Origin: an uncultured virus (IMG/VR IMGVR_UViG_3300022924_000206)
Lineage: Duplodnaviria > Heunggongvirae > Uroviricota > Caudoviricetes
Length of the DNA stretch: 64,000 nucleotides
Virus record (IMG/VR): IMGVR_UViG_3300022924_000206
Strand: one strand, 5' to 3'
The position numbers and the translations under genes were made by a program. This document shows, piece after piece, positions 1 to 64,000 of this stretch. Under the pieces are notes generated by a model. That model was not told the DNA's origin, did not search any database, and worked only from the letters and a program-made list of their open reading frames with translations. Numbering within the stretch: position 1 is the stretch's first letter; every line of letters begins with the position of its first letter.

Positions 1-294
1 ATGCTTACTTATGAAGATGCCGTAAGAAAATGGGGAACTGGTAAGCTGAACGGCTATTCCAACCTCCGAGGAAAGTTCGATGAAACTTCGGTTTCGGTGA
101 ACTTTGTATTGGATGAAGGCTATGCCTGCTGCGGAGGTTCAGATCCAAACTGCTACTGTAGTTTCGCTGAATCACCTAGCATGAAAGCTTATGTTTCCTA
201 CAAGACACTCAAGGGACGAACTGAAAAGATCGTAATTTCTTACATCGACTTCGCAGAAACTTTGCGAGAGGTGTTAGAGGTTGAAACAGCTTGA
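1..294 (+). CDS. hypothetical protein
   Basis: 97-aa ORF, Cys-rich middle; start lies at window edge. Confidence 0.6.
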   Translation: MLTYEDAVRKWGTGKLNGYSNLRGKFDETSVSVNFVLDEGYACCGGSDPNCYCSFAESPSMKAYVSYKTLKGRTEKIVISYIDFAETLREVLEVETA

Positions 295-369
295 GTCGCC
301 CCTCCGGGGACACGCCGAAGAGCAATCGACGGATAGGGTCGATGGGCACCTGACATAAAAGCTCATCAT

Positions 370-444
370 GCGCCTGAATGCTACTTTGGTCTTGCAGCCA
401 TTCTTATAAAATGGTGATAAAGGGTTCAATTCCCTTCGGGCGTA
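370..444 (+). tRNA. tRNA-Ile(UAU)
   Basis: Acceptor GCGCCTG/CGGGCGT, anticodon arm CCATT-CTTATAA-AATGG, T loop GTTCAAT; atypical D arm. Confidence 0.7.
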
Positions 445-493
445 CGGTTCTTTTACGAGCTTCTTTGAAATCACCACGAGATAATTTCAAGGA

Positions 494-622
494 TTTTCAA
501 TGCTGAAACGGCAGACAGCCAGGTCGCTAGGTAGTCATGGATGCGAATGCAAAAATACCGAAAACCAGGGGCGGAAGACGCATAAATCTCCCGTATTGTG
601 GGTTCGAATCCCACTTGGAAAG
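494..622 (+). ncRNA. expanded tRNA-like RNA (Leu-type D arm, long central insert)
   Basis: TTTTCAA/TTGGAAA acceptor, GCTGAAACGGCAGACAGC D arm, GTGGGTTCGAATCCCAC T arm; no canonical anticodon arm. Confidence 0.5.
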
Positions 623-627
623 CACAT

Positions 628-700
628 GCAGTAGTAGCTCAGTTGGTAGAGCGGTACCTTGCCAAGGTACAGGTCGCGGGTTCGAGCCCCGTCTACTGCT
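628..700 (+). tRNA. tRNA-Gly(GCC)
   Basis: Canonical cloverleaf, loop TTGCCAA. Confidence 0.95.
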
Positions 701-802
701 CTAGGATAGGCGGTCAGTTGGCCGATACCATCGGGAAATATCCCCTCATAATAAACTGTGAGAAGTGACAATGCCCAGGTGTCGCAAACCCGTAATCCTT
801 TT

Positions 803-884
803 GGTGGGTTAATCCGTAGGGGTAGCGGGACTGGCTGTAAACCAGTTGTCATTGGCTCGGGGGGTTCGACTCCCTCACCCACCA
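803..884 (+). tRNA. tRNA-Tyr(GUA)
   Basis: Cloverleaf with long variable arm, loop CTGTAAA. Confidence 0.93.
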
Positions 885-980
885 CAAGCGAAGCATCGCT
901 GTTCCCTGGGACGGAATAAAAATGCTTGCGTTCATGGAGTGCTTCCCCGCTAGGGAAGGTCCCCACTCCATGGATAATAT

Positions 981-1053
981 GGCCCCATCGTATAGAGGCC
1001 TAGTACGTCGCCCTCTCACGGCGGTAACACGGGTTCGAATCCCGTTGGGGTCA
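981..1053 (+). tRNA. tRNA-Glu(CUC)
   Basis: Cloverleaf, loop CTCTCAC. Confidence 0.95.
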
Positions 1054-1364
1054 CTAGGAAATAGGCAAAAGCTGAGGTTCGAATCCTCATTGGTGCACAT
1101 GCCCTCGGCAGAGGGTTCGGGGAGTCGAGAGCCCGGATATTTCCTTTGAATTCTTCAAATTGACCATGCAAATTTGAAGTGTATGTGAAGCATGGCGGAA
1201 CCCTACCGGAGACAAAAGCAAGGGTTGAGGCTTCGGCCAATAGACTAGCGGCTTCCAGGTACCAACCTCTTCAAAGGTGGATGCTGCACTATGTTCTTAC
1301 GATTGAAGCGAGTAGGAATCTCCTGACCCGGGAGGCGAGAAGGCTGCGAATAGTGCCAGGGTAT

Positions 1365-1438
1365 CGGGATATGGCGCAGCTTGGTAGCGCGCTTGACTGG
1401 GGGTCAAGAGGTCGCAAGTTCAAATCTTGTTATCCCGA
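1365..1438 (+). tRNA. tRNA-Pro(GGG)
   Basis: Cloverleaf, loop CTGGGGG. Confidence 0.95.
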
Positions 1439-1448
1439 CGAAAATCAT

Positions 1449-1537
1449 GGGGGTATGCATTAGCAGCCGGCAGAGGTGTTACGAGCCTCATTCGATGAGC
1501 AATCATTGTTTGGTGAAAGTCCTGTCTGCCTCCACCA
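1449..1537 (+). ncRNA. CCA-terminated acceptor-stem RNA without canonical arms
   Basis: GGGGGTA pairs with TGCCTCC, followed by ACCA directly abutting tRNA-Trp. Confidence 0.4.
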
Positions 1538-1611
1538 AGGGGTGTAGCTCAGTTGGCCAGAGTGGCGGTCTCCAAAACCGTAGGTCGCAGGTTCGAATCC
1601 TGTCACCCCTG
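1538..1611 (+). tRNA. tRNA-Trp(CCA)
   Basis: Cloverleaf, loop CTCCAAA. Confidence 0.95.
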
Positions 1612-1749
1612 CAATGAAGAGTCACCTAAGGACTTACGCAAATCTGGACCGACCGTGACGTTGCAACCTCTTCAGAAGCCCTAACCTCTCATGTCTTCCG
1701 TGGATATGTGAGCGACCCAGATGATCGCCGCATGATTGTTAGGCAATAA

Positions 1750-1822
1750 GCGCCTGTAGCTCAATGGATAGAGCACTTGACTACGGATCAAGAGGTTGGG
1801 GGTTCGAGTCCCTTCAGGCGCA
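1750..1822 (+). tRNA. tRNA-Arg(ACG)
   Basis: Cloverleaf, loop CTACGGA. Confidence 0.95.
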
Positions 1823-1986
1823 CAAGCATTAGTGAAACATGGAATCACACCCTTGTAGAGATTGTGGAGTACTACTCAATCTAGTAACCGGCAGAGTCGA
1901 GACCTGTCGCGTGGGAGTCGGGAGGATCGAGCCTCTCATGTGGACATTTGGGTAAATGATGCCCTGCTAAAGCTAAAGATCATTAC

Positions 1987-2085
1987 GTCGAGTTAGTTTA
2001 CAATGGGAACGCCGTGCGGCTAAAAACCGCGAAGCAAAACACTGGAAACAAGCTGGTGAGTGAGGTTCGAATCCTCAACTCGGCA
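1987..2085 (+). tRNA. atypical tRNA, anticodon AAA, long variable region
   Basis: GTCGAGT/ACTCGGC acceptor, TGCGG-CTAAAAA-CCGCG arm, T arm TGAGGTTCGAATCCTCA. Confidence 0.5.
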
Positions 2086-2361
2086 CAGGGGAGAAGATGT
2101 GGATCTTGTACCGGCGTCCACACCCGGTACTCTTCGAGCACACCGTGAAGAAAATGCTGAAAAACTGATCATTTAGTAGGCATTGCTTCGCAAGGAGCTC
2201 ACCGAAGACTGCCCCTGCCAATTCAAAACTTATCGAGAGCTGTGCACTCGCTTTCGATTACTAGATACCTTAGAGAAGTTATTCGGTTGCCGCCGAATAG
2301 TCAGGAACTAAGCGTTTTAGCGAAGTCGTTATCTTCGGGTAAATACAGCCGGCAAGCTGTA

Positions 2362-2431
2362 GTTCTCATGGTAGTAATGGCAGCTGCACATCCGTCAAGG
2401 GTGAGGTGAGGTTCGAATCCTCTGAGAAACA
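2362..2431 (+). ncRNA. tRNA-like RNA with 5-nt loop centred on UCA
   Basis: CATCC-GTCAA-GGGTG arm, T arm GAGGTTCGAATCCTC, bulged acceptor stem. Confidence 0.45.
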
Positions 2432-2537
2432 CAATTTATGAAGACCGGGCTGTCGCTATAGAGACGAGCCGGAGCCCATGAAAATATGGAGAAATCCCCC
2501 GTACAGTCGGGCGTGGCGTGCAACGAAAAAGTCCCAA

Positions 2538-2612
2538 TGGGGTATGGTGTAATTGGCAACACGGAGGTTTCTGGTACCTTTGTTCTTGGTTCGAGTCCAG
2601 GTACCCCAGCCA
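2538..2612 (+). tRNA. tRNA-Gln(CUG)
   Basis: Cloverleaf, loop TTCTGGT, CCA encoded. Confidence 0.95.
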
Positions 2613-2718
2613 TACCGTTCTAAGGTTCTGGCTCGCAGTCTAATCGAGTTTTACAATCGTCTCACGCGATTGTTCACACTCATTTGACAGCCCTTCAGAT
2701 CGCCTCAGAGCGCTATAT

Positions 2719-2800
2719 GGATAGTAAGCGAATGGTTAGCAGGCTCCCTGGAAAGGAGTTGCCGCGAAAGCGGTTGCGGGTTCGAGTCCCGTGCTATCCG
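2719..2800 (+). tRNA. tRNA-Ser(GGA)
   Basis: Loop CTGGAAA, long variable arm, G73. Confidence 0.93.
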
Positions 2801-2864
2801 CTCTTTTTGTGTTGTTAGAGAACTTTATTGATAAAAGTTATCAATAACAACGAATGGAGCAAAA

Positions 2865-3167
2865 ATGACAAACATTTTACACACGCTTGTGGGGTTAGCT
2901 CAGGATGACCATGACCACTCTCACGAGCATGTAGAAAACGTTTGGGTAGATGCTTGGTCAATCTTCACGGATCCCGGCCACTTTATCGCGGAAGTTTGGT
3001 TCACCTTAGTCATTGACTTCATCGTCATTTTCTTGGGCTACCAGATCATCGTGAAAAAGTTCGTGATTCCTCGTCTAAAGAAGCAGCTTCACCAGGAGCT
3101 CGATGCTGAACTAGGCGTAAAGCACGAAGAGGGCGACGAGCACCCCGAGACAAAAACGGTTTCATAA
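2865..3167 (+). CDS. His-rich single-pass membrane protein
   Basis: GGAG RBS, hydrophobic segment, HDHSHEH tract. Confidence 0.75.
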   Translation: MTNILHTLVGLAQDDHDHSHEHVENVWVDAWSIFTDPGHFIAEVWFTLVIDFIVIFLGYQIIVKKFVIPRLKKQLHQELDAELGVKHEEGDEHPETKTVS

Positions 3168-3306
3168 ACTCCTGAAATCCGTCCTCAAAATCCCGCAAAT
3201 GATTGTGCAATCACGAGCGGCGGTTCCACATGAAACCGAAAATCGGCACTACTCAAGATTGAATGCACTAGATCTAGGGTGAGGCGGATCAGGCCGATTC
3301 ATGTAT

Positions 3307-3380
3307 GATTCTGTAGCTCAGTTTGGTGGAGCGCCGTGGATTGCCTGCGGAGGACATAGGTTCAAATCCTATTGGAATCA
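3307..3380 (+). tRNA. atypical tRNA-like RNA (loop GATTGCC, centre UUG)
   Basis: Normal acceptor, D and T arms; anticodon loop lacks U33/R37. Confidence 0.55.
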
Positions 3381-3445
3381 CTTACCCCTATCCGCTGTTT
3401 GCCACCGCTTTTCGAGGCAAGGGTATTTCATGGTAGGGGGTTCTT

Positions 3446-3518
3446 GGCTCTGTAGCTCAGTTGGTAGAGCGCTCGTCTGAAGAATGAGAGGTCACCGGAT
3501 CAACGCCGGTCGGAGCCA
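3446..3518 (+). tRNA. tRNA-Phe(GAA)
   Basis: Cloverleaf, loop CTGAAGA; T loop variant ATCAACG. Confidence 0.9.
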
Positions 3519-3702
3519 CGAGTAGCGCAAGCTACTGTGAGGGTAGTATGCAGCATCCCCTAGACCATAACCGAAGCGCGGGTAGCGTCGAAGGCAGCCG
3601 TTGAATGTACTAGAAAGAGCTTGGTACATCATTCGAAGACACGTAAGATCTTCACTCGGGTACTTCAGGTTAGCTTCGGCTATGATCCTGAAGTACCCAC
3701 CA

Positions 3703-3775
3703 GGGCCTTTAGCTCAATTGGTAGAGCACTTGTCTGGCAGACAAGAGGTTACGGGTTCAAGTCCCGTAAGGTCCA
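3703..3775 (+). tRNA. tRNA-Ala(GGC)
   Basis: Cloverleaf, G3:U70, loop CTGGCAG. Confidence 0.95.
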
Positions 3776-3946
3776 CGGGCTATCTAGTCGAAGATGGCTG
3801 CTAAAGGACTATAGTGTCCTGAACCTAAATCTTCGAGGATGAGAGGTAATCAGCACCTTCGGGTGAAGTTTGTGACGAGTCGACGCGCTGCAAACATCTG
3901 GGAACATGGTTGGATAGCACGCTCGTGAGGGAAAGCGAGCAAAAAT

Positions 3947-4033
3947 GGAATCGTGACCGAGAGGCCGATGGTGTCACCCTGCTAAGGTGATGTAGGTGAA
4001 AGCCTACCGTGGGTTCGAATCCCACCGATTCCG
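3947..4033 (+). tRNA. tRNA-Ser(GCU)
   Basis: Loop CTGCTAA, long variable arm. Confidence 0.95.
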
Positions 4034-4066
4034 CCTTATATATTCCATCTAAATTAAACAGAAGAG

Positions 4067-4360
4067 GTGAACAAGATGAATATTTCATATGACGCCGAGG
4101 CACAGGCTGCTTATCTTTCCTTAGCAGAAGAAGCTACGGTCAGTAGAACCATCGAAGTTACATCTTCGGTTCTTCTCGATGTGGATTCAAACATGAATCC
4201 GCTAGGGTTGGAACTATTATTTCCAGCACGCCAACTTCCTCTCAATGAACTCCAACGCTATGTGAAACCGGAGGACATGAAGAAATTCCGAGAGCTTTGG
4301 AATCAGCTCCGTTCGGTACTCAACAAAGTTGAAGACATGAGAAGAACTGCTAACAAGTAA
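4067..4360 (+). CDS. DUF2283-like protein
   Basis: ISYDAEAQAAYL...VLLDVDSNMNPLGLEL pattern resembles DUF2283. Confidence 0.65.
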   Translation: MNKMNISYDAEAQAAYLSLAEEATVSRTIEVTSSVLLDVDSNMNPLGLELLFPARQLPLNELQRYVKPEDMKKFRELWNQLRSVLNKVEDMRRTANK

Positions 4361-4640
4361 GTAGGTAAATCCCATGAAAGAAAGAAAACATTGTTCTCTT
4401 TGTAAAAGAAGAAAAATAGGACTTTGGATTCTCACTACGGATTGTCGCAATTGCCGAGCTCAGTGGAGAGCTTTCTACGCAGGTAGAACCCAAGTTTCTC
4501 CACTCATGCGAGCTATAACGGCAGAGCAGATAGAGAATTTCTCGATAAAAAGAGATAAATAAGCAACTGATTTTGAATCTCTTATGACATTCGATTTCGG
4601 GACTTCTCAATTACAGGTCCGTCCAGTTGAGAGGTCATTT

Positions 4641-4712
4641 CCCTTCGTAGCTCAATGGAAGAGCAGTTCCGTCCTAAGGAAACGGTTGGGGGTTCGAGTC
4701 CCTCCGAGGGGA
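4641..4712 (+). tRNA. tRNA-Arg(CCU)
   Basis: Cloverleaf, loop GTCCTAA. Confidence 0.9.
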
Positions 4713-4974
4713 CTGGCATGCCGAGGTGATGGACAAATCACCTGGCCAGCTGTACACTGGTCGCCTTGATAGAGGCTGACAAAGCAAAGAGATCAAAACT
4801 AGTTAACGATTTCTGAGCAGTATGCCAACCATTTACAAGACGTGGCTTCGAGTGTGAGCCCCAGAATCCAGTGCGGGAGATCTCGGAGATGTCTCCATAA
4901 GTGAAAACAGCGACTTCATACTGAACCAGCCGAATAATCGAAAGATGAAAACGACTGCCTGGAAACACTCATTT

Positions 4975-5058
4975 GGAAGATAAACTAGTTGGCTAAGTGG
5001 GCTCCCTGCTAAGGAGTTGCCGGTAAAACGGCCGCGAGTTCGAATCTCGTGTCTTCCG
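4975..5058 (+). tRNA. tRNA-Ser(GCU), second copy
   Basis: Loop CTGCTAA, long variable arm. Confidence 0.88.
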
Positions 5059-5078
5059 CTTCATTTTTACAAACACTT

Positions 5079-5151
5079 CGCGGTGTAGCTCAGTTGGTAG
5101 AGCAACGGACTCATAAACCGTAGGTCGACAGTTCAATCCTGTCCATCGCGA
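5079..5151 (+). tRNA. tRNA-Met/Ile2(CAU)
   Basis: Cloverleaf, loop CTCATAA, paired 1-72. Confidence 0.9.
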
Positions 5152-5242
5152 CTGTCTTCAGCGTGGCATTATCATAGCCAACTCCCCCAGGACGGAAACG
5201 TAGCAAGGGTAACTGTGCTCTAGTGGGTGCGCTGAAGGCTTT

Positions 5243-5325
5243 GCCGAAATGGCGGAATGGCAGACGCGCTGGCCTCAGAAGTCAGTGTCCTCAAGGACGT
5301 GTGGGTTCAAGTCCCATTTTCGGCA
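5243..5325 (+). tRNA. tRNA-Leu(CAG)
   Basis: Leu D arm, loop CTCAGAA, long variable arm. Confidence 0.95.
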
Positions 5326-5484
5326 CCGAGTCATAAAGTACATAAAAACAATCTTTACAACGAGAAACACGGCTAAAGGTTACATTTTCATACTTTATAG
5401 ACAACCAATCTAAAAGCTGATATTCCATCCAGTAATTTGAAAAAATGTCCTCAAAGCTGAGGAACAACAGCTTTAGGAAAAACT

Positions 5485-6165
5485 ATGAAAATGCATGTTT
5501 ATGGAGACGGCGAAAAAGTCGCTGTGTTACTTCATGGCATGGGCTCATCATCGAGTAGCTGGTCAAAGCTAATAGATGATTTAGTACTTCATGGTTACCA
5601 AGTCTACGCTCCGGATATGCCAGGTCATGGCTTGGCTGAACGCGATAAGACACTTTACAATCTTCTCAAATGGGAAGAGCTTTTACTGGCTCATATACCT
5701 CAAGCTGATCTTCTAATTGGTCACTCCATGGGTGGCTTATTAGCAGTAAGGGTTCGTTCTCTTTTGAAACCGAGTCGAACGGTTCTTATTGATCCTGTTT
5801 TGAGATTTCCTACCGGATTCTTGAAGCCCATCGTACAATTTTTCTTTTCGGGAGTAATGAAGTTAGATCTATTCTCAAAGAATGAGATAGCTAGATTGAA
5901 TCAGAAAAATTGGGATCCTTATTCCGTTAGAATGATCGAATCACCTAAGGGTTTAGTCGCTTTAGATTCGAGTGTCTTGGTCGTAAGACCTAGCAATAGT
6001 TTTGTGGCTCCTCTTTCAAGATTGAAGATAGCTCACGGAGTAAATATTTTGACTTTCAAAAGAGCTGATCACAATCTTCACATGGGTAAGTTCTACGAAC
6101 AGTTCTTCGCGGCGCTAAAAGATTTTGCTATTCTCGAAAATAATTTGGTTAAATCACCCAGCTAA
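5485..6165 (+). CDS. alpha/beta hydrolase
   Basis: LLHG, DMPGHG, GHSMGG nucleophile elbow, C-terminal His. Confidence 0.9.
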   Translation: MKMHVYGDGEKVAVLLHGMGSSSSSWSKLIDDLVLHGYQVYAPDMPGHGLAERDKTLYNLLKWEELLLAHIPQADLLIGHSMGGLLAVRVRSLLKPSRTVLIDPVLRFPTGFLKPIVQFFFSGVMKLDLFSKNEIARLNQKNWDPYSVRMIESPKGLVALDSSVLVVRPSNSFVAPLSRLKIAHGVNILTFKRADHNLHMGKFYEQFFAALKDFAILENNLVKSPS

Positions 6166-6495
6166 GTTGTACTGCCAGGTCACTTGTGATATGGTAGTCT
6201 TATCGCCGAAACGCGATACTAATTTCACAAGAAGTCCGGGTAGGCATCCCGGGGAAGCAGATCCTACCGCAATCAGTCGGTGCCATAGATCGGAAGTAAC
6301 TGTGTCTCTCACACTCGCAAGAATGTTGATCGCCGTGAGGCGTACTGTTGTGGGGCGCCGCTCATGCGGAATACAAGTAATTTTTTAGAGCACTACCTTT
6401 ATTCGTCCGATTGATTGAAAGATCGAGGAGACGGTGGGGTCGTGGGACGGTGAAACGTGCTCTAGATTAGCCCTGACCCACTGGGCTTTTCATTC

Positions 6496-6566
6496 GGGGA
6501 TGTAGCTTAGTGGTAAAGCCTTAGTCTTCCAAACTAATGATGCGGGTTCGATTCCCGTCATCCCCT
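6496..6566 (+). tRNA. tRNA-Gly(UCC)
   Basis: Cloverleaf, loop CTTCCAA. Confidence 0.95.
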
Positions 6567-6803
6567 CGATAACACTCATCGGCAGCTTAGCGGTTGCAAA
6601 GACCCCTGTTTCCGGGGAAGTAGATGAGTTACTCTAAGAGCGGAATGGATTCCGATTCAGGCGAAGTGAGCGCTCACCTCTCCCTGCGCCGCTCTGGGGA
6701 ACAAACTTCGCAGTAAAATGTGAAAGCTTACAGGATAACTCCACAATCCGGCCTGTGAGTGAGATTAGGACAGTCGGTGGTATTTGTCCGTGAATCTCAA
6801 CCT

Positions 6804-6875
6804 GCCTTCGTAGCTCAGCGGAAGAGCAACCGGTTTCTACCCGGTTGGCCGGGGGTTCGAATCCCTCCGGGGGCA
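6804..6875 (+). tRNA. tRNA-Arg(UCU)
   Basis: Cloverleaf, loop TTTCTAC. Confidence 0.93.
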
Positions 6876-7278
6876 CTAGATCCTTTAGGGGTAACCTCCC
6901 TTTATGTAAATCCGTTCGCGGATGACGTACATAGGTTTGTGTGGATCTTTCAACAGCGAAATCAGCCGCTATCCTACCACCTGTGTGGGGTTTGGTCCCG
7001 CCAGGCAAACTGGACGCTTGGGGAATATGCTGGTTTCGGGAATGTGAACTTCCCGTAAGGACTGCCGTCTCCGGACGCTACGTAGTCGTTCACAGCTGGC
7101 AACTCTAGAGTTCATGAGCTCGAAAAGTTGGTCGCTCGCTCTGTGGTGTAAGCAAAGTATCCCTCTCATAAAGGCTACTAAGTAACACACGGATTTTTAC
7201 TCCGAGTAGCAAACGTTAGGCTGTTTGTAAGGGGGCGAGAATGGCGGTGAGGCTGAAGTCCTCATGCGCCCAGCACAT

Positions 7279-7360
7279 GGCCTTGTGGCGGAATTGGCAG
7301 ACGCGCTTGACTCAAAATCAAGTTTCTTCGGGAGTGTGGGTTCGAGTCCCACCAGGGCTA
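7279..7360 (+). tRNA. tRNA-Leu(CAA)
   Basis: Leu D arm, loop CTCAAAA. Confidence 0.95.
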
Positions 7361-7539
7361 CGCATAATAATTGAATACGGCATAAACAATCAATCGGTTT
7401 CGCGCGGAACCTTTTGAGGAATGATGCTAGAAGCTCTTATAAGCACCGCAGCGCGTTATGGCGGCGGTGAGGTACACGGTGACTGAAAAAGTGGCGGTTC
7501 GATTCCGGCCTACGAAAGGGTTGATGAAAATTGATCTTG

Positions 7540-7610
7540 TTATCTATAGCTTAAATGGAAAAGCTGCGGTCGACAACCCGTGAACGTCGGTTCGATTCCG
7601 GCTAGGTAAA
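7540..7610 (+). tRNA. atypical tRNA-like RNA (8-nt loop TCGACAAC)
   Basis: TTATCTA/TAGGTAA acceptor, D and T arms present. Confidence 0.45.
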
Positions 7611-7751
7611 CTACCCAAGTAAACCATGGCGGTGAGTTCTCTCCTCGGAGGCGATTCTAGTGAAGTACCGATGCTAACCATGGGCGGGATGCAATTGACC
7701 GTAGAGCTTCGGCTCTCGACTCCCTCGGGCAGGCTTAAAAACTTCACACAT

Positions 7752-7824
7752 TCCTCTATAGCTCAATTGGCAGAGCAACGAGCTGTTAACTCGTAGGTTC
7801 CTGGTTCGAGTCCAGGTGGGGGAG
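7752..7824 (+). tRNA. tRNA-Asn(GUU)
   Basis: Cloverleaf, loop CTGTTAA. Confidence 0.95.
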
Positions 7825-7908
7825 CTTTGCGGCTCTCATGCTTCAAATAATATACGCTTTATAGTTTTCTCCAGTTGACTCCTGATTGATGATAAAGGAG
7901 AAAACAAA

Positions 7909-8208
7909 ATGAAGAATGTATATGACAACCCAAGCGACTTCGGTCTTTCAATCCTCGGCGCCGTCGAGTTGGAAGCTCCCGAGTGGTCGTTCTACACTCT
8001 CTGCGTGTGGAAGAACGAAAGCGGTTACTATCTGGGAACAGATAGTGGCTGTTCTTGTCCTTCGCCGTTCGAGAACTATGACGGTATTGATGATCTCACA
8101 GGGCCTCTAAGCGCTGCTGATGCCATCGAGGAGGCAACTTCTCTTTGGACTCATGCTGGCTCTTACGAGCCCGAGGATTTCCGTGCTCTCATGGACAACA
8201 TCTCCTAG
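7909..8208 (+). CDS. hypothetical phage protein
   Basis: AAGGAG RBS; DSGCSCPSPFE motif. Confidence 0.8.
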   Translation: MKNVYDNPSDFGLSILGAVELEAPEWSFYTLCVWKNESGYYLGTDSGCSCPSPFENYDGIDDLTGPLSAADAIEEATSLWTHAGSYEPEDFRALMDNIS

Positions 8209-8238
8209 GAGATGGATCGGTTCGCCGATCACCTTTTC

Positions 8239-8311
8239 GCCTCTGTAGCTCAGTCGGTAGAGCAACCGCCTCTTAAGCGGTGGGTCCTCGGTTCAAGTCC
8301 GAGTGGGGGCA
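8239..8311 (+). tRNA. tRNA-Lys(CUU)
   Basis: Cloverleaf, loop CTCTTAA. Confidence 0.95.
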
Positions 8312-8437
8312 CGCGATTAATTCAGAATAGAGTTTCTGAAATTTAGCATGGTTGGTCTGTAAACGAATCATGCTCGCTATGCCTCAAGTAAAGGTACCTT
8401 TGATTACAGTCGAGGGTTGGGGAAGGAAGCCTTGCAT

Positions 8438-8513
8438 GCCTCGTTAGCTCAGTTGGTTGGAGCAGCCTCCGTACGCGGAAGGATGGGCCTCGGTTCGAGT
8501 CCGAGACGACGCA
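8438..8513 (+). ncRNA. tRNA-like RNA, anticodon arm capped by TACG tetraloop
   Basis: D and T arms intact; TCCG-TACG-CGGA replaces anticodon loop. Confidence 0.5.
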
Positions 8514-8519
8514 CTTAGT

Positions 8520-8601
8520 AGTAATGTTCAGTGGTGTAAAGGTTAAGCACAGCGAATATACAAAAAGCGGTCGGGGTTCGATTTCCCCGCGAAACGTTAC
8601 T
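8520..8601 (+). ncRNA. tRNA-like RNA lacking an anticodon stem
   Basis: Long terminal stem AGTAATGTT/AACGTTACT, D-like and T-like arms, unpaired A-rich linker. Confidence 0.4.
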
Positions 8602-8648
8602 CAAAACTATTCAACTCATGTTGAATGAAATTGACTCAGGTCAATTAC

Positions 8649-8721
8649 GCCTCTATAGCTCAGTTGGTAGAGCATCGGACTTTTAATCCGCGGGTCCTCG
8701 GTTCGAGTCCGAGTGGGGGTA
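8649..8721 (+). tRNA. tRNA-Lys(UUU)
   Basis: Cloverleaf, loop CTTTTAA. Confidence 0.95.
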
Positions 8722-9337
8722 CAGTCTCAATCCCAGTGAGTCAAAGATGGTCGTTCGAACGAAGAGGTGCTGGGAGTTCTCCTCGCCGCGGCCATACCAA
8801 ATTTTCAAAAGTTTGATGGAAATCTTAGGTAGCTCCTAAGATGGATATCTGAGTAAGGCACCGACGTTTACAGGCGCCTCCTAGATGGTGTACGGTAAAA
8901 AACCATCTCTCAACTAGGGTCAGAGGCCCGGAAGCACGAAGAGGTAGCCCTCCAAGTGAAGCAAACCGGTGGCCGTAGCGGAAAGAGTTGCATTTTTGGC
9001 GAAGCGGTAAAAGCCCGTGTAGGAGAGCTTCTGGCTCTCGCAAGAATTGTGCTTCTCCAAGATTTAAGGGCGTTTCTCGATTGCACCGCGTTCCGGGCGA
9101 AATCGAACATTCCGGGGAATGGCTACTGTGATGGCATCAGTAGCGTTGGTAGGCCACTAACGAATCGAAAATTCCCGTGGGTTCAAATCCCACTCCCGGA
9201 GCGAGAGGTTGTGACCGTTCGAATCGGTTAGGCTCCGGATGCTTACGGTTCGACTCCGCCTTGAATTTGGTTGGCAAAGGGTAGGACGGGCCTGTCCTCA
9301 ACTTCGTGCTTCCTTCAGTAAAATGAAGGTTTATATC

Positions 9338-9409
9338 TCGACACTAGCTCATTGGTAGAGTGCCTGATCTCGCTTCAGGAAGTACTTGGTTCGATTCCAG
9401 GGTGCCGAA
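9338..9409 (+). tRNA. atypical tRNA-like RNA (loop TCTCGCT)
   Basis: Cloverleaf geometry, non-canonical anticodon loop. Confidence 0.55.
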
Positions 9410-9426
9410 CACATATTGAAAAATAT

Positions 9427-9498
9427 GCCTTTGTAGCTCAATGGAAGAGCGGCTGCCTTCGAAGCAGTAGGTTGGGGGTTCGAGTCCCTTCGGGGGCA
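9427..9498 (+). tRNA. tRNA-Arg(UCG)
   Basis: Cloverleaf, loop CTTCGAA. Confidence 0.93.
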
Positions 9499-9729
9499 CG
9501 TTGTAAGGCCGTGGGTAACTCGCAAGTTTATACTTGACAGTGAGACGTTATGCGCCAGATGTCATGTGACTGCCTGGGGCTCCTTACGATAACGGGCTAT
9601 GGTGTAATAGAGCACACTCGTCGTTGGTGGCGAGAGGAGGAGATGCGAGCGCTGCTGACCCGACTTTAGAAAATATCTAAATTGCACATTTAGCCAAAAA
9701 TGTGTTAGCATTACTACATAACAAAATAT

Positions 9730-9811
9730 GGCCTTGTGGCGGAATTGGCAGACGCGCTTGACTTAAAATCAAGTTTCTTCGGGAGTGTGGGTTCGAGTCC
9801 CACCGGGGCTA
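9730..9811 (+). tRNA. tRNA-Leu(UAA)
   Basis: Loop CTTAAAA; near-identical to Leu(CAA) at 7279. Confidence 0.95.
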
Positions 9812-10119
9812 CGCATGATTGGGTATCGGAACTGATCGTGTTATTGATGCCGGGAACAAATTATCCCGGGTTCCAGTAATTGAAAACCGAGAACCTGTGG
9901 AGAACAGCCACCAGGTGGAACATCCATTCGGATGCTGGAAACTGTTAGAAGCAGACAACGCCAGTGCTCCTAGAGTAATCGCTAGGTCAGTAGGATCGTG
10001 ACCCTACCACTGGCACCAACGACAGCGAAGATAGAAGTTGGATAAGATCGCTGTTGGAGTGAAGCAATTAGATGACTAGGTTAGTCCAATTCCCGATGTC
10101 TCTCAATCTTCGCTCATTT

Positions 10120-10192
10120 GCCCCCTTAGCTCAGTGGCCAGAGCAACGCTCTTGTAAAGCGTAGGTCGTCGGTTCGACTCCGACAGGGGGCT
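10120..10192 (+). tRNA. tRNA-Thr(UGU)
   Basis: Cloverleaf, loop CTTGTAA. Confidence 0.95.
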
Positions 10193-10283
10193 CACGGAGT
10201 AGAGAAGTTAGGCATCTCGCTGGGCTCATAACCCAGAGGCTTTCATACGCGCATAAAAGGTTCAAATCCTGCCTCCGTTTCCA
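10193..10283 (+). tRNA. initiator-like tRNA-Met(CAU) with extra bases before/in T stem
   Basis: Unpaired C1, CTGGG-CTCATAA-CCCAG arm, CCA encoded. Confidence 0.7.
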
Positions 10284-10301
10284 CTTAACCCACCTAAATA
10301 T

Positions 10302-10580
10302 TTGAAAGGAGTACCGATGATTCAGCTTCCCACCCTTTGTGGAACACGAGAAAGTGCAGCTCAGTTGTTCACCGGTATCTCCAACGAAGACTCGCCATTA
10401 ATCTCTTTAATCGGTGTCCAAGCAACAGCTCAAGGTTTTGTTGACGAGCTCTGTAAACAGCTCATTGACCGGCGAATCAATGTCGTAACTTTTTTGCAGC
10501 CAAGCGAAAAGTTCCTTGAGTACTTTATGAGAGCTCATCGACTTCGCTCCGCTAAATTCTCGGTCTCCTGGCGGGACTGA
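10302..10580 (+). CDS. STAS-like (DUF4325-like) protein
   Basis: GTRESA...GVQATAQGFVDEL pattern; likely ATG start near 10317. Confidence 0.6.
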   Translation: MKGVPMIQLPTLCGTRESAAQLFTGISNEDSPLISLIGVQATAQGFVDELCKQLIDRRINVVTFLQPSEKFLEYFMRAHRLRSAKFSVSWRD

Positions 10581-10583
10581 CTT

Positions 10584-10769
10584 ACCTCTTTAGCTCAAAC
10601 GGAAGAGCGGCCCGAAAACGATGGGGCGTCATTTCAGGAACGTTGCGGATGCACCGGGATCGAGCCAGCTGCTCAAAAGGTAGCTGGTTGGGGAACCTTA
10701 GCCCTCGACAGGGAAGCGCGTTTTCGAAGCCTGGATACTTAGGTGTGGGTTCAAGTCCCATGAGGGGTA
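10584..10769 (+). ncRNA. 186-nt expanded tRNA-like RNA
   Basis: ACCTCTT/GAGGGGT acceptor, D arm, T arm; insert closed by CGAAAACG/CGTTTTCG. Confidence 0.6.
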
Positions 10770-10952
10770 CGGATTATGGGGCGACCAAGGGATGGAAGAA
10801 AGCCTTACCTTAGAGTAAAGCACTCTCGGTTCGATGCCGGGGTAATCCACGTAGTAAGCCTCTAGCTTTTCCGGCATTGCGTCCGGCGGACTGGTGAACC
10901 GAGCGTTAGAGAGAGCCCGCAGTCAATCCTACTGTCTACAAATGGATAACAA

Positions 10953-11089
10953 GCCGCCTTAGCTCAGTGGTAGAGCACTTCCTTGGTTTCCTCGAAAGAG
11001 GATAAGGCAAGGCCTTAGTTTGGTTAACAGAATAAACGCTGTTAGCCTTGCTAAGGAAGAGGTCGTGGGTTCAAGTCCCACAGGTGGCT
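10953..11089 (+). tRNA. tRNA-Thr(GGU) with 65-nt insertion in the anticodon loop
   Basis: Removing 10987-11051 gives a canonical 72-nt tRNA with CTTCC-TTGGTAA-GGAAG arm. Confidence 0.8.
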
Positions 11090-11142
11090 CGGGGTTTGTT
11101 TGCACATTTCATCCAGCGTCGTCAAAGCAAAATGTGCGTTTC

Positions 11143-11216
11143 GCCACCTTAGCTCAGCCTGGCAGAGCAGCTAACTAGTAATTAGCAGGTCATCAGTTCA
11201 AATCTGATAGGTGGCT
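11143..11216 (+). tRNA. tRNA-Thr(AGU)
   Basis: Cloverleaf, loop CTAGTAA. Confidence 0.9.
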
Positions 11217-11217
11217 C

Positions 11218-11291
11218 CGCGGGGTAGACCGGAGGCGGTTCCGGCCTGGCCTCATAAGCCAAGTACGAGGGTTCGATTCCCTCTCCCGCAA
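11218..11291 (+). tRNA. tRNA-Met(CAU), C1:A72 mismatch
   Basis: Loop CTCATAA, atypical D arm. Confidence 0.8.
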
Positions 11292-11498
11292 CTCGTCGGC
11301 ACCTCCGACTTTGGTAGTTAGGCACCTAAGATAAGAACCTAGCATGGTGGCTCCCATTGAAAGAGCAGGGAAGCACCTCCCGTAAAATTGTGTATACCTC
11401 GGCGGGAGAGCTCGTGTTAGAGGATGCGAACGGTGCGTGCAAGTGCTTCGAAGAGGTTCGAAAAGTCTTGCTACACTTTCTTTTAGGGATAGGAAAAT

Positions 11499-11798
11499 AT
11501 GAGCGCCAGTAAGATTGATGTTTTAGTCTTTTCCTTTGAGCAGGATTATGGCTCTCGTGAAGATTGTTCGGTGTTCTATTGCCGACCGCTCGTTGTACTC
11601 GCGCCTGAATCAGAGCGAGCATCTATCAAAAAGATTATTGAAGACACCATTGAATTTGAATCGAAGCCATCTGAATGGGTACCTGAAGCAGGAACCTACA
11701 ATGAAGAATTCGATGATGAAGCTCTTCTCCAAAACATCCTTGCAGCCGGTTATCCAGCTGCATGGAGTGGAATCGACTCTTATGTAAATGAAGGTTGA
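11499..11798 (+). CDS. hypothetical acidic protein
   Basis: AGGA RBS, 99-aa ORF. Confidence 0.7.
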   Translation: MSASKIDVLVFSFEQDYGSREDCSVFYCRPLVVLAPESERASIKKIIEDTIEFESKPSEWVPEAGTYNEEFDDEALLQNILAAGYPAAWSGIDSYVNEG

Positions 11799-11846
11799 TT
11801 CTTGTAATACCCAGGTGAGGTTTATAGCGAACGCTCCTCACCGCCT

Positions 11847-11919
11847 GGGGCCTTAACTCAGTTGGTAGAGTGCCTGCTTTGCAAGCAGGATGTCAGGAGT
11901 TCGAATCTCCTAGGCTCCA
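11847..11919 (+). tRNA. tRNA-Ala(UGC)
   Basis: Cloverleaf, G3:U70, loop TTTGCAA. Confidence 0.95.
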
Positions 11920-12065
11920 CGCTTTATAGCACGGAGAGCTTTCCAGGCTCTCGATTCGAGGCAATGGCCGTGCTCACCCTCGTACTGCACTTCTTTCATG
12001 CTGGAAACATGATGCAGATAAAGTACCCGGCGGTGGAATGTCAGGAAGTTCTCTCCATTGCCCCA

Positions 12066-12140
12066 GATGTTGTAGCTCAATTGGTTAGAGCGCCCGGCCG
12101 AATTGCTGGGTTGTTGTAGGTTCGAGTCCTGCCAATGTCA
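12066..12140 (+). tRNA. atypical tRNA-like RNA (6-bp stem, loop CGAATT)
   Basis: Normal D and T arms, non-canonical anticodon loop. Confidence 0.5.
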
Positions 12141-12294
12141 CGATAACACCGCGATCTAGAACAGATCGCGCCCGTATGAGGGTTATTGCGACCCTCCCCT
12201 TGCCTTAGAGGGAACGGACAGCGAGAGCTGATTCAGAGAAGGGATTCTCTGGTGCTACCTCGGTAGTAAGAAGAGGTTTGGTGTGTTATCACAT

Positions 12295-12366
12295 TGAGGT
12301 ATAGTGTAATTGGCAGCACGAGAGATTCTGATCCTCTTAGTCTTGGTTCGAGTCCAGGTACCTCAG
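12295..12366 (+). tRNA. tRNA-Gln(CUG), second copy
   Basis: Cloverleaf, loop TTCTGAT. Confidence 0.9.
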
Positions 12367-12527
12367 CGACTATCCGCCCTTCACCGGGTAGAGCCTCATA
12401 TTTCGTATGGTCCGTTAGGGGTGAAATAAGACTCGTCCCGAAGCCAGCCGTAGAACCCAAGGGGCCGTTGACGATTCGGAAACGAAGAGTCGCGGGGGAT
12501 CACTGAGGTTGTCTTTCGGATAGGCAT

Positions 12528-12600
12528 GGCCCGTTAGTTTAGTTGGTAGAACGCAAGGTTCTCAACCTTGAGGTCGCCGGTTCAAGTCCGGTACGGGTCA
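12528..12600 (+). tRNA. tRNA-Glu(CUC), second copy
   Basis: Cloverleaf, loop TTCTCAA. Confidence 0.88.
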
Positions 12601-12647
12601 CGAACGATAGCTCTAAGCTCATCGTTTTCAGTAGTAAAATTTTCTAG

Positions 12648-12720
12648 GGCCCCATCGTTTAGTGGCCTAGGACGCAAGGCTTTCATCCTTGTAGCACGGG
12701 TTCGAATCCCGTTGGGGTCA
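12648..12720 (+). tRNA. tRNA-Glu(UUC)
   Basis: Cloverleaf, loop CTTTCAT. Confidence 0.93.
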
Positions 12721-12771
12721 CGGCTGGTAAAGCTCATTTTAAGCTTTTTGCTTATTCTGGATAAATAAAAT

Positions 12772-12843
12772 GGCTCCTTAGCTCAATGGTAGAGCAGTGC
12801 GTTGTCTGCGCGAAGGTCGCGGGTTCGAATCCCGTAGGGGTCG
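12772..12843 (+). tRNA. tRNA-Asp(GUC), atypical loop
   Basis: Loop TTGTCTG (U at 37), G73. Confidence 0.75.
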
Positions 12844-12917
12844 CAGTGAGATTAGACACAATTGAGAAGATCAGCGATTGCAGTTGCGGATTAGGTAAAT
12901 TGAAAGTTGAAATCATA

Positions 12918-13028
12918 GTAGCGATGGTGAAATTATCACAGTCTAAAACGCGAAATCAAAAGTAGTCTGCAAACTCTTTGACTAGCGGGATGACCATTCA
13001 GTTACGGGTTCAAGTCCCGTTTGCTATG
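12918..13028 (+). ncRNA. 111-nt expanded tRNA-like RNA
   Basis: GTAGCGA/TTGCTAT acceptor, short D arm, T arm ACGGGTTCAAGTCCCGT. Confidence 0.45.
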
Positions 13029-13031
13029 CAT

Positions 13032-13105
13032 GGCCCTATAGCTCAGTTGGTTAGAGCGCTACCCTGTCACGGTAGAGGTCGCCGGTTCAAGTCCGGTTGG
13101 GGTCG
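13032..13105 (+). tRNA. tRNA-Asp(GUC)
   Basis: Cloverleaf, loop CTGTCAC. Confidence 0.95.
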
Positions 13106-13335
13106 CAAAGTTAGAGAGCAATCGCTAGCTTTACATGATTTAGATAAACTGCTGGGTTTTGCAGAGCGAGCCATAGGGCTCGTGGGCTTGATCACCTAGA
13201 GGTTCAAATCCTCGTCCAAATCCGAAGAGAATGCTGAAGGTGCACCTTTCATCATTTGAATCCGCTTTTTATGCTCGAGATGAGTGGCGCAAGTTAACAC
13301 GTCACAAACTAAGAGCCAGTCTTGCGTTACAAGAC

Positions 13336-13405
13336 TCAATAGTAGCATATTCGGCAAATGCGCCTTCGAAAGAGGAGACTACGGGTTCGATTCCCGTCTA
13401 TTGAA
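13336..13405 (+). ncRNA. tRNA-like RNA with GAAA-capped anticodon arm
   Basis: TCAATAG/CTATTGA acceptor, D and T arms, CCTTCGAAAGAGG arm. Confidence 0.5.
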
Positions 13406-13524
13406 CGGTTACTGCGGTAACTTAGTGGTAAGATAACTTCACCGCTAAAAACTCTTACGAGAGGACAGAGAAATGACAGGATACGATTAACCTTCCTTAA
13501 CTGACATAGTTAAGGAGGTGAAAT

Positions 13525-13743
13525 ATGTTCATCAAAACAAATAAAAAGACCAAGAAGTATCCTGGTCTAGACAGCTCTCCCTGGAGAGTCGTCACCTACT
13601 CAGGACAAGAGTTAGGTCGCTATGAAACATTCAAAGATGAGAAGACTAAAAAGGTCTCTAGAGTCTGGATGATTCGCTGGAGCGGCTTCCGAACTGCAAA
13701 CGCTGCAGCTCGAGCTCTTGGAGGAGTAGCTGTCCGAGCGTAA
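13525..13743 (+). CDS. small basic hypothetical protein
   Basis: Strong AAGGAGGT RBS. Confidence 0.75.
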   Translation: MFIKTNKKTKKYPGLDSSPWRVVTYSGQELGRYETFKDEKTKKVSRVWMIRWSGFRTANAAARALGGVAVRA

Positions 13744-13991
13744 ACCGCGAGGATTTGCAAATCGCTACTAATAAAAAGTCGTAATGCGGTTCAGTGTTCT
13801 GCAATCCCGTGAGGCAGGACTACAAACTTCCAGTCAGTGTGTACAGCTGATTGAATCCCACCGAACGAGTCTGAAGTGGTTAAACTAAGGTGAAAGAGGC
13901 TACGGTGTCTGGGTCGCTTATACCAGAACGTGAATGGTCAACCTACGCAAGCTGGTGACTCCTTTGCCGCGCCGGGTTAGCGTGCGGTTAC

Positions 13992-14062
13992 GGCTTTCTA
14001 GCTCAAATGCAGAGCGACCGGGGTGATCCGGAGGGTTCTTGGTTCAAATCCAAGGGAAGCCA
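13992..14062 (+). tRNA. atypical tRNA-like RNA (6-nt loop GGTGAT)
   Basis: GGCTTTC/GGAAGCC acceptor, D and T arms. Confidence 0.5.
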
Positions 14063-14078
14063 CATGATATTAAAAACC

Positions 14079-14453
14079 ATGGCAAAAGACAAACACAACT
14101 ATGATAGTTGGTCAGATGAAGACATTGAAAGATGGCTAAAACATCATCAGACCGACAGAGGTAATTTGTCGTTCAGCCGCATCGGACCCTATTCCACTTG
14201 GCCCGATGTAATTTTCGGACTCATGATAGCTCTTTTTATCATCGTCGGTTTAGGTATCACTTTGTTCTTCTGGGCAGCTGATTCTCTTTGGTCAATGGAG
14301 CAAATTTTAACTCTGCTCTACTTTGATTCATGGCCTTTTCTTGCGGCTGTAGTTTTTGGCCTCTATACCATAGGACATAGAGTTGAGGATATTAGTAAGT
14401 ATCACGGCCTAAAGAAAGTCCAAAAATCACGTCTAAGGATAGCAAATGCCTAA
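14079..14453 (+). CDS. two-TM membrane protein
   Basis: Two hydrophobic segments; start moved downstream of the tRNA-like element. Confidence 0.7.
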   Translation: MAKDKHNYDSWSDEDIERWLKHHQTDRGNLSFSRIGPYSTWPDVIFGLMIALFIIVGLGITLFFWAADSLWSMEQILTLLYFDSWPFLAAVVFGLYTIGHRVEDISKYHGLKKVQKSRLRIANA

Positions 14454-14712
14454 CGATCCCCTTAACATCGGTCTAACACCGACTAAGGAAGAACGTCACT
14501 CGATTTATCGTGAAGGTAAAGTTTTAGTAGTGACTTTCGAAACCGAAAATGAACACATCTGTTACGCTTTAGATGACTCTGGCACAGTATGGGATTTTTG
14601 TTCCATCGGTGATGCCGGAATCGTGAACTTTCAAGATGAGCTCTCTGAAGATGAGATAACAGTCGCACTGGGTGTTTTGGAAGATTTCAGAATCACTTTA
14701 GAGAATTCCTAA
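14446..14712 (+). CDS. hypothetical protein
   Basis: Overlaps upstream stop, AAGGA RBS. Confidence 0.7.
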   Translation: MPNDPLNIGLTPTKEERHSIYREGKVLVVTFETENEHICYALDDSGTVWDFCSIGDAGIVNFQDELSEDEITVALGVLEDFRITLENS

Positions 14713-14722
14713 GAGTCCACCT

Positions 14723-14806
14723 GGAAGGTAGGCGAATGGTTAGCAAGCCGCCTCGAAAGCGGTCGCCGGCGAGAGTCGGTTGCGGGTTCGACCCCCGTGC
14801 CTTCCG
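14723..14806 (+). tRNA. tRNA-Ser(CGA)
   Basis: Loop CTCGAAA, long variable arm. Confidence 0.92.
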
Positions 14807-14920
14807 CATAACTAAATAAGCTACTATTCAGAAGCTGAATTATATAATTCAAAATTTGAATAGGTTGAATGCAGATAAGATCGCCCCGATTATCTGGTTC
14901 CATAAGTACCAGGGGTTCAT

Positions 14921-15004
14921 GGTGCCTTGGCCGAGTGGTTAGGCGACGGTCTGCAAAACCGTTAGTAGGGAAACCTCACACGGGTTCGAATCCCGTAGGC
15001 ACCT
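14921..15004 (+). tRNA. tRNA-Cys(GCA) with long variable arm
   Basis: Loop CTGCAAA, U73, extra AGG-GAAA-CCT hairpin. Confidence 0.88.
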
Positions 15005-15018
15005 CGCAACACTTTTAT

Positions 15019-15101
15019 GGCGTCTTGGCCGAGAGGATAGGCACCGGCCTGCAAAGCCGTACGGAGGAAACTCCACACCGGTTCGAATCCGGTAGGCGCC
15101 T
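15019..15101 (+). tRNA. tRNA-Cys(GCA) with long variable arm, second copy
   Basis: Loop CTGCAAA, U73, extra GGAG-GAAA-CTCC hairpin. Confidence 0.88.
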
Positions 15102-15351
15102 CACACGAAAATCATTAATTTGGAGTTTGACATGGCCGAAAGAATGTACGGAAAAATTCACGGACCTCAGTGCGATTGCAACATTGAGCAACATGTATCA
15201 GGCGCTACCGAAAAGTGTAACAAGCGTTACGGAATAAAGCGACAGCGATCCATCGAGAAGATGAAGCTAAAGAAAGAAATTCGTACCTCCGTTCGATAAA
15301 TATTACAACTCGTGATTAGAGTTGATAGTATACAACATAATTAAAAACAAT

Positions 15352-15424
15352 GCGAAAATAGCTCAGTTGGTAGAGTGCGACCTTGCCAAGGTCGATGTCG
15401 CGGGTTCGAGTCCCGTTTTTCGCT
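15352..15424 (+). tRNA. tRNA-Gly(GCC), second copy
   Basis: Cloverleaf, loop TTGCCAA. Confidence 0.95.
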
Positions 15425-15507
15425 CACGGAGTAGAGCAGTTAGGTAGCTCGCTGGGCCCATAACCCAGAGGTCGCACAAAGTGGTTCAAATCCCGCCTCC
15501 GTAACCA
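15425..15507 (+). tRNA. initiator-like tRNA-Met(CAU) with bulged T stem
   Basis: C1:A72, CTGGG-CCCATAA-CCCAG, CCA encoded. Confidence 0.7.
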
Positions 15508-15644
15508 AGTAGTTTACAGCAATGTCCACAGCCCCAACTTGCTGACGCCCTCGGGCGGAACTTAAGCCTGAGGCCGCAATCTCAGGAGTAGCGGAAACGG
15601 CGTTCATCGTCCAAAGATGAGTAGCGCCTAACTAAGGGCCGCCA

Positions 15645-15717
15645 GCGAAAATAACTCAGTTGGTAGAGTGCAACCTTCCCAAGGTTGATGCCGCGGGTTC
15701 GAGCCCCGTTTTTCGCT
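15645..15717 (+). tRNA. tRNA-Gly(CCC)
   Basis: Cloverleaf, loop TTCCCAA. Confidence 0.95.
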
Positions 15718-15764
15718 CATTAGAAATAGTTTGAACGGCTTAAACTAATCTAAGAGGTAAAATT

Positions 15765-16259
15765 ATGGCTAAGTATCACGTAAATCCACTCACGGGAGAC
15801 GCTAGACCTTGTAAAGCTGCTTATTCCCCTTGCCCTTACGGTTCGAGAGTGACTCACTTTGATTCAAAAGCTGCAGCTGAAGAATTTTATGCTGAGGCAA
15901 GGAACGATTCGACTAAATTTCTTTATGAAAAAGAACCCGGGCGTGTAAAACCTATTCGTGATGGATATCTTCAAGGAAAAATGCACCCTACTGATTTTCG
16001 AGTAGGGGACATTATCCGGGATAAGGTCACTTACGGAAACACAACTAATTGGAGCTTTAGGGAGATCACTGCAGTTTCCCATAGCGAACATGGAGTGACT
16101 GTTACTCAACAGGTTATTTCAGAATATGATTGGAAGCCTACGGATTTCCAAAAAGAAAGACAGCCTAACGGTTATACATCTTCATTTCCGAATAACAATG
16201 ATAAAGCAACTGGGCTTCGATTTATTTTAAGAGAAAAACCAGCTGGGTGGAAAGCCTAG
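15765..16259 (+). CDS. HCCH-module family protein
   Basis: N-terminus YHVNPLTG...CKA...CPYG...HF. Confidence 0.8.
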   Translation: MAKYHVNPLTGDARPCKAAYSPCPYGSRVTHFDSKAAAEEFYAEARNDSTKFLYEKEPGRVKPIRDGYLQGKMHPTDFRVGDIIRDKVTYGNTTNWSFREITAVSHSEHGVTVTQQVISEYDWKPTDFQKERQPNGYTSSFPNNNDKATGLRFILREKPAGWKA

Positions 16260-16265
16260 AAAAAT

Positions 16266-16370
16266 ACAGAAATAGCTCAATGGTAGAGCACGGCCACTAA
16301 GGCCGGGTATAAGCAAGATATAGTGTTGCAAATCACTTTAAAAGCGCAGGTTCGATTCCTGTTTTCTGTA
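16266..16370 (+). ncRNA. tRNA-like RNA, 5-nt loop centred on CUA, long variable region
   Basis: ACAGAAA/TTTCTGT acceptor, CGGCC-ACTAA-GGCCG arm, T arm. Confidence 0.55.
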
Positions 16371-16498
16371 CGGTGAAGAGTTGTAAGTATACCTGAAGAG
16401 ACGCCTAGGGAACTTTCCGAAACATGAGGGACAGATTGCAAGCTGTTTCTGCGTGAGGCTCAGGCCGCATTTAGTACTCTATGTGCCTGAACCGTCAT

Positions 16499-16572
16499 GG
16501 GTATATAGTTCAGTTGGTTAGAGCACTTCGCTGATAACGAAGAAGTCGGTGGTTCAAGTCCACCTATACCCA
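16499..16572 (+). tRNA. tRNA-Ile(GAU)
   Basis: Cloverleaf, loop CTGATAA. Confidence 0.95.
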
Positions 16573-16573
16573 C

Positions 16574-16645
16574 GCTTCCATAGCTCAATGGTAGAGCAGG
16601 ACATTCTAAACGTTCGTGTTCTCGGTTCGAGTCCGGGTGGAGGCG
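16574..16645 (+). tRNA. amber suppressor tRNA (CUA)
   Basis: Canonical spacing puts CTA at 34-36 in loop TTCTAAA; A31-C39 mismatch. Confidence 0.8.
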
Positions 16646-16650
16646 CTTAT

Positions 16651-16722
16651 GCACCTGTGGCGCAGTGGTAGCGCGCTTCCTTGACATGGAAGAGGTCGGC
16701 AGTTCGAACCTGCCCAGGTGCA
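16651..16722 (+). tRNA. tRNA-Val(GAC)
   Basis: Cloverleaf, loop TTGACAT. Confidence 0.95.
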
Positions 16723-17010
16723 CGGCGTTACCAGTAGAACGCGCCGGGGCCACTACGAAGGTTCTCTAACATCGGCTGATGAAGGCATTAATCATGGGTT
16801 CGTAGCTCATCTTTTGCTGGAAATTCTGGAAAAACCGGATTGGTATCCGGGGTAAGAAGTGGAGTTCGAGTCTCCGAGACGTTCGGTTCGATCCCGGGCG
16901 ACGAGCGTAGGAACGCACTTACCACATGGGCTGTGGTCAACCAGGGTGTAGGTTGCTAGCCGAGCGAAGCTGGTTCGAGTCCAGTACAGTCCACACCGCG
17001 GACGGTAACC

Positions 17011-17232
17011 GAAGAGGAAGCCGGTCATCAACGAATCAGTACGGGCTTGCCGTGGGCTTGAGGCTGATCGTAGCAGTTTTAGCCGACGTTACAGGCAAAA
17101 ACCGAGGGTTGCGTCTCGATAACGCTCCTGTTTAGGCAGCTTGGGCATCTGGAGAGTCCAAGGTTTTAGCTTCGGCTATCTCGCGGAACCTGCCAAGAGT
17201 TCCGCTTGTGGGTTCGAACCCCATCCTTTTCA
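17011..17232 (+). ncRNA. 222-nt RNA closed by acceptor-like stem and T arm
   Basis: GAAGAGG/CCTTTTC + A, T arm GTGGGTTCGAACCCCAT. Confidence 0.4.
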
Positions 17233-17446
17233 CAGTCATTGTAAGACCGTTCGATTCGGTCGCTGGTTGAAGTGAGCTCGGGTTTCTTCCTCCAGTGTTT
17301 GGCACTGAGGCGGTTCGAGTCCGCAACTATACCGAGCTAGTAAGGGTATCCTCAATAGGTCGCGCAACCGCAATGACTCAAGCCGTCGTATCTTTCTGAG
17401 ATAAGCTTATTTCATAAGCTGTTAGTTCGCTCTAGCCGACGGCACC

Positions 17447-17672
17447 GATGTTAGGAGGTTGGCCTAGAAGCAGCCATCCTTTAAAGAGTCGCGAGTGGGA
17501 AATCGTTGGCAAAGGCCCACACCTAGAGCTTCGGGGTAAGTTCCCTCGAAGGAATGCCAAATAGCGAGTAACAGAGGCGTGCCAACAAATCTGTGAAATG
17601 TAACGAGTGTAAGGACCGCTCGGCTTGGATATACTTGGGTTAGAGCGTTTAGCGTAATAGCACACTACCATC
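17447..17672 (+). ncRNA. 23S rRNA H43/H44 (GTPase-associated centre) mimic with insert, copy 1
   Basis: AGGAGGTTGGCCTAGAAGCAGCCATCCTTTAAAGAGT + 162 nt + GCGTAATAGCACACT, closed by GATG/CATC. Confidence 0.75.
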
Positions 17673-17849
17673 AATCTTTCGAAGATCTTCGGATGCTTCT
17701 AAGACTCAAAGTCTAAGAAAGAACAAGAGGCGTGCCTGAAGCGCCCGTCCCGCTTTCCATACCATTCATATTGGAGATAGTGCGGGTAGGATAGGTGTAG
17801 TGAAGAATGGGATCTACACTGGCCAGGCATATTTTTGTAAGGAGCATGA

Positions 17850-18017
17850 TTGTTACTAACCACAGAAGAAATAAAAATTTTAGATGATTCAATTCTAGAT
17901 TGGGACGAAAGAAACCCCACGAAGTTGTGTCTTTTCCCTGGCTGTGAAAATGCTCATAAAGCTAGAGGCCTTTGCTCAAGTCACTATAGTAAAGCTCGCT
18001 CACTGGGCTTCGTTTGA
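17850..18017 (+). CDS. small Cys/His zinc-finger-like protein (not in ORF track)
   Basis: AAGGAG RBS, TTG start, 55 aa with CLFPGC...ARGLCSSHY. Confidence 0.6.
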   Translation: MLLTTEEIKILDDSILDWDERNPTKLCLFPGCENAHKARGLCSSHYSKARSLGFV

Positions 18018-18050
18018 AATTTTAGTAATGACAAAATCAAAGGGAATCAT

Positions 18051-18593
18051 ATGAGACTTTGGACACTTCAACCAAATGAAGTAGCTGAAAAACTACTTGC
18101 AGGTGAAACTTTCATTTGTGATCCTAAACTCTCATCTTTTGCCGATGATGAAGCTTTCAATAATGCTTATGAGTGGCTCGTTGAGCGAATGGAGTTAAAA
18201 ACTCCTAAACCAGAAAATGTAACTTGGCCAGTTTGGGCTTGGCATACTAATTATGGGGCTCAAATGAAGCCGGATCGTCGTAGACAAATGTATAGCTCCT
18301 ACGATCAATTAGATGCAATCTTAGAAATCGAAATACCGGACGATGAAGTCATTCTTTCAGATTTCGATGATTGGCACTGCGTACTCAATAATTTTGCCAT
18401 AATGAGCGATGAAGAGTACGAGAACTGGGAAGAGAAAGATAAATGGGATTGCCCTGTCTACACCGATGAGTACAAGCTCAACTCCTGGGAAAAAGTTTTT
18501 AGAAGTGATGGAGAGTTCGTTCAAGCATGTTTTTGGATGATAAAACCGGAACACTTAGTTAAAGTACACAAGCTTAGGAAGAGGTCACAATGA
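18051..18593 (+). CDS. DUF3841-like protein
   Basis: LWTLQ, AYEWL, PVWAW, LSDFDDWHCVLN, QACFW motifs. Confidence 0.75.
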   Translation: MRLWTLQPNEVAEKLLAGETFICDPKLSSFADDEAFNNAYEWLVERMELKTPKPENVTWPVWAWHTNYGAQMKPDRRRQMYSSYDQLDAILEIEIPDDEVILSDFDDWHCVLNNFAIMSDEEYENWEEKDKWDCPVYTDEYKLNSWEKVFRSDGEFVQACFWMIKPEHLVKVHKLRKRSQ

Positions 18594-18928
18594 TTTGTTT
18601 GGCTTGCGGAAAAGATTTACAGGCGGATAGTGTCAATCCTGACACTGAGTATCAGTTTGACAATGCACTTTGGATTGGTTTCTTCGGCGGCTACGGTATG
18701 TTCGTAGACGACATAGATGTATCCTGGGGCGGCGCAGAGAGAACTTTGGCTGGAGCGGCACACGAGGCGGTTATCTGCCACGAGTGTGCTCACGAGCTTT
18801 GTGCCACGGTTCCTTGGATCGAAAAGCTTTTAAAGCCCCTAAAGAGCCACGCTCATACCCTTTCCTTCTGGGAGGCTAATCCCGACCACGAAGGTTGGGA
18901 TAAACCGAAGGAGAAAGACAATGGCTGA
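18590..18928 (+). CDS. hypothetical CxxC-containing protein
   Basis: ATGA overlap, two CxxC pairs. Confidence 0.75.
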   Translation: MICLACGKDLQADSVNPDTEYQFDNALWIGFFGGYGMFVDDIDVSWGGAERTLAGAAHEAVICHECAHELCATVPWIEKLLKPLKSHAHTLSFWEANPDHEGWDKPKEKDNG

Positions 18929-19139
18929 AATCGAAGAGACTTTCGAAATTGTTTTAATCAATCCCGAGACCAATGAGCCTTATGACAAGGACGATCCCAT
19001 CGTTCTGTCTAAGGAGGATTACGATTTCATCGCCAACGAAGCAGAAAAGAAAGGCCTCACTTTCGAGGAGGAATTTCTTCACCTGGTTCGTGAGGGGCTT
19101 AAAACGCTCACTGAGCGTGATGCAAGGGATGTTACCTAA
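18921..19139 (+). CDS. small acidic hypothetical protein
   Basis: AAGGAG RBS, overlaps upstream stop. Confidence 0.7.
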   Translation: MAEIEETFEIVLINPETNEPYDKDDPIVLSKEDYDFIANEAEKKGLTFEEEFLHLVREGLKTLTERDARDVT

Positions 19140-19155
19140 GCGTTATCAAAAAGTT

Positions 19156-19195
19156 TTGACAGAGGTTGCATAATGTCGTAGCCTTGTGTTATAGT
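19156..19195 (+). promoter_or_regulatory. sigma-70-like promoter(s) for the large ncRNA
   Basis: TTGACA-17-TAGCCT and TTGCAT-18-TATAGT. Confidence 0.55.
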
Positions 19196-19200
19196 AGAAC

Positions 19201-20013
19201 TACTGAATCAAACGACAAACCTTCGGGTGAGGCGGGAGATGAAGTAACTCCGGCATGACGGATAAACCAAGGCAACTTGGGGAAAGGGATTCCTGACAGG
19301 ATCCCGCCTGAAAAGGCAAATCATGCACTTCACAAGATTCAGCAATCGTCGCCAAAAAGGCGGTTGCCATGTGAAAAGGTAGTTGGATCAAAGGCCGAAC
19401 TTGGTGGAGATCTGAAACGGGTAACTTGCTCGCTAAAAACAACATATGCTGACTCTCATGTTTTTGTGGAAGGTGTTTAGTCCGAGGCTTGGCGGCCAAG
19501 GGCGGATGCCATAGAAAGGGAATCGGGACGAAGGTTTCGAGGAACTGAAAGAAGCGTAAGTAGTCGCCAACGAAAGCGCTTGAGGAAGTGGAGCATTTCT
19601 TAGCCCGAAAGGGAGAGGAAACTTCGAGGAGGAGCACTTCCCGCGTCAAAAACCTAACTCAATTGGCAGAGTGCCTCCCTATTAAGGAGGAAGTTGCAGG
19701 TTCAAACCCTGTGGTTTCTAAAAGCAAAAGCCTTCTCCAGTAGATAAGCAAAAGCGCCCTAATCCCTGGCTCTTCGGAGAACCAGGGCGAAGGATGGCCG
19801 CAAGCCTGAATTTGTTGGTAGTCGAATGTAACGCAACTCAGTGGGTAGCTCCTAATGAGTGAGTGAAAAGACGCCGAGCAGCTGTCTACTTATGGAATAG
19901 TCAACCTAAATGACCGGGCGTGGATGATAGCATGGGTAACATGCTGGATCAGGAAGCTAATAAATACGGCTTCTGAAGTCATCCAAGTGAGGCTGTAATC
20001 TCAGGCCACACCA
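19201..20013 (+). ncRNA. ~810-nt structured RNA, GOLLD-like, with embedded tRNA
   Basis: No credible ORF, many tetraloop hairpins, own promoter and terminator, internal tRNA. Confidence 0.55.
19648..19720 (+). tRNA. embedded tRNA-like element, anticodon AUU (Asn)
   Basis: CCTCC-CTATTAA-GGAGG arm, D and T arms, weak acceptor. Confidence 0.6.
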
Positions 20014-20020
20014 AAAACTT

Positions 20021-20061
20021 CGAATGGTCTCCTAACTTCGGTTAGGAGACCATTCGTATTT
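20021..20061 (+). terminator. intrinsic terminator
   Basis: CGAATGGTCTCCTAAC-TTCG-GTTAGGAGACCATTCG then TATTT. Confidence 0.8.
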
Positions 20062-20082
20062 AACAATCCTAGGGAGAAAGTA

Positions 20083-20298
20083 ATGGCAAAGAGATTTTCC
20101 GTCTCAGAGAGCGAAGGTTCTCAGCGGTCATATTCATATCTTTTAGAAGATAAAGATCTTCCTCTAGGTATTTTCACCGACAACAATGCTCCGGATGAAA
20201 TCAACTGGGAGTTAGAGTCACTTGGACAAAGTGACTATGCTCCAATGTTTCTCTGGGAGCCTGACGGTAACCTCATTTATGAGGTAAAAGAAGCTTGA
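20083..20298 (+). CDS. hypothetical protein
   Basis: GGAG RBS, 71 aa. Confidence 0.65.
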   Translation: MAKRFSVSESEGSQRSYSYLLEDKDLPLGIFTDNNAPDEINWELESLGQSDYAPMFLWEPDGNLIYEVKEA

Positions 20299-20307
20299 GT
20301 GCTTCAT

Positions 20308-20381
20308 CGGGGTGTGGGGCAGCTTGGTAGCCTGCTTGATTCGGATTCAAGAGGTCGCAGGTTCAAATCCTGCCATCCCGA
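20308..20381 (+). tRNA. tRNA-Pro(CGG)
   Basis: Cloverleaf, loop TTCGGAT. Confidence 0.93.
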
Positions 20382-20399
20382 CTTATAGAAGGAGATAAA

Positions 20400-21188
20400 A
20401 TGGTTGAGTACGCCGGAATTCGTAATGTTTTCAGAGAAATAGAAAACTTTGACGAAAACAAGCCAATTATCTTTATGGATGTTGACGGAGTTATAAACGC
20501 TCTTCCCTTTGATCGTGAATGGGTTGGGCCAGAAATTCCACCTGAAACCGGACTTTATGATCCGATCTATTACGATCCAAACAATTGGAAAACTGTTCGT
20601 ATAGAACATAATCCCGAGCTACACTATCCTATTAGTAAGGAACTCACGGTAGATTTTGATCGCATGCTCGATTATCCTAAAGAATACACAGATAATTTAG
20701 ATGAACAGCAAGCAGAGAAACGCTATAAGAAGCTTCGTATAAACCTCATGGAGGAAATGCTAGCTGAACTACGAGAAATAGTTGAAGAATATGACCTCCA
20801 GGTCATTTATCTGACCTATTGGCGCTCTGAAGCCCTTAGGCTTTTAGAGCCGGAACTTCAACTCGGAGCTACTGCTTATCTGGATTGGCGAACTAATTCT
20901 GATCTCGGTCACAAGATGAAAATTCATGCTATCCATGCACTCTATGAAGAGACCAATATTAGAACTCCTTTCATAGTTTTGGATGATGAATCCACGGCGG
21001 GGCTCCACGATGACAGTGTTCTCTGGCAGGTGAACCCTATATTTGCGGATAAATATCCTGAGCGAACTCTTCAGTTTGGAGAGCTTAATAAGATTCCTAA
21101 ATTGATCTTCCAACAGGATGCTCGTTGGGGAATCGAAAGAGCTCATCTCGCTAAGATTAGAGAGTTTGCAAAATCACTCAAAGCATGA
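20400..21188 (+). CDS. HAD phosphatase (Swiss-Army-knife RNA-repair HAD-like)
   Basis: FMDVDGVIN motif I, TYW motif II, VLDD motif IV. Confidence 0.7.
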   Translation: MVEYAGIRNVFREIENFDENKPIIFMDVDGVINALPFDREWVGPEIPPETGLYDPIYYDPNNWKTVRIEHNPELHYPISKELTVDFDRMLDYPKEYTDNLDEQQAEKRYKKLRINLMEEMLAELREIVEEYDLQVIYLTYWRSEALRLLEPELQLGATAYLDWRTNSDLGHKMKIHAIHALYEETNIRTPFIVLDDESTAGLHDDSVLWQVNPIFADKYPERTLQFGELNKIPKLIFQQDARWGIERAHLAKIREFAKSLKA

Positions 21189-21206
21189 TAGGGTCATGCT
21201 ATAACT

Positions 21207-21448
21207 AAAAAGAGGTACCTGCGGAACGCTACTGGCCTTCGGGCTGGAGGAAACTCCGGACACCTTGACAATCCTCGTGTGGAAGACTTCGGTCATTGAC
21301 CACAAAGCTGCCCTAATAAGGCGGGTGATAGAGGCTCGGGTGCAACTCAAAACAGTTCTAGGATCTTGTCATCCTTTGATGAACGGGTATGGGGCATAGA
21401 TTGATCGCGTTCTAAAACAGAATCCGGGTTATGGCAGGTACCTCTTTT
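21207..21448 (+). ncRNA. rnpB: compact RNase P RNA
   Basis: P1 AAGAGGTACCTGC/GCAGGTACCTCTT; CR-I GAGGAAACTCCGGAC; CR-V ACAGAATCCGGGTTAT. Confidence 0.85.
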
Positions 21449-21583
21449 AGTTTACTAACCTCCGCACTTGTCGGCGTCTATTACGCCACAGGAACGCGGA
21501 GGTTTCGCTGTAACAGCCGAAATCAATTGGCTTGAACAACGTCACACAAAACCTACGCCGTGGCTTAGATCGCCGTGTAGCGT

Positions 21584-21656
21584 GCCACCTTAGCTCAGTT
21601 GGTAGAGCAGCTATTTCGTAAGTAGCAGGTCGCCGGTTCGATTCCGGCAGGTGGCT
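21584..21656 (+). tRNA. tRNA-Thr(CGU)
   Basis: Cloverleaf, loop TTCGTAA. Confidence 0.95.
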
Positions 21657-21658
21657 CG

Positions 21659-21887
21659 GATGTTTGGGAGGTTGGCTTAGAAGCAGCAATCCTTTAAAGA
21701 GTCCGGAATGCGTTGAAGTTGCCTACAAATACGCATACCTTACGGCGGTGAGCCAAGGAATCACCGCGAGGCCCCAGTAACGAGTAGACTCCGATGGCAA
21801 TCGAGAGACGAAGGGAAAGCGGGTTGGTCACCTGCGACGGGGATTTACGAAGGTCAGACGGTTTAGCGTAATAGCACACCACTCATC
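21659..21887 (+). ncRNA. 23S rRNA H43/H44 mimic with insert, copy 2
   Basis: GGGAGGTTGGCTTAGAAGCAGCAATCCTTTAAAGAGT + 163 nt + GCGTAATAGCACACC, closed by GATG/CATC. Confidence 0.75.
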
Positions 21888-21953
21888 TCAATTTTGATAA
21901 AACAACTTACTTGTATTTCGCAAGCGGCAGAGCTATCTAAAGGAGAGGCGAAA

Positions 21954-22256
21954 GTGAAGAACTTACCAGCACCGAGCAAAATGCCGGTACTCCCATCACC
22001 TGAAGAGCTCAAGAGTTTTCCGGATCCGGGAGCTCGTTTTGAGCAGTGGTCGAAGGACTGTGACCACATCATGGAGCTCAACGATGAGCTATTTGAAAAA
22101 GCTCTCAAAAGAATGAAATGGTGCTCATTCCTCAACGGAATGCTAAACCGACCTCTCACCGAACATTTCGCCTGGTGTCCCCACAATGATTGGGATGCGT
22201 ATTGGCAGGAGCTCGGCTGGCCGGAGTTGCCTCAAATGACCTCCACGGGGCTCTAA
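21954..22256 (+). CDS. hypothetical protein
   Basis: AAGGAGAGG RBS before GTG. Confidence 0.6.
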   Translation: MKNLPAPSKMPVLPSPEELKSFPDPGARFEQWSKDCDHIMELNDELFEKALKRMKWCSFLNGMLNRPLTEHFAWCPHNDWDAYWQELGWPELPQMTSTGL

Positions 22257-22317
22257 ACCCTCGTTTTAAAAAACGAACTAATCGTATTTCCACTCACAGT
22301 TTCGGTACCATATTTCC

Positions 22318-23118
22318 ATGAGCTCCTCTTTCGACATTGCAACAATTAATCCTTTACGGATATTGGTGGTCGGGGATTGGCATAGGAACATTCACGCCGC
22401 ATTTCCTAAAAAAGTGGTCGCCTATGCTAAAAGCATAGGTATCGAAGTAATCCTCCACGTGGGAGACTTCGGCTATAAGTACGGCGTCAGGGGGAATGAT
22501 GCTTACATGTTTGAAAAACCTCTCCATCGCGCTCTTCAGGAGGCTGGCATTCAACTTGTTTGGGTGGATGGTAACCATGAGAACCATGAATATTTGAGAG
22601 CTCTTCCTCTACTACCAAATGGTTTCGCTCAAACCGGAGCTAGAGGAAACATCTATTACGCTCCCCGCGGACTCCGCTGGCAATGGAGTGGAAGAACTTT
22701 CGGTGCCCTCGGCGGCGCATTGTCAATCAATGCTGCGCGCCTACAGGAGGGTGTTACTCTTTTCGCCGATTTAGAGGAACCCACCTACGAAGATCTCGAC
22801 AAACTAGGTAAAGATAAGTTAGATTATCTTGTTTGTCACGATGTACCCATGAGAGTAGCCTTGAAATCTATTTTTGGGGTACCGGTTAAAAGTGAAACAC
22901 GAATTGTTTTGCAGAAAGCCGTGGATACTTTGAAACCTGAAAGAGTTTTTTCGGGTCATTGGCATCAGCGTAGCGATTTCCGTATTCCTAGAGATGATGA
23001 TGGGGAAACCTTTGGTCACATCTTGGATAAGGAATTCACAGTTGGTAATATACTTATTCTTAACCTCGAAGACAACACCATTGAAAACCCTCCGGCCAAT
23101 TGGCAAGAGCAAAACTAA
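22318..23118 (+). CDS. calcineurin-like metallophosphoesterase
   Basis: GDWH, GDFG, GNHE, GHWH motifs. Confidence 0.9.
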   Translation: MSSSFDIATINPLRILVVGDWHRNIHAAFPKKVVAYAKSIGIEVILHVGDFGYKYGVRGNDAYMFEKPLHRALQEAGIQLVWVDGNHENHEYLRALPLLPNGFAQTGARGNIYYAPRGLRWQWSGRTFGALGGALSINAARLQEGVTLFADLEEPTYEDLDKLGKDKLDYLVCHDVPMRVALKSIFGVPVKSETRIVLQKAVDTLKPERVFSGHWHQRSDFRIPRDDDGETFGHILDKEFTVGNILILNLEDNTIENPPANWQEQN

Positions 23119-23130
23119 GAAAGGCCGATC

Positions 23131-23628
23131 GTGGCTACACATTACGAATCAGTACTAGAGTTTTATAAAAAATTCGGTCAGGAGGCTTTCATTGCCGAAC
23201 GTCCGGGGCTAGATGAAGAGAACATCTCTCCTGCTCGCCTTGAGCTAAAAATGGGGCTTATCGCGGAGGAGTTCTTTGAACTTGTCCAAGCTGTCTACGG
23301 TGGCGTAGCTGCCAAAGTTCTTGAGGCAGCTTGGGAAGTTGCTAAAGAACAGGATGAAGGTAACAGGGACTTAGTGGAAACAGCCGATGCTCTCGCTGAT
23401 CTTGACTACGTTTTGAACGGTCTAGCCATCGAAGCTGGAATTACCGCCGACGCCGTTTTCGATGAAGTCCACTCATCTAATCTCAGCAAGCTAGATGAGA
23501 ATGGTTTGGTCATAATGTCGGATGGAGTAACTCCCTCTGAGTATGACGGACAGGTGAAGCCGGTCGGAAAGATCCTCAAGAGCAAGCATTTCCGTGAGCC
23601 TGACATCGCCGGAGTCCTCGGAATCTAA
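23131..23628 (+). CDS. MazG/PRA-PH-like NTP pyrophosphohydrolase
   Basis: EEFFEL, DALADLDYV, VHSSNLSK, GKILK. Confidence 0.85.
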   Translation: MATHYESVLEFYKKFGQEAFIAERPGLDEENISPARLELKMGLIAEEFFELVQAVYGGVAAKVLEAAWEVAKEQDEGNRDLVETADALADLDYVLNGLAIEAGITADAVFDEVHSSNLSKLDENGLVIMSDGVTPSEYDGQVKPVGKILKSKHFREPDIAGVLGI

Positions 23629-23779
23629 CTAAAAACGTTAGAAAGAGACCCTGTGAAGGTCGTAAAGCCCGGCTCACACTTTGTTTACATCGTGTGGGTC
23701 GGGTTCCACATTTAACCGATTTTAATGCAAAGAATTCGATTAACCTGTGATATGATATTGCTAATACAACTAAATACAA

Positions 23780-24138
23780 GGGGCCGCCCGGTTTCGACTG
23801 GATGCAGGTCAAATAGATCGCAAGCCGTCATTGGATAGATGACGTAAAAAAGATCCAAACAATAGATGCAAACACATCACAAAATGATTGGGCGCTAGCC
23901 GCCTAATCCGGCTTTGTGGGGAGACTGACCCTCGCAACTCACTAGCCGTCATTTTAGAGGGTCGGTTTTGAAAAAGTTGGAAGCTTTCTTCTTCAAAACC
24001 TATTGATTGCTTCACGGACAACAGCTGTTGTTAGGCCACGATTCGTGGCTGTTGCCCTAAACTAGAAACTGTGGACAAGCTTGTAGTGCTTTATTTGAAT
24101 GTAGTGCCAGGACGGGGTTTCGACTACCCCCGGCTCCA
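23780..24138 (+). ncRNA. ssrA: tmRNA, tag (A)ANTSQNDWALAA*
   Basis: GGGGCCG...GGTTTCGAC 5' end, G3:U70 acceptor, tag ORF 23868-23906 ending LAA. Confidence 0.92.
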
Positions 24139-24139
24139 C

Positions 24140-24185
24140 AGAAACTCCTGATCAGTGATTATTTCCTGGTCAGGAGTTCTTTGTT
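24140..24185 (+). terminator. intrinsic terminator
   Basis: AGAAACTCCTGATCAG/CTGGTCAGGAGTTTCT hairpin then T-rich tail. Confidence 0.75.
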
Positions 24186-24281
24186 TAGAGGATCAGTAAA
24201 TAAGAATACGGATATCCCGTGGTCAGATGAAGTTAGTCACTCTATCTTTGATAGAATCTGACCTAAGGTTTAGGAGAAACA

Positions 24282-25376
24282 ATGGCCGTCAGAAGTAACG
24301 AGTTTGTAGATTCTTTAGTTGAAACGCTAAAGGCAAACGGACGTTTACTCACAATTTTCGCCGTGAGCGCAATCATCATCGGAGGAATTACTCTAGTAGA
24401 GTATCCCGAGAACTGGTGGATTTCACTAGCGGCTGTCGTCGGGTTCTTCTTAGTCATTTTCGTTTTCATCAATGCTCGCGTGCTAATCAAAAGTATTGTA
24501 GCAACGGCTCTCACCTTAGTACTCGCAGGTGTCGCTTTCAACCTCGGAGCAGCTAGTGAGCCTTACGGTCCCGGAGCTTTCGTTTGGCTATTCGGTCACT
24601 TCATAGTTTACTTCTTATCTTTAGCTTTAAGTTACTTCCTACCGAGTGGACAATCCCGCTGGACATCAATCGGCTTAGCAGTTACTCTCTACTTCGGTCT
24701 GACTTGGGCACTAGCTGCCGAACTTGGAACGCTGGTAGCACCCGCCGCTGTTTCCATTCTTATAGCAGTTGGTTTCTTCGTGTTGATCTATCTCTACGGG
24801 GGCCAGACTAGATTCTCTCCAAAGAAAATGCCGGAGCCTTTTAGCTCAGACAATCTCACAAAGAACATTGAGAAATCTGCTGAGTTCTCTGGCTTCGAGG
24901 TGCGGCCCATTGTCACTAAGGAAGATACTTCTTTCCTCGTTTGGGGAGAAAGAGCCTATGTTCTATATCCCGTGAAACTGGAGCAGGCGCTAGGGATCAT
25001 CGGCAAAAAGAAGAGCGTTCGACTTTCCTATAAAGGAAAGTCCATTAATGAATGGCTCCGTTATTTAAGTTTTACTAAGAATCCTCATTTCAAAGCCCGT
25101 GGCGCGGAAACTATGTTAGTATTGCTTGACATGAACAACACTAACGGTAAGGATTTCAAAGTCATCGGCGTTTCCATGCCTGACACGAAAGCCATAACCC
25201 CGGTGGGGATCATGCCAGGAAAGCTTCTATTGGCTAACGAAGACGCTGCTCTTAAAAAAGCTCTCGCTCACTTCGATTCCTTCTACCAGGGCTATGTCAC
25301 CGATTTGAATGAGAAGCAGAAGGTTGCTCTCACTCGTTTCGGCGCACCCAAGGTAGAGGAAACGCCGGTAGCGTAA
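24282..25376 (+). CDS. multi-pass membrane protein
   Basis: About 6 hydrophobic helices then soluble domain. Confidence 0.8.
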   Translation: MAVRSNEFVDSLVETLKANGRLLTIFAVSAIIIGGITLVEYPENWWISLAAVVGFFLVIFVFINARVLIKSIVATALTLVLAGVAFNLGAASEPYGPGAFVWLFGHFIVYFLSLALSYFLPSGQSRWTSIGLAVTLYFGLTWALAAELGTLVAPAAVSILIAVGFFVLIYLYGGQTRFSPKKMPEPFSSDNLTKNIEKSAEFSGFEVRPIVTKEDTSFLVWGERAYVLYPVKLEQALGIIGKKKSVRLSYKGKSINEWLRYLSFTKNPHFKARGAETMLVLLDMNNTNGKDFKVIGVSMPDTKAITPVGIMPGKLLLANEDAALKKALAHFDSFYQGYVTDLNEKQKVALTRFGAPKVEETPVA

Positions 25377-25477
25377 CTACAGTTTTAGCTCACTGCCATC
25401 GGCTTCTGCCTTGGTACAATAGGTCTGAGCCCCTCAAACTTATCATCACTTAGGCATCAAATATTTAGGAGAAACCC

Positions 25478-26923
25478 ATGACTGCAGAGTTTATTCATCT
25501 TCATGTCCACTCTGACAACAGCATGCTCGACGGTTTCTCTAAGCCTGTAGAATACCTCGAAGCTGCCCACAAGATGGGTATGAAGGGTATCGGTATTACT
25601 GACCACGGAAATACTCACGGTGCCTACGCTCTAGTCAATCAGGCTAAGAAGTTCGATATGACCGGAATTCCCGGTTGTGAGTTCTATGTTGCGCCAGCTA
25701 ACCCTCAAGGTGCTCGAGTGAAAGAGCCGGTCTATTATGGGCCGGGAGGACAGAAGGCCGGCGGAAACGATGTTTCCGGTTCAGGAGCTTATCTTCACCT
25801 TACAATCTGGGCTTATAACCAGGAGGGGATGCACAATCTCTTCAAGCTTTCAACACTTTCCAACCAGCCTGAGAACTTCTACATGAAGCCGCGTATCGAC
25901 TTCGATATGCTAGCTGAGCACTCCGGTGGGCTCATCGTCTCAACTGGATGTCCGTCCGGTGAAATTTCAACCCGTTTCCTTCTTGGACAGGACAAGCTAG
26001 CTTACGAATACGCTGGACGCCTAAAAGACATTTTTGGGGAGCGTCTTTTCGTAGAGATCATGGATCACTCCATGGATATTGAACTCGAGCGCTCACTTCT
26101 ACCAAAGCAGCTTGAGATGTCAAAGAAGCTAGGTATTCCTCTTCTCGCTACAAACGATGCTCACTATGCTCACAAGCATGATGCTATTCACCACGAAGAA
26201 ATGCTTGCATCCCAGTCCGGTTCACGTATGACAGAGCCGACCTGGGATAACGGCGGCTCTCGATTTGCTTTCAATGGTACCGAGTACTACCTCAAAACCG
26301 CTGAAGAGATGGCCGCAATTTTCCCTGAGAAAGATTTCCCAGGAGCAACGAAAAACACTTTGCTAATCGCTGAGATGACTCAGGATATGCAACTTGACTT
26401 CAATCCTGATCTCATGCCTAACCCCATTCTTCCTCCGGAGTTTACGGATGAAGTCGAGTATTACAAACATCTAATCAATGTGGGATTCAAGGACCGTTAC
26501 GGAAACTCTCCTCGAGAAATCAAAGAGGAAGCTCTTCGTAGGATCAAGTTTGAGATGGAAGTTATCCACTCATCTAACTTCATTGGTTACATGCTCACGG
26601 TTCACGAGTACCTCTGGTGGACTCGAGAAAAATTCTCTACTCGTGATGCTAGCGGAACTATTCTCGCTCCGGCCATCGGAATTGGTCGAGGTTCCATCGG
26701 AGGAAGTATCCACGCCTACTGCCTATATATTTCCGAGATTGATCCCATCCGTTGGGACACTATTTTTGAGAGATTCCTGTCAGCTGGTCGAGGAAACACC
26801 TATAGAATTGATTACGACGATGGAACTTTCGAAGAGATCATTGTTTCTGCGGAGAAGGAACTAACCTCCGGGGACAAACGTTACATTCATCAGCTCCACG
26901 TTGGTGACGAGATTGTAGACTAA
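25478..26923 (+). CDS. dnaE: DNA polymerase III alpha, N-terminal part (PHP + palm start)
   Basis: HLHVHS, ITDHG, TNDAHY, GRGS, FERFL. Confidence 0.93.
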   Translation: MTAEFIHLHVHSDNSMLDGFSKPVEYLEAAHKMGMKGIGITDHGNTHGAYALVNQAKKFDMTGIPGCEFYVAPANPQGARVKEPVYYGPGGQKAGGNDVSGSGAYLHLTIWAYNQEGMHNLFKLSTLSNQPENFYMKPRIDFDMLAEHSGGLIVSTGCPSGEISTRFLLGQDKLAYEYAGRLKDIFGERLFVEIMDHSMDIELERSLLPKQLEMSKKLGIPLLATNDAHYAHKHDAIHHEEMLASQSGSRMTEPTWDNGGSRFAFNGTEYYLKTAEEMAAIFPEKDFPGATKNTLLIAEMTQDMQLDFNPDLMPNPILPPEFTDEVEYYKHLINVGFKDRYGNSPREIKEEALRRIKFEMEVIHSSNFIGYMLTVHEYLWWTREKFSTRDASGTILAPAIGIGRGSIGGSIHAYCLYISEIDPIRWDTIFERFLSAGRGNTYRIDYDDGTFEEIIVSAEKELTSGDKRYIHQLHVGDEIVD

Positions 26924-26999
26924 ACTTTAGAGGTACTGGCTCGATGTTTTATTGAGCTAATTTTTGTTAGGATGCTGCTAACGCAATAAGGAGATTTTC

Positions 27000-28073
27000 A
27001 TGGCAGAGCAACACTTGGAGCTTTACAAGCTTTACCGTCCCAAAAACTGGAGAGGTCTCATTGGCCAGGATAAAGTTGTAAAGTCGCTTAAGGGTGCAGT
27101 CGCCGCAGGAAAGGTTCCTACCGCCTACGCTTTCATCGGTGAGCGCGGTTGTGGAAAGACTTCAGCAGCTTTGATTCTTGCAAAAGCAATCAACTGTCTA
27201 AACCCTTCAGAAGGGGATCCCTGCAACGAATGTGATGTTTGCAAGAACATCGACAACGGCGCACAGATCGGAATCAATTACATCTCCATGGCTAACAAAG
27301 GCTCCGTGGATGACATTCGAGAGATTGCTCAGCAGGCTCGCCTCGCTACTCCGCTAAATCGTCAGGTTTGGATTCTCGATGAGTTCCACAACCTTTCAAA
27401 GCAAGCGTTCGATGCTCTTCTTATTCCTCTAGAAGATCCAAGAATGCCTTCACTGTTCATTCTTTGCTCCACCGAGGTTAACAAGATTCCTCAGACCATC
27501 ATGTCTCGTGTACAGTCTCGTAAATTCTCCCTCGTCGGGGAAGAAATTATGACGAAGTATGTTAAGGCTGTCTTGAAGAAAGAGCAGCTTGAACTCGATG
27601 ACGAGAGCATTGCTTCGGTCATTCGCATGGGACGCGGTTCAGTTCGTGACACCCTCACGGCTCTAGAGCGAGTCAACGAGACCGGGGAAACCTTTGCAAA
27701 CTATGGAGGTAGACTTCTAGAGGCTTTCGCAAGCCAGAACCTAGGTGATTCACTCTCCGTAATCGCTGAAGCCTCTGCCGAGGATGAAGTAAAGGGACGC
27801 GAGCTCGCTGAACAGCTCTTTGAGGATCTTAGGGATCTACTTCTAGCCGCGGCCGGAGCCGATCCAAAGCTTTACCCTAATCTTCCAATCGAAGATCCCA
27901 AAGAGGTTGCTAAGAGCATGTTCGGTGTTCGTGGAATTTCCATCGCTCTCGATGAGCTCGGGGATGCATTAACTCGCATGACTCTAGGCGCAGATACTCG
28001 AGTTCACCTCGAGGTTGCCATTGTCCGTACTCTACAGAAAATGAAGCAGCTTCAAGCTCGTTTGGCTAAGTGA
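27000..28073 (+). CDS. dnaX: clamp loader gamma/tau subunit
   Basis: YRP, GERGCGKT Walker A, Cys zinc module, DEFH Walker B. Confidence 0.93.
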   Translation: MAEQHLELYKLYRPKNWRGLIGQDKVVKSLKGAVAAGKVPTAYAFIGERGCGKTSAALILAKAINCLNPSEGDPCNECDVCKNIDNGAQIGINYISMANKGSVDDIREIAQQARLATPLNRQVWILDEFHNLSKQAFDALLIPLEDPRMPSLFILCSTEVNKIPQTIMSRVQSRKFSLVGEEIMTKYVKAVLKKEQLELDDESIASVIRMGRGSVRDTLTALERVNETGETFANYGGRLLEAFASQNLGDSLSVIAEASAEDEVKGRELAEQLFEDLRDLLLAAAGADPKLYPNLPIEDPKEVAKSMFGVRGISIALDELGDALTRMTLGADTRVHLEVAIVRTLQKMKQLQARLAK

Positions 28074-28083
28074 GGCGTAAGTT

Positions 28084-30822
28084 ATGTCTAAAAAAATCGT
28101 CTCAATTCAGGTTATCAAGCCTGGTTCAAACCCCGATGTTGACTCCGACTTCAACACGAAAGCTCGCGAGCACGCGGTTAATCACGTAAAAGAGCTCCAC
28201 GGCGCAGGAAACGTAGCCTCCATCGGTACGTTCTCTACATTGGCCGCTAAAGGTTCGTTCAAGACCATGTGTACTCTTTACGAGATCCCTTTCGCTCAGG
28301 CTAACAAGATCTCCGACCTTATCCCCTCCGGTGGTGAAGGTGGAGATATTACAATCGCTGACATTTACGATACGCGAAGTGACTTCTATACGGCTTCAGC
28401 TGATTTCCGATCAGCCACCGCCGGTGAAGAGTGGGAAAAGATCATGGAGGGAGCGAAAGCTCTCGAGGGTAGGAACAAAACCACAGGAGTTCACCCTTGT
28501 GGAATCGTTATTTCTTCGCGTCCACTTTTAGACACTGTGCCTCTTCAAGTTCGACAAGATGACGGCCTTGTGGTGACTCAGTGGGGTTATGCTGAGCTCG
28601 AATCTCTCGGACTGATCAAGATGGACTTCCTCGGTTTGGATACCGTGGACCTCATTCAGCACACCATTGAGAACATCATGGTTTCTGGTAAAGTTGTCCC
28701 TAACATGCTTGACATAATCAATGGTTCTATGGATGACAAGAAAACCATTGATATGATCGCTCGCGGTGAGACGATTGGATTATTTCAACTCGCCGGTGAG
28801 GGCGTTCAAGATCTTCTAAAGCGAATCAAGCCTACTTCCGTTCACGACATTATTGCCACAACCGCTTTGTACCGCCCGGGTCCCATGGGTGTTCAATCTC
28901 ACATTCGCTACGCTGATCGAAAGAACGGTAAGGAAGAGGTTGACTTCATCCACGACGACTTCAAGGGTACTGCCATTGAGGAAATTCTAGGGTCAACTTA
29001 CGGTTTGGTTGTTTACCAAGAGCAGATCATTCGTATTGCTAACCAGATCGCCGGTATGACCCTCCAGGAGGGTGATGACCTCCGTAAAGCCATGGGTAAG
29101 AAGATCATGGCTAAGATGCTTGCGATGAAGCCAAAATTTATGGAAGGTGGAGCCGCTAAGGGCTATTCCAATGAAGCCATGGAGCTTCTCTGGAACACCT
29201 GTGAAGAGTTCGCTAAGTACGGATTCAACTTGGCTCACTCGGTAGCCTACGGTATCAACGCTTACCAGACAGCATATCTAAAAGCCAATTATCCGGTTGA
29301 GTTCATGGCAGCGCTTATCGCTCAGAACGTGGGAAACAAGAACAAAGTTCTTACCTTCCTCCAGGAGGCTCGCCGCATGGGACTCAAGGTTGGTTCTGTG
29401 AATGTGAACATTTCGCAGAGCCGAGTGACCCCGGACTTTACCCGCGCTTCAGGTTTCGACATCGTTTATGGTTTCGATGGGCTCAAGGGTGTCTCGAAAG
29501 ATATTGCTGAAATCATCATCACCGAACGAGACAAGAACGGTGAGTTCGTTTCAGTTCAAGACATGATTAACCGTTGCCTACCGAAGGGCGTAGCTAACCG
29601 TAGAGTTTACGAAGCCATCGCTAAGGCCGGCGGTTTCGATCTTTTCGGTGTCTCTAGAAAAGCAGTTGTGGAAAACCTAAATGGTCTTCTCTCTGCATCG
29701 AAGACTAAAGAGGCAAAGGGCGCTTCACTGTTCGACATTTTCGGTGAAGCAGATGTGATGGAATCATCCTCCATCGACCTCAAAGGTCAGGAGGAGTTTC
29801 CTCACGTTGTCAAGCTAAAGCTAGAGGCAGACATTGTGGGCCTTTACCTAACCGGGCATCCGCTAGAAAAAGCTGGCCCTGGTTTGTCAAAAGCTCGTAC
29901 GGCAACCATCGCCACCTTGGTGAAAGCTCAGCAGATGACTACGGCGACTCTGACCGTAGCTATTACGGAAATCATCAAGAAGCCCATGCGTAAAGGTGGA
30001 AAATCAGTGATGGTTACTCTCGATGACGGCACTGGTTACATTACGGCCAATGTCTCTAGAGAGCTAGTCAAGGGTATGGATAAATTCACCGCCCAGGAGC
30101 GCATTCGTAAGCTCTACATTGACGGGGAAACACAGATTCCCGAAGATATGGAAGAGATGGCTCTTTCCAGCGAATTCGTTGCTCTTCCGGATATTGAACA
30201 AAACTCTGTCTATGTGGTGAGCATAACTTTCCGTCCGTCAAGAGGAGAGTCACCTTACGGAGCTAGAGTCAACGGTATAGTCCCTCTAGCTCTAGCTGAT
30301 GATGGTTCACTTCCAATTCGTATGAGAATCCTCTACAACGATTCAACGGAGGAAAAAGCGAAAGAACTCGCTAATAAACTGCCTCGAGCTATCGCTAGTC
30401 GTAATCCTGGAGATTTCCCTATTTATCTCTCGTTGGCTCCAAAGAGTGGATCAAATGCTGCTGAAGATGAGTCAACTTATCGTGCAGCCATTGAGGAAAT
30501 TCGCTCAGCTGACAAAAAGAGTGACATCGCTGTAGCGGCAGCTGACAATACTAATCTCTGGGGTGGTGCAGATACCCGTAAGAAAAAGGTTACGGTGAGT
30601 ACCGAAGGAAAGCGAAGCTGGCCTCCGGTTACTCCTGCTAGGCCTAAGGGTCCTCGACCTGGAGTTCTACTCAATGAAGACGAAGTAATCAGAAATCTGA
30701 TCTATGTAGACACCGGTTACAGAGCGGCGAAGACAAAGAAGACAGAGCTTGATATTGAAAAATATCTTGGAGTAGAATCCTACGATTATGGAATATTTGA
30801 TTCAGCCGTTTTGGAGGACTAA
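28084..30822 (+). CDS. dnaE: DNA polymerase III alpha, C-terminal part
   Basis: PDVDSDF, HPCG, KMDFLGL, LYRPGP, YGFNLAHS. Confidence 0.93.
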   Translation: MSKKIVSIQVIKPGSNPDVDSDFNTKAREHAVNHVKELHGAGNVASIGTFSTLAAKGSFKTMCTLYEIPFAQANKISDLIPSGGEGGDITIADIYDTRSDFYTASADFRSATAGEEWEKIMEGAKALEGRNKTTGVHPCGIVISSRPLLDTVPLQVRQDDGLVVTQWGYAELESLGLIKMDFLGLDTVDLIQHTIENIMVSGKVVPNMLDIINGSMDDKKTIDMIARGETIGLFQLAGEGVQDLLKRIKPTSVHDIIATTALYRPGPMGVQSHIRYADRKNGKEEVDFIHDDFKGTAIEEILGSTYGLVVYQEQIIRIANQIAGMTLQEGDDLRKAMGKKIMAKMLAMKPKFMEGGAAKGYSNEAMELLWNTCEEFAKYGFNLAHSVAYGINAYQTAYLKANYPVEFMAALIAQNVGNKNKVLTFLQEARRMGLKVGSVNVNISQSRVTPDFTRASGFDIVYGFDGLKGVSKDIAEIIITERDKNGEFVSVQDMINRCLPKGVANRRVYEAIAKAGGFDLFGVSRKAVVENLNGLLSASKTKEAKGASLFDIFGEADVMESSSIDLKGQEEFPHVVKLKLEADIVGLYLTGHPLEKAGPGLSKARTATIATLVKAQQMTTATLTVAITEIIKKPMRKGGKSVMVTLDDGTGYITANVSRELVKGMDKFTAQERIRKLYIDGETQIPEDMEEMALSSEFVALPDIEQNSVYVVSITFRPSRGESPYGARVNGIVPLALADDGSLPIRMRILYNDSTEEKAKELANKLPRAIASRNPGDFPIYLSLAPKSGSNAAEDESTYRAAIEEIRSADKKSDIAVAAADNTNLWGGADTRKKKVTVSTEGKRSWPPVTPARPKGPRPGVLLNEDEVIRNLIYVDTGYRAAKTKKTELDIEKYLGVESYDYGIFDSAVLED

Positions 30823-32060
30823 TGGCTTTGCCCTCGAGGCCTCTTGGTGGCGAACCAAGTAAAGTTGCTCCCGTAGCACCTCCACTTGATTCCTCCGATG
30901 ATTTCGAGCTCCCAGATTTAGATTTTGGTGCTCCAGCGCCGGCACCTAAGGTCGAAGCTCCAAAACTTCCAGAACCGGATCTATCTTTTGATAATCTCTT
31001 CAATGAACCGACACCGCCGGTCGAAAGAGCATCAGTAGCGCAATTCACCGAAGGTTTCCAGGCACCCATCGGTCAGGGTGGGGAACTACCGGACGTTGAT
31101 TTTGATTCTATTTTCGATGAGCCGGAAGAATCTGAGACATCTAGTCCGCTAGGAGAAATGCCCACCAACGAATGGGATAACTTCGATGAGACTCCAGATG
31201 AACCAGCAACGGTAATTGAACCAGTTGAAGAGCCGAGTTTACCTGAAGAGGACTGGGATAATTTCGATGCTCTCTTCGATGAGCCGGAGGAGGAACTAGC
31301 TCCTTTAGAGGAATCGGAGCCTGAGCCACAGTTGCCCGAGCCTGCTTTCGATGATTTGTTCGAAGAAAAGACGGAAGAAAAAGCTGAGCCCAAGGGTGAA
31401 CCTAGCTGGGATGAAGACTTTGATAAATTCATGGAGGATGATTCCGATGAAAAAGAGGATGAACTCCCATCGGAGCTAGATGACGCTGACGAATATGTCT
31501 CCACTTTCGATGACGAAGAGGAACAGCAAAAGCCGCTTAAAAAGAACGGTGGTAAAAAGGGGAAAAATAACGGTCGAGGAATATTTGGTAAGTTCTCTCG
31601 CTCTTTGGTCAATGGACTAGGATCAATCCCGTTCATCGGAAAACTTTTTAGACCGTTAGCCGCAATCGCCGGAATATTCACCTTTATTCTATTCTTAATT
31701 CCTTTGATCGCTATACCATTCATCATTTATTCCATCGCCAGTGCCGCGGTTCCTAGTGAATCAACAGCCAGTGGTCCGGATGGAGCTGCTATTACCTTTA
31801 GTTCATTCTCCTATGCCAATGGAGAAGTAACTGGTAAACTAACAAACACCGGTGAAGTGATCGCTAACGTTATCCCTACATTCACCGTTTGGGATTACAA
31901 TCCATTCGGCGGCGGGAGTCTTTTCGCTTTTGACAAAATCACCACCTGTGAAGGTGAAGAGATAACTGCGGATATTGACGAAACTGTTACTGTGAATTTT
32001 GCCTGCGAGAGCAGTCCTAAAGGCGTTGCTACTAAAACTTCCGCTGAAGCCGCTTTTTGA
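30822..32060 (+). CDS. acidic Pro-rich membrane-anchored protein
   Basis: D/E/P/F-rich low-complexity N-terminus, TM segment. Confidence 0.8.
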   Translation: MALPSRPLGGEPSKVAPVAPPLDSSDDFELPDLDFGAPAPAPKVEAPKLPEPDLSFDNLFNEPTPPVERASVAQFTEGFQAPIGQGGELPDVDFDSIFDEPEESETSSPLGEMPTNEWDNFDETPDEPATVIEPVEEPSLPEEDWDNFDALFDEPEEELAPLEESEPEPQLPEPAFDDLFEEKTEEKAEPKGEPSWDEDFDKFMEDDSDEKEDELPSELDDADEYVSTFDDEEEQQKPLKKNGGKKGKNNGRGIFGKFSRSLVNGLGSIPFIGKLFRPLAAIAGIFTFILFLIPLIAIPFIIYSIASAAVPSESTASGPDGAAITFSSFSYANGEVTGKLTNTGEVIANVIPTFTVWDYNPFGGGSLFAFDKITTCEGEEITADIDETVTVNFACESSPKGVATKTSAEAAF

Positions 32061-32104
32061 TGCTTAAGTGATATTTTTCACAGGACTAATAAGAAAGAGA
32101 TACC

Positions 32105-32899
32105 ATGGCTACCCAAAAGATAACGATTGAGCCTCCCGCTAGAAATATTGATGGAGTCAAGCCAGAAATCGCAGCAAAAATCGCGCTCATGCTTCAAGAT
32201 GGACGTAGATATTTTGGTAGCTCCGGAGCCTCCCTTACTCATCAAGTTTTCAATCCCGAGTGGAGAGGTAAAGAGGGCATCAAGCCTGAGCTCGCTAAAA
32301 TCGGACTCGAGGCGGAACGCTCCACCACGAAGTTGATCCGTAAATGGATCGCTGACAAGCCGAATGCCGTACTCATCGACTCTGCCCATGTGAGAGGCTG
32401 GGGTAAAGAAGAGGTCGTTGACGAAGAACTGGGGCTCATCGACGGTGGCGATACTGACCACATTCTGGTGATCGGTTCCGAAGTTATACTCATTGATACT
32501 AAGCGCTGGAAGTCAAAAAGAAACTACACGGTGAGCGATGAAGGTAAAGTTCTAAGAACCGGGAAGCCTTTCCCCGGTGGAAATGTTCACATGCGTCAAG
32601 CCATTCATCTTTGGTTGGATTATCTCCACGAGGATGCTTCACTCACCGGTATCGTAATGATTAACGCGGAAGAGACCGTGGTTTTCCGTAACCGTAACTG
32701 GTATACTCAGCCTTATAGATTAGTGGAACTCGATAGATTCGAAGAGCTGCTCAATGAAAAATGGGATAAGTACATTGACGATTACGATAAGAGCTACATC
32801 AATAGCACTCTTATTGCTCAGATAGCTGTTTCGGCCGTGCGACCCTATGACGAGTTCAAACGAGTTATGTCAGAGGCCGCTCTAAAAAGCTTTAAGTAA
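32105..32899 (+). CDS. NERD-like PD-(D/E)xK nuclease
   Basis: GLEAE...DTDHILV...LIDTKRW. Confidence 0.75.
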   Translation: MATQKITIEPPARNIDGVKPEIAAKIALMLQDGRRYFGSSGASLTHQVFNPEWRGKEGIKPELAKIGLEAERSTTKLIRKWIADKPNAVLIDSAHVRGWGKEEVVDEELGLIDGGDTDHILVIGSEVILIDTKRWKSKRNYTVSDEGKVLRTGKPFPGGNVHMRQAIHLWLDYLHEDASLTGIVMINAEETVVFRNRNWYTQPYRLVELDRFEELLNEKWDKYIDDYDKSYINSTLIAQIAVSAVRPYDEFKRVMSEAALKSFK

Positions 32900-32900
32900 A

Positions 32901-33515
32901 TCAGAATTCAGATTTATCGTTAGCTCGCATGGCGTTTACTGCTCCATCCGGATCAGCCATTAGCTTTTTTATCTCTTTACGTAAGCCCTTTTCGTCGAGC
33001 CCGTAAATTCTCGGTCCACCGTAAAGTAGTCGAGAAGAACCGTACCAGGAGTTCTTTGGACTCCAGGATGAAAGCATCCAGGTTCCGCTGTAGCGGTTGC
33101 CTACGCTATCGTTGTATTCGACTGAAGCATTTAGATCCCCGAACTCATCGCCCTGTTTTTCCGGATCTTTATTCTTTATGGCGAAGCGAACTTTACCCTT
33201 ACCGGCAACTTTTGCTGGGAACCCCTCTGCTACAAGATCATCGGTGAGATTAGCGGCTCTTTCGTCAATGTCAACGTGGAGAAACATACGATTTTTGCTA
33301 TTGTCAATGTTCTTTTTGAAACCTTCGCCAAGAAATTCGAACTCCTCAGCATAGAATTCTTCAAGAGCGGCGACGGCCTCAGGTTTAGTCTCATAGTGGA
33401 ATTCATCGCCATTCTCTCCACCATAAGGACAAGTCCGTATAGTTGCGTTACAATAGCCAACATTCCCCGTGTGAATGTCTATGTGATACCGCTTAGTCTG
33501 TAGTCCTTTAGCCAT
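32901..33515 (-). CDS. HCCH-module family protein
   Basis: YHIDIHTG...CNA...CPYG...HY. Confidence 0.8.
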   Translation of the reverse strand: MAKGLQTKRYHIDIHTGNVGYCNATIRTCPYGGENGDEFHYETKPEAVAALEEFYAEEFEFLGEGFKKNIDNSKNRMFLHVDIDERAANLTDDLVAEGFPAKVAGKGKVRFAIKNKDPEKQGDEFGDLNASVEYNDSVGNRYSGTWMLSSWSPKNSWYGSSRLLYGGPRIYGLDEKGLRKEIKKLMADPDGAVNAMRANDKSEF

Positions 33516-33581
33516 GTACTTATTTTCTAATGAATAGAGTCCTTTATTTCAGCGGCGTTTAGAAAAATCATCGGAGGTTTT

Positions 33582-34967
33582 ATGTTTCACATCAATAATC
33601 AAGGTAACCCGGCGTCCTGCGTGGCACGCCCGGGAAACTGTCCCTACGGTGCGGACGCTCCACATTTTGAAACCGCCGAAGAGGCACGCTCGGCTTACGA
33701 GCTAACTCAAGCAGCGGATAAATCACTCACTAAGGCTATTCGCCACGAGATGACCATTTCTTCGGATGTGAAAAAGGTGTTAGATCGCCTTTACGCTGCT
33801 GGTCTAACTCCTTACATCATCGGTGGCTCGGTGCGAGATTCTATCTTCAGTCACGAAGTTCCGAAAGATATAGATATTGAAATTTTCGGGTTGAAAGACA
33901 TGGATGAATTGGAAGCGGTGCTAGAAAAGCATAACTACAACTTCGATGCCGTGGGTCGCTCTTTCGGTGTGTTAAAACTGAAGGTTGCCTCCGGTGAAGA
34001 CCTTGACCTGTCTCTTCCGAGAAGAGATTCTAAAGTTGGGGATGGGCACAAAGGCTTCGATGTGGTAGTTGATACTACTTTAAGTTTAGAGGATGCGGCA
34101 GGTCGTAGAGATTTCACCATAAATACTCTTTACTACAGCGCACGAGATAACCGCGTAAAAGACTTTTTCGGTGGTGTAGAAGATTGGGAAAAAGGTGAGC
34201 TTCGACACATTAATGAGAGCTTCGCGGATGATCCGTTGAGGGTAATTCGCGGTGTTCAATTCGCCGCAAGATTCAAAATGAAGCTAGCCCCAGAAACCGC
34301 CGAGCTAACTCGCTCCATGGTGAACGAAATACCAAATCTCTCCAACGAAAGAATTCAAACAGAGTTTGAAAAACTGTTCTCAAAAGGTGAAATGACCTAT
34401 GGAATAGCGGCTCTTCACGATTCAGGCTGGGCGCCTGGTTTAAGATTAGGAAATGTTGACCAGAAAGATGCCGTGGAGGCGGACGCAGCCATCAAGAGAG
34501 CAAAAGCTCTAAATGATGATCCTGGTGTCTTCGCCGCAGCAAAGCTAATGAGAAAAGTTTCAGGTAAAGAAAGACTCAAGTTAGCCGATTCGGTGCTAAC
34601 AGGCCTAAAGAGACAGCAAAAAGCTGGAAAAATCATTGATAAGGTTGCTCCGGCAGCTAAAGATGAGCTCTCTATTCGCCGTTGGGCTCGCGAGTTGGAT
34701 CGTGAAGGTTTATCCCCCAAGGATTACTACATTTTCAACGGAGATGAATCACTTAGGGTCGCTTCTGAAAAACATGGAGTGTTTGAATCAGGGGATAAGG
34801 ATCTAATTACTGGCGCTCTAGTGCTGGAGAAAAGTGGCGGCAAACCGGGCCCCTGGATTGGCAAACTAATTCGAGAGGCTAACAAAGCTCAAGATGATGG
34901 TATTTTTAAGTCGCAAGATGAAGCAAATAGTTGGCTTCAAAGAAAGCTTAGTTCCATCACTGAGTAG
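33582..34967 (+). CDS. cca: class II tRNA nucleotidyltransferase (CCA-adding) with N-terminal HCCH module
   Basis: GGSVRD, DIDIE, RRDFTIN, DDPLRVIR, ERI. Confidence 0.88.
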   Translation: MFHINNQGNPASCVARPGNCPYGADAPHFETAEEARSAYELTQAADKSLTKAIRHEMTISSDVKKVLDRLYAAGLTPYIIGGSVRDSIFSHEVPKDIDIEIFGLKDMDELEAVLEKHNYNFDAVGRSFGVLKLKVASGEDLDLSLPRRDSKVGDGHKGFDVVVDTTLSLEDAAGRRDFTINTLYYSARDNRVKDFFGGVEDWEKGELRHINESFADDPLRVIRGVQFAARFKMKLAPETAELTRSMVNEIPNLSNERIQTEFEKLFSKGEMTYGIAALHDSGWAPGLRLGNVDQKDAVEADAAIKRAKALNDDPGVFAAAKLMRKVSGKERLKLADSVLTGLKRQQKAGKIIDKVAPAAKDELSIRRWARELDREGLSPKDYYIFNGDESLRVASEKHGVFESGDKDLITGALVLEKSGGKPGPWIGKLIREANKAQDDGIFKSQDEANSWLQRKLSSITE

Positions 34968-35136
34968 CATCGTTTCAAAACCACGTGAGAGGTCACTGCT
35001 TGTGATCTAAGCGACTTTCATACCGAATACGATGAACGATCAATCGGCAAAACTTCTTAGCTAAGACTTGAAGCCATCATGGTATTCTGTCTACCAGTAG
35101 ACGACTGTTCAGCTGATTTTTCGGTAGGATAACGCA

Positions 35137-35547
35137 ATGAACATTTGGCATGTGACCGATGACGAAGTTGTAGAGGGTTGTTCCTCTGTCACTGGTGCTT
35201 GTAATCTTTTAGGTGCCGACAGACACTACACCTCCGAAATGGCTGCTATAGCCGCTGCCGGAGTCAGTAGTTCTAAATCTTCCAATGAGCTCACTAGTTT
35301 ATCTAGCTCTCAAATAAAAGATTTAGAAAAGATTAAGAACAATCTAAAGCAATTGTCTAACCCTGAGGTTTATTTCCATCCTCAAGGTAAGCTAATTGTA
35401 GTCAACACAACTAATCGTTCAGTCAGAGCTTATAAGGCTGGAGTTTCCATCGGAACCTCCGCGACCTTCGATAAGCTTAGGGCAGGACACGGAGCTTGGA
35501 AGAAATTAGCTACAGAAGAGCTAACTGATTTCATTTTCAGCAAATAA
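35137..35547 (+). CDS. HCCH-module family protein (divergent)
   Basis: WHV...C......C......HY. Confidence 0.65.
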   Translation: MNIWHVTDDEVVEGCSSVTGACNLLGADRHYTSEMAAIAAAGVSSSKSSNELTSLSSSQIKDLEKIKNNLKQLSNPEVYFHPQGKLIVVNTTNRSVRAYKAGVSIGTSATFDKLRAGHGAWKKLATEELTDFIFSK

Positions 35548-35603
35548 GTTCATCTGAACTTGATATAAAACTTAGTAGATTTCGCTAAAAGGACGGCACA
35601 TAA

Positions 35604-36596
35604 ATGAGTAGCATTGAACCGGATTTCGACTGGCGCTCAGTCGAGCTAGAGCCAGCAATTGACTGGAACAACGTAGTTGACCCTACGGATAAAGATGTCT
35701 GGGATAGGCTAGTTGCTAATTTCTGGCTTCCGGAGAAGGTTCCGCTCTCCAACGACATTCAGTCTTGGGCTACTTTCACCGATGAAGAAAAACTGGTGAC
35801 CGTTAGAGCCTTCATGGGACTCACTCTACTAGACACCATTCAGGGCCACGTGGGTGCAGATGCTCTAAAGCTCGATGCTGTTACTCCTCACGAGAAGGCT
35901 GTCTACGCCAACATCGGTTTCATGGAGGAGGTTCACGCTAAATCCTACAGCTCTATCTTCGCAACATTGATCTCCACCACCGAGAACAACGAAGCTTTCC
36001 GTTGGAGCCGTGAGAACGAGTTCCTAAAGAAAAAGGCAGCTATTGTTCTTCACTACTACCGCGGCGATGACCCCGATAAGAAGAAGATCGCTAGTACACT
36101 TCTAGAAAGTTTCTTATTCTACAGTGGATTCTTCGTTCCGTTCTGGTGGTCAAGCAAGGCGAAGCTCACCAACACGGCTGACCTTATCCGTCTCATCGTG
36201 CGAGACGAGGCAGTTCACGGTTATTACATCGGTTACAAGTTCCAACAGTCGTACAAGAAATCAACTCCAGAAAGACAAGACGAGCTCAAGGCATTCTTCG
36301 AGGAACTTTGGAAATTGCTCTACGATAACGAGCTTCGTTACACGGAATACCTCTACGACAGCATCGGTCTCACCGAGCATGTGAAGGCATTCCTCCGCTA
36401 CAACCTCAATAAGGCAGCTCAGAACCTAGGTTTCGATGCTCCGTTCGAAGGCGCTGAAAAAGAAGTTCCTGCTCAGATCATCGCTGCACTAAACCCCGCC
36501 GGTGAAGAAACACACGACTTCTTCTCGGGCTCCGGTTCCTCCTACGCCATCGCTACAGCTGAGGAAACCGAAGAAGAGGATTGGGATTGGGACTGA
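35604..36596 (+). CDS. nrdF: class Ib ribonucleotide reductase beta subunit
   Basis: NFWLPEKVPLSND, EEVHAKSY, RDEAVHG, HDFFSGSGSSY. Confidence 0.95.
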   Translation: MSSIEPDFDWRSVELEPAIDWNNVVDPTDKDVWDRLVANFWLPEKVPLSNDIQSWATFTDEEKLVTVRAFMGLTLLDTIQGHVGADALKLDAVTPHEKAVYANIGFMEEVHAKSYSSIFATLISTTENNEAFRWSRENEFLKKKAAIVLHYYRGDDPDKKKIASTLLESFLFYSGFFVPFWWSSKAKLTNTADLIRLIVRDEAVHGYYIGYKFQQSYKKSTPERQDELKAFFEELWKLLYDNELRYTEYLYDSIGLTEHVKAFLRYNLNKAAQNLGFDAPFEGAEKEVPAQIIAALNPAGEETHDFFSGSGSSYAIATAEETEEEDWDWD

Positions 36597-36606
36597 TTTA
36601 GCTCCC

Positions 36607-36651
36607 CTAGAAAACCCACGCATAAATTATCTTGCGTGGGTTTTCTAGTTT
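36607..36651. terminator. hairpin terminator
   Basis: CTAGAAAACCCACGC/GCGTGGGTTTTCTAG. Confidence 0.7.
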
Positions 36652-36703
36652 AAGTATAAGTCATCGTAGGTTTTGATAGAAAGTATCTCGTCAAGGAGAG
36701 ATT

Positions 36704-37039
36704 ATGAACAAGTTCCACATTAACCCCGAAACGGGAGAGCCCGGTAACTGTACAGCTAGTTCCGGCAATTGTCCTTTCGGCGGAGATGAAATCCACTTCA
36801 CTTCAAAAGAGGCGGCGAGAGCGGCCTATGAAATGATCGCTAGCTTTGAGAAGACTAAAGCTCTAGGTGCCTGGAAAAGAAAAGCTCGTCCAGTACAAAA
36901 TACTCTTCCTGACACCTATGTAGGGCACGGAGTTCCCATGGGCCACGGAACACCCATCCAAAGACCGACTCCACCGCCATCCGCCCCACGTCCAGTAACT
37001 CCAAATTACGGTCACGGTTCAAGCGGACATGGTCGCTGA
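36704..37039 (+). CDS. HCCH-module family protein, GHG/Pro-rich tail
   Basis: FHINPETG...CTA...CPFG...HF. Confidence 0.8.
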   Translation: MNKFHINPETGEPGNCTASSGNCPFGGDEIHFTSKEAARAAYEMIASFEKTKALGAWKRKARPVQNTLPDTYVGHGVPMGHGTPIQRPTPPPSAPRPVTPNYGHGSSGHGR

Positions 37040-37794
37040 TGGTTTTCAATTTAAAGCTTCAGAATAAAGAGTACTTCCAAATTGTATTGACCCACGCATG
37101 TAACCGAAGTTGCAAATTTTGCATAGATTACAGAGTAGGGGATGACGCTTGGTTGACCCAAGAATCCCTAGAAAGAGCTCTTGACTGGGCTAAAGCTGAA
37201 GGGGTCAAAGAGGTTCTTTATATTGGTGGTGAACCTACTCTACATCCTCAGTTTCGATTGTTCTGTGAACTAGCGAAAAATAGAGGATTCCATCTCATCG
37301 TTACTACAAACCTTCAGGACACTAAGCTTATAGAGGATAATTCTGATCTAGTGGACTCTTGGAATTTCTCCTACTACGGACAGAAAAACATTCCGTTGAT
37401 TCCGGGAGCTGACATAACTCTCTCCGGTTTGATTTACCAAAAAGGTTTTCTCTCCTCCAAGGAAAAATTAGATAACTTCATAGAGCGATTCGAAGGTGAT
37501 TACCACCTAAAGTTCTCCACTTTGACCATGATGAACGACTACACATGGAAATACGGAGATCCCGGTGATTGGATAGATGAATTACCAGGGGAGAAATTAG
37601 TCCTATTTGATTTCATCGCAGCCCAAACTTATAGAGGTCACATAATCAAACGCTATGACATTGAGGGCCCAGATCTACCTACTCTTGACTCGCATAAATG
37701 TTTAGTGGACGGCACAATCACTCGCTCATGGGAAAATGCGGTAAAGCCGACTGTTCCCGCTTTAGGTTCCGTCACTTTAGCTCAGCTCTCATGA
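37039..37794 (+). CDS. radical SAM protein
   Basis: CNRSCKFC, GGEPTLH, TTN. Confidence 0.9.
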   Translation: MVFNLKLQNKEYFQIVLTHACNRSCKFCIDYRVGDDAWLTQESLERALDWAKAEGVKEVLYIGGEPTLHPQFRLFCELAKNRGFHLIVTTNLQDTKLIEDNSDLVDSWNFSYYGQKNIPLIPGADITLSGLIYQKGFLSSKEKLDNFIERFEGDYHLKFSTLTMMNDYTWKYGDPGDWIDELPGEKLVLFDFIAAQTYRGHIIKRYDIEGPDLPTLDSHKCLVDGTITRSWENAVKPTVPALGSVTLAQLS

Positions 37795-37911
37795 AACTTC
37801 CCGTATAATTTTGGGTAAGATTTCCTTGTAAGAGATAAACAGCGTTGGGAATCATTTCCAACCAGCTCTCCAAAGTTTTAGCTACAGTTTAGTCGTTATC
37901 AAAGGATCCTT

Positions 37912-39339
37912 ATGAGCCAAATCCCCGCTGCCGCGTTTACCCTACTTTACGGGACTGACATTGAGCTGACACAAGAGGCATTTAGAAAAATTGCTCACGC
38001 AGAGGTAATCCTCTTAGGTATCTCCGGTCGCATGGCATCCGGTAAGGACACAATTGGTCCTAAACTAGTCAACGAGCTCGGGTATGGAGAGAACTCCTTC
38101 CACGAGTTCTTTGCTAAAGCTTTGAAGAGTGAGGCCACTCAAATCATCGAAGCCATTAGAGTGAGCAAAACGAAAGACGAAGCTGCCGACAAAATCAGTC
38201 GAGAGCTTCAAGTCCTTGAGGAACATGCTCGTGGGGCAATTTCAATTCTCTGGGTGGATGTAAAAGGGGGCACGGCGAGTACCGGTTATGATCGTACAGA
38301 TAGTGTTCGTAAGGTACTTCAGTTCTGGGGCACCGATGTTCGCAGACGCCAGGATGAAGATTACTGGGTAAAGCAAACCATGCATGCCATGATCGCACAG
38401 CTCGCAAATGGCCACAGCGTTTTCCTCACCGACGCTCGCTTTGAGAACGAAGTTGACGCCATCAAGAGAGTAGGCGGTTACTCGGTTCGGCTAAAAGTGT
38501 CTCGTGAAGTTCAGATTGCTCGTATCAAGAACAGAGATGGTATTGATCCTTCTCTGGCAGCTTTGGATCACGAATCCGAAAAAGCCCTAGACGATTACGA
38601 AACCGAGGGTAAATTCTCTGTCATTGTTGACACGGATAACCTCGATTCAAACGGTGTGCTAGCGGAGGCGAAAAATGCCGTGGAGGAGAATATCTTCCTA
38701 GTCTCTCCGGAGGCGAAAGATCGCTCTGTCGGAACAACCATTCATCATAAAGAGTTCTTTATTCAGTTCGCAAGGGAACCAATCGTTCTTGCGGTGGATC
38801 TTGACGAAGTTTGTTTCGATTACCTCGGTGGATTCCGTAAGCGCTTAGAGGCTAAGGGCCTGATCCTACCCGCAGGTAAGAGCACTAGCTGGTCTCTTCA
38901 AAAGTCCGGTTGGGTTACCTCGGAAGAGGAATACAAGAAATACCACGCCGAAGCCGTGCTGGATGGGCTTTACAGAGGGTTAGATGTTTTGCCTGGAGCT
39001 AGAGAGAACATGAGGGATCTTTCCGATTCAGGCTACGAGCTAAACATTATCACATCCCGTTTTGTTATCCCCGGTCAACACCAGATCGTGGTTAGAGAAA
39101 CCGCAGAGGCTCTCGATAATGCTAAGATCCCTTACGCCAACATTATGTTCCAGAAGAACAAAGTTCGGTTCCTTGCCGATGCCTATCTAGACGATGGTCC
39201 TCACAACATTGAAGCTCTTCGTGATGCTGGCCGCTATGTTATTAAGATGAATCAGCTTTACAACATGTATCTCGGAGGCGCCTCAGCCGATGATTGGGAT
39301 GAAGCTCGACAGATTCTTCGTGAGCGTTTCGGCCGCTGA
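37912..39339 (+). CDS. dNMP kinase fused to 5'(3')-nucleotidase-like HAD domain
   Basis: GRMASGKD, LQFWGT, DARFENE, HESE; DLDEV and YLDDGPHN. Confidence 0.85.
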   Translation: MSQIPAAAFTLLYGTDIELTQEAFRKIAHAEVILLGISGRMASGKDTIGPKLVNELGYGENSFHEFFAKALKSEATQIIEAIRVSKTKDEAADKISRELQVLEEHARGAISILWVDVKGGTASTGYDRTDSVRKVLQFWGTDVRRRQDEDYWVKQTMHAMIAQLANGHSVFLTDARFENEVDAIKRVGGYSVRLKVSREVQIARIKNRDGIDPSLAALDHESEKALDDYETEGKFSVIVDTDNLDSNGVLAEAKNAVEENIFLVSPEAKDRSVGTTIHHKEFFIQFAREPIVLAVDLDEVCFDYLGGFRKRLEAKGLILPAGKSTSWSLQKSGWVTSEEEYKKYHAEAVLDGLYRGLDVLPGARENMRDLSDSGYELNIITSRFVIPGQHQIVVRETAEALDNAKIPYANIMFQKNKVRFLADAYLDDGPHNIEALRDAGRYVIKMNQLYNMYLGGASADDWDEARQILRERFGR

Positions 39340-39357
39340 TCCAGCGATAGTTATCAC

Positions 39358-40167
39358 ATGCAGAATCTCGATGGCCCCCTAAAAAAGTACACATCCGGAG
39401 CCTTTCCAACCCATAGTTCCAATAATGAGCTGCCAAATAATTTTGACGGTTTAGCTCCTGAAGCTCTTCGCTACATGCTTCAAAAAGAGGGTTGGATTAG
39501 TGAGGCAGGTAAACCGACTAAACGAGCGGCTGAACTAGGTTTAGTGGATAGACTCGAAAATAGCGCTCTTTGGAATTTGAAAAATCTTGAAGAAAAGCTA
39601 AACAGCCTAGGTAATCGCATGGAGCGAAAAGCCGTGAATCAAGAGCTAAAAGCTCCCGAGAGCAGCGAACCCTCCTGGGCTAACCTAGGAACAATCGGCA
39701 CTTATTTCTCTGTATCCGCCAATGAGGTAGGTAAGTGGCTTGATCAGCTTGAGCTTCGTGACGATGAAGGAATGGCCACCAATGAAGCCATGGAAAAAGG
39801 TTTAGCCACAACCTTTGAAATGAGCACCGGGGAAGGCAAGAATAAAACTCGTAAGATCACCCATTGGAATCTACATCTTGTTCAAAAAATACTTGTCGAA
39901 AACGGCCATTATCTCAACTTCGATTACGAGAAATCACTAAAAGGCTCCGGCAGAAATTCGGATGTAAAAGTCGAGACTTTAGACGACAGAGCTAAAGTTT
40001 TTGCGAAAGAGTTTGTTCGCATATTCAAAGATAAACAACTGAGAAAAACACTTCCGGCTTTAGTAGATAAGACGGCTAAACCGATTCAGAAGAAAGCTGA
40101 AGAGCTAATCGGTAAGCCTAATTTCATCACTAGTGGCGCATATAAGAATCACTTTGACAGGGCCTGA
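39358..40167 (+). CDS. hypothetical protein
   Basis: 269-aa ORF. Confidence 0.75.
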   Translation: MQNLDGPLKKYTSGAFPTHSSNNELPNNFDGLAPEALRYMLQKEGWISEAGKPTKRAAELGLVDRLENSALWNLKNLEEKLNSLGNRMERKAVNQELKAPESSEPSWANLGTIGTYFSVSANEVGKWLDQLELRDDEGMATNEAMEKGLATTFEMSTGEGKNKTRKITHWNLHLVQKILVENGHYLNFDYEKSLKGSGRNSDVKVETLDDRAKVFAKEFVRIFKDKQLRKTLPALVDKTAKPIQKKAEELIGKPNFITSGAYKNHFDRA

Positions 40168-40212
40168 CAAACCCTCGTTGAGGTTATAAAGATCGCTCAG
40201 ATGACGAGCAGA

Positions 40213-40479
40213 TCACAGCCAGCCACGGTCATACATGTTCTGTAAACGCTTCAAATCTCGGTGCTGTTCGTAGGCTCTAAAAGAGCGCCAGCCCAAGTAA
40301 CTAGCCGCGGCCGCTGCGAAAAATGCCGCTCCCATGAGGCCCTGTGTTAAGCTATTAAAAGTCCACATGAACATTAGAACAGCGCCGCCAAGGTAAATCG
40401 GAAGCAGGGGAGCCTCTTTAGTGCTCCAAGCAATAATATCCGGATTAACTGGATTCGGATGATCGGAGAACAAGCCCAT
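40213..40479 (-). CDS. small membrane protein
   Basis: Two hydrophobic helices, AAGGA RBS. Confidence 0.7.
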   Translation of the reverse strand: MGLFSDHPNPVNPDIIAWSTKEAPLLPIYLGGAVLMFMWTFNSLTQGLMGAAFFAAAAASYLGWRSFRAYEQHRDLKRLQNMYDRGWL

Positions 40480-40494
40480 GATTTCCTTCTATCT

Positions 40495-41337
40495 TTAGAA
40501 TGGACGTTGGATAGTGGTATCGTTGAGGGCTAATCTCTCAACAAGCAATTGACGATCTTCAGAAAGTCTTGTCATGGGCTCTTCTTTTAGAGTCAAACCT
40601 AGAGAGATAATTCTCTGCCCATTGATTTCAAGCTTAGAGCCGTAGCGATGATAACGAATCTTATCCACATATTTGTAGAGCGATTCCTCTCCATCCGCTA
40701 AGAGTCGCCCCTCCGGCTCGTTCAAAGAGCCACCGCCTGTGACTTGGTCAAAAGGCAAAGCCTCGGGCGCGGTGATCCAGGAGGGGTAAAGTTCTCTAGA
40801 AGGATGTGCCCAGATTGGGTTAGCCGAGTAATTCGGCGGATCACCTAAAAGATAACACCTACCTTGGTAAAGAGTCTTTGAATAACGATCATTGAGAAGT
40901 TTAGCAGCATGAGCTGCGGTTTCCGGGCGACCAATGTCAACCCATTCTCCGTAGGTTAGTCCTCCGTGAGAAATAAGTCGGCCACGAACGGCTACGGCGA
41001 CTCGTATGGGGTTTTCTCCGACCCACATGTCTCTCAAGATTTTGCGAGACTTCTGATTGGTCCACTCGTTTGGAAGATTCAAAGCTGCTATCTCATTGGG
41101 GCCCACAAGCTGAGTCCATCGTGTGAGCTTTAGACGAGAGGCTACCGCTACCAATAGATCCTGATTACCACCGCGATTTTCACTGATGTCTTTAGCGTAT
41201 TCGTTCAATCCGATTATGTTTCCGAACTGATAAACTTCATCGCTAGCGGCGGTTTCTTTTTCTAGGAGATTTTGCCAAAGCTTTATCTGTCCCTCGATGG
41301 AAGGGAGGTACATAACTCTAAGAAACTTTTTAGCCAT
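40495..41337 (-). CDS. degenerate metallophosphoesterase-like protein
   Basis: QFGN, GPNE, SHGG resemble degraded motifs. Confidence 0.55.
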   Translation of the reverse strand: MAKKFLRVMYLPSIEGQIKLWQNLLEKETAASDEVYQFGNIIGLNEYAKDISENRGGNQDLLVAVASRLKLTRWTQLVGPNEIAALNLPNEWTNQKSRKILRDMWVGENPIRVAVAVRGRLISHGGLTYGEWVDIGRPETAAHAAKLLNDRYSKTLYQGRCYLLGDPPNYSANPIWAHPSRELYPSWITAPEALPFDQVTGGGSLNEPEGRLLADGEESLYKYVDKIRYHRYGSKLEINGQRIISLGLTLKEEPMTRLSEDRQLLVERLALNDTTIQRPF

Positions 41338-41448
41338 AGTGCACTCCTCCTTCCAGGATTGTCAACTTATTCTACCGACAACTTCACGATTCTTATATGG
41401 GAGAATCCTTTTATAGTGCCAAGCTCACCTATGAGTTATCGGAAACAA

Positions 41449-42213
41449 TTATGCTATGAGTAAGTGATTTTTCATGTTTTTACCACCCAGTGGGAGCTGG
41501 CCTGTATTTCTCACGGAATGAACACCAAAAATAGCTTGAAGAAAGTTCACGGATCTTTCATTCCAAGGGGAGGTACTATAGTTCCAAACCATGAGTGGCC
41601 TTGCTCCGCCGAGATTTTCTCCGTTGGGGTTAGAGCGCAAATAAAAATTCGCAATAATTTCGTTTTGAGCGGTACATGTGACTATTGTTTTATTCATTTT
41701 AGCTTGGCGATGAATTTCAGCACGAATATTAGAGCCATTCCTCGCTCCGATGGGTAGAGCGAAATGATTGTAATAGGACCAGACTACCACACCGCTCTCA
41801 TTTGTGTAGGCTTTCACGGTGAGCCCTGTTTTTGAATCGCTGTCAAAGTAGACTCTGCTATCTCTACGAGTATTGTCAAGGAACATCTGAAGGACTGTCA
41901 AAAATGGCGGAATAGCTAAACTAGAAATCGTGGTCGCAAGCCAATGAGATGAAAAGAGTGGAGTGCTCAAAATCAATAGTTGAATAACTATTAGGAGAGC
42001 TACATTTCCGCCATACTCTGTAAACCAGCGTTTAATAGCGTGGTAAAGCCAACGAGTATCTATCTCTCGCGCACTCTTAGAGGTTCGTAACGGGCCCCAG
42101 AGGGAGGCGTAGTGTAGAAACACACCTTGGTAAATAAGCTGTAGGGCACCTGACCGCTTTAATGAATTTGTCTCTTTGGGGAACATGAAAGGTTTATCAC
42201 TCCTTTTACTCAC
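41449..42213 (-). CDS. hypothetical membrane protein
   Basis: Two hydrophobic segments. Confidence 0.65.
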   Translation of the reverse strand: MSKRSDKPFMFPKETNSLKRSGALQLIYQGVFLHYASLWGPLRTSKSAREIDTRWLYHAIKRWFTEYGGNVALLIVIQLLILSTPLFSSHWLATTISSLAIPPFLTVLQMFLDNTRRDSRVYFDSDSKTGLTVKAYTNESGVVVWSYYNHFALPIGARNGSNIRAEIHRQAKMNKTIVTCTAQNEIIANFYLRSNPNGENLGGARPLMVWNYSTSPWNERSVNFLQAIFGVHSVRNTGQLPLGGKNMKNHLLIA

Positions 42214-42286
42214 ATAAGGTTATTCCGAAAAACGCAAAATACTTCGGTAGTATTAACCGTAAATACATTACCAGAGAGGCACCGCA

Positions 42287-42802
42287 ATGAACGTAGTAGC
42301 TCCCACCGTGGACGCCGCAACTCAGGCTAAAGAAGCCGAGGCCGCCGAAGCGAAAATCCAGTTTGAAGCTGAATTAGCTAAATCAAAAGCTATTTGGGCT
42401 AGTAAAGTCAAAAAGGACAATGATAGGAGAGCTCTCGCCGCGGAGACCCTCGAGGCTGACAAAGTAAAGAACCATGAGCGTCGTAAGAAAATCGCTAACC
42501 AGCACTTTGCGAATATTCTTATCCGTCGCAATCGTGAACTCGGTGCGCTACGTTTCAGTATCAAAAAAGTAAAGTTTGCCAATAAAATCGCCCCGCTCTG
42601 GAGCTGGCTTCCCGGAGGTAGCGAACAGCTCGCCTCCAACGCCGAGTTTTTACAGAGTGAAAAAGAGCGAACCAAATACATCCTTCGCCCGCTAAGTGAA
42701 TTGCTAGATCCTACGCTGATCACCGATCAGAAGCTTATTGAGTTCACTGAAGAGTTTCCAGCGGATGTTCCTGCCTGGGGTCGTACAGAGCTCTCGAAGT
42801 AA
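42287..42802 (+). CDS. hypothetical helical protein
   Basis: GAGG RBS, 171 aa. Confidence 0.75.
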   Translation: MNVVAPTVDAATQAKEAEAAEAKIQFEAELAKSKAIWASKVKKDNDRRALAAETLEADKVKNHERRKKIANQHFANILIRRNRELGALRFSIKKVKFANKIAPLWSWLPGGSEQLASNAEFLQSEKERTKYILRPLSELLDPTLITDQKLIEFTEEFPADVPAWGRTELSK

Positions 42803-42884
42803 GCTTTTACAACTTTTTCAGATTTGCTACAATTGACAGTAATTGGTAGTATTACAACTCAGGCACAGAAAGGTGTAAACACAC

Positions 42885-43481
42885 ATGGATAAAAATCCCC
42901 TACAACCACCAAGAGGTGTCTTCGATCAGCTCACCATAGCTAATCGTGTAGTTTGGCTCAAAGAGGCCGTTGACGAGAAAAATATGGCTGAACTCTCCGC
43001 TGAGCTTCACCGTATTTCGCTTACTACAGATCAAGACATCTATCTATTCATTAATTCTCCCGGCGGAAGTGTGACCGCCGGACTCATGTTCTATGACATG
43101 ATGAATCTGGTTCCCAATGACATTGTGACCATCGGAATGGGTATGTGTGCCTCCATGGGACAATTTCTACTCACCACGGGAGCTCCCGGAAAACGCTTCA
43201 TTACTCCCAATGCTCGAGTACTTCTTCACCAGCCCTCCGGTGGTTTTGGTGGTACTACCTCGGATATTTCAATTCAGGCGGATCTCATCGTGAAGATGAA
43301 GCACCAGCTCGCTTCAATCACCGCCGAGAGAACCGGTAAAACAGTTGAACAGGTCAACCTAGACGGTGACCGCGACCGCTGGTTCACCGCGGATGAAGCA
43401 CTTGATTATGGTTTCGTTGACCATGTGGTGAAAAACTTCTCTGAAATCAATGATGTTCTAGTAAAAGGAGAAGTTCGATGA
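42885..43481 (+). CDS. clpP1: Clp protease proteolytic subunit 1
   Basis: [25 protein letters not shown]. Confidence 0.93.
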
Positions 43482-44080
43482 ATTTTCCAAACGTTGATGC
43501 ACGTTATGTCCTCCCCACCATGGAGGAGAAGACCCCCTACGGTTTCCGTCACTTAGACCCGTATAGCAAGCTATTTGATTCTCGAATCATTTTCCTGTCA
43601 ACTCAGGTTGACTCGGTGAGCTCGAGTGATGTTGTGGCCCAACTCCTCGCGCTAAACGCAGCGGATGAATCACCGATTACTCTCTACATCAACTCTCCCG
43701 GTGGAAGCCTCACGGATATGAGTATGATCGTGGACACCATGAATTACATCGCGGCTCCGGTGAGTACAGTCGCTTTGGGGCTTGCGGCCTCCGCTGCGGC
43801 AATCATTCTTGCGGCTGGGGAAAAGGGGCTTCGTTTTGCTCTTCCCAGCGCTCGAATTTTGCTTCACCAGCCACGAGTCGATGGCTCTGGTCGCGGTCAG
43901 GCCTCGGACATCGAGATTCAGGCCAAGGAAATCGAGTACCTACGTGATCGCATGGAGCACTTCCTAAGCGATCGAACTGGACAGCCTCTAGAGCTCATTC
44001 GTAAGGACCTGGAACGGGATAAGTTCCTCTCCGGCACAGACGCCATTGAATATGGAATCTTAGACTCCATCATTTCCTAA
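43478..44080 (+). CDS. clpP2: Clp protease proteolytic subunit 2
   Basis: [28 protein letters not shown]. Confidence 0.93.
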
Positions 44081-44087
44081 GGTCATC

Positions 44088-44128
44088 TTTAGGGGAGCGA
44101 AACATCTAACGGTGATCGCTCCCCTAAA
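44088..44128. terminator. hairpin terminator
   Basis: TTTAGGGGAGCGA/TCGCTCCCCTAAA. Confidence 0.65.
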
Positions 44129-44182
44129 ACGTTTAAACTTGCTAAAACTTCGATATAAGAATACCTAGGGAGAGGGACCCTC

Positions 44183-44470
44183 ATGAGCGAATCGCTGTCA
44201 CATCTGAAAGACGTAGCAAATCCTGGATACCACCTCAAGGAAATTCCTCGCGGCGAAGTCGGGGAATTATCCAAAGTCTATGAAGAGATTCTAGAGGCAC
44301 TCGATGCAGAGGCTCAAGGAGCCACAGTTATGGCCCTAGTTGAACTCTCAGATTTAGTCGGAGCCTTAAAGGCTTATCTTGCTAAACATCACCCCTCAAT
44401 AACTCTTGAGGATTTAGAGGCCTTCAGTTCAATCACCGCAAGAGCGTTTACCTCGGGGAGAAGAAGTTGA
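44183..44470 (+). CDS. small MazG-like helical protein
   Basis: KVYEEILE...ELSDL pattern. Confidence 0.55.
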   Translation: MSESLSHLKDVANPGYHLKEIPRGEVGELSKVYEEILEALDAEAQGATVMALVELSDLVGALKAYLAKHHPSITLEDLEAFSSITARAFTSGRRS

Positions 44471-45045
44471 ACGGAACAAGGGACTTCCAACGTAGGCTTC
44501 TACTAGACTACCGCTACATCGCCGACGCACAGGATTTTTACCTTGAAAAAGATTACGAGCCCATCGCTATTCCTTGGGTAATCGGAATTGATTCCTATAC
44601 TTCGACACTTCCTCCTCGAGTAGAGCACTATGCTACCTTAGGCGGTTTCCTCGTGGGAAGTGCTGAGCAAAGCTTCATTCAGCTAATGGCCGATGGTGAA
44701 GAATTAGGTAGAGTTCAGGCCGCGTCTCCGTGTTTTAGAAGTGAAGATCACGATGAACTTCATAGTCCCTATTTCTTCAAGTTGGAACTTTTCGATAACA
44801 CCCTAGAGATGACAGAGAAGAATGTTCTCGCGGTCCTCGATGATGCTAGAGGGTTCTTTGAAAAACACATCGAAACAGAGATATCTCAGGAGAGCGAAAA
44901 ATCTTGGGACATCGTTTCCAAAGCTAACGGTATTGAACTAGGTTCCTACGGAATCCGTTCATATAAATCTAATCAATGGATTTACGGTACCGGAGTAGCG
45001 TTACCGCGACTGCAGCAGGCAATAGCTTTAGCCGAGGCCAACTAA
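44467..45045 (+). CDS. stand-alone class II aaRS/AsnA-like catalytic domain
   Basis: SAEQ, CFRSE motif 2, ELGSYG, GTGVALPRL motif 3. Confidence 0.7.
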   Translation: MNGTRDFQRRLLLDYRYIADAQDFYLEKDYEPIAIPWVIGIDSYTSTLPPRVEHYATLGGFLVGSAEQSFIQLMADGEELGRVQAASPCFRSEDHDELHSPYFFKLELFDNTLEMTEKNVLAVLDDARGFFEKHIETEISQESEKSWDIVSKANGIELGSYGIRSYKSNQWIYGTGVALPRLQQAIALAEAN

Positions 45046-46497
45046 ATTCTCTATGGAGAGTAACTCGTTGAGCTCGTCCTCGGGGATGAGCCCACGCTCA
45101 AGAATAACCTGACGAATAGATTTCTTAGATTCTACGGCCTCATGCTGTACCAATGTAGCATTTTTGTAACCGATGCGAGTGAGCAGTGCGGTTATTAACC
45201 CTGCACTATTCTCAACATTCTCGTTTACAAAAGCTTCATTCACTTCGATTCCCTCTATACAATTCACTCTAAGAGTATAGATCGCGTTTGTGAGCCAAAT
45301 AGAGGACTGAAGTAGCGAATGAGCTATAACTGGTTCAAAAGCGTTCAATTGTAGTTGGCCAGCTTCGGAGGCTGCCGTCACTGTGGCATCGGTTCCCACG
45401 ATGGTCATATAAACTTGATTCATCACTTCCGGAATAACGGGGTTCACTTTACCGGCCATAATTGAAGAGCCTGCCTGGCGAGCAGGAAGATTTAGCTCTC
45501 TAAAACCAGTTTGAGGACCAGAAGAGAGTAACCGGAGATCATTACTCATTTTACTAAGTTTAGCGGCGGCTCTTTTTAATGCTCCACTTGCACTCATGAA
45601 TATTCCTGTATCGTTGGTGGCTCCGATTAGATCGTAAGCGCTTCTAAGATCGTAACCTAGAATTAGCGAAAGCTCTTCGTTGACTAATTTTCTGAAACCT
45701 CGATCAGCTGCGATTCCGGTACCGATGGCTGTTCCTCCGAGATTAGTTTCCTTTAGTCCTTCGATAACCGCCTGAATAAGAGCCTGATCCTCGAAAAGAC
45801 CGTTACCCCAAGCATGGAATTCCTGTCCTACTGTCATGGGCACCGCATCCTGAAGCTGAGTTCTACCCATTTTCAAAACGGCCTCATTCTCCTTACCTTT
45901 TCGATGGAGTGATGAAACAAGTAATCTGTGCTCTTTCAGCAACCGCTGGAAAGTAGAGGCTAAAGATAGTTTCACAGCCGTAGGATACACATCATTTGTT
46001 GACTGGCCTTTATTGGTGTGATCGTTGGGACTTAGTCTAACGTAATCGCCTTTTTCGTAGCCCATGAGTTCTAAAGCCCTATTGGTTATAACCTCATTAG
46101 CTGTCATATTTTGACTGGTACCCGCGCCTCCGGTGATAACCCCAGTTTTGAACTCTTTGTGAAGCTTTCCCTCGATGATCTCCTGGCATGCCGCGTCAAT
46201 GGCATCGGCCTGAAATTCAGTCAATAGACCCAGCTTCTTATTAGAGCGGGCAGCAGCTTGCTTTATCTGAGCTAAAGCTACCACGAATTCAGGATAAACA
46301 GAAATAGAGCGTTTCGTGATAGGAAAATTAACTAGCGCTCTCGCCGTGTGTATTCCCCAATAGGCATCTTTCGGTATGGGTAGTTCCCCAAGTGAATCCT
46401 GTTCGATTCTTACCTCGGGGCTTTTCTCTAGTAGAGTTGAGTATTCATCCTTACGGCCTATGGTTTCAATAGGTCGAGTACTCGTATCTGGGATCAC
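45028..46497 (-). CDS. aspA: aspartate ammonia-lyase
   Basis: GRTQLQDAVP, GSSIMAGKVNPVIPE signature. Confidence 0.92.
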   Translation of the reverse strand: MIPDTSTRPIETIGRKDEYSTLLEKSPEVRIEQDSLGELPIPKDAYWGIHTARALVNFPITKRSISVYPEFVVALAQIKQAAARSNKKLGLLTEFQADAIDAACQEIIEGKLHKEFKTGVITGGAGTSQNMTANEVITNRALELMGYEKGDYVRLSPNDHTNKGQSTNDVYPTAVKLSLASTFQRLLKEHRLLVSSLHRKGKENEAVLKMGRTQLQDAVPMTVGQEFHAWGNGLFEDQALIQAVIEGLKETNLGGTAIGTGIAADRGFRKLVNEELSLILGYDLRSAYDLIGATNDTGIFMSASGALKRAAAKLSKMSNDLRLLSSGPQTGFRELNLPARQAGSSIMAGKVNPVIPEVMNQVYMTIVGTDATVTAASEAGQLQLNAFEPVIAHSLLQSSIWLTNAIYTLRVNCIEGIEVNEAFVNENVENSAGLITALLTRIGYKNATLVQHEAVESKKSIRQVILERGLIPEDELNELLSIENLVGLG

Positions 46498-46626
46498 TGT
46501 GTATTCCTGTCTAAAATCATTCTTACGTTAATAGGTATATCGAGTTTTCGTGTGATAGGATTACACTGATAATAGTGTCAAAGGAACTTACTCAAGTTCC
46601 CCGATTCAGGAGGGACTGAGTACCCC

Positions 46627-47754
46627 ATGACTATTGCGCTCACGAAACCCCATAGCTCCGGCATACGCAAGACCGGTAAGATAGAAGGTGCTTCGTACTA
46701 TAGCGAACTCCTTGAAAAGATCAAGGAAGCTAACCTCTTAAAAAGAGAGGTGAAGTTCTATAGTTGGTACTTTGCTCTAGTCTCCGTGCTCTCATTAGCC
46801 GCCTGGGCCGGCATTGTGCTCATGGGAATTTTCTTCCACGGACAATTCGCATGGCAGCTATTGGTACTTCCGGTGGTGGTAATCCAGGGAGCTTTGACTG
46901 CTCAATATGCCTTCATCGCTCACGAGCTCGCTCACAATCAAGTTTTCGCTAAAAATAAATGGAATGACTGGGTAGGCCTTGTGATGGCTAACCTTTTCGC
47001 AGGTCTTTCCTACGGTTTCTGGTTAGCTAAGCACAATAGACATCACGCTAAGCCCAACATGATCGACGGAGATCCTGACATTAACCTTAGGGTTATCGCT
47101 TTCACAACTGAACAGAAGTATGCCAAACCGGCCACCGAACGACTTTTCACTAGGAATCAGGGATGGCTATTCCCCATCATCAGCTTCCTCACCGCCGGTG
47201 ATCTTCTCATGGATTCCATCAAATCAGTTTTCAGAACCGAAGGCCGCGGAGCAAACCGTCGTTACCTAGAGCTCTCCATGCTCGTTGTTCGATTCTTCGT
47301 TCCTGCTGTCATGTACTTCCTGTTCCTCGATCCAATCATGGCGACCATCGCGTTCCTAACCTACATGGCATTCTTCGGTTTCTTCATGGGTAACGCTTTC
47401 GCTGTAAACCACATCGGCATGCCTCTTGTTGAAAAAGGTTCCCGCATGGGCTTCCTCGAGCGCCAGGTACTAACTTCCCGTAACATCAAGCCCAGCTGGT
47501 TCATGGACATGATGATGGGTGGCTTGAACTACCAGGTAGAGCACCACCTTTTCCCAAGCATGGCAAGACCACAGCTAAAAAGAGCTCGTCAACTTGTTAT
47601 TGAATTCTGTAAAGAAAAAGAAATCAAGTACACAGAGGTATCTTTCCCTAAAGGTTATGCTTCGGTTATTCGTTACCTCAACACGGTGGGAACCTCAACG
47701 AAAATTGATCCGTTCATTTGTCCCATGGTATCGGCTTACCGTCAAACCCCATAA
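46627..47754 (+). CDS. membrane fatty acid desaturase
   Basis: His boxes HELAH, HNRHH, QVEHHLFP. Confidence 0.92.
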   Translation: MTIALTKPHSSGIRKTGKIEGASYYSELLEKIKEANLLKREVKFYSWYFALVSVLSLAAWAGIVLMGIFFHGQFAWQLLVLPVVVIQGALTAQYAFIAHELAHNQVFAKNKWNDWVGLVMANLFAGLSYGFWLAKHNRHHAKPNMIDGDPDINLRVIAFTTEQKYAKPATERLFTRNQGWLFPIISFLTAGDLLMDSIKSVFRTEGRGANRRYLELSMLVVRFFVPAVMYFLFLDPIMATIAFLTYMAFFGFFMGNAFAVNHIGMPLVEKGSRMGFLERQVLTSRNIKPSWFMDMMMGGLNYQVEHHLFPSMARPQLKRARQLVIEFCKEKEIKYTEVSFPKGYASVIRYLNTVGTSTKIDPFICPMVSAYRQTP

Positions 47755-47757
47755 GGT

Positions 47758-48576
47758 TTAAAAGGTATTGGAGATAAAAGCATCATTGGCTCGAGCGAAG
47801 AATCGAGCCCTTGAAAGACTGTCCCAATTCCCATCATCGTGAGTTTCTTGAGCAATGGTGATTCTTTCTCCATTGTTCTGAACTAGATAAGCGGTAGCTA
47901 CTCCATGGCGACTTCTTACGTAGATTTCGTTGAATCCGGGACGATCGGTTAGCGGCGCTTCCCAAACATCAGGAGCTCCCCAGCCGGTTCTCTCTAGTTC
48001 GATTCCATCGAGACTAACTGTTCCATCATTGAGGTTGTTATACATTTCTTTTAGTTGAACGTGCGAGCGACTGTCTTGATCGAAAACGTCCGGAAATTTC
48101 TCTTTCGCTTTGTCCATGGAGCTTTCAAAAGCATAGGCGAGAGCCCGGGGAGTAACGGTGCCATCACTATCGTAATCCTGTGATTCAAAGGTTACTTCAG
48201 CTATGGTTTCTCTTTCCTTGTCAAAACTCGCTACAAACCATGCCTTCTTATCATCGAATCCAAAGTAGGCGGTTTCTTGTCCTCCGAAAATTTCACTCGC
48301 TCCGTGGTAATAAGCTGCATCATAACTGTTACGGTCACGTTCAAAACTGATACCGTTGAGTTCTAAATCTCCATAGGGGAACTGACCAATCAATGACTCA
48401 TCTCGTAAATCTCTTTTTGCTAGAGCCACTAAACTGTTGGAGCTCATTGAAGCTTCATAGGCATCTCTAGCCTCTTCGAGCGAGTCATAGTGATTTTCCT
48501 CACCGAAAGGGCACTCGTAAACTGCCCTACACTCCCCGGTGTTACCAGTTTGTGGGTTTACATGAAATCGGTTCAT
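47758..48576 (-). CDS. HCCH-module family protein
   Basis: FHVNPQTG...CRA...CPFG...HY. Confidence 0.8.
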   Translation of the reverse strand: MNRFHVNPQTGNTGECRAVYECPFGEENHYDSLEEARDAYEASMSSNSLVALAKRDLRDESLIGQFPYGDLELNGISFERDRNSYDAAYYHGASEIFGGQETAYFGFDDKKAWFVASFDKERETIAEVTFESQDYDSDGTVTPRALAYAFESSMDKAKEKFPDVFDQDSRSHVQLKEMYNNLNDGTVSLDGIELERTGWGAPDVWEAPLTDRPGFNEIYVRSRHGVATAYLVQNNGERITIAQETHDDGNWDSLSRARFFARANDAFISNTF

Positions 48577-48658
48577 CGTTCAACTCCTAAAGCTTAGTTG
48601 ATTTTCTAACGTCATAATCTGAGTCATTTAGAAAGAGCCTGGAGGAGTTATTAGATTT

Positions 48659-49309
48659 ATGTACCATATTACGGCTGAAGGACCTAAGCGCTGTTCAGCT
48701 AAGCCAGGAAATTGCCCTCTAGGCGGCGAGCATTTCGGTTTCAAAGAGGATGCAGAGTCCTCTTATCTCGAATCCTTAGTACAGAATAATGAAACTTTTC
48801 CTCCGAAAAAAGATGAACTTGATCTACCTTGTGCTTTCGGCACCATGCGAGTGAAAAATGGCGACCTTACGGATGTCAAAAGCCGCACGGCTCTGATTAG
48901 TGGGCTCTGTGGTTCACTTGCTTTAGCTGTTCACGATAAAACCGGTGGGACACCGCACTTCGTCTGCTACGGAGTCAAAGAGGACGAAGATTTAGAGCAG
49001 CTTTTCGCGGAAGATGGAAATGTTCTATTAGATGTCGCCACCCACGCTTTGGTAGAAAGCAAAACTAAACCAGGAACATATCTTGATTCCTACGGTCAGA
49101 AAACATTAGCGGATCTTCAGAATTTCTACGGGGATGACATTCGAGTTATTCCCGGTAATAGAGCTATGTTGGTAGCCTACAGTGAAACCGGAGTGCCTGA
49201 TATTCTCGGGAAGTTCGCCGATTCTGTGATCGACCTGGATTCTAAAGGCAAAAGTTATGATTACGATGACTTTGATTTGGATGACCAAGATTTTGAAGAC
49301 GATGAATAA
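48659..49309 (+). CDS. HCCH-module protein with Cys-His-Asp domain
   Basis: YHITAEGPKRCSA...CPLG...HF; GLCGSLA, HALV, YLDSYG. Confidence 0.75.
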   Translation: MYHITAEGPKRCSAKPGNCPLGGEHFGFKEDAESSYLESLVQNNETFPPKKDELDLPCAFGTMRVKNGDLTDVKSRTALISGLCGSLALAVHDKTGGTPHFVCYGVKEDEDLEQLFAEDGNVLLDVATHALVESKTKPGTYLDSYGQKTLADLQNFYGDDIRVIPGNRAMLVAYSETGVPDILGKFADSVIDLDSKGKSYDYDDFDLDDQDFEDDE

Positions 49310-49376
49310 GTAACTCGTCACTAAGCAAAATAACAATATACAACTATAATAGATCGTTCTCGCGTAAGGAGTTTTT

Positions 49377-50231
49377 ATGAGAATCCACATGACACCGGCA
49401 GGGCCAAAACCCTGTTCGGCCACAAAAAGAGCCTGTAAATATGGAGAGCACTACGATTCTCAAGAGGAACTTCAAGCAGCTTTAGCTGAGACCTTCGATG
49501 GAGTAAAAGGTAACATCAAGAAGAAGAAAAAAGATGTTCTTCTCGAAAAATTCAGAGTTGCTCCATTGCCTGATCAAGCGGAACTTCTACAGAGACTAAC
49601 TGACGCCGCTACGGTGAATGGGCTTGTGGATGTATCGGAAAGAGAGCTTGAAGAGGCTAAGGAATTCTATTCCCTTGTGCTTCAAGGTGAAATTCCAGAG
49701 TCATTCCCTGAGTTTGACCGGCCAGAGGGAGAATACCATCCTTTGGATTTCGCTTTGCATAATCAGCTCTGTGAAGCAGGCCTCTACGGAAAAGTTACAA
49801 AAAAGGTGGCGAGAGAGTTGAAAGCTGAAATAGGCGCAGACGCCGTTGTCCTTGATCCCATGGCTGGTAAAGGCTATGGAGTAAAAGCATTGAGAGAGGT
49901 TGGTATCAAATCAATCGCCACCGATGATAACTCATGGGATATTTCAGAGCAGGTTGAAAATCTAGACGCTTTAGCGAGTGTAAGAAAGTATGGAAAAGAT
50001 TCAACTCATGTGCTTCTTTCTTGGCCACCAAACAATGATGACATCGACCTAAAAGTTTTGGAACTTTGCCGCAGTGAATTCCCCCATCTAACCGTAATAA
50101 ACATCGGTGAAAGCAAAGGATGCACGGGCTCTTACGAGTTCTGGGACAATGAAGAGCGCGTGGAGCAGAAAACCTCGCTTGCTTATCCCACATCTCCGCA
50201 ACTTAGAGATCGCATCACCTTCCATAAGTGA
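49377..50231 (+). CDS. HCCH-module protein with SAM-methyltransferase-like domain
   Basis: HMTPAGPKPCSA...C.YG.HY; LDPMAGKGY, LSWPP. Confidence 0.75.
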   Translation: MRIHMTPAGPKPCSATKRACKYGEHYDSQEELQAALAETFDGVKGNIKKKKKDVLLEKFRVAPLPDQAELLQRLTDAATVNGLVDVSERELEEAKEFYSLVLQGEIPESFPEFDRPEGEYHPLDFALHNQLCEAGLYGKVTKKVARELKAEIGADAVVLDPMAGKGYGVKALREVGIKSIATDDNSWDISEQVENLDALASVRKYGKDSTHVLLSWPPNNDDIDLKVLELCRSEFPHLTVINIGESKGCTGSYEFWDNEERVEQKTSLAYPTSPQLRDRITFHK

Positions 50232-50332
50232 GAGTTTTCGATCACTTAAAATTCGATTAGTTCTGATCGTAGAAGCTCATTTAGATATTGGTACAATGAG
50301 TCAGACGAACATCAAGGATTAAGGAATTCAAC

Positions 50333-51430
50333 GTGGCAAAAGTAAAGCCCTCAGAGATTAGCTCGGCTATTGATTTTGGCGATCTTGTTAAAGTACCTAA
50401 GAACACCATCGACCCAGAATTTCCTGTCGAAAAAATCAAGCCACGTGTGGAGAACATTCGATTCTACTCGGATGTCGAACGTGACGGCCTAGAGGATTCC
50501 ATTCGTCGTTACGGCTTCACTGAGCCCATTGTTCTTGGTCCGGATAATGTCATCGTTCACGGAAACCTTCGCTACGATCTAGCAAAGAACGTCTTCGGGC
50601 TTTCCACGGTGCCCGTTGTTATTCTCAACACTGAACTCAAAGATGAGAGTGTTGGGTATCCTCTAATCGCTAATCGCCTCAACGAGTGGTCAACATGGAA
50701 CCACGCCGTAACTGACTTACTCCTTCTTCAGGAGAAAAAGATTCCTGCCCCCAAGCGTGAAAAGCGTAAGACTTCCAACGGTGAAGAAACTCGTCAAAAA
50801 GTCGGCATCGACTGGGAGGCTGACGAAGCTCTCGGGGCTGGCAAAATGAGCCTTCGCACCGCTCTTCGTAAGCTCGGTTGGTTTACCAACGATGTTCCAG
50901 AGAGCCTAACCGCCAATTCATTCACTCTTGAGAAGGTTGCTGAAGAAATCGTCTCTCGTGAGCGTTCACAGATCTACCAGTTCAACCCTGAACAGCTTCT
51001 TTTTGTGGCTCGTACTCGTCGAGCTCTTCTTCGTTACTTCGAAGACCCCAAGAATGCTGCGCTCAAGGAAAAAGATATTCCTAAGGACAAGGATCCAAAG
51101 ATAGCAGCTGAGAAGCTTGCTACAAAAATCGCTGAGCGAGCTGACTACTATGTCGCCATCGCTAAGGATATTCGTGAGTACGACTTCGATCTCAACCCAG
51201 ACGGTTCAAAGCTAGAGCGTCGAGCCGAAATCGTAGAGGCTATCATGGAAGTTCTCATAGCGACAGCTGAAAAGGTTGACCCTGAACTTCGAGGTAAGAC
51301 GAAGAAAGAAATTGCTGAACTAATCAAAGCCAATAAGGTTTCTGTTCCTGCTAGAGAGTTCCAGCAAGGCATGAAAGCTCTCAACATCTTCGACATTATC
51401 AATGCTCCAGAGGACGAGGTGCAGGAATAA
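50333..51430 (+). CDS. ParB/Srx N-terminal domain protein
   Basis: SIRRYGFTEPIVL...IVHGNLR. Confidence 0.75.
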   Translation: MAKVKPSEISSAIDFGDLVKVPKNTIDPEFPVEKIKPRVENIRFYSDVERDGLEDSIRRYGFTEPIVLGPDNVIVHGNLRYDLAKNVFGLSTVPVVILNTELKDESVGYPLIANRLNEWSTWNHAVTDLLLLQEKKIPAPKREKRKTSNGEETRQKVGIDWEADEALGAGKMSLRTALRKLGWFTNDVPESLTANSFTLEKVAEEIVSRERSQIYQFNPEQLLFVARTRRALLRYFEDPKNAALKEKDIPKDKDPKIAAEKLATKIAERADYYVAIAKDIREYDFDLNPDGSKLERRAEIVEAIMEVLIATAEKVDPELRGKTKKEIAELIKANKVSVPAREFQQGMKALNIFDIINAPEDEVQE

Positions 51431-52464
51431 TGGGAAAAGCTAATGTAACCGGTAAACCACCAGCGGCAACTCGATTTGCCCATGATCCCTCACGCCCTCC
51501 TACTTTAGAGGAGCTCAATGATCCCAATAGTTTCTATGCGCCCAAGCAGTTCCCGCTAAGCACATTCTACATTTGTTCTCGTGGACGTGCGGATAACTCC
51601 ACCACCGGAGCTCTTCTCGATAACCACGGAATCCGTAATTGGTTTTACGTGGTGGATGCTTTCGAAGAGGAAGCTTACAGAAAAGTTTACGGAGATAGAG
51701 TTCTAGTGGCTCCTGCCGAATATTCGGAACCTTTCGATCCGATCACTAATCCAAACGGAACAGACTTCCTAGATACCTTCCAGCCCTACAGCGAAGAAAG
51801 CTTCTACAAGCTCCACAATTTGGATCCCGAGGATGAGTTTAGCCAAGAGCTAGCTGAGATGTACCTTAAAGACAAGCCTGGAACCCCGGCCTCCAAGCGG
51901 AACTATGCTCACGATTACTCTTTGGCTCACGGTGAAAAGTGGCACTGGATTCTAGACGATGACCTCCTCTACTTCGGTAAAGAGGGTCACGGCCGTAACA
52001 AGATGCTCCCCTCCGATTTCGACATTGGTGAAGTTCTCGGCTACTTCGAAGAGTTCTGTAACACCATCGACGGTCTCGGAGTCTCGGAGCTCGACAACTT
52101 CGGACTCTCATTCAACCGCGAGAAAGATGCCGATGTGCTTTACAACGTAAAGTGCTATACTTTCATGCGTATCCGTAACGGCACAGGAATTCGCTGGGCC
52201 GGCCGCTTTAATGATGACGTGCTTCTTTGTGAGTCGTTCCTCAATAGAGGTTACAAGACACTCTCAAGCAAGGCAATCACTTGTCTCACTAGAGACACTC
52301 AGGTTCACGGGGGTGGGCTCACCGAGCTCTACAAATCTGAAGGTACTTTGAAGAAGTCCATGATGGTTCCTAAGGTCAACCCTAGAGCCAGTAGCACCAT
52401 GGTGCGCTACGGACGAATTCACCACCTCACCGATTGGGCTTCCTGGAAACAGGGACGACTCTAA
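51430..52464 (+). CDS. GT-A fold glycosyltransferase (TET-associated/GREB1-like)
   Basis: ICSRGRA, RNY, WILDDD, RFNDD, GGLTELY. Confidence 0.7.
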   Translation: MGKANVTGKPPAATRFAHDPSRPPTLEELNDPNSFYAPKQFPLSTFYICSRGRADNSTTGALLDNHGIRNWFYVVDAFEEEAYRKVYGDRVLVAPAEYSEPFDPITNPNGTDFLDTFQPYSEESFYKLHNLDPEDEFSQELAEMYLKDKPGTPASKRNYAHDYSLAHGEKWHWILDDDLLYFGKEGHGRNKMLPSDFDIGEVLGYFEEFCNTIDGLGVSELDNFGLSFNREKDADVLYNVKCYTFMRIRNGTGIRWAGRFNDDVLLCESFLNRGYKTLSSKAITCLTRDTQVHGGGLTELYKSEGTLKKSMMVPKVNPRASSTMVRYGRIHHLTDWASWKQGRL

Positions 52465-52608
52465 ATAGATATTACTTCGGTAGGATACTAACGGAAGAAC
52501 CTTTGGGCTCAATCCGATAGCCAATACAACAGAATAAAAGTACAAAATTCAGCTTGCGTCAACTTTGACTAGAGCTTCGGAGAGAGTCAATAAAAGTTAG
52601 GAAAAACC

Positions 52609-53109
52609 ATGTCTCTAAACACAATCACTATGGGGACCTTCGATGTTCCTCACGTAGGCCACGCCCTATTCTTAGCTAAGTGCGCTACCCTTACTGACCA
52701 TTTAGTGGTCGGCGTATCTTCGGACGATTTCGTAGAGCGCTATAAGGGTTTTCGTCCGCTTTTCTCCGAGCGTGAGCGTGTGAGCTTCATCGAGCGCCTT
52801 GGCTATGAAGCCATCGTGACCGACGGAGTTTTGGATGATCGTATTCTCAACCTCGGATTCAATCACATCATCATCGGTTCCGACTGGCTTCGCAAGGATT
52901 ACCTCCCGCAGATCGGTGCTTCACCGGATCTTCTAGAGCGCTACAAGATCTCGCTAAGCTACGTTCCTTACACCGATGGAATTAGCGCTACCGAAATCAA
53001 GAAGCGCGTTGGAAAGCGTGTACTTGAGGTTGCTATCAAGAACCACCGCGATGGAGACAAGAGCGAAGAGGCTATCGAGCTTCTTGAGGCAGAATTGGCT
53101 ACACTCTGA
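52609..53109 (+). CDS. cytidylyltransferase (TagD-like)
   Basis: GTFDVPHVGH, GSDW, GISAT. Confidence 0.85.
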   Translation: MSLNTITMGTFDVPHVGHALFLAKCATLTDHLVVGVSSDDFVERYKGFRPLFSERERVSFIERLGYEAIVTDGVLDDRILNLGFNHIIIGSDWLRKDYLPQIGASPDLLERYKISLSYVPYTDGISATEIKKRVGKRVLEVAIKNHRDGDKSEEAIELLEAELATL

Positions 53110-53110
53110 A

Positions 53111-54229
53111 GTGGACAACCACAGCTTTGTAAGTGGGAATGAGACATTCAACTTCCAAGGTGATTGGATCAAGTTAGCTAGATCAGAATCATCCGCGGCG
53201 AAGCTCCATAAGGAGAATGCCTGGTTCCAATACTTCAAATCCTTGGAGAGTATGCCTTTGATTCTTCCTAGGCAGGTCTCCTTCTTCAACAACCGCGTAC
53301 TCATGACCTCGAGTATCTACGGTGAATCCGCTTCCGAGCGCTTTCTCAACGATAATTTGTCCGAGCGCGAATTCGGGATTATCTGCAAGGCTCTTTTAGA
53401 GTTCCAGAAGCTTCCGGTTGAAGAGGATGCTGTAAAACCTAGCGGTTCTCTCTATGCTGGTCGTGTGGAACGTTTAGGTGCAGCTCAGGATATTAAAGAA
53501 TGGTTCAAACCTCTTCTAGAGAATATCCCTGAGCTCACATATTCTCACGGAGATTACCATCTAGGTAATATTCTCCTCACCGAGAGAGGTGTAGGTGTTG
53601 TGGATCCGGGAGAGTACCCGGTATTCGACCCGCGCTACGATTGGGCGAAGCTTTACCACTCTCTCCGTGGTTACAATCATCTCATCGAGGATGTCAATTT
53701 CATAATCGACTCCAATATAGAGGCTAAGTTCTTTGAACACTGCCCGTATCCTCGTGAAGAAATTGAGAAGCTCACCGGTTTCCTATTCCTCACCATGCTT
53801 CCTCTTCACCAGCGCGGTAATCAGTTGAAGATCCTAAACAAAGCCAACGAGATTCTCGAGCCTCTGGGTCTACGTAAAGTATATCTTTCGGATTATTCAG
53901 CTAAGAGTGAGCTTTACGTGGATTTCGATGGGACCATCGTTTCTCTTGAGAAAGATTTCATGGAGGGTGAGCCCAATGAGGAGCTCATCACTGTTTTACG
54001 TGATTACTACGAAAACAACAAGCGCATTGTTATTTATACTGCTAGAGGTATGAAAAGCAATAATGGCGACTTGGCGATAATTGAAAAGAACGTTAAACCA
54101 AGAATAGCAGAGTGGCTAAGACTTCATAATGTGCCTTACCACGAGCTAATCGTAGGAAAACCGTTCTGGGAAATTCTTATTGATGATCGAGTGAAAAATA
54201 TTGAGGATGTGAATAGTTGGATATTCTAG
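53111..54229 (+). CDS. APH/choline-kinase-like domain fused to HAD phosphatase
   Basis: HGDYHLGN, DP, YDWAKL; DFDGT, YTARGM, GKP, IDDR; start placed at GTG 53111. Confidence 0.75.
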   Translation: MDNHSFVSGNETFNFQGDWIKLARSESSAAKLHKENAWFQYFKSLESMPLILPRQVSFFNNRVLMTSSIYGESASERFLNDNLSEREFGIICKALLEFQKLPVEEDAVKPSGSLYAGRVERLGAAQDIKEWFKPLLENIPELTYSHGDYHLGNILLTERGVGVVDPGEYPVFDPRYDWAKLYHSLRGYNHLIEDVNFIIDSNIEAKFFEHCPYPREEIEKLTGFLFLTMLPLHQRGNQLKILNKANEILEPLGLRKVYLSDYSAKSELYVDFDGTIVSLEKDFMEGEPNEELITVLRDYYENNKRIVIYTARGMKSNNGDLAIIEKNVKPRIAEWLRLHNVPYHELIVGKPFWEILIDDRVKNIEDVNSWIF

Positions 54230-55833
54230 TCACCGCCGCCGGAGAATCAAAACGCTTCGGAGGGCAAGATAAATACCTTCTGGATGTCCTTGGGTTTCCC
54301 ATGCTTCATTGGGCGCTTCGCTCCATTGGAAAATCAAAAGGTCACAATGTTGTGATCGTGATTTCCAAAGAGGAAAATAAAGCTCAAGTTGAGAAAATCG
54401 CTAAAGAGGCAGGATTCCCTGAGGTCACCGTAGAGATCATCGAAGAGACCACCGGCCAGGCTCATACGGTGCAACAATCTTTGAAATTCCTAAAAGGAAG
54501 AGCATTTCTAGTCATCCCAGTTGACACGGTATTAGCTGAACCTTTAAATACTCGTGGGCTCTCTCGCAACACCATCATCACTTTCCCGTCAAAAGATTAT
54601 AGCTCCTACTCATTCGTAAAGCTCGATGGAGACAATGTTGTTTCCATTGAGGAGAAGGCTCCAGGAGATTTAGCCACCGCAGGCTATTACTCTTTTGCCT
54701 CCAAAGAGCAGTATCAAGCGGCCTGGGATCTCATTGACCATGGGCAAGAGGAATACATTTCTCATATTTACCAGAAGCTCATCGAGCTAGGTAAATCAGT
54801 AAAAAGCCAAGAGATTCCCGCTAATTCAGTTATTGATCTCGGTACCCCTGCTAAGGTAGAAGAAAACCTTGATCGAATTTTTGAAAAGCTATTAGCCGAT
54901 GTTCCTAAGCAGCGTAGTATTTCTTTCGATGACCTGAAGAAAGAGCTACAAGATGTCTCCTACAACCCGGATAACAAGTTTGTTCTTGATCTTCTAGAGA
55001 GCCACGTAGACAAGCCGATTAGTGATCGAGTAGGTTTTGGCAGTCTTGTCCATAACTACAATTATAGCTGCCGCACTATCAATCAGCTTCTAAAAGAAAA
55101 AGACCTCTCCTGGGTTACATTCTTCCTCTACGATACTGTAGATGGACCTTATTCTCTCTGGCGTTATCTCGAGTCACGCCTGGGAGCTAACTTGGTGGTC
55201 ATCGAAGATTCAGCGGACATCAAATACAAGGTGCCTCACAAGAGGCAAGCCATAATCGACCACTTCACCGCCATAGGTAAAGAGTGGACAGTGATTTTTG
55301 ACGATGATTTCTCTTGGAGAATTGCCTACAAGAAGAACGGTTCAAAAACCCCTAAGAGTAGAGCCGTTGACTTCCCACTAGCCGTGAAAATGATCGCTTG
55401 GTTAGCTGTGGAGCAGGATTACGATTTCCTTTGCACAGGTACTAACACTCGTCGTATGCAGTACGTGAAATACGGTCCCGTGATTAGTAGGCCCGGGGCT
55501 ATCTATTGGAACTTCTTCCTCATGCGTAACAGCGTGCTAAAAGAGCGTGGAATTAGATTTGTGACTGACCGCCAGATCCACGAGGATCTAGCTATGAGTC
55601 TAGATATTGCTAAGAGTAGCGATTCAGCCTATGTGCTTTTTCTGTATCAAGTGCCCTCATTCGACTTCAATCAACAGTCATTAGTTGATCGTGAAGAGGA
55701 AACCGTGAAATATGGTGAGGGATTCTGGGATATCAAGATTAAACTTCAGGGTGGCATGGAGACTAAGTTCTTCAACATAAATCGTCAGAAGATAGCCGAA
55801 CATAAAAAGCCCGAAAAGACCAAACTTATTTGA
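54217..55833 (+). CDS. sugar nucleotidyltransferase fused to GT-A glycosyltransferase
   Basis: AAGESKRF, EEK, DLGTP; C-terminal FDDD and HED. Confidence 0.75.
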   Translation: MDILVTAAGESKRFGGQDKYLLDVLGFPMLHWALRSIGKSKGHNVVIVISKEENKAQVEKIAKEAGFPEVTVEIIEETTGQAHTVQQSLKFLKGRAFLVIPVDTVLAEPLNTRGLSRNTIITFPSKDYSSYSFVKLDGDNVVSIEEKAPGDLATAGYYSFASKEQYQAAWDLIDHGQEEYISHIYQKLIELGKSVKSQEIPANSVIDLGTPAKVEENLDRIFEKLLADVPKQRSISFDDLKKELQDVSYNPDNKFVLDLLESHVDKPISDRVGFGSLVHNYNYSCRTINQLLKEKDLSWVTFFLYDTVDGPYSLWRYLESRLGANLVVIEDSADIKYKVPHKRQAIIDHFTAIGKEWTVIFDDDFSWRIAYKKNGSKTPKSRAVDFPLAVKMIAWLAVEQDYDFLCTGTNTRRMQYVKYGPVISRPGAIYWNFFLMRNSVLKERGIRFVTDRQIHEDLAMSLDIAKSSDSAYVLFLYQVPSFDFNQQSLVDREEETVKYGEGFWDIKIKLQGGMETKFFNINRQKIAEHKKPEKTKLI

Positions 55834-55841
55834 TCGTAAAA

Positions 55842-55883
55842 CAACGGCAGCTAATGATCCAGAGATGGTCGTAGCTGCCGTTG
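55842..55883. terminator. hairpin between convergent genes
   Basis: CAACGGCAGCTA/TAGCTGCCGTTG. Confidence 0.6.
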
Positions 55884-55982
55884 GCTTGTATTCTAAGCGA
55901 GTTTTAGGCGTAAGCTGTGACGTTGTTAGGCATAGGAAATATGGAGCTTAAATAGCCTCTGATGAAATTGATTTGAATAGTC

Positions 55983-56987
55983 TCAATTCCATTTATCTTT
56001 CCAACTGACTCGTCCAGCATTACTTGAGTTGAAGTAATCTACCTGACCATTTATGTCAGAGCTCTCGTACTGCTTAGCTAAATGAGAAACGTAAGCCTCT
56101 AAACGATTAGCGGCTTCTCTTTGGTTTCTACGGAAACTATTCTCTCCATCAGAGACCCATTCGGTAGGAATTGCCTCCGCCTTAGTGGCGCCCCCAGGCT
56201 TGTAACCGATGTTTACACTGATCGAACTTACCCAAGCACCATCGTTCTTTTTAACTGAAACGTCAATCCACTTAGGTAGCTCTCCAGCAGCTTTCGCTTC
56301 ACCTACAAGCTTACGAATTCCAGCAGCCGCTGCGGTTTGACCAATGAAAATAGATTTACCGTCGGCGTCCTTCTGTCCAGCCAAGGCGCCGATGAATCTA
56401 CGGCCTCCCATGTAACCCTGATCGTCATTGGCCTGCGGTGGCCCACCGACCTTAGCATTTTCAACTTCAGGCACAGTTGCGAGAATTGCCTTGTCGAACT
56501 CAGCAGCCGTATTTGGAGCTGGGAAGCTTATTGGTTTAGGAGCTCTCACGGACTTTTTTGGAGCTGCACTCTTCACCGTGCCTAGCGGGGTCGAGGGGAC
56601 GCTCAAATACTCAGGATTTACCGAGAGAGAATCCTCGGGTTTTCCGCCGTTGGTGTTATCCTCAATGTAAGCTAGAAGCTCTCTACGAGCTCCATAAATT
56701 TTGAAGCCATCGGGTTCAATAGCCACATTGAGTTTCGGATAGGAGCCATCGGCAAATTTACCTTTACCATCAACCACGGGCTTCTCTGCTCCGAGATCCT
56801 TCACTAGGAAAGGGAATTTCTGCTGTGGAGTTTTAACCCCTGCAAAAACACCGCTCTGCTGCTTCTCGTAGGAAGCTCTAGCTGCCTCGGCTGAGGTGAA
56901 GTGGGCATCCTCCCCACCGAAGGGACAGGATTTTTCAGCTCGACACTGACCGGGCTCACCTTTACCGTTGATGTGAAATTTAGCCAT
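55983..56987 (-). CDS. HCCH-module family protein
   Basis: MAKFHINGKG...CRA...CPFG...HF; start placed at ATG 56987. Confidence 0.8.
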   Translation of the reverse strand: MAKFHINGKGEPGQCRAEKSCPFGGEDAHFTSAEAARASYEKQQSGVFAGVKTPQQKFPFLVKDLGAEKPVVDGKGKFADGSYPKLNVAIEPDGFKIYGARRELLAYIEDNTNGGKPEDSLSVNPEYLSVPSTPLGTVKSAAPKKSVRAPKPISFPAPNTAAEFDKAILATVPEVENAKVGGPPQANDDQGYMGGRRFIGALAGQKDADGKSIFIGQTAAAAGIRKLVGEAKAAGELPKWIDVSVKKNDGAWVSSISVNIGYKPGGATKAEAIPTEWVSDGENSFRRNQREAANRLEAYVSHLAKQYESSDINGQVDYFNSSNAGRVSWKDKWN

Positions 56988-56997
56988 TTCTTTTCTC

Positions 56998-57465
56998 CTA
57001 GTCAATCTCAATGCCGAGGTCTTGTAATTTGTTTTTAGCGTTAGTCATCTTTCTATTGCGAGACGAGTGGATTCTAGCCACCTGCTCCATATATACCGGA
57101 TTCTGTTCCATGGTCCAATGAGGCCCGGATTGAACAGTGTCATTGTAATTAGCGATGTGCTTCAAAGCTAATTTCTTGTCTTCAGCAGACAGTCCTTTAA
57201 GCTTTCTAGCATCCGTAGAAATGATTCCGTTTTTATCTCGACCCAAGAGCAATTTTCCCTCAGGAGTATGACGAACCGAAGATTCCTTTGATTTCTTAGT
57301 AACCGGGCGGAAGGATAGGCCACCAGCTACAGCTTTGTTCACAAGCTCAGCGGCTTTAGAGGCGTCTTCTTTCGTTGAGAAGTGAATATCCTCGCCACCG
57401 AATGGACAAGATTTTTCTGCTCGGCAGCGTCCAACCTCACCGGTTTTGGGATTTATGTGGAACAC
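56998..57465 (-). CDS. HCCH-module family protein
   Basis: FHINPKTG...CRA...CPFG...HF. Confidence 0.8.
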   Translation of the reverse strand: MFHINPKTGEVGRCRAEKSCPFGGEDIHFSTKEDASKAAELVNKAVAGGLSFRPVTKKSKESSVRHTPEGKLLLGRDKNGIISTDARKLKGLSAEDKKLALKHIANYNDTVQSGPHWTMEQNPVYMEQVARIHSSRNRKMTNAKNKLQDLGIEID

Positions 57466-57516
57466 GGAATCAACTCCTTAGACTAAAAGTTTTCTAACTA
57501 AATTAGAAAAACCTCC

Positions 57517-58725
57517 ATGCGTTATCACTTGACTCCAGACGGTCCTAAACCATGCTCAGCCACAAAAATAGCATGTCGTTATGGCGAGCATTTCGAGAAC
57601 AAGAAAGATGCTCAAGGAGCCTTTGAAAATGACCTTAGTGAAACAGTAGGTTTCAATGGGCTTAAATCAAATACTTCCGGCGAACTAGCCGCCGAGGTAT
57701 CTAGAGCCTACGCTCACTGGTCAATAGTGAACGATCATCTTCACAATGCTTCAGGAACAGGGAACGAAGCTGAACTAATCTATTACGCATCCGCTCAAGG
57801 GCAACTGGAATTAGCTAGACGCTCCCGTTCAAAATACAACAAAGAGTATTTAGCCATAGCTGACCGCATCAAAAACGGGGAACCTAAAAACTTTGAGCTC
57901 ACAGTGGACCCCGATGCTCTTGAAAAATCCATAGCTGCCGGTGAAGCTCATCTTCTAAAGGATACCTCCACCTTCTACTTGGAAGATAAAGCGCCCAGAC
58001 ATAATGAGGAGCTTGGACATAAACTCATCGAGCTCTCCCATGAGTGGCTAAAGAATCTTTCACCAGAACAGCAGGAGGCCGTTGGTTGGCTGACTAGTAA
58101 CGGCTTCGGCATGTCTCAATATGCTCTCGGTATCAAAAATGAGAACGCGGGACACTATTTTGATGGAATCATTGATGAAAATGCTATCTATGATAAGCAT
58201 GGGGCAGATTACAAAACGGCGGAAATAGAGATCGAGCAGGCTAAAAACGATTACGCGGAAAATTATCTCTCCACAGTAATTTCAGCCTTCGAGAAGGTTC
58301 CGAGGCTCAAAACACCCATCGTGATCGCTAGAGGAACTAGTATAGATGAACTTCAGGATATCCTAGGAACAGACACAACCGACACTAAGAGTTTATTCGA
58401 TTCCATAGAAAAAGGAAAGTTCCTCAATAAAGAGGCTCCCAAAAATTCTCGAATCAGACGAGGTCCGCAGTCCGCCACCGCGAAGCTAGGAACTAGTTCC
58501 AGTTTTGCGAAACGACTCTGGGGAAACAAAGTAAACGAGGATCGAGAGATCGTGTTAGCCATCAAAACTACCAGTGTCCCCTCACCGGTAAATGTGAGCG
58601 CTTGGAGCACCGGAGAGTATGAAATTTTCACAAACCCACTCAGCAGCTACAGGGTTGTGGGAGGTCGTAGAGGACCTCGAGAATCATTTATTCTAGAATT
58701 AGAGGAACTCGCTGCTGGTCAATGA
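57517..58725 (+). CDS. HCCH-module protein with ADP-ribosyltransferase-like C-terminus
   Basis: YHLTPDGPKPCSA; IARG...QSAT...GEYEI (R-S-E pattern). Confidence 0.65.
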   Translation: MRYHLTPDGPKPCSATKIACRYGEHFENKKDAQGAFENDLSETVGFNGLKSNTSGELAAEVSRAYAHWSIVNDHLHNASGTGNEAELIYYASAQGQLELARRSRSKYNKEYLAIADRIKNGEPKNFELTVDPDALEKSIAAGEAHLLKDTSTFYLEDKAPRHNEELGHKLIELSHEWLKNLSPEQQEAVGWLTSNGFGMSQYALGIKNENAGHYFDGIIDENAIYDKHGADYKTAEIEIEQAKNDYAENYLSTVISAFEKVPRLKTPIVIARGTSIDELQDILGTDTTDTKSLFDSIEKGKFLNKEAPKNSRIRRGPQSATAKLGTSSSFAKRLWGNKVNEDREIVLAIKTTSVPSPVNVSAWSTGEYEIFTNPLSSYRVVGGRRGPRESFILELEELAAGQ

Positions 58726-58838
58726 TACTGTACAAGTGGAGGGTTCCTAATTTGGACCTTAGGCACAAAACTGCGTTAGAATTGCGTTCTTTGTTGATAG
58801 AAGCTATATAACACCAAAACGCACCTAAGGAGCATTAC

Positions 58839-59387
58839 ATGCGTAAAGTTGCTCTAGGGGTTTATTCGTTCGTCGTGGCATCGGTAGTAACGGCAAGCAT
58901 TCTGGCTCCGCCGCCTTTCACTGTAGAGGCGGCTGTCGGACCAGAGACGCCCCAAGATAAATCACAAATTCAATCACTAACAGTAAGCAGTTCGGCTGCA
59001 GCGCCGAAAATAGAGCGTGACAGCTATACTGTAGAGTACACACCACCCCCACCTCCTGAGCCCGAACCGGCTCCGGCACCTTCGGCAGCACCCAAATACT
59101 CCGGTGGAGGTTCACCCTCCGAGTGGATGGCTGCAGCTGGAATCGCCGAGAGCGACTGGGGCTATGTTGATTATGTAGTCAGTAAAGAAAGTAGTTGGAA
59201 TCCCAACGCCACCAATGATAGCTCAGGAGCTTGCGGATTAGTACAGGCTCTGCCCTGTAGCAAAGTTCCTGGAGCCGGCGGCTATGATCCGGTAGCAAAC
59301 CTAACTTGGGCTAACGGCTACGCCGTTGGGCGCTACGGCTCGTGGGCAGGAGCCTACGATTTCTGGATTAATAACCACTGGTGGTGA
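58839..59387 (+). CDS. secreted lytic transglycosylase-like protein
   Basis: Signal peptide, Pro linker, KESSWNPNA, GACGLVQALP, RYGSW. Confidence 0.85.
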   Translation: MRKVALGVYSFVVASVVTASILAPPPFTVEAAVGPETPQDKSQIQSLTVSSSAAAPKIERDSYTVEYTPPPPPEPEPAPAPSAAPKYSGGGSPSEWMAAAGIAESDWGYVDYVVSKESSWNPNATNDSSGACGLVQALPCSKVPGAGGYDPVANLTWANGYAVGRYGSWAGAYDFWINNHWW

Positions 59388-59555
59388 GACGGCTTAGGCT
59401 GCGCTCTAAGCTTTTCGTTTATATCTGCATGGTACGATTGCAGAACAGCGATAAACTCGCTTAGAGCGCAAGCCAGCGCCTCTCAATGGGCATTGGATTC
59501 GATAAGTTCACGAAGATATGTTATGATTGAACCGTGTAACTAGAAAGGAACAATA

Positions 59556-60821
59556 ATGCCTACATTCCCAGGCTTGGACATTGAGATAATCCGTAATCAA
59601 CCGGAACTCGTCCGCAGTTCCCTAGTAGCGCGTGGTCTCGATGTGACCCTTCTAGATCAGGCACTTGTAGCCGATGAGACCTATCGTAATTCGCTAACGG
59701 CGCTCGAGCTCGCAAGCCAGGAGAAGAATCGAGTCACTAAGCTCCTCAGCACCCGCCCAGCTAATTTTGACGAGCTGAAAGCGCAAGCAAAAGAGTTCGG
59801 AGCCAATCACAACGCTCTAGCAACTGAGCGGGATAATGCTCTTGCGGCGCTCGCTGAAATCACCGCGCAAATACCAAACTTGGTCCACCCGGAGGTTCCG
59901 CTCGGCGGGGAAGACGATTATGTGGTCCTAAAAACTCACGGAGAGTTTCCAAAGAAAAACTTTGAGCTCAAAAGCCATGATGAGCTGGGCCTCACCCTTG
60001 GGCTCTACGATGCGGAGCGCGGAGTAAAAGTAAGTGGTTCGCGTTTTGTGTTCCTCAAGGGGGCCGGAGCCATTCTCGAAAAGGCACTCATCGACTACGC
60101 TCTAGCTAAGGCGATTGCCAGCGGTTTCATTCCACTCACAACACCGACTCTAGTGAAGCCGGAGATAATGGAAGGGACAGGTTTCACAACTAAGCACAAT
60201 GATGAAATCTACTATCTTCCGGCGGATGATCTATATCTCACCGGTACAAATGAGGTGGCTCTGGCCGGTTACCACGCTGGAGAAATTCTGACTCTCGATG
60301 AAACTTTGAACTACGTGGGTATTTCGACTTGCTACCGCCGGGAGGCTGGAGCGGCTGGTAGAGATACTCGCGGGATCATTCGACTCCACCAGTTCAATAA
60401 GCTCGAGGGATTCATTTACACCACCGTAGGAGACGCGGAGGCTCAGCACGCTAATCTTCTAGCACTTCAAGAGGAAATTCTCCAGGGATTGGGACTTCAC
60501 TATCGAGTTATTGATACGGCGGCCGGGGATCTCGGAACAAGCGCCTACCGTAAGTACGATGTGGAGGCTTGGATTCCTAGCCAAAATCGTTTCCTAGAAC
60601 TAACCTCGAGCAGCAATTGCCTCACCTATCAGGCTAAACAGCTTGACATTCGGGAGCGCACCGCAGAGGGAAACAAAGCCGCAGCAACTCTAAACGGCAC
60701 TCTCGCCACCACTCGTTGGCTTGTTGCTATTCTTGAACAGCACCAGGACGAAAACGGCAACGTGAAAATTCCGGAGGTACTTCTTCCCTACACCCACGGA
60801 ATCACCGAACTAGTCGGATAA
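59556..60821 (+). CDS. serS: seryl-tRNA synthetase
   Basis: Coiled-coil N-arm, YRREAG...RGIIRLHQF, NGTLATTR. Confidence 0.93.
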   Translation: MPTFPGLDIEIIRNQPELVRSSLVARGLDVTLLDQALVADETYRNSLTALELASQEKNRVTKLLSTRPANFDELKAQAKEFGANHNALATERDNALAALAEITAQIPNLVHPEVPLGGEDDYVVLKTHGEFPKKNFELKSHDELGLTLGLYDAERGVKVSGSRFVFLKGAGAILEKALIDYALAKAIASGFIPLTTPTLVKPEIMEGTGFTTKHNDEIYYLPADDLYLTGTNEVALAGYHAGEILTLDETLNYVGISTCYRREAGAAGRDTRGIIRLHQFNKLEGFIYTTVGDAEAQHANLLALQEEILQGLGLHYRVIDTAAGDLGTSAYRKYDVEAWIPSQNRFLELTSSSNCLTYQAKQLDIRERTAEGNKAAATLNGTLATTRWLVAILEQHQDENGNVKIPEVLLPYTHGITELVG

Positions 60822-60823
60822 TT

Positions 60824-61816
60824 TCAGGCGATTAAAGCTTCCTGTTTTTCAACGGTGTTAGCCCAGCTAGTCGGTCCCTTATCAAAATTGGGGACCGGCT
60901 TAGCTGGATTTGCTGCAATAGTTGTTGGAGCCGCGGATTTAGCTCTGTGGAAACTCCCACCGTAGCCCTGGTAAAGTGAGATCGGTACAACTGCCTGACC
61001 AAGAACGTAGCCTTGAGCTTTCAAATTGTCATAACGTGACCCGGGCTTTGAGCCTTTCTGAGTGAAAGGGGTTCGTGTCCCATCGGCTGCCACGGCGGAG
61101 AATCCCTGATTGGGAGCTCTCATATTGAAATTCACTAAACCGAGGAAATCACCCTTGGACGAGTAAAGACCTCTTACTAAGCCTTCGCCCGGAGCGAGCT
61201 TTATTCCATCCACAACTCTCGGTTGAGTTACTTCATAAGCTGTTTTTGCCAGAATGTATTGGGCAGCCACATCTACATAAGCTTTTAGCGGCTTCATTTT
61301 CTCTTCGATTGCCGCTCTGTCAGCCGTCAGCTTAGCTATTGTTGCGTCTAAAGCGATGCCCTCAGGGGAACCTTCGAGTTTCTTTCCAAGTCCTTTTTTA
61401 TTTTTGCGAGCAGCATCGAGCTCGTCGGTGATGAGTTCGCTATCTTTTCTCAAAAGGGCAAAAGAAACCGTTTCAGGATCGTTCTTTTCAACGGTGTCCA
61501 TGTAATCCTTGAATTGCTCACGGGGAATACTCATGAGGTCTTCGTGGCTCATGGGGGTAAAAGTTGACGAACCGTAGCTTCCGGATTTGTAAAGCTTCGT
61601 GAGAACATCGCTAAAGTTCCTTGGTTCCACTTTCTTCTTAGGCTTAGCTAAAGTCTTGTGAGCCTCAGCTTCCATTGCGGTTTCAAAAGCGTTTACCGCA
61701 GCCTCTTCGGAGGTGTAGTGGTTTTCGCCACCGTTTTTACCACCGAAAGGACATTTACCGTGCTCGGCAGAGCATTTTCCCGGCCCATTGGGTCCCACAT
61801 GGAATACGCCGCTCAT
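60824..61816 (-). CDS. HCCH-module family protein
   Basis: FHVGPNGPGKCSA...CPFG...HY. Confidence 0.8.
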   Translation of the reverse strand: MSGVFHVGPNGPGKCSAEHGKCPFGGKNGGENHYTSEEAAVNAFETAMEAEAHKTLAKPKKKVEPRNFSDVLTKLYKSGSYGSSTFTPMSHEDLMSIPREQFKDYMDTVEKNDPETVSFALLRKDSELITDELDAARKNKKGLGKKLEGSPEGIALDATIAKLTADRAAIEEKMKPLKAYVDVAAQYILAKTAYEVTQPRVVDGIKLAPGEGLVRGLYSSKGDFLGLVNFNMRAPNQGFSAVAADGTRTPFTQKGSKPGSRYDNLKAQGYVLGQAVVPISLYQGYGGSFHRAKSAAPTTIAANPAKPVPNFDKGPTSWANTVEKQEALIA

Positions 61817-61880
61817 AGAAACTCCCTCTTCTATGGAGTTTCTAAAGTGAAAGATTCAGGAGCTGTTTAGATATTTGTCT

Positions 61881-63146
61881 ATGGTTTACCACATTCATCC
61901 GGTCACCGGAACCCCTGCGCTTTGCAGAGCTGAAAAAGGACATTGTCCTTTCGGAGCTCATCAAGAGCATTATGCATCGAAAGAGTTAGCTCGCGGGGCA
62001 TTTGAAGAGCAGATGAAAGACGAATTGCTTTCAACTCATAAGCATGATCCAGAACTTGCTAAATCAGTACGAGAGCTTTTTGATTATCATATTCAGAACA
62101 GTGATGATCCAGATGTGAAATCTCTTCTTGAGTATACTAAAGAAGAGTTAGCAACGGCCGATTCAGTGGTAAAACTCAATAGAATTTCAGCACTTTACTA
62201 CAGCGCCGCCAATGACCTCGATGACGACGAGAACACAGCTGAAGCTTCGGATATGGTCGGTGTAGTCGCGGAAACGCTGAGGGAACACTATAGAGGGTTC
62301 AGAACTGGTCTAATCAATAAGGACCTCCTCGAAGATGAAGAGGGCTATGTAGCCCCTCGAAGAGAGTTAACTAAACAGACCCTAGAGAAAGAAAGACAGC
62401 GTAACCTAAACAATAAGCTAATAAATTCTTTAACTGAAAGCGGCCTTGTCAAAACAGAAGGCTACCAGGTCGCTATCGTTAGAAGTGACGAAAGCGAAGA
62501 AACATTGGGAGAGTTTATCCGCAATACTCCCAATGATGCTGTTTTCTACGGAACCACGGGAATAGCTAAAAATGACGAAGCTAGAAAGATAGTAGAGGCT
62601 AACGGCAATGCTCTTGTCAAAGCTTTCACCGTGGACGGAGAATTTTCTGCACCTTTGCAAATGTCGAGAGACACAAAAAGGTTACCGGAAGGTTTTGTCT
62701 ATCTCGCCGCCGGAGCTGAGAGTAATGTATACCTCCACGAAGCCACCGGAACGGTTTATAAAATTCCCCATAGGGAAGCTATTACTAAAGATCGCTTCGC
62801 CGGAGGAAACGAAGAAGACAAAGAGAGAAATTCACTCAACGCGGTTGTTTTCAATGCTGAAGCTGCCTATAAACTAATAGATAGGAAAACATTAGCGAAA
62901 GATTACGGAGCTGAATATCTCACCACCTATTTCCTCTCCCTCAATGACGAATCAGGTAAATCGGTCGGAATTATCGTCCAGCCGTATCTTGACGGAGAGC
63001 GCTATATGGATTACTCATTAACCAATGAAGAGCGTTATGATCCTCAGGTAGCAGGGGTTAATGACATCCACGGTGGTAACGTAAGACTAGACAGAAAAAC
63101 AGGCAAGCTAGTATTGTTTGATTGCCTATTCCATAATGCCTTCTGA
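61881..63146 (+). CDS. HCCH-module protein with protein-kinase-like C-terminus
   Basis: YHIHPVTG...CPFG...HY; AGAESNVY, VYKIP, DIHGGN, LFD. Confidence 0.72.
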   Translation: MVYHIHPVTGTPALCRAEKGHCPFGAHQEHYASKELARGAFEEQMKDELLSTHKHDPELAKSVRELFDYHIQNSDDPDVKSLLEYTKEELATADSVVKLNRISALYYSAANDLDDDENTAEASDMVGVVAETLREHYRGFRTGLINKDLLEDEEGYVAPRRELTKQTLEKERQRNLNNKLINSLTESGLVKTEGYQVAIVRSDESEETLGEFIRNTPNDAVFYGTTGIAKNDEARKIVEANGNALVKAFTVDGEFSAPLQMSRDTKRLPEGFVYLAAGAESNVYLHEATGTVYKIPHREAITKDRFAGGNEEDKERNSLNAVVFNAEAAYKLIDRKTLAKDYGAEYLTTYFLSLNDESGKSVGIIVQPYLDGERYMDYSLTNEERYDPQVAGVNDIHGGNVRLDRKTGKLVLFDCLFHNAF

Positions 63147-63147
63147 C

Positions 63148-63867
63148 ATGAGATACCATCTGAATGAGAAAGGCCCTGCAATTTGCAGGGCCAAAAGCGA
63201 TGATTCATGTCCCCTCGGAGCTAAGGATTCCAGTTCAATCCACTATGAGACGAAAGAACTCGCTCAAACAGCTTTCGAAGAAAAGTTAGCGCAAGAACAC
63301 GGAGGCAATCTCACAGCCTCTAAGAAAACTCCTAAAGTGATCGAAACTGAGTTTGATCCGTTCTCCCTAGTCGAGGATCCTCCCGGGGCAAAAAGCGGTA
63401 CCATCGTGAGAGCTAAAGACGGTACTCTACTAATAGTCTCCGACAATGACACTTACAATGAGTTCGGCGCCTACATGGTAGGAAATCTCACCAATGAGCC
63501 GGAAATAGCCGCAAAGCTCCATAAATTAGATCCTAGAAAGAATTACCAGGAAGGCTCATGTGATTCACTGTCATTCGCTCTGTTAGAAGCCAACGAGGAC
63601 ATCGTGGCTGTGGATGAATTAGTCAATGAGAGTGGGGAAATGTGGCATTCCATAGCTCGTCATAAAGACGGCTACTATATTGATTCCTTAGGGAAGTGGA
63701 GTGAGCAGGATCTTTACGATTATTGGGAGAGCATCGGTATTCGTGAAGACGAGGGTGAGTTCTCTTTCAAATATGATGTCCATGAAGAGCCGGGCAAAAA
63801 TCCCAATTTTGCCCCTGAAGATTCACTGAAACCTTTAGTAGTTTACTTAAATTCTCTTACTAAATAG
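63148..63867 (+). CDS. HCCH-module protein with Cys-His-Asp domain
   Basis: YHLNEKGPAICRA...CPLG...HY; GSCDSLS, WHSI, YIDSLG. Confidence 0.75.
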   Translation: MRYHLNEKGPAICRAKSDDSCPLGAKDSSSIHYETKELAQTAFEEKLAQEHGGNLTASKKTPKVIETEFDPFSLVEDPPGAKSGTIVRAKDGTLLIVSDNDTYNEFGAYMVGNLTNEPEIAAKLHKLDPRKNYQEGSCDSLSFALLEANEDIVAVDELVNESGEMWHSIARHKDGYYIDSLGKWSEQDLYDYWESIGIREDEGEFSFKYDVHEEPGKNPNFAPEDSLKPLVVYLNSLTK

Positions 63868-63928
63868 TTCCTTTTTGAAGTGGTTCGCTTTGATATAAGA
63901 ACCGTATGAGAAACAGAAAGGCTTCGGC

Positions 63929-64000
63929 ATGAAAATCAAGTCGGCCAGGCGTATTGAGCCTGAGTTGTCCCGCTGCATTGAAGTAGACTCTCCAGATAGA
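63929..64000 (+). CDS. partial ORF beginning with an intein C-fragment-like sequence
   Basis: MKIKSARRIEPELSRCIEVDSPDR; runs off window. Confidence 0.55.
   Translation, partial: MKIKSARRIEPELSRCIEVDSPDR

What the first reader, a model, noticed from the sequence alone, without database searches (positions are those of the whole stretch)
494..17232. Series of expanded tRNA-scaffold RNAs carrying large internal domains
Seen: 494-622, 10584-10769, 12918-13028, 16266-16370, 16805-16907 (two T-loop arms) and 17011-17232 keep an acceptor stem and T arm, usually with a D arm. They replace or extend the anticodon/variable region with roughly 30-150 extra nt of structured sequence. Inference: tRNA termini used as a processing and stability chassis (RNase P and CCA substrates) for cargo RNAs.
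Basis: partly seen in the sequence, partly recalled or inferred. Interest (0 to 1): 0.7.

Follow-up and report, generated by a model that had tools for sequence, protein, structure and literature searches.

The report
tRNA-shaped non-decoding RNAs in phage tRNA operon
A huge phage's tRNA gene cluster carries several tRNA-shaped RNAs that cannot read codons, and one of them belongs to a widespread family, apparently not yet described, that sits in tRNA gene arrays of phages and bacteria, some of them next to an RNA-repair ligase gene.

Summary
All six loci have, at the stated coordinates, a 7-bp acceptor stem closing onto a canonical T arm, with 30-150 extra nt in between. They lie in a + strand array of 52 tRNAs plus tmRNA, SRP, GOLLD and an RNase P-like RNA in an uncultured huge phage.

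Evidence differs by locus.

- **10584-10769 ("B")** belongs to a large family not matched by any Rfam 15 model. I found 58 members: Streptomyces phages, IMG/VR phage contigs, and Myxococcota and Proteobacteria genomes. Covariation is strong (30 of 31 pairs). Two blocks are invariant by selection, and a non-anticodon loop may pair back onto the expanded variable-arm domain. There is one copy per phage genome. About half the loci have tRNAs within 400 nt, and in 6 of 35 bacterial loci an rtcB gene ends just upstream.
- **16266-16370 and 16805-16907** (plus unflagged 16928-16993) are conserved in one related 727-kb contig with compensatory changes.
- **494-622, 12918-13028 and 17011-17232** have no homologs in what I could search, so pseudogenes are not excluded.

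The "tRNA chassis" reading is partly supported. Processing is untested, and in B the tRNA body looks like part of the function. B's function is unknown. My best guess is a tRNA mimic tied to tRNA damage and repair.

The parts
494..622 (+). Element A: tRNA-shaped RNA, 129 nt. Acceptor 494-500/615-621, D-like hairpin 503-514, about 83 nt of inserted sequence, T arm 598-614, discriminator G, no CCA.
   Evidence: Sequence. MFE recovers acceptor and T arm but z is only -0.73. No homolog found. The B-family model scores it 24.7 bits, like ordinary tRNAs.
10584..10769 (+). Element B: member (long form) of the widespread tRNA-shaped family. Acceptor 10584-10590/10762-10768. D arm 10593-10608. Hairpin in the anticodon-arm position 10610-10627 with loop GAAAACGAUG. 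Long-range helix 10633-10638/10730-10735 enclosing the core. Core blocks 10643-10656 and 10710-10720. Inner helix 10660-10664/10704-10708 with two hairpins. Candidate pseudoknot partner 10719-10725. T arm 10745-10761.
   Evidence: Model R1 scores it 130.8 bits. Covariation. Homologs.
12918..13028 (+). Element C: tRNA-shaped RNA, 111 nt. Acceptor 12918-12924/13021-13027, D-like hairpin 12927-12939 without GG, T arm 13004-13020. It ends 3 nt before tRNA-Asp.
   Evidence: Rfam tRNA 28.2 bits, against a cut-off of 29. Sequence. z -1.28. No homolog.
16266..16370 (+). Element D: tRNA-shaped RNA, 105 nt. Canonical acceptor, D and T arms. Hairpin 16291-16305 (5 bp, 5-nt loop) in the anticodon-arm position. 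40-nt variable region 16306-16345.
   Evidence: Rfam tRNA 48.8 bits. Homolog L028:186-290 is 87% identical. 0 of 27 pairs are broken and 2 are compensatory, including the loop-closing pair. z -2.87.
16805..16907 (+). Element E: acceptor-like helix 16805-16811/16900-16906 with an A-C mismatch, and two T arms at 16860-16876 and 16881-16899.
   Evidence: Sequence. A homolog lies in L028 at about 592-740, with a longer interior. T arm 1 has a compensatory A-U to G-C change. The A-C mismatch is kept in L028 (read). z -0.51.
17011..17232 (+). Element F: 222-nt RNA closed by acceptor 17011-17017/17225-17231, with T arm 17208-17224 and several internal hairpins. No clear D arm.
   Evidence: Sequence. 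MFE closes the acceptor, z -2.22. No Rfam hit. No homolog. Absent from the syntenic place in L028.
16928..16993 (+). Unflagged short tRNA-like element (66 nt) between E and F: 8-bp closing helix and T arm 16969-16985.
   Evidence: 88% identical to L028:762-827, with 2 compensatory T-stem pairs. Rfam tRNA-Sec gives only 22.5 bits.
10953..11089 (+). Unflagged tRNA-Thr(GGU) gene interrupted by a 65-nt structured insert (10988-11052) right after the anticodon.
   Evidence: Rfam tRNA 57 bits. Aligned with the uninterrupted tRNA-Thr(GGU) at L007:13-86. z -5.27.
9111..9201 (+). Unflagged 91-nt tRNA-shaped element: acceptor, an 8-bp hairpin in place of the D arm, a hairpin with a 5-nt loop, and T arm 9177-9193.
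   Evidence: z -3.10. No homolog sought beyond.
1987..2085 (+). Unflagged 99-nt tRNA-shaped element with an expanded variable region.
   Evidence: z -1.95.
21213..21443 (+). RNase P RNA-like gene, a candidate processing enzyme for the array.
   Evidence: Rfam RNaseP_arch 67.7 bits (cut-off 84), E 1.6e-18, with CR-I and CR-V motifs aligned. Homologs in L028 and L005.
33582..34967 (+). CCA-adding-enzyme-type nucleotidyltransferase gene.
   Evidence: Pfam PolyA_pol 66.2 bits and PolyA_pol_RNAbd 36 bits.

Best explanation
The flagged loci are genes for tRNA-shaped RNAs that do not decode. They are embedded in the phage's + strand tRNA operon.

They keep what the tRNA-processing machinery recognises: a 7-bp acceptor stem stacked on a T arm, usually a D arm that can form the elbow, a discriminator base, and no encoded CCA. 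The anticodon loop has been replaced and the variable region expanded to 40-125 nt or more.

Inferred life cycle (not shown): they are co-transcribed with the tRNAs and cut at the 5' end by RNase P, either the host's or the phage's own RNase P-like RNA. They are then trimmed, given CCA by the phage nucleotidyltransferase, and persist as stable RNAs.

Shown for B: it belongs to a family found from actinophages to Myxococcota and Proteobacteria, usually inside tRNA arrays. The expanded domain is a covarying 6-bp helix that encloses two sequence blocks, UUGCGGAUGCACCG and AGGGAAGCGCG. The hairpin in the anticodon-arm position carries a conserved AAAACG loop complementary to CGUUUU just 3' of the second block.

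My mechanistic guess for B (inference): a tRNA mimic whose "anticodon" is locked onto its own variable-arm domain. It would act in the tRNA-damage and repair setting of mobile tRNA arrays, as a binding partner, decoy or sensor for a tRNA-directed protein.

D, E and 16928-16993 are lineage-restricted RNAs of the same general kind. A, C and F may be the same, or may be decayed tRNA genes.
For: **Anatomy.** See the observation check.

**Size of the B family.**
- Model R1 found members in 58 of 60 sources at E <= 1e-7. It also hit 6 ordinary tRNAs; L099 and L140 fell below the threshold.
- The sources came from INPHARED blastn (10 and 19 records), from a pattern scan of IMG/VR (19 loci) and from a scan of species genomes (35 loci).

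**B covariation.**
- On 14 hand-checked sequences, 94.8% of cells are paired against 78.6% in shuffles (0 of 500 reach it). 23 of 36 pairs changed on both sides. Slid controls give 28-48%.
- On the 64-row model-fitted alignment, 93.6% against 62.9%, and 30 of 31 pairs changed on both sides. This alignment leans towards the model and includes the 6 tRNA rows.

**B pseudoknot.** The outermost pair occurs as G-C (window, L093, L133), A-U (L097, L106) and U-A (L109). L095 has GUAAACG:CGUUUAC.

**B copy number and context.**
- One copy in each of the 4 B-bearing IMG/VR records that were searched whole.
- tRNAs lie within 400 nt in 17 of 35 bacterial and 11 of 19 viral loci.
- An RtcB C-terminus lies upstream on the same strand in 6 of 35 bacterial loci, and an N-terminus lies downstream in 1. 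Pfam RtcB scores 418 bits for L145:6300-7706.
- In Streptomyces phage Gilson the element sits after tRNA-Leu, with RNA ligase and polynucleotide kinase genes 1.3-3 kb downstream.

**Selection in this lineage.** Against contig L028, B is 84% and D plus its 3' spacer 78% identical over the aligned stretches, compared with 58-60% for coding DNA and 73.6% for GOLLD. D alone is 87% identical.

**Not decoding.**
- D's 5-nt loop differs at 3 of 5 positions between the two homologs, while its closing pair covaries from C-G to U-A.
- B's loop is 8-10 nt without U33.

**Processing genes.**
Against: - No RNA evidence of any kind. Transcripts, ends, CCA and stability are all inferred.
- A, C and F have no homolog in anything I could search, and their folding z-scores are unremarkable (-0.73, -1.28, -2.22). 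Acceptor closure alone is expected by chance for about one T arm in five.
- D, E and 16928-16993 rest on a single relative, so the counts are two-sequence comparisons.
- E needs an A-C mismatch and a 6-bp T stem to fit.
- For B, the two core blocks were the search pattern. Their invariance among the 54 pattern-derived loci is therefore by construction. Only the blastn-derived phage sequences speak to it, and Francob and Comrade do vary (UUGCAGAAGCACCG).
- The pseudoknot is mostly invariant sequence. It is weak in Gilson (3 bp), and my shuffle control for it was not meaningful, because loops were mis-delimited in the long bacterial forms.
- The rtcB link holds for only 6-7 of 35 loci within a 400-nt flank. 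Two of the three bacterial loci examined over 12 kb (G003, G004) show no RtcB.
- rtcB next to long tRNA arrays is already known (PMC8421152), so the link may be to the array and not to B.
- The discriminator base varies (A, G, U), which argues against one fixed aminoacyl-tRNA synthetase identity.
Confidence: 0.6

Rival explanations
1. Decaying tRNA genes. The array turns over by duplication. These are duplicates that picked up insertions and lost the anticodon loop. Their acceptor and T arms persist only because decay is recent.
For: - A, C and F have no detectable homolog.
- F is absent from the syntenic place in L028.
- z-scores of A, C and E lie within shuffles.
- Seven further T-arm hairpins lack any closing stem, as fragments would.
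- Three of 26 array genes were judged pseudogenes in Anabaena (PMC8421152, passage seen).
Against: - Excluded for B by 58 members with covariation across phyla.
- Unlikely for D: 87% identity against about 59% for coding DNA, and 0 of 27 pairs broken.
- Unlikely for 16928-16993.
- The inserted parts of B, D and 10953-11089 are themselves well structured.
Confidence: 0.25
2. Intron-containing tRNA precursors. The extra sequence is removed (self-cleavage or nuclease, then RtcB-type ligation) to give ordinary decoding tRNAs.
For: - One clear case exists nearby. tRNA-Thr(GGU) at 10953-11089 carries a 65-nt insert exactly after nt 36, while L007 has the same tRNA uninterrupted.
- RtcB is the tRNA-splicing ligase elsewhere (established knowledge) and is linked to some B loci.
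- The window encodes RNA-repair-type domains (HAD_SAK_2, Metallophos).
Against: - For the six flagged loci, no 7-nt anticodon loop with U33 emerges after removing the expansion. ARAGORN's intron-mode calls for B, D and 1987 need forced stems.
- In B the expansion is in the variable region, and the loop pairs with it.
- No group I intron or self-cleaving ribozyme model matches at E <= 1.
- A hammerhead-like string after D is not conserved in L028 (read).
Confidence: 0.08
3. Pure punctuation. The tRNA-like ends serve only as RNase P and RNase Z cleavage signals that cut a long transcript into pieces, as tRNAs do in mitochondrial transcripts. The interior has no function of its own.
For: - T-arm hairpins cluster at 16800-17330 between tRNAs and ORFs.
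- A and C abut the next tRNA by 5 and 3 nt.
- The phage has its own RNase P-like RNA.
Against: - A minimal acceptor-T hairpin would do for that purpose.
- The interior of B holds the most conserved sequence of the molecule: blastn first found the phage homologs through the interior alone (window 10643-10723).
- D's variable region is nearly invariant against L028.
Confidence: 0.05
4. Integration scars. The elements are copies of a tRNA 3' end (T arm plus acceptor strand) left by site-specific insertion of mobile DNA. Earlier agents of this scan found such scars in other genomes.
For: - Earlier notes e1-2041327 and e1-814282 describe such scars.
- Some T arms here have no 5' partner.
Against: - The T arms and 3' acceptor strands are not copies of a neighbouring tRNA's end. 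In a self-blastn of the window (E <= 0.01), A, B, E and 16928-16993 matched only themselves; C and D also gave an exact 19-20-nt match to a tRNA's T or D arm, and F a 77% match over 44 nt.
- Both acceptor strands covary in B (7 of 7 pairs changed on both sides).
- No integrase was seen among the ORFs scanned.
Confidence: 0.02

Closest known systems
Phage T4 stable RNAs 'species 1' and 'species 2' (rnaC, rnaD) in the T4 tRNA gene cluster (recalled; no call retrieved them, and PMC2330249 searched does not mention them)
   Same: Small stable RNAs of unknown function, encoded among phage tRNA genes, co-transcribed with them, and reported to depend on tRNA-type processing.
   Different: I made no sequence or structure comparison. 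B's conserved core and its spread to bacteria have no counterpart that I know of in T4.
tmRNA (Rfam RF00023)
   Same: Acceptor stem plus T arm at the termini, with a large internal domain replacing the anticodon arm. A true tmRNA sits in the same array (23780-24139).
   Different: - No element reaches the model. The best hit is 14.3 bits on A's T arm.
- None has G3-U70 (read).
- B and D keep a D arm and a hairpin in the anticodon-arm position, and expand the variable region instead.
YrlA, the bacterial Y RNA-like tRNA mimic (Rfam RF02553; PMC4201824, passages read)
   Same: A non-decoding tRNA mimic with D and T arms. It is found in bacteria and phages. The M. smegmatis form is cut by RNase P and receives CCA. 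In Salmonella it is encoded in an operon with rtcB (recalled).
   Different: - YrlA is permuted: its termini lie in the Ro60-binding stem and the 'acceptor' is a closed stem-loop.
- Here the termini form the acceptor stem.
- Scores are 24-31 bits against a cut-off of 69, and they fall on ordinary tRNA pairs.
- No TROVE-domain gene was seen among the ORFs scanned.
Class II tRNAs (Leu, Ser, Tyr) and the long-variable-arm tRNAs of this phage clade
   Same: The expansion is at the variable region. The window has Met and Cys tRNAs of 83-91 nt, and relative G001 has Arg, Lys and Ile tRNAs of 91-94 nt. One of these scores 45-52 bits with the B and D models.
   Different: Those keep a 7-nt anticodon loop and a simple hairpin arm. 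B's arm is a 100-nt or larger multi-helix domain with invariant blocks.
[quoted passage not shown]
   Same: B-family members sit in such arrays, some headed by rtcB. The paper reports rtcB co-regulated with the Anabaena array under translational stress.
   Different: The passages I searched (terms tRNA-like, non-canonical, unusual, pseudogene, intron, atypical) mention no conserved non-tRNA member of the arrays. I did not read its supplements.
GOLLD RNA with an embedded tRNA (Rfam RF02032)
   Same: A large structured phage RNA physically merged with a tRNA. One lies in this array (19581-20007, tRNA-Asn inside).
   Different: The topology is inverted. In GOLLD the tRNA is internal to the big RNA. 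Here the big domain is internal to the tRNA shape.

Membership tests
tRNA (Rfam RF00005) | Covariance-model score at or above 29 bits | tested here: inconclusive
   D 48.8 bits (met). C 28.2 bits (just under). A, B, E and F give no hit at E <= 1.
tRNA (decoding) | 7-nt anticodon loop with U33 on a 5-bp stem | tested here: not met
   - D: 5-nt loop ACUAA or ACAGA, with a covarying closing pair.
- B family: 8-10-nt loop AAAACGR without U33.
- A: hairpin with a 4-nt loop in the MFE.
- C, E, F: no such arm found by eye or by ARAGORN.
tmRNA (RF00023) | Model score at or above 47 bits; G3-U70 alanine identity pair | tested here: not met
   The best hit is 14.3 bits, on A's T arm only. Pair 3-70 is U-A, C-G, A-U, A-U, U-A, A-U in A to F (read). 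A tag reading frame was not tested.
YrlA / Y RNA-like (RF02553) | Model score at or above 69 bits; permuted tRNA-like domain with termini in a Ro60-binding stem | tested here: not met
   Best scores are 31.1, 26, 24.4 and 24.1 bits, all spanning tRNA junctions. In these elements the termini form the acceptor stem.
Group I intron in a tRNA gene | Match to the group I intron model; intron of about 200 nt or more in the anticodon loop | tested here: not met
   No intron model hit at E <= 1 in 1-24500. The inserts are 40-150 nt. The size criterion comes from established knowledge.
Self-cleaving ribozymes (hammerhead, twister, pistol, hatchet, HDV-like) | Match to an Rfam ribozyme model | tested here: not met
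   No hit at E <= 1 or E <= 10 in 16780-17700 and 12850-13420. No hit at E <= 0.1 in 12 B-family loci.
B family (defined here by model R1) | R1 score well above ordinary tRNAs (which score 20-40 bits) | tested here: met
   Window 10584-10769 scores 130.8 bits. A scores 24.7 and C 17.4, so they are not members. D, E and F give no hit at E <= 1.
B family | Core blocks UUGCGGAUGCACCG and AGGGAAGCGCG enclosed by a covarying long-range helix, in a tRNA frame | tested here: met
   Blocks at 10643-10656 and 10710-10720. Helix 10633-10638/10730-10735. All 6 pairs of that helix changed on both sides across the family.
B family | Loop AAAACG paired with CGUUUU 3' of the second block (candidate pseudoknot) | tested here: inconclusive
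   7 bp in the window (GAAAACG:CGUUUUC). There are a few compensatory variants (L095, L109), but the sequence is mostly invariant and the pairing is weak in Gilson.
T4 species 1 / species 2 RNAs | Sequence or structure similarity to rnaC or rnaD | not tested
   The resemblance is recalled only. No T4 sequence was fetched.

The most novel reading that the evidence does not exclude
The B family is a new, phylogenetically broad class of tRNA mimic that belongs to mobile tRNA arrays and their RNA-repair modules. Its anticodon-position loop is locked by an intramolecular pseudoknot onto a conserved variable-arm domain. That makes a tRNA-shaped molecule that tRNA-processing enzymes accept but the ribosome cannot use. 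It would act as a decoy, sensor or cofactor in the conflict between tRNA-cleaving toxins and repair by RtcB-type ligases. The other expanded elements in this phage (D, E, F, A, C) would be independent, lineage-specific inventions on the same plan. On this reading, huge-phage tRNA arrays are nurseries of new tRNA-derived regulatory RNAs.
Probability: 0.25. Interest if true: 0.9.

Novelty: new variant of a known kind. Interest (0 to 1): 0.74.

Why it matters
tRNA mimics are few (tmRNA, YrlA, viral tRNA-like ends), and each has taught something about how cells handle tRNA.

This one is a structured RNA of 150-225 nt with strong covariation and two sequence blocks shared by nearly all members found. 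No Rfam 15 model matches it, and 9 literature searches turned up no description. It occurs once per genome in phages of 113 to 424 kb, and in Myxococcota and Proteobacteria.

It is present in cultured Streptomyces phages (Gilson, Moab, Comrade, Francob, pSt2308, GiJojo). There it is unannotated or overlaid by a hypothetical ORF, so it can be tested at the bench directly.

Its position in tRNA arrays, some headed by rtcB, bears on two open questions: what bacterial RtcB works on, and what long tRNA arrays are for.

The window also shows that tRNA arrays of huge phages hold more than tRNAs. It adds an RNase P-like RNA, an interrupted tRNA-Thr and several lineage-specific tRNA-shaped RNAs to the known tmRNA and GOLLD.

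Tried and rejected
**No RNA evidence.**
- No RNA holder was listed for window 10500-17400.

**Genome access.**
- No whole genome is held for the window.
- Metagenome records cannot be searched whole. The L028 contig could therefore not be extended upstream to look for A, C and F.
- A 30-nt L028 string found nothing in IMG/VR.

**Pattern scans of IMG/VR that found nothing:** the D block, an F junction and the 16928 block.

**INPHARED blastn found nothing** for F, D and C. For A it found only a 24-nt T-arm match.

**Other homolog searches.**
- The ORF at 15765-16259 has no relatives in IMG/VR.
- The 398-kb relative G001 (DnaE 56% identical) has no homolog of any insert.

**Ideas dropped.**
- B as a tRNA-Leu derivative. 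Only the T arm and acceptor resemble Leu; the D arm does not.
- B as tRNA-His with an intron (ARAGORN). The stems are forced, and L084 has B next to a normal tRNA-His.
- A hammerhead after D. The CUGAAGAG...CGAAAC string at about 16390-16430 is not kept in L028.
- A or C as divergent B members (24.7 and 17.4 bits).

**Controls that did not help.**
- Folding z-scores do not separate real from doubtful elements.
- My shuffle control for the pseudoknot was uninformative.

**Literature.** Searches, with passages read, gave no description of the B family. Supplements were not opened.

Full report
**Setting.** The window is part of an uncultured huge phage.
- It has a split DnaE-type polymerase, a clamp loader, ribonucleotide reductase, a CCA-adding-type enzyme (33582-34967) and a seryl-tRNA synthetase (59556-60821).
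- DNA runs holding it are leaf-litter metagenomes.
- Its first 24 kb is a + strand RNA gene array. It holds 52 ARAGORN tRNAs and a tmRNA, an SRP RNA, a GOLLD RNA with a tRNA inside and an RNase P-like RNA (67.7 bits, below the 84-bit cut-off, E 1.6e-18, CR-I and CR-V aligned).

**The observation.**
- A, B, C and D also have a hairpin where the D arm should be. E has two T arms. F has none of the D features.
- None encodes CCA.
- A motif scan found 22 T arms outside tRNA genes on the + strand. Eighteen lie within the first 17.4 kb, and only 3 lie on the - strand. The array is therefore truly enriched in extra T arms.
- Nine of the 18 have a perfect 7-bp closure 65-221 nt upstream.
- By my estimate, closure alone arises by chance for about one T arm in five. 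Each locus therefore needs further support.
- Folding z-scores run from -0.5 to -2.9 for the six and do not help. The best-proven element, B, scores only -1.54.

**Finding relatives.**
- IMG/VR gave one distant relative, G001 (398 kb, DnaE 56% identical). It has its own 42-tRNA array but no homolog of any insert.
- A metagenome scan with the DnaE alignment gave 80 loci.
- Only L028, from a 727-kb contig with DnaE 71% identical, reaches into the homologous part of the array.
- L028 holds B (cut at the locus edge), D, E and 16928-16993.
- In L028, B and D are 37 nt apart. In the window they are 5.5 kb apart. The array has been reshuffled while these elements were kept.
- Against L028, coding DNA is 58-60% identical and GOLLD 73.6%. 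B is 84%, and D plus its 3' spacer 78%. D alone is 87%.

**D, E and 16928-16993.**
- D versus L028 shows 14 differences in 106 columns. None of the 27 predicted pairs is broken. Two pairs changed on both sides: pair 1-72 (A-U to G-C) and the pair closing the loop of the anticodon-position hairpin (C-G to U-A). Three pairs changed on one side and stayed paired.
- D's loop is 5 nt and differs at 3 positions between the two phages, so it is not an anticodon loop.
- D's 40-nt variable region is almost invariant.
- 16928-16993 shows 2 compensatory T-stem pairs.
- E keeps both T arms (one compensatory pair) and the same A-C mismatch in its closing helix. Its interior is about 45 nt longer in L028 (read).
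- These are two-sequence comparisons. They argue for selection on structure but cannot define the structures.

**B is a member of a large family.**
- A 20-nt block of B found a full-length homolog in another phage contig, L084.
- blastn of B's interior found 10 Streptomyces phage records. A Gilson query then found 19.
- In those phages the element lies unannotated among tRNA genes. In Moab it lies under a hypothetical ORF.
- There are long forms of about 190 nt (window, L028, L084, Gilson, Moab) and short forms of about 154 nt (Francob, Comrade, pSt2308, GiJojo). They differ by replacement of an inner two-hairpin module with one small hairpin.
- A two-block pattern then found 19 IMG/VR loci. 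It also found 35 loci in species genomes: Myxococcota, Steroidobacteraceae, Burkholderiales, Rhizobiales and one Clostridia MAG.
- The bacterial forms are mostly about 210-220 nt, with extra hairpins.

**B family architecture.**
- A 7-bp acceptor, U8, a D arm with GG in the loop, and a canonical T arm.
- A 4-5-bp hairpin in the anticodon-arm position, with loop AAAACGR.
- A 6-7-bp long-range helix in the variable region. It encloses UUGCGGAUGCACCG, a variable inner hairpin or junction, then AGGGAAGCGCG followed by UUU(U)CC.
- On 14 curated sequences, 94.8% of pair cells are standard pairs against 78.6% in shuffles (0 of 500). 23 of 36 pairs changed on both sides. Slid controls give 28-48%.
- On the 64-row alignment fitted to model R1, the figures are 93.6% against 62.9%, with 30 of 31 pairs changed on both sides. 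That alignment leans towards the model and includes 6 ordinary tRNA rows.
- The two changes seen inside the first block (Francob and Comrade) fall in the loop of a possible 3-bp mini-hairpin, UGC-NNNN-GCA (read).
- The loop AAAACG can pair with CGUUUU. The pairing is 7 bp in the window. The outer pair occurs as G-C, A-U or U-A in different members, and L095 has a U-A swap one step in.
- I call this pairing a candidate pseudoknot, because most of it is invariant and my control for it failed.

**Caveat on the core blocks.** The two blocks were the search pattern for 54 of the loci. Their invariance is therefore partly circular.

**B family context.**
- Model R1 finds one copy in each of 4 B-bearing IMG/VR records searched whole (129, 171 and 424 kb complete, and 61 kb partial). 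It finds none in G001.
- tRNAs lie within 400 nt in 17 of 35 bacterial and 11 of 19 viral loci, often on both sides.
- In 6 of 35 bacterial loci an RtcB gene ends upstream on the same strand within the 400-nt flank. In one more, an RtcB gene starts downstream.
- In Betaproteobacteria bacterium GR16-43 the order is rtcB, B, tRNA-His, tRNA-Lys, tRNA-Asn.
- In several Steroidobacteraceae and gammaproteobacterial loci it is rtcB, tRNA-Trp, tRNA-Leu, B, tRNA-Lys, and so on.
- Two Myxococcota loci examined over 12 kb have neither tRNAs nor RtcB nearby.
- Gilson has RNA ligase and polynucleotide kinase genes 1.3-3 kb downstream.
- rtcB beside long tRNA arrays has been described, and is co-regulated with the Anabaena array under translational stress (PMC8421152, passages read). 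The link may therefore belong to the arrays as a whole.

**What it is not.**
- No Rfam 15 family matches B's interior, in the window or in 12 family loci.
- None of the six is tmRNA: the scores are absent, and none has G3-U70.
- None is YrlA: scores are 24-31 bits against 69, and YrlA has the opposite topology.
- No intron or ribozyme model matches.
- A and C are not divergent B members (24.7 and 17.4 bits, the range of ordinary tRNAs).

**An interrupted tRNA.** 10953-11089 is a tRNA-Thr(GGU) with a 65-nt, very stable insert (z -5.27) right after nt 36. L007 carries the same tRNA uninterrupted. It is the one case where "tRNA plus intron" fits. At 65 nt it is too short for a group I intron (established knowledge). 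How, or whether, it is removed is open.

**A gradient of expansion.**
- The window has Met and Cys tRNAs of 83-91 nt with normal anticodon loops.
- G001 has Arg, Lys and Ile tRNAs of 91-94 nt.
- One of these scores 45-52 bits with the B and D models.
- Variable-arm expansion is therefore common in this clade. It offers a route from tRNA to D-like and B-like RNAs. This step is inference.

**Verdict.**
- B is the substantive result. It is a broadly distributed tRNA-shaped RNA family that I could not find described, with cultured carriers ready for experiments.
- D, E and 16928-16993 are probably functional but lineage-restricted.
- A, C and F remain open between gene and pseudogene.

Noticed in passing
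window 21213-21443 (+); L028 5383-5606; L005 2408-2604: A phage-encoded RNase P RNA-like gene (231 nt). Rfam RNaseP_arch gives 67.7 bits, below the 84-bit cut-off, E 1.6e-18, with CR-I (GAGGAAACUCC) and CR-V (ACAGAAUCCGGGUUA) aligned. It is conserved in two related contigs. One literature search listed nothing about phage RNase P RNA.
   Followed up: partly
window 10953-11089 (insert 10988-11052): tRNA-Thr(GGU) interrupted by a 65-nt highly structured insert after nt 36. The same tRNA is uninterrupted in L007:13-86. The insert is too short for a group I intron.
   Followed up: partly
window 17425-17672 and 21636-21887; L005 2753-3012: A non-coding repeat of about 250 nt (64% identical between the two window copies). 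Each copy follows a tRNA or tRNA-like gene. Part of it (21668-21715) weakly matches 23S rRNA model positions 1097-1144.
   Followed up: no
window 7540-7611 and 12066-12141; 16574-16646: Two tRNAs with 8-nt anticodon loops (4-base anticodons gaca and gaat by ARAGORN) and a tRNA with anticodon CUA (amber suppressor type).
   Followed up: no
window 10193-10283, 14921-15005, 15019-15102, 15424-15506; G001 array (L002, L003): Class I tRNAs (Met, Cys; in G001 Arg, Lys, Ile, His, Val) with long variable arms, 81-94 nt in total.
   Followed up: partly
window 19581-20007: GOLLD RNA (171.8 bits) with tRNA-Asn(AUU) embedded at 19648-19720. The region is 73.6-78% identical to L028 and L005.
   Followed up: no
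window 5151-5245: A small SRP RNA (55.3 bits) wedged exactly between tRNA-Met (ends 5152) and tRNA-Leu (starts 5243), as if processed like a tRNA.
   Followed up: no
window 16371-16497; L028 291-414: The spacer 3' of element D is conserved with L028 (78% over D plus spacer). It contains a hammerhead-like string that is not conserved. It may be another structured RNA.
   Followed up: partly
window 1073-1089, 2407-2423, 7493-7509, 9213-9229, 13198-13214, 17245-17261, 17309-17325: Seven further T-arm hairpins on the + strand with no convincing closing stem. Two of them lie directly after element F.
   Followed up: no
window 20400-21188, 22318-23118: ORFs with a HAD domain of 'Swiss Army Knife' RNA-repair proteins and a calcineurin-like phosphoesterase, inside the RNA gene array.
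   Followed up: no
L086 (Streptomyces phage Moab) 343-675: The annotated hypothetical protein gp140 overlaps the B-family RNA (296-485). It is probably a mis-called ORF.
   Followed up: no

What the first reader, a model, noticed from the sequence alone, without database searches (positions are those of the whole stretch)
10953..11089. tRNA-Thr(GGU) interrupted by a 65-nt structured insert inside the anticodon
Seen: deleting 10987-11051 (or 10988-11052) yields a canonical tRNA with loop TTGGTAA. It is the only GGU isoacceptor in the window, while UGU, AGU and CGU are intact. The insert folds as TCCTC-GAAA-GAGGA plus GCAAGGC..TAACAG/CTGTTAGCCTTGC. Established: bacterial tRNA introns are long group I/II ribozymes, and archaeal ones use a bulge-helix-bulge, which I do not see here. 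Inference: a new small intron type, or an anticodon-masked decoy.
Basis: partly seen in the sequence, partly recalled or inferred. Interest (0 to 1): 0.75.

Follow-up and report, generated by a model that had tools for sequence, protein, structure and literature searches.

The report
Phage threonine tRNA split by insert
A large uncultured soil phage carries an otherwise perfect threonine tRNA gene that is cut in two inside its anticodon loop by a tightly folded 65-base insert of no known intron type, so either the phage relies on an undescribed way of cutting and rejoining tRNA or this gene no longer decodes.

Summary
Window 10953-11089 is a full tRNA (Rfam 57 bits). A 65-nt insert (10988-11052, or equally 10987-11051) splits its anticodon loop. 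Removing the insert in silico gives a 73-nt tRNA-Thr(GGU). An uninterrupted copy, 91% identical, sits in Microbacterium phage Pumpernickel.

The insert folds far better than shuffles (z about -4.6). It matches no Rfam family, is far too short for a group I or II intron, and forms no bulge-helix-bulge. It has no other copy in the window and no look-alike in any collection searched.

The same insert is present in contigs from a second leaf-litter sample and a wastewater sample. No RNA data, no diverged relative and no RNA ligase or splicing nuclease gene could be obtained, so splicing is not shown.

My best reading (0.4) is an intervening sequence removed by protein enzymes and rejoined by an RNA ligase. 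Nearly as likely, the gene is dead or is a non-decoding tRNA-shaped RNA.

This scan has noted short structured inserts in phage tRNA anticodon loops many times on other DNA. The only published parallel found is the unexplained introns of Lak megaphages (2019). I rate it a new variant of that little-known kind.

The parts
10953..10987 (+). 5' exon of tRNA-Thr(GGU): acceptor strand, D arm, 5' strand of the anticodon stem and loop bases U32 U33 G34 G35 U36
   Evidence: Rfam tRNA alignment, ARAGORN -i, alignment to Pumpernickel Thr(ggt), coordinates
10988..11052 (+). 65-nt insert in the anticodon loop, between U36 and A37 (10987-11051 gives the same product)
   Evidence: No Rfam family at E<=10. 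Fold z -4.58
10989..11002 (+). Hairpin 1: UCCUC-GAAA-GAGGA, 5 bp with a GNRA-type tetraloop, starting one base after the 5' junction
   Evidence: Pair probabilities 0.87-1.0; coordinates
11003..11017 (+). Hairpin 2: UAAGGC-AAG-GCCUUA, 6 bp. With the following GUUUGGUU it also fits a weak terminator-like pattern
   Evidence: Cloverleaf-enforced and insert-alone MFE; terminator-like scan
11022..11047 (+). Hairpin 3: GGUUAACAG-AAUAAACG-CUGUUAGCC, 9 bp with an 8-nt loop
   Evidence: Present in all predicted folds; inner 6 bp have probability about 1.0
11050..11052 (+). Last three insert bases, GCU. They can pair with anticodon G34 G35 U36 and extend the anticodon stem to 10 bp in the cloverleaf-compatible fold
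   Evidence: Not beyond chance: the same 5-bp extension appears in 60 of 300 shuffled inserts
11053..11089 (+). 3' exon: A37 A38, 3' strand of the anticodon stem, variable loop AGGUC, T arm, acceptor strand and discriminator U. CCA is not encoded

Best explanation
The 65 bases are an intervening sequence in a working tRNA-Thr(GGU) gene of a large actinophage-like phage.

**Proposed route**
- The precursor keeps the tRNA body. The insert sits on the anticodon stem as three hairpins.
- Protein endonucleases of the host or the phage cut at U36|U and U|A37.
- An RNA ligase (RtcB-type or Rnl-type) rejoins the two halves in the anticodon loop. This last step resembles the way phage T4 reseals broken anticodon loops.

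**Shown:** the gene anatomy, the strong fold, the lack of any self-splicing or archaeal signature, and the persistence of the insert in three samples.

**Inferred:** that the insert is removed at all, that removal is enzymatic, and which enzymes act.
For: 1. **Intact exons.** Every stem pairs, and removing the insert restores the loop UUGGUAA exactly as in the uninterrupted Pumpernickel copy.
2. **Strong structure.** The insert folds far better than chance: 0 of 200 shuffles do as well, and z is -4.7 with the exons held fixed. A GNRA-capped hairpin starts one base after the 5' junction. The Lak megaphage inserts also begin with a small hairpin (Table S6).
3. **Not a repeated mobile element.** The best other match in the 64-kb window is 11 nt. 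None of 61 phage records matches the insert. Pattern scans of viral, genome and metagenome contigs gave only chance or unrelated hits.
4. **Persistence.** The insert-bearing form is the one seen in a second leaf-litter run (289-nt contig, 0 differences) and in a wastewater run (332-nt contig, 2 differences). No contig in the four DNA runs laid joins 10987 to 11053.
5. **The tRNA would be useful.** ACC and ACT make up 459 of 665 Thr codons in 41 ORFs. The array holds a G34 tRNA for the Gly, Pro, Ser, Ala and Val boxes.
6. **tRNA upkeep genes nearby.** The phage encodes a CCA-adding enzyme (33582-34967), a HAD domain of the 'Swiss Army Knife RNA repair' type (20400-21188) and a metallophosphoesterase (22318-23118) next to the array.
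7. **Same kind of insert elsewhere.** Unexplained short inserts occur in Lak megaphage tRNAs. Earlier unchecked notes of this scan describe more.
Against: - No conservation test was possible, because no diverged relative carrying the site could be retrieved.
- No RNA ligase, RtcB or splicing endonuclease family hit any window protein: 0 of 55 in Pfam, 0 of 24 in Pfam at E<=1, 0 of 39 in PHROGs, 0 of 33 in NCBIfam.
- The anticodon-insert pairing is no better than chance (60 of 300 shuffles).
- In that fold the two junctions are staggered by 3 bp or 1 bp. This does not fit the 2-nt stagger I recall for RNase III.
- Hairpin 2 followed by GUUUGGUU fits a weak terminator pattern inside the insert.
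- An intact Thr(AGU) gene lies 54 nt downstream and could cover ACU/ACC.
- The array holds several other odd tRNA-shaped genes, so non-decoding tRNA look-alikes are common in this phage.
- The near-identical copies in other samples show persistence, not selection.
Confidence: 0.4

Rival explanations
1. Dead gene. A one-off insertion or rearrangement in the anticodon loop inactivated tRNA-Thr(GGU). The neighbouring Thr(AGU) and the host's tRNAs cover the loss, and too little time has passed for the exons to decay.
For: - No homologous insert exists anywhere searched.
- No splicing enzymes were found in the window.
- An imperfect direct repeat, CCTTGGT / CCTTGCT, sits at the two junctions, as illegitimate recombination could leave.
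- Thr(AGU) lies next door.
- The array holds other degenerate-looking tRNA genes.
- All copies seen are near-identical, so the event may be recent.
Against: - A random insertion is not expected to fold at z -4.6.
- It is also not expected to leave every exon base, including both halves of the loop, canonical.
- The insert is not built from copies of the tRNA. Shared 5-mers are only marginally raised (10 against 4.9; 89 of 2000 shuffles reach this). Local alignment is at chance (495 of 1000).
- It persists in samples from two habitats and two years, 2018 and 2021.
Confidence: 0.25
2. Unspliced functional RNA. The transcript keeps the insert and works as a tRNA-shaped, non-decoding RNA. It could be a decoy for a tRNA-directed nuclease or enzyme, or a scaffold displaying the three hairpins.
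For: - The same array holds other tRNA-shaped RNAs with enlarged or altered middle parts. 10584-10772 has acceptor, D and T arms around a roughly 115-nt centre. Three initiator-like elements are fused to the 3' ends of Thr(tgt), Thr(agt) and Gly(gcc). 16266-16370 has a 39-nt variable region.
- The acceptor, D and T arms of the split gene are intact.
Against: - Nothing requires a non-decoding RNA to keep U33, G34 G35 U36, A37 and A38 exactly in place, so that deleting 65 nt restores a textbook loop.
- No family of look-alikes was found (our-findings look-ups).
Confidence: 0.2
3. tRNA-trimming route, a sub-variant of the best explanation. The second half of the insert folds as the top half of a tRNA: a 7-bp stem GCAAGGC/GCCUUGC stacked on the 6-bp UAACAG/CUGUUA hairpin. 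RNase Z would then cut after the one-base 'discriminator' U11052, which is exactly the 3' junction. RNase P would cut before G11007.
For: - The stems can be drawn, and the 3' junction falls exactly one base after the 7-bp stem.
- Lak megaphage inserts contain clear mini-tRNAs in the same place (Table S6).
- Earlier scan notes propose this route for other phages (unchecked).
Against: - This fold is 11.3-11.5 kcal/mol worse than the alternatives, with pair probability 0.00, and 3.9 kcal/mol worse for the insert alone.
- The loop AAUAAACG is not a T-loop.
- Rfam's tRNA model finds nothing in the insert.
- The RNase P site would lie 19 nt beyond the 5' junction, so only one of the two junctions is explained.
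Confidence: 0.08
4. New self-cleaving or self-splicing RNA. The insert, with the exon ends, is a small ribozyme of an undescribed class.
For: It is very stable and compact. The MFE fold pairs insert bases with both exon junctions: CCUUG with CAAGG, and CCUUAGU with GCUAAGG.
Against: - No match to any of the 4227 Rfam families, including all catalogued small ribozymes.
- The helices are plain, without the internal loops or junction strands that form known active sites.
- No homologues were found from which to judge conserved bases.
Confidence: 0.05
5. Removal at the CCTTG repeat, giving a Thr-bodied tRNA with anticodon GCU as ARAGORN calls it.
For: ARAGORN -i prefers this cut. The 5-nt repeat allows six equivalent cut pairs.
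Against: - The variable loop is short and the body is Thr-type.
- The array already holds two Ser(GCU) genes.
- The homologue and environmental tRNAs with this arm read GGT.
- From my recall of E. coli ThrRS identity rules, G35 and U36 are needed for charging.
Confidence: 0.03

Closest known systems
'Enigmatic' introns in tRNA genes of Lak megaphages (Devoto et al. 2019, Nat Microbiol, PMC6784885; text passages and Table S6 read)
   Same: - A phage tRNA gene, including a Thr tRNA, is split in the anticodon loop at or next to the anticodon by a short insert (about 52-141 nt in Table S6).
- The insert has no Rfam match and begins with a small hairpin.
- Genes with and without the insert exist.
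- The removal route is unknown.
   Different: - Lak inserts carry a clear nested mini-tRNA with a GGTTCGAATCC-type T arm and A/T-rich spacers.
- This insert has no T-loop. Its tRNA-like fold is disfavoured and it folds as three plain hairpins.
- No sequence similarity was seen by eye between this insert and the Table S6 sequences; the two were not compared computationally.
- The host range and habitat differ: this is an actinophage-like phage from leaf litter, Lak is a Prevotella gut megaphage.
Archaeal and eukaryal tRNA introns cut at a bulge-helix-bulge by EndA/Sen and joined by RtcB or Trl1
   Same: A short, non-self-splicing insert in the anticodon loop. The insert's 3' end can pair with the anticodon. 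The proposed logic is two endonuclease cuts followed by ligation.
   Different: - No BHB can be drawn (hand check on the sequence).
- The position is 36/37 or 35/36, not 37/38.
- No EndA-like protein is in the window.
- To my knowledge bacteria are not known to have this enzyme.
Bacterial group I introns in tRNA anticodon loops (cyanobacterial tRNA-Leu(UAA), Azoarcus tRNA-Ile; recalled)
   Same: A bacterial-world tRNA gene interrupted in the anticodon loop. In the MFE fold, exon ends can pair with insert bases.
   Different: The insert is 65 nt, against roughly 200 nt or more for the smallest group I introns as I recall. There is no RF00028 match. There is no terminal G for the GGU product.
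Phage T4 anticodon-loop repair (PrrC cut, Pnkp healing, Rnl1 sealing; recalled)
   Same: It works like the proposed second half of the route: rejoining two tRNA halves broken in the anticodon loop. Possible end-healing domains (HAD_SAK_2, metallophosphoesterase) lie beside the array.
   Different: T4 repair restores a nick and removes nothing. No Pnkp kinase or Rnl ligase was found in the window.

Membership tests
Group I intron | Conserved catalytic core (P3-P9), detectable by Rfam RF00028; length of about 200 nt or more (length recalled) | tested here: not met
   The insert is 65 nt. No Rfam match at E<=1 in context or at E<=10 on the insert alone
Group I intron | Intron ends in G (omega-G); 5' exon ends in U paired to a G of the guide (recalled) | tested here: not met
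   For the GGU product the insert ends in U (11052) or C (11051)
Archaeal/eukaryal BHB intron | Two 3-nt bulges carrying the cut sites, separated by a 4-bp helix | tested here: not met
   Hand check on the sequence, for both cut pairs. Cut after 36: C31 U32 U33 G34 against C U U G gives 2 of 4 pairs. Cut after 35: C C U U against C C U U gives 0 of 4 pairs
Archaeal/eukaryal BHB intron | A splicing endonuclease (EndA/Sen) is available | tested here: inconclusive
   None among 55 window proteins in Pfam or 24 at E<=1. The rest of the phage genome and the host are not available
Lak-type tRNA-shaped intron (Devoto 2019) | Insert in the anticodon loop at or next to the anticodon | tested here: met
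   Lak positions are from Table S6
Lak-type tRNA-shaped intron (Devoto 2019) | Small hairpin at the 5' end of the insert | tested here: met
   Hairpin 1 at 10989-11002, probability 0.87-1.0
Lak-type tRNA-shaped intron (Devoto 2019) | Nested mini-tRNA: acceptor-like stem plus a T arm with a GTTCGAAT-type loop, ending just before the 3' junction | tested here: not met
   A 7-bp plus 6-bp version can be drawn, but it scores -51.0 against -62.3 kcal/mol with probability 0.00. The loop is AAUAAACG. Rfam tRNA has no match in the insert
Lak-type tRNA-shaped intron (Devoto 2019) | Same insert conserved across related phages, with insert-free alleles | tested here: inconclusive
   Near-identical copies occur in 2 further runs. 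The only insert-free copy found is in a distant phage. No diverged relative was retrievable
Known small self-cleaving ribozymes (hammerhead, twister, pistol, hatchet, HDV-like and others in Rfam) | Match to the family covariance model | tested here: not met
   0 matches at E<=10 on the insert. Only weak, unrelated hits at E 0.43-9.1 in 10930-11110
Miniature mobile element (MITE/REP-like) | Multiple copies in the genome or in other genomes; terminal inverted repeats | tested here: not met
   The best second match in the window is 11 nt. The 9 pattern hits elsewhere share no flanks. The insert ends are not inverted repeats. Only 64 kb of the genome could be searched

The most novel reading that the evidence does not exclude
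The insert is a true intron of a kind not described for bacteria or their viruses. It would be a small, three-hairpin, non-ribozyme, non-BHB intervening sequence at position 36/37, excised by ordinary host or phage RNases and resealed by an RNA ligase. An actinophage-like soil phage would then make its main threonine tRNA by protein-dependent tRNA splicing.
Probability: 0.35. Interest if true: 0.8.

Novelty: new variant of a known kind. Interest (0 to 1): 0.55.

Why it matters
Textbook knowledge holds that bacterial tRNA introns are self-splicing group I ribozymes, and that protein-dependent tRNA splicing belongs to archaea and eukaryotes. A 65-nt, non-ribozyme insert in an intact phage tRNA gene challenges that division if it is spliced. 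Bacteria or their phages would then have a cut-and-rejoin tRNA splicing route.

This example is small enough to test directly with one in vitro transcript and a handful of purified RNases and ligases. It would also extend the unexplained Lak megaphage observation to an unrelated soil phage lineage and to a different insert architecture.

If it is not spliced, it is an ordinary disrupted gene in a tRNA array that is rich in odd tRNA-like RNAs.

Tried and rejected
**Searches for relatives (all empty or unrelated)**
- Four viral contigs DNA pattern scans gave 0 hits: insert pattern, two generic split-Thr(GGT) patterns, and the initiator-like element.
- The hairpin-3 pattern gave 2 viral and 7 genome hits, all chance, with no shared flanks.
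- Protein-based look-ups in viral contigs found no relative, using two small neighbouring ORFs and DnaE.
- The one metagenome scan returned 7 loci (L002-L008). All 7 are intact Thr(GGT) genes followed by a partial tandem copy, not split genes.
- In the phage collection, 0 of 61 matching records carry the insert. The best DnaE identity is 39.5%.
- The whole Pumpernickel record holds 41 tRNA matches, all of ordinary size.

**Sequencing runs**
- No RNA holder is listed.
- The read-laying table was cut (257 records and 34 difference rows not shown). I could not see what covers 11005-11071 in the diverged freshwater relative (X4) or at higher depth in X6. Contigs of the X4 relative that I could see stop at 10988.

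**Proteins**
- No RNA ligase or endonuclease appeared by Pfam, PHROGs or NCBIfam.
- PDB sequence search gave 0 hits for three proteins.
- The ESM Atlas gave none for two proteins: one unknown, one kinase-like.
- The 364-aa ORF after the tmRNA looks like a membrane protein by eye (long hydrophobic stretches in its N-terminal half; no prediction was run).

**Ideas rejected**
- Anticodon-insert helix as a designed feature: 60 of 300 shuffles form it.
- Insert built from duplicated tRNA parts: k-mer sharing is marginal and alignment is at chance.
- tRNA top-half mimic as the favoured fold.
- RNase III-type excision: the junction stagger in the cloverleaf-compatible fold is 3 or 1 bp, not 2 (inference).

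**Literature.** Five full-text searches found no paper on how short phage tRNA inserts are removed. bioRxiv supplements were not consulted.

Full report
**What the window is.** The first 24 kb hold 52 ARAGORN genes, 51 tRNAs and a tmRNA. Rfam adds a GOLLD RNA and a small SRP RNA. Behind them lie phage replication and nucleotide-metabolism genes: a split DnaE, a clamp loader, RNR, two ClpP, a CCA-adding enzyme and SerRS. No genome is held for the window. The nearest phage DnaE is only 39.5% identical, in Saccharomonospora and Streptomyces phages. Individual tRNAs resemble those of Streptomyces and Microbacterium phages. The DNA comes from a leaf-litter metagenome. I read it as part of a large, undescribed, actinophage-like phage.

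**The observation.** Rfam's tRNA model matches 10953-11089 over its full length at 57 bits. It places one 69-nt insertion in the anticodon loop. ARAGORN with introns allowed finds a 65-nt intron. Removing 10988-11052 in silico gives a 73-nt tRNA-Thr(ggt).

Across the window, ARAGORN -i flags four 'introns' among 55 genes. Of these, only this one and 16266-16371 coincide with an Rfam tRNA match (57 and 48.8 bits). The extra length of 16266-16371 reads as a long variable region.

The body is Thr-type. The best database match is the uninterrupted 73-nt tRNA-Thr(ggt) of Microbacterium phage Pumpernickel. Both halves align there at 91%, side by side. Environmental tRNAs that share the 5' half continue ...TTGGT then AAGGAAG (table 7).

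The junction is therefore 36/37, or 35/36 because a T is repeated. It is not the canonical 37/38. ARAGORN's own call, Ser(gct), arises from the repeat CCTTG at 10981-10985 and 11046-11050. I consider that product unlikely. Thr(tgt), Thr(agt) and Thr(cgt) are intact, and no other GGU gene is present in the window.

**Structure.** The insert folds at -26.3 kcal/mol against -14.3 for shuffles (z -4.58, 0 of 200). The precursor folds at -62.5 (z -5.27). With the exons fixed and the insert shuffled 300 times, z is -4.7.

Two folds are nearly equal in energy:
- **The MFE (-62.5).** It opens the anticodon stem. Exon CCUUG pairs with insert CAAGG, and insert CCUUAGU pairs with GCU|AAGG.
- **A cloverleaf-compatible fold (-62.3).** The anticodon stem is extended to 10 bp by U32-A38, U33-A37, G34-U, G35-C and U36-G. 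It closes a junction of three hairpins: 10989-11002 (GAAA loop), 11003-11017 and 11022-11047.

It costs 3.9 kcal/mol more in the insert alone. The anticodon-insert pairing is not evidence of design, because 60 of 300 shuffled inserts do the same.

**What it is not.**
- No Rfam family matches the insert, alone at E<=10 or in context.
- 65 nt is far below the size I recall for group I and II introns.
- No bulge-helix-bulge can be drawn at either cut pair (hand check).
- It is not a repeated element. The best other match in the window is 11 nt, and the 9 hits to the hairpin-3 pattern in genome and viral contigs share no flanks.
- It is not detectably assembled from tRNA pieces.

**Persistence and relatives.** A 289-nt contig from a second leaf-litter run is identical across 10833-11121. 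A 332-nt contig from a wastewater run covers 10969-11300 with 2 differences. No contig in the four runs laid joins 10987 to 11053. Contigs can miss rare variants, so this last point shows presence only.

A relative at about 87-95% identity exists in a freshwater run. The contigs I could see stop at 10988, and the table was cut, so whether that relative carries the insert is open.

All other attempts to find relatives failed:
- Eight viral scans.
- One metagenome scan, whose 7 loci are all intact Thr(GGT) genes followed by partial tandem copies.
- One genome scan.

Conservation, the key test, could therefore not be done.

**Enzymes.** No RNA ligase, RtcB or splicing endonuclease family matched any window protein. 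Three tRNA-upkeep genes lie in or next to the array: a HAD domain of the 'Swiss Army Knife RNA repair' type (20400-21188), a metallophosphoesterase (22318-23118) and a CCA-adding enzyme (33582-34967). Only 64 kb of the genome is available, and the host is unknown.

**Usefulness of the tRNA.** ACC and ACT together are 459 of 665 Thr codons in 41 ORFs. The array has G34 tRNAs for the Gly, Pro, Ser, Ala and Val boxes. An intact Thr(AGU) gene 54 nt downstream might substitute.

**Comparison with what is known.** The lead to the literature came from earlier notes of this scan. They report many short structured inserts in phage tRNA anticodon loops and point to Devoto et al. 2019. I read that paper's passages and Table S6.

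Lak megaphage tRNAs (Tyr, Phe, Thr, Gly) are split at or next to the anticodon by inserts with no Rfam hit. Those inserts begin with a small hairpin and contain a mini-tRNA with a canonical T arm. The authors call them enigmatic and give no mechanism.

The present insert shares the site and the leading hairpin. It lacks the T-loop, and its tRNA-like fold is disfavoured. I therefore do not file it as a Lak-type member, only as another variant of the same unexplained phenomenon. Five full-text searches found no paper on a removal mechanism.

**Verdict.**
- Best explanation (0.4): a protein-dependent cut-and-rejoin intron. Only the anatomy is shown.
- Dead gene: 0.25.
- Unspliced tRNA-shaped RNA: 0.2.
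- The RNase P/Z top-half route (0.08) is a sub-variant of the best explanation, not an additional case.
- A new ribozyme (0.05) and a GCU product (0.03) are less likely.

Interest is moderate to high for the class, and reduced here by the lack of conservation or expression evidence.

Noticed in passing
window 19581-20007: GOLLD RNA (Rfam 171.8 bits against a cut-off of 150) inside the tRNA array. It encloses a tRNA-Asn(att) at 19648-19720.
   Followed up: no
window 5151-5245: A bacterial small SRP RNA match (55.3 bits against a cut-off of 40) lies between tRNA-Met and tRNA-Leu of the phage array. An SRP RNA gene in a phage seems unusual to me.
   Followed up: no
window 10193-10283, 11218-11292, 15424-15506: Three initiator-tRNA-like elements start at the last base of Thr(tgt), Thr(agt) and Gly(gcc). 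Two are near-identical in their 5' halves and carry extra bases before the T arm. Their Rfam scores are low, 35-38 bits.
   Followed up: partly
window 10584-10772: A tRNA-shaped RNA lies just upstream of the split gene. It has a 7-bp acceptor stem, a D arm, a T arm with the same loop as the split Thr gene, and a roughly 115-nt central domain in place of the anticodon arm. Rfam does not call it a tRNA. The stretch 10518-10811 is about 94.5% identical in the diverged freshwater relative.
   Followed up: partly
window 16266-16370 and 16574-16646: A tRNA with a 39-nt variable region and a CUA-containing loop (Rfam 48.8 bits), and a separate tRNA with anticodon CTA, a possible amber suppressor. TAG ends only 5 of 41 ORFs.
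   Followed up: no
window 7540-7611 and 12066-12141: ARAGORN reports four-base anticodons (gaca, gaat) for two tRNAs, which implies eight-base anticodon loops. They may read four-base codons, or they may be degenerate.
   Followed up: no
window 25478-26923 and 28084-30822: DnaE is split into a PHP/N-terminal gene and a finger/C-terminal gene, with a clamp-loader gene between them.
   Followed up: no
L002-L008 (metagenome contigs): Seven unrelated metagenome contigs carry an intact tRNA-Thr(GGT) followed directly by a partial second copy. In several, the T arm of that copy is interrupted by a GC-rich hairpin. Earlier notes of this scan describe the same pattern.
   Followed up: partly
window 13336-13405: Rfam finds a tRNA here (50.2 bits) that ARAGORN misses. 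Its anticodon arm contains the same 11-nt string, TCGAAAGAGGA, as hairpin 1 of the insert. At E 0.67 this is probably chance.
   Followed up: no

Follow-up and report, generated by a model that had tools for sequence, protein, structure and literature searches.

What do fourteen otherwise unrelated proteins of one uncultured phage gain from beginning with the same small Cys/His module? Huge phages have hundreds of genes, the organization of which is barely understood, and a sequence module that recurs on many of them may reveal how a subset is deployed. We analysed a 64,000-nucleotide stretch of phage DNA (hereafter the window) together with related proteins and loci.

Fourteen ORFs with one N-terminal module

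A preliminary description of the window listed fourteen ORFs that open with a His-Cys-Cys-His (H-C-C-H) module; all fourteen carry it, and the number is exact. The pattern [YFWI]H[IVLM]..G..C.A..C[P][FYL]G..H[FY]..A..[YF]E is present within the first ~50 residues of each ORF. In the six frames of the window a loose regular expression gave 14 matches and a stricter one 13, and 50 shuffles of the window gave no module match. A hidden Markov model (HMM) of the module matched exactly the 14 frames, with no further copies in the six frames of the window even at E ≤ 10. The module is found on 14 of the 45 ORFs of at least 100 aa between 15.7 and 63.9 kb. For three ORFs (56987, 61881 and 63148) the ORF lister gives longer versions with TTG starts at 57011, 61875 and 63118; with the ATG starts of the preliminary description the module begins at residue 1, as in the relatives. 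The tagged ORFs are the following:

ORF 1, 15765..16259, plus strand: 164 aa, module at residues 1 to ~50, cargo family not recognised
ORF 2, 32901..33515, minus strand: 204 aa, acidic module at residues ~7-62, cargo not recognised, divergent partner of 33582
ORF 3, 33582..34967, plus strand: 461 aa, module and CCA-adding tRNA nucleotidyltransferase
ORF 4, 35137..35547, plus strand: 136 aa, degenerate module, Ser-rich linker
ORF 5, 36704..37039, plus strand: 111 aa, module and Gly/His/Pro-rich tail
ORF 6, 47758..48576, minus strand: 272 aa, weak hint of an APH kinase (E = 0.02)
ORF 7, 48659..49309, plus strand: 216 aa, cargo with a C...H...D pattern, weakly alignable with ORF 14
ORF 8, 49377..50231, plus strand: 284 aa, cargo corresponding to phrog_19090 (function not known)
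ORF 9, 55983..56987, minus strand: 334 aa, cargo not recognised
ORF 10, 56998..57465, minus strand: 155 aa, GTG start, cargo not recognised
ORF 11, 57517..58725, plus strand: 402 aa, module and ADP-ribosyltransferase-like cargo
ORF 12, 60824..61816, minus strand: 330 aa, cargo not recognised
ORF 13, 61881..63146, plus strand: 421 aa, weak Kinase-PolyVal match (E = 0.019, below cut-off)
ORF 14, 63148..63867, plus strand: 239 aa, cargo with a C...H...D pattern

The knuckle of the ORF 4 copy is degenerate (CNLLG), with all four ligands retained. The end of ORF 5 overlaps the start of a radical-SAM gene (37039-37794) by one base.

The cargo assignments of the preliminary description fared unequally. 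The CCA-adding enzyme of ORF 3 is confirmed, with a PolyA_pol head (PF01743, 4.8e-18) and an RNA-binding domain (PF12627, 5.8e-09), both above cut-off, and a match to phrog_2244 (1.2e-50); the CCA models of NCBIfam also match, the equivalogs among them below their own cut-offs. The proposed ADP-ribosyltransferase (ART) of ORF 11 holds as a lead, since its cargo has ADPrib_exo_Tox neighbours by features (0.95) and structural neighbours that carry PF03496, but it has no Pfam match even at E ≤ 5. Read by eye, this cargo may contain the R, S-x-S and E-x-E pattern of ART catalysis. The kinase-like cargos are represented by the weak matches of ORFs 13 and 6, and the pair of Cys-His-Asp cargos (ORFs 7 and 14) by their weak mutual alignment and weak fold hints; the model of ORF 14 is of low confidence, with weak transglutaminase/deamidase-like matches. 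The supposed methyltransferase was not recovered: the cargo of ORF 8 contains a Rossmann-like GxG motif by eye and yields weak acetyltransferase matches.

Fold and family of the module

Structure prediction of the isolated module was confident (pLDDT 83.6), in support of a mini-domain of ~45 residues that is predicted to fold independently, with a β-hairpin, the CP[FY]G knuckle, a short strand and a helix, in this order. Residues H5, C16, C23 and H31 are invariant in the fourteen modules of the window, and over 303 module instances they are conserved at 100, 100, 100 and 99%. Four such ligand-type residues in a compact predicted fold are characteristic of zinc domains in general, and most likely His5, Cys16, Cys23 and His31 bind one zinc ion. 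Of the 181 proteins checked, 180 have the start of the module within residues 1-7, and 177 have its first His at positions 3-7. Such a strict N-terminal position is expected for a terminal tag and is not required of a DNA-binding or catalytic domain. The modular, tag-like character proposed earlier is thus borne out by the four invariant residues, the module's own predicted fold, its position and its many unrelated fusion partners.

The search against profiles of characterised domains (Pfam, PHROGs), which could have assigned another role to the module, gave no match over it. Residues 1-50 had no Pfam match in any of the 14 + 150 + 117 proteins scanned for it, no curated NCBIfam or PHROGs model matched the module, and the PDB contained no match. 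A known zinc-finger or zinc-ribbon family is not recognisable, as no curated model (Pfam, NCBIfam) matches significantly. In a library of 1.84 billion proteins, in contrast to these curated collections, we found 5,603 module clusters at E ≤ 0.001, of which 1,663 remain at E ≤ 1e-10. A tblastn search of 50,697 phage records with one module and one full tagged protein found nothing, so that by this search the module is absent from cultured phages. Metagenomic contigs with module arrays measure 0.3-0.73 Mb (the longest 727 kb), and an array can pack as many as 7 tagged genes into ~6 kb. The window's own contig is 683 kb long, and the protein of ORF 9 is recorded on a contig of 683,316 bases. One IMG/VR record has 6 module copies, and BFVD holds 11 module proteins from one other phage. 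The module is an unnamed, phage-specific family that typifies a group of uncultured phages with very large genomes. Even if it were a mere structural cap, a domain family of this size would deserve a database entry.

The best structural resemblance is to Kunitz/BPTI domains, which are of similar size and also combine a hairpin with a C-terminal helix, at a level that is noise for a 50-residue model (VIA Z 4.2, rmsd 2.5 over 40 residues; Foldseek E 0.39). Kunitz domains are secreted protease inhibitors with three disulfides, whereas the module is cytoplasmic and has two Cys and two His, so that the six-Cys disulfide pattern is absent. The zinc-finger-associated domain (ZAD) is likewise a zinc-coordinating mini-domain at the N-terminus of many proteins, the C2H2 proteins of insects, with a large lineage-specific expansion (PMC7913770). 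The ZAD has four Cys, forms homodimers and is found on animal DNA-binding proteins, and it has no homology to the module, for which zinc coordination is putative.

Cargo diversity and a promoter-like element

The 266 cargos of at least 60 aa fall into 162 families unrelated by BLAST, 116 of them singletons. Tagged proteins range from 63 to 922 aa, mostly with one recognisable cargo each. Among 117 representatives drawn from 70 related loci, 14 have a cargo named by Pfam above cut-off, including RNA_lig_T4_1 (twice), PNKP, LigA, RNase_T (twice, in addition YqaJ), RE_HpaII, MvaI_BcnI, Zeta_toxin (twice), HD_5, Zn_ribbon_Top1, DUF3228 and ART-PolyVal (4.5e-14). A set of 150 family proteins has 9 named members, with HD, NUDIX, HNH, wHTH and Zeta cargos; an LPD29 match in this set is below cut-off. 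Further cargos are an SF2 helicase (in the 922-aa protein) and a PARP-type ART. Named cargos are a minority, and phage annotation is biased toward nucleic-acid enzymes.

Newly seen in the upstream sequences is a −10-like promoter element, (G)TTAGA[AGT]A, without a −35 element, that the tagged genes share. In the 120 nt upstream, TTAGA[AGT]A is present for 75 of 135 tagged genes, compared with 39 of 620 other ORFs; when sequences were clustered at 60% identity and the window was left out, the counts were 56 of 95 tagged clusters and 21 of 277 others. Within the window, TTAGAAA precedes 8 of the 14 tagged genes and 1 of 95 others. Its copies include:

15720..15726, plus strand: TTAGAAA, 45 nt upstream of ORF 1 (15765)
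33524..33565: divergent intergenic region, TTTCTAA ... TTAGAAA, one promoter-like element per direction
48603..48634: divergent intergenic region, TTTCTAA ... TTAGAAA
57491..57509: divergent intergenic region, TTTCTAA-5 nt-TTAGAAA
61839..61845, minus strand: TTAGAAA upstream of 61816, with the variant TTTAGAT at the partner gene on the plus strand

The element lies 15 nt upstream of ORF 2, and it ends 8 nt before the ATG of ORF 11 (57517), which has no Shine-Dalgarno sequence. Non-module ORFs with the same element include no obvious virion gene. The element provides an entry to the transcription programme that uncultured giant phages follow, and the module is a simple, searchable label of a large co-regulated subset of genes, with no fewer than 5,600 sequence clusters and 162 cargo families.

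Proposed partner and destination of the tagged proteins

We hypothesize, with a probability of about one half, that the module is a common protein-binding address tag, which is the best reading of the data. One shared receptor would recognise the N-terminal module of otherwise unrelated enzymes and thereby gather the co-regulated set (enzymes of nucleic-acid repair and attack, nucleotide hydrolases, kinases and ADP-ribosyltransferases) at one location and one stage of infection. A label that works as an address would define the deployed toolkit of the phage at one go. Protein sorting in huge phages would then be testable, with a 45-residue domain that can be fused to a reporter, and the module might find use as a portable tag with which proteins are loaded into capsids or phage compartments.

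Some repair enzymes carry N-terminal zinc fingers that tether them to their substrate, and the module could similarly act as a small zinc finger with direct affinity for nucleic acid, be it ends of DNA or RNA, nicks, single strands or tRNA. Nearly all nameable cargos act on DNA, RNA or nucleotides, the tagged genes sit in replication and repair regions, and Lys3 and Arg47 of the module are fairly conserved. We nevertheless consider this unlikely. The modules carry a mean net charge of −1.2, and values of −3 to −7 are frequent, which speaks against generic nucleic-acid binding, and tethering to a substrate would not need the strict N-terminal position. The ART, Zeta-type kinase and putative Cys-His-Asp cargos are directed at proteins or small molecules, and known nucleic-acid-binding fingers match the module neither in sequence nor in fold. 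The apparent prevalence of nucleic-acid enzymes is derived from the few named cargos (14/117 and 9/150) and is subject to the annotation bias mentioned above.

We regard as still less probable a regulatory cap, that is, a common degron or stabiliser (for instance for a phage ClpP-type protease) or a zinc or redox switch, by which the phage would turn potentially toxic enzymes on or off as a class. The window has a pair of adjacent genes for ClpP-type subunits (42885-44080; scores of 214 and 250 bits, with the cut-off at 228), and restriction endonucleases, Zeta-type kinases, ARTs and HNH enzymes are among the many cargos that are hazardous for any cell. The tagged genes are co-regulated, and a terminal position is typical of degrons; but degrons are usually short unstructured peptides and not folded metal domains, and an adaptor or unfoldase partner was not identified.

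Equally improbable is that no common partner exists, and that promoter, start codon and a robustly folding mini-domain act as a 5′ cassette, spread by duplication and recombination because newly captured genes obtain expression and solubility from it. A shared promoter and 5′ end could indeed be co-inherited by duplication without a common partner: the promoter element and the module travel together, near-identical modules are found on unrelated cargos of the window (49377 and 57517; 56987 and 57465), and singleton cargo families abound. Most of the conserved module positions (ligands, Gly, Ala, Pro) look structural and do not reveal a conserved binding surface. In contrast, the modules resemble each other little as DNA (best local score 38 over 135 nt), and orthologous tagged genes retain the module at 43-57% overall identity. 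Low DNA similarity, with nine module positions held at 97-100% in a family of thousands of clusters, points to long-term selection on the protein and not to recent copying.

If the module is an address tag, we infer a shared partner and destination. Loading into the prohead or capsid with co-ejection, as originally proposed by analogy with T4, is a live candidate of rather low probability, and a site or hub inside the cell (a replication or repair factory, a compartment or a scaffold protein) is as probable. The search for packaging signs came out negative in the window, the 70 loci and an 89-kb record, which represent parts of genomes: no virion gene was recognised adjoining the tagged genes, and there was no MuF or portal fusion and no virion neighbourhood. 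The genes recognised at these loci have replication, repair, nucleotide and translation functions. By Pfam, a virion domain is absent from all 287 family proteins that were scanned (14 + 150 + 117 + 6). The NAD-dependent DNA ligase, the 922-aa helicase, the CCA enzyme, the RNA ligase and PNKP, which speak against packaging, are ordinary intracellular enzymes. The separate promoter class formed by the tagged genes speaks for it.

We tentatively entertain a universal loading or import signal across a clade of 0.3-0.75-Mb phages, in which the zinc-stabilised mini-domain would direct proteins to a single destination, either the capsid or a phage-built compartment. The proteins sent there would come from about a third of the genes in this 48-kb stretch, and a whole genome might plausibly encode a hundred or more of them; a capsid-bound set would be co-injected as a prepared arsenal in which repair enzymes, nucleases, kinases and ADP-ribosyltransferases are combined. 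Among the signals known in bacterial viruses, it would be the first to sort proteins through a structured, metal-dependent element, and it would have its own promoter class.

The capsid-targeting sequence (CTS) of T4 resembles the module as an N-terminal element common to otherwise unrelated proteins of one phage (the internal proteins and Alt, an ADP-ribosyltransferase). According to a review, it carries foreign enzymes (nucleases) and GFP into the head, and it has been proposed as an evolutionary device for loading varied proteins (PMC9026906). The CTS is a short peptide of ~10 residues, unstructured, metal-free and cleaved by gp21, whereas the module has a predicted fold of ~45 residues with four metal-ligand residues, which places it outside the T4 type.

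Polyvalent proteins combine 2-15 domains in a single chain and are linked to genes of virions or conjugation or to MuF or portal fusions (Iyer et al., 2017, PMC5512222). The tagged proteins share their domain repertoire: ARTs including the ART-PolyVal cargo, kinases (with the weak Kinase-PolyVal match), helicases, nucleases, nucleotide-signal hydrolases and Pol-β nucleotidyltransferases. Here, in contrast, every cargo is encoded by a gene of its own that also supplies one copy of the small tag, and no virion, MuF, portal or conjugation context was seen in the window, the 117 representatives or the 89-kb record, which represent parts of genomes.

An observation in favour of packaging concerns the cargo of ORF 11, the structural neighbours of which, in other phages, belong to clusters with Phage_Mu_F or Phage_min_cap2 (minor-capsid) domains, suggesting that the equivalent cargo is elsewhere tethered to an N-terminal virion-incorporation domain. 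The module itself has no similarity to MuF, and the analogy is one of position only. A second such observation involves the prohead protease gp245 of the giant phage SPN3US, which is described as removing N-terminal propeptides after A-X-E (PMC10052503). The same form, found in gp245 substrates and phiKZ-like head and ejection proteins, recurs at the end of the module as A-[YF]-E (76, 81 and 80% conserved in 303 instances). The SPN3US propeptides, in that description, comprise 20-254 residues and, unlike the module, lack a shared fold or metal site. The A-[YF]-E residues lie within the predicted helix of the module, and their conservation may be structural.

The N-terminal module and its family

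All 14 ORFs to which the preliminary description had ascribed a common N-terminal pattern carry it on translation from the starts proposed for them, and the observation of 14 tagged ORFs, each beginning with the H-C-C-H module, is confirmed. A six-frame regular-expression search of the window gave 14 matches with a loose pattern and 13 with a stricter one, which had none in 50 shuffles of the window. A profile of the module, run against the whole window, matched the 14 known frames and none besides, even at E ≤ 10. From 15.7 to 63.9 kb a greedy list contains 45 ORFs of at least 100 aa, and 14 of them are tagged. Eight of the 14 form four head-to-head pairs (33515/33582, 48576/48659, 57465/57517 and 61816/61881, named by their starts). 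In the alignment of the 14 N-termini H5, C16, C23 and H31 are invariant columns, and A18, G26 and A38 are near-invariant. The DNA sequences of the modules are not repeats (best local score 38 over 135 nt), and the conservation therefore acts on the protein.

Among 1.84 billion representative proteins the 14-sequence profile matched 5,603 clusters at E ≤ 0.001, of which 1,663 pass the stricter limit of E ≤ 1e-10; the best 150 matches are proteins of 63–473 aa, with the match nearly always at residues 1–50. No named family includes the module. No Pfam model lies over it in any of the window's 14 proteins, in the set of 150 representatives or in another 117 relatives, no PHROGs or NCBIfam model covers it, and a profile search of PDB sequences yielded only insignificant RRM-like stretches (E ≥ 0.06). 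Searches of the open literature, including the text of PMC7824862 and PMC5512222, turned up no description of it.

The consensus of 303 instances is M-A-K-[YF]-H-[IV]-N-P-x-(T)-G-x-P-G-x-C-x-A-x-x-G-N-C-P-F-G-G-x-x-x-H-[YF]-x-[ST]-x-E-x-A-R-x-A-[YF]-E, with the four ligand positions conserved at 100, 100, 100 and 99%. AlphaFold2 (65-row alignment) predicts a mini-domain with confidence (mean pLDDT 83.6), with strands at residues 3–6 and 13–16 and a helix at 35–50. The ligand pattern together with this predicted fold makes it likely that the module binds zinc, as had been proposed. The matches to solved structures were all Kunitz-like; the best of them (Foldseek E 0.39, VIA Z 4.2) lie in the noise, and we do not take them as assigning a fold. 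The 11 best matches in a library of viral models are 11 different proteins of the uncultured phage "Siphoviridae sp. ctHip2", one named Zeta toxin and the remainder uncharacterised, and the structural neighbours in the Atlas, a protein-cluster resource, are viral hypothetical clusters.

In 180 of 181 proteins (14 from the window, 167 from databases) the module begins at residue 7 or earlier. Of the 181, 177 have its first His at position 3–7, with 140 having it precisely at position 5, and five have a second copy, tandem or C-terminal. The net charge averages -1.2 (range -7 to +4; 181 proteins). Since disorder-promoting residues are hardly more frequent in the 30-residue stretch behind the module than further along the protein (0.65 vs 0.63), no special linker is claimed. 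Self-association of two copies with zinc, predicted without controls, scored 0.02, a value that speaks neither for it nor against it.

Cargos and expression of the tagged genes

With the module removed, 266 proteins retain at least 60 residues of cargo, and these fall into 162 families unlinked by BLAST, 116 of them singletons. The 154 tagged ORFs of related loci (see below) form 117 clusters at 80% identity. Pfam placed 14 of the 117 representatives above the curated cut-off and two more below it, and left 101 without a match.

Cargo domains above the Pfam cut-off among the 117 relatives
Zeta_toxin/AAA_33 (two); Zn_ribbon_Top1; RNA_lig_T4_1 (two); RNase_T (two, one with YqaJ)
RE_HpaII; MvaI_BcnI; AAA_33 with HAD_PNKP; a complete NAD-dependent DNA ligase
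ART-PolyVal; HD_5; DUF3228

Among the 150 representatives nine had any Pfam match (HD, NUDIX, HNH, wHTH, Zeta and others that are weak), and the cargos of G001, a related 89-kb IMG/VR record, include a 922-aa SF2 helicase and a PARP-type ADP-ribosyltransferase (ART). By these sequence matches the named cargos are mostly enzymes of nucleic-acid repair or attack, nucleotide hydrolysis or protein modification.

For the window itself, one of the cargo labels given previously is confirmed, the CCA-adding enzyme, named by Pfam, and a second, the putative ART-like cargo of 57517–58725, is supported as a lead, since the Atlas groups it with ADP-ribosyltransferases; the others have weak tool support. 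The searches named no window cargo beyond these two, and a PDB sequence search gave nothing useful for 61881, 47758, 57517, 60824, 63148 and 49377. By eye, some window cargos contain what we take to be kinase-like, Rossmann-like and Cys/His/Asp patterns, matching the earlier labels. The low-confidence model of the 63148–63867 protein (pLDDT 58.6) has matches up to Z 4.3, including transglutaminase, SseI, protein-glutaminase, NlpC/P60 and TecA, a fold resemblance that we treat as a hint only.

The smallest tagged protein (36704) consists of the module and a Gly/His/Pro-rich tail ending GHGSSGHGR. Directly after its gene lies a radical-SAM gene with generic rSAM matches only (the two genes together span window 36704–37794). 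In the 727-kb relative an rSAM gene with 80% identity (L155:383–1150, minus strand) is located just downstream of a tagged 155-aa gene (L155:1154–1621), whose twin-locus copy (L154:5689–6156) has a tail alignable with that of the 36704 protein (47% over 66 aa). Tagged proteins of this type and the rSAM enzyme are possibly a substrate-enzyme pair in peptide or protein modification.

Between the two genes of each divergent pair lies TTTCTAA ... TTAGAAA with variable spacing, one element per direction. Within the window TTAGAAA occurs at most 100 nt upstream of 8/14 tagged genes vs 1/95 other ORFs (p=7e-8), and most tagged genes that lack it are preceded on their own strand by another tagged gene. 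Across the window and related loci together, TTAGA[AGT]A is found at most 120 nt upstream of 75/135 tagged vs 39/620 other ORFs (p=3e-37); with one representative per 60%-identity cluster and the window excluded the counts are 56/95 vs 21/277 (p=1e-23), and in G001 3/6 vs 1/80, the comparison ORFs in these counts including unverified ORFs and operon-internal genes. Because of this enrichment, the tagged genes seem to make up a separate transcription class. The element is new here. A G comes before it in 61% of cases, no -35 is conserved upstream, and the distance from its end to the start codon is either about 7 nt (1–8 nt, 12 cases) or about 15–38 nt. For two window genes with the element close to the start, 33515 and 57517, no Shine-Dalgarno sequence is seen upstream by eye, which suggests leaderless mRNAs in a subset of the class. 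The non-module ORFs that have the element are of mixed kinds, and none is obviously a virion gene. A sigma-70-type promoter scan of 47–64 kb found 13 sites vs 19.2 expected. Depletion of TATAAT upstream of tagged genes (4/121 vs 91/623) was discarded as a feature, as it fell to 4/95 vs 29/277 (p=0.09) after clustering.

Phage context and distribution

The first 24 kb of the window contain 51 tRNA genes and a tmRNA, and the long ORFs are open under the standard code.

Features of the window
370–24139, all plus strand: tRNA array and tmRNA (tag ANTSQNDWALAA), from tRNA/tmRNA gene calls
7540–7611, plus: tRNA with four-base anticodon gaca
12066–12141, plus: tRNA with four-base anticodon gaat
16574–16646, plus: tRNA with anticodon CTA, called 'Pyl', i.e. 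amber-reading
25478–30822: split DnaE-type polymerase, with two gene products of 481 and 912 aa that match successive parts of phrog_405
27000–28073: clamp-loader gene between the polymerase halves
42885–44080: two adjacent ClpP-type proteolytic subunits (214 and 250 bits on cellular ClpP models)
44467–47754 and 59556–60821: cell-like metabolic and translation genes
50333–55833: gene run with ParB-like, TET-associated glycosyltransferase, APH-type kinase and nucleotidyltransferase genes

The best relatives of the polymerase in known phages (Saccharomonospora and Streptomyces phages) are all below 40% identity, and megablast of the polymerase region against phage records gave no match. RNR beta, a dNMP-kinase-like protein, MazG and an RNA-repair HAD domain are also encoded. 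The ClpP-type pair at 42885–44080 is labelled 'head maturation protease' in PHROGs; on the ClpP-related head-maturation model it scores 84 and 70 bits (cut-off 120), far below its scores on the cellular models. The cell-like genes comprise a histidyl-tRNA-synthetase-like fragment (phrog_4806), a fatty-acid desaturase, a full seryl-tRNA synthetase and an aspartate-ammonia-lyase/fumarase-type gene, whose best match in the phage collection is 52% identical. In the run at 50333–55833 the APH-type kinase is fused to a HAD/heptose-isomerase-like part and the nucleotidyltransferase has a second glycosyltransferase-like part; the run resembles a cluster for DNA hypermodification, as would suit a phage with restriction endonucleases on tagged genes of related contigs. 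No recognised virion gene lies within the 64-kb window. In a replication/repair block of G001 (L216:10590–18061), neither Pfam nor PHROGs matches two neighbouring, very large ORFs of 1,000 and 1,489 aa or another of 785 aa.

A 36-base degenerate pattern matched 71 stretches of metagenomic contigs, which amount to 70 distinct loci; three of the contigs measure 727, 437 and 385 kb, several 297–330 kb, and many are short. The profile confirmed the module in 63 of the 70 loci, with 154 tagged ORFs and up to seven in about 6 kb; six further copies are found in G001. As neighbouring genes in several loci are 47–86% identical to window genes and tagged orthologues about 43–57%, the window and the related loci form one clade. 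Homologues of a widespread 267-aa family member are 87–93% identical. One tagged protein of the window is also on record in a 683,316-base contig, and the source of the window is a huge uncultured phage.

Scanning one genome per prokaryotic species and viral stretches with a 20-base degenerate pattern gave at least 143 loci, mostly noise: one true module in 23 viral stretches, and none among the prokaryotic matches listed. The sole marginal match (L061) was rejected, being without the first His and the hairpin. Rarity in cellular genomes is thus only suggested by the matches listed. In a collection of cultured-phage records, tblastn gave no match to a module or to a full-length tagged protein, one of each being used as query.

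A proposed common address and its possible destination

We propose that a single partner would read the module as a common address on many cargos. This reading fits best because the module is folded, inferred to be metal-stabilised, acidic and pinned to the extreme N-terminus, and because strong protein-level selection acts on it while it is joined to at least 162 unrelated cargos and apparently expressed with them as one class. We rate the module as a promiscuous N-terminal tag on phage conflict/repair enzymes.

The interpretation in the preliminary description, an address tag, for example for the capsid, is partly supported: a tag is what the data indicate, and the capsid is a candidate destination. 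In favour of the capsid, relatives of the ART cargo are tethered to MuF or minor-capsid domains, and the A-[YF]-E at the end of the module has the form A-X-E described, in the text available of PMC10052503, for the site at which giant phage SPN3US's prohead protease cuts. The capsid targeting sequence (CTS) of T4 is a precedent; however, it is a short-peptide tag (available text of PMC9026906) and not a domain. Also against the capsid, several cargos are housekeeping in character, and there is no virion linkage in the window, in the 117 representatives of the 70 related loci or in G001. An intracellular destination, such as a replication/repair factory, a compartment or a hub protein, is equally compatible with the data.

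Three further explanations compete with the common address: direct binding of nucleic acid, which is disfavoured by the charge of the module and its N-terminal position; a common stability or redox switch, which the two nearby ClpP genes would favour; and a 5' cassette that spreads by itself and has no partner.

In concept the module resembles the T4 CTS, giant-phage propeptides, MuF-tethered toxins and the polyvalent-protein repertoire, whose domains, as far as the available text of Iyer et al. (PMC5512222) goes, overlap those of the named cargos. Unlike all four, it is small, folded and probably zinc-binding, and recurs on individual genes that have a promoter class to themselves. The chance that it marks a new type of sorting system is substantial.

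Two relatives of the 239-aa protein of 63148–63867, P0172 and P0175, differ at the N-terminus: one (193 aa) begins just after the module and the other has a scrambled N-terminus. They may be natural module-less variants, or artefacts of gene calling or frameshifts.
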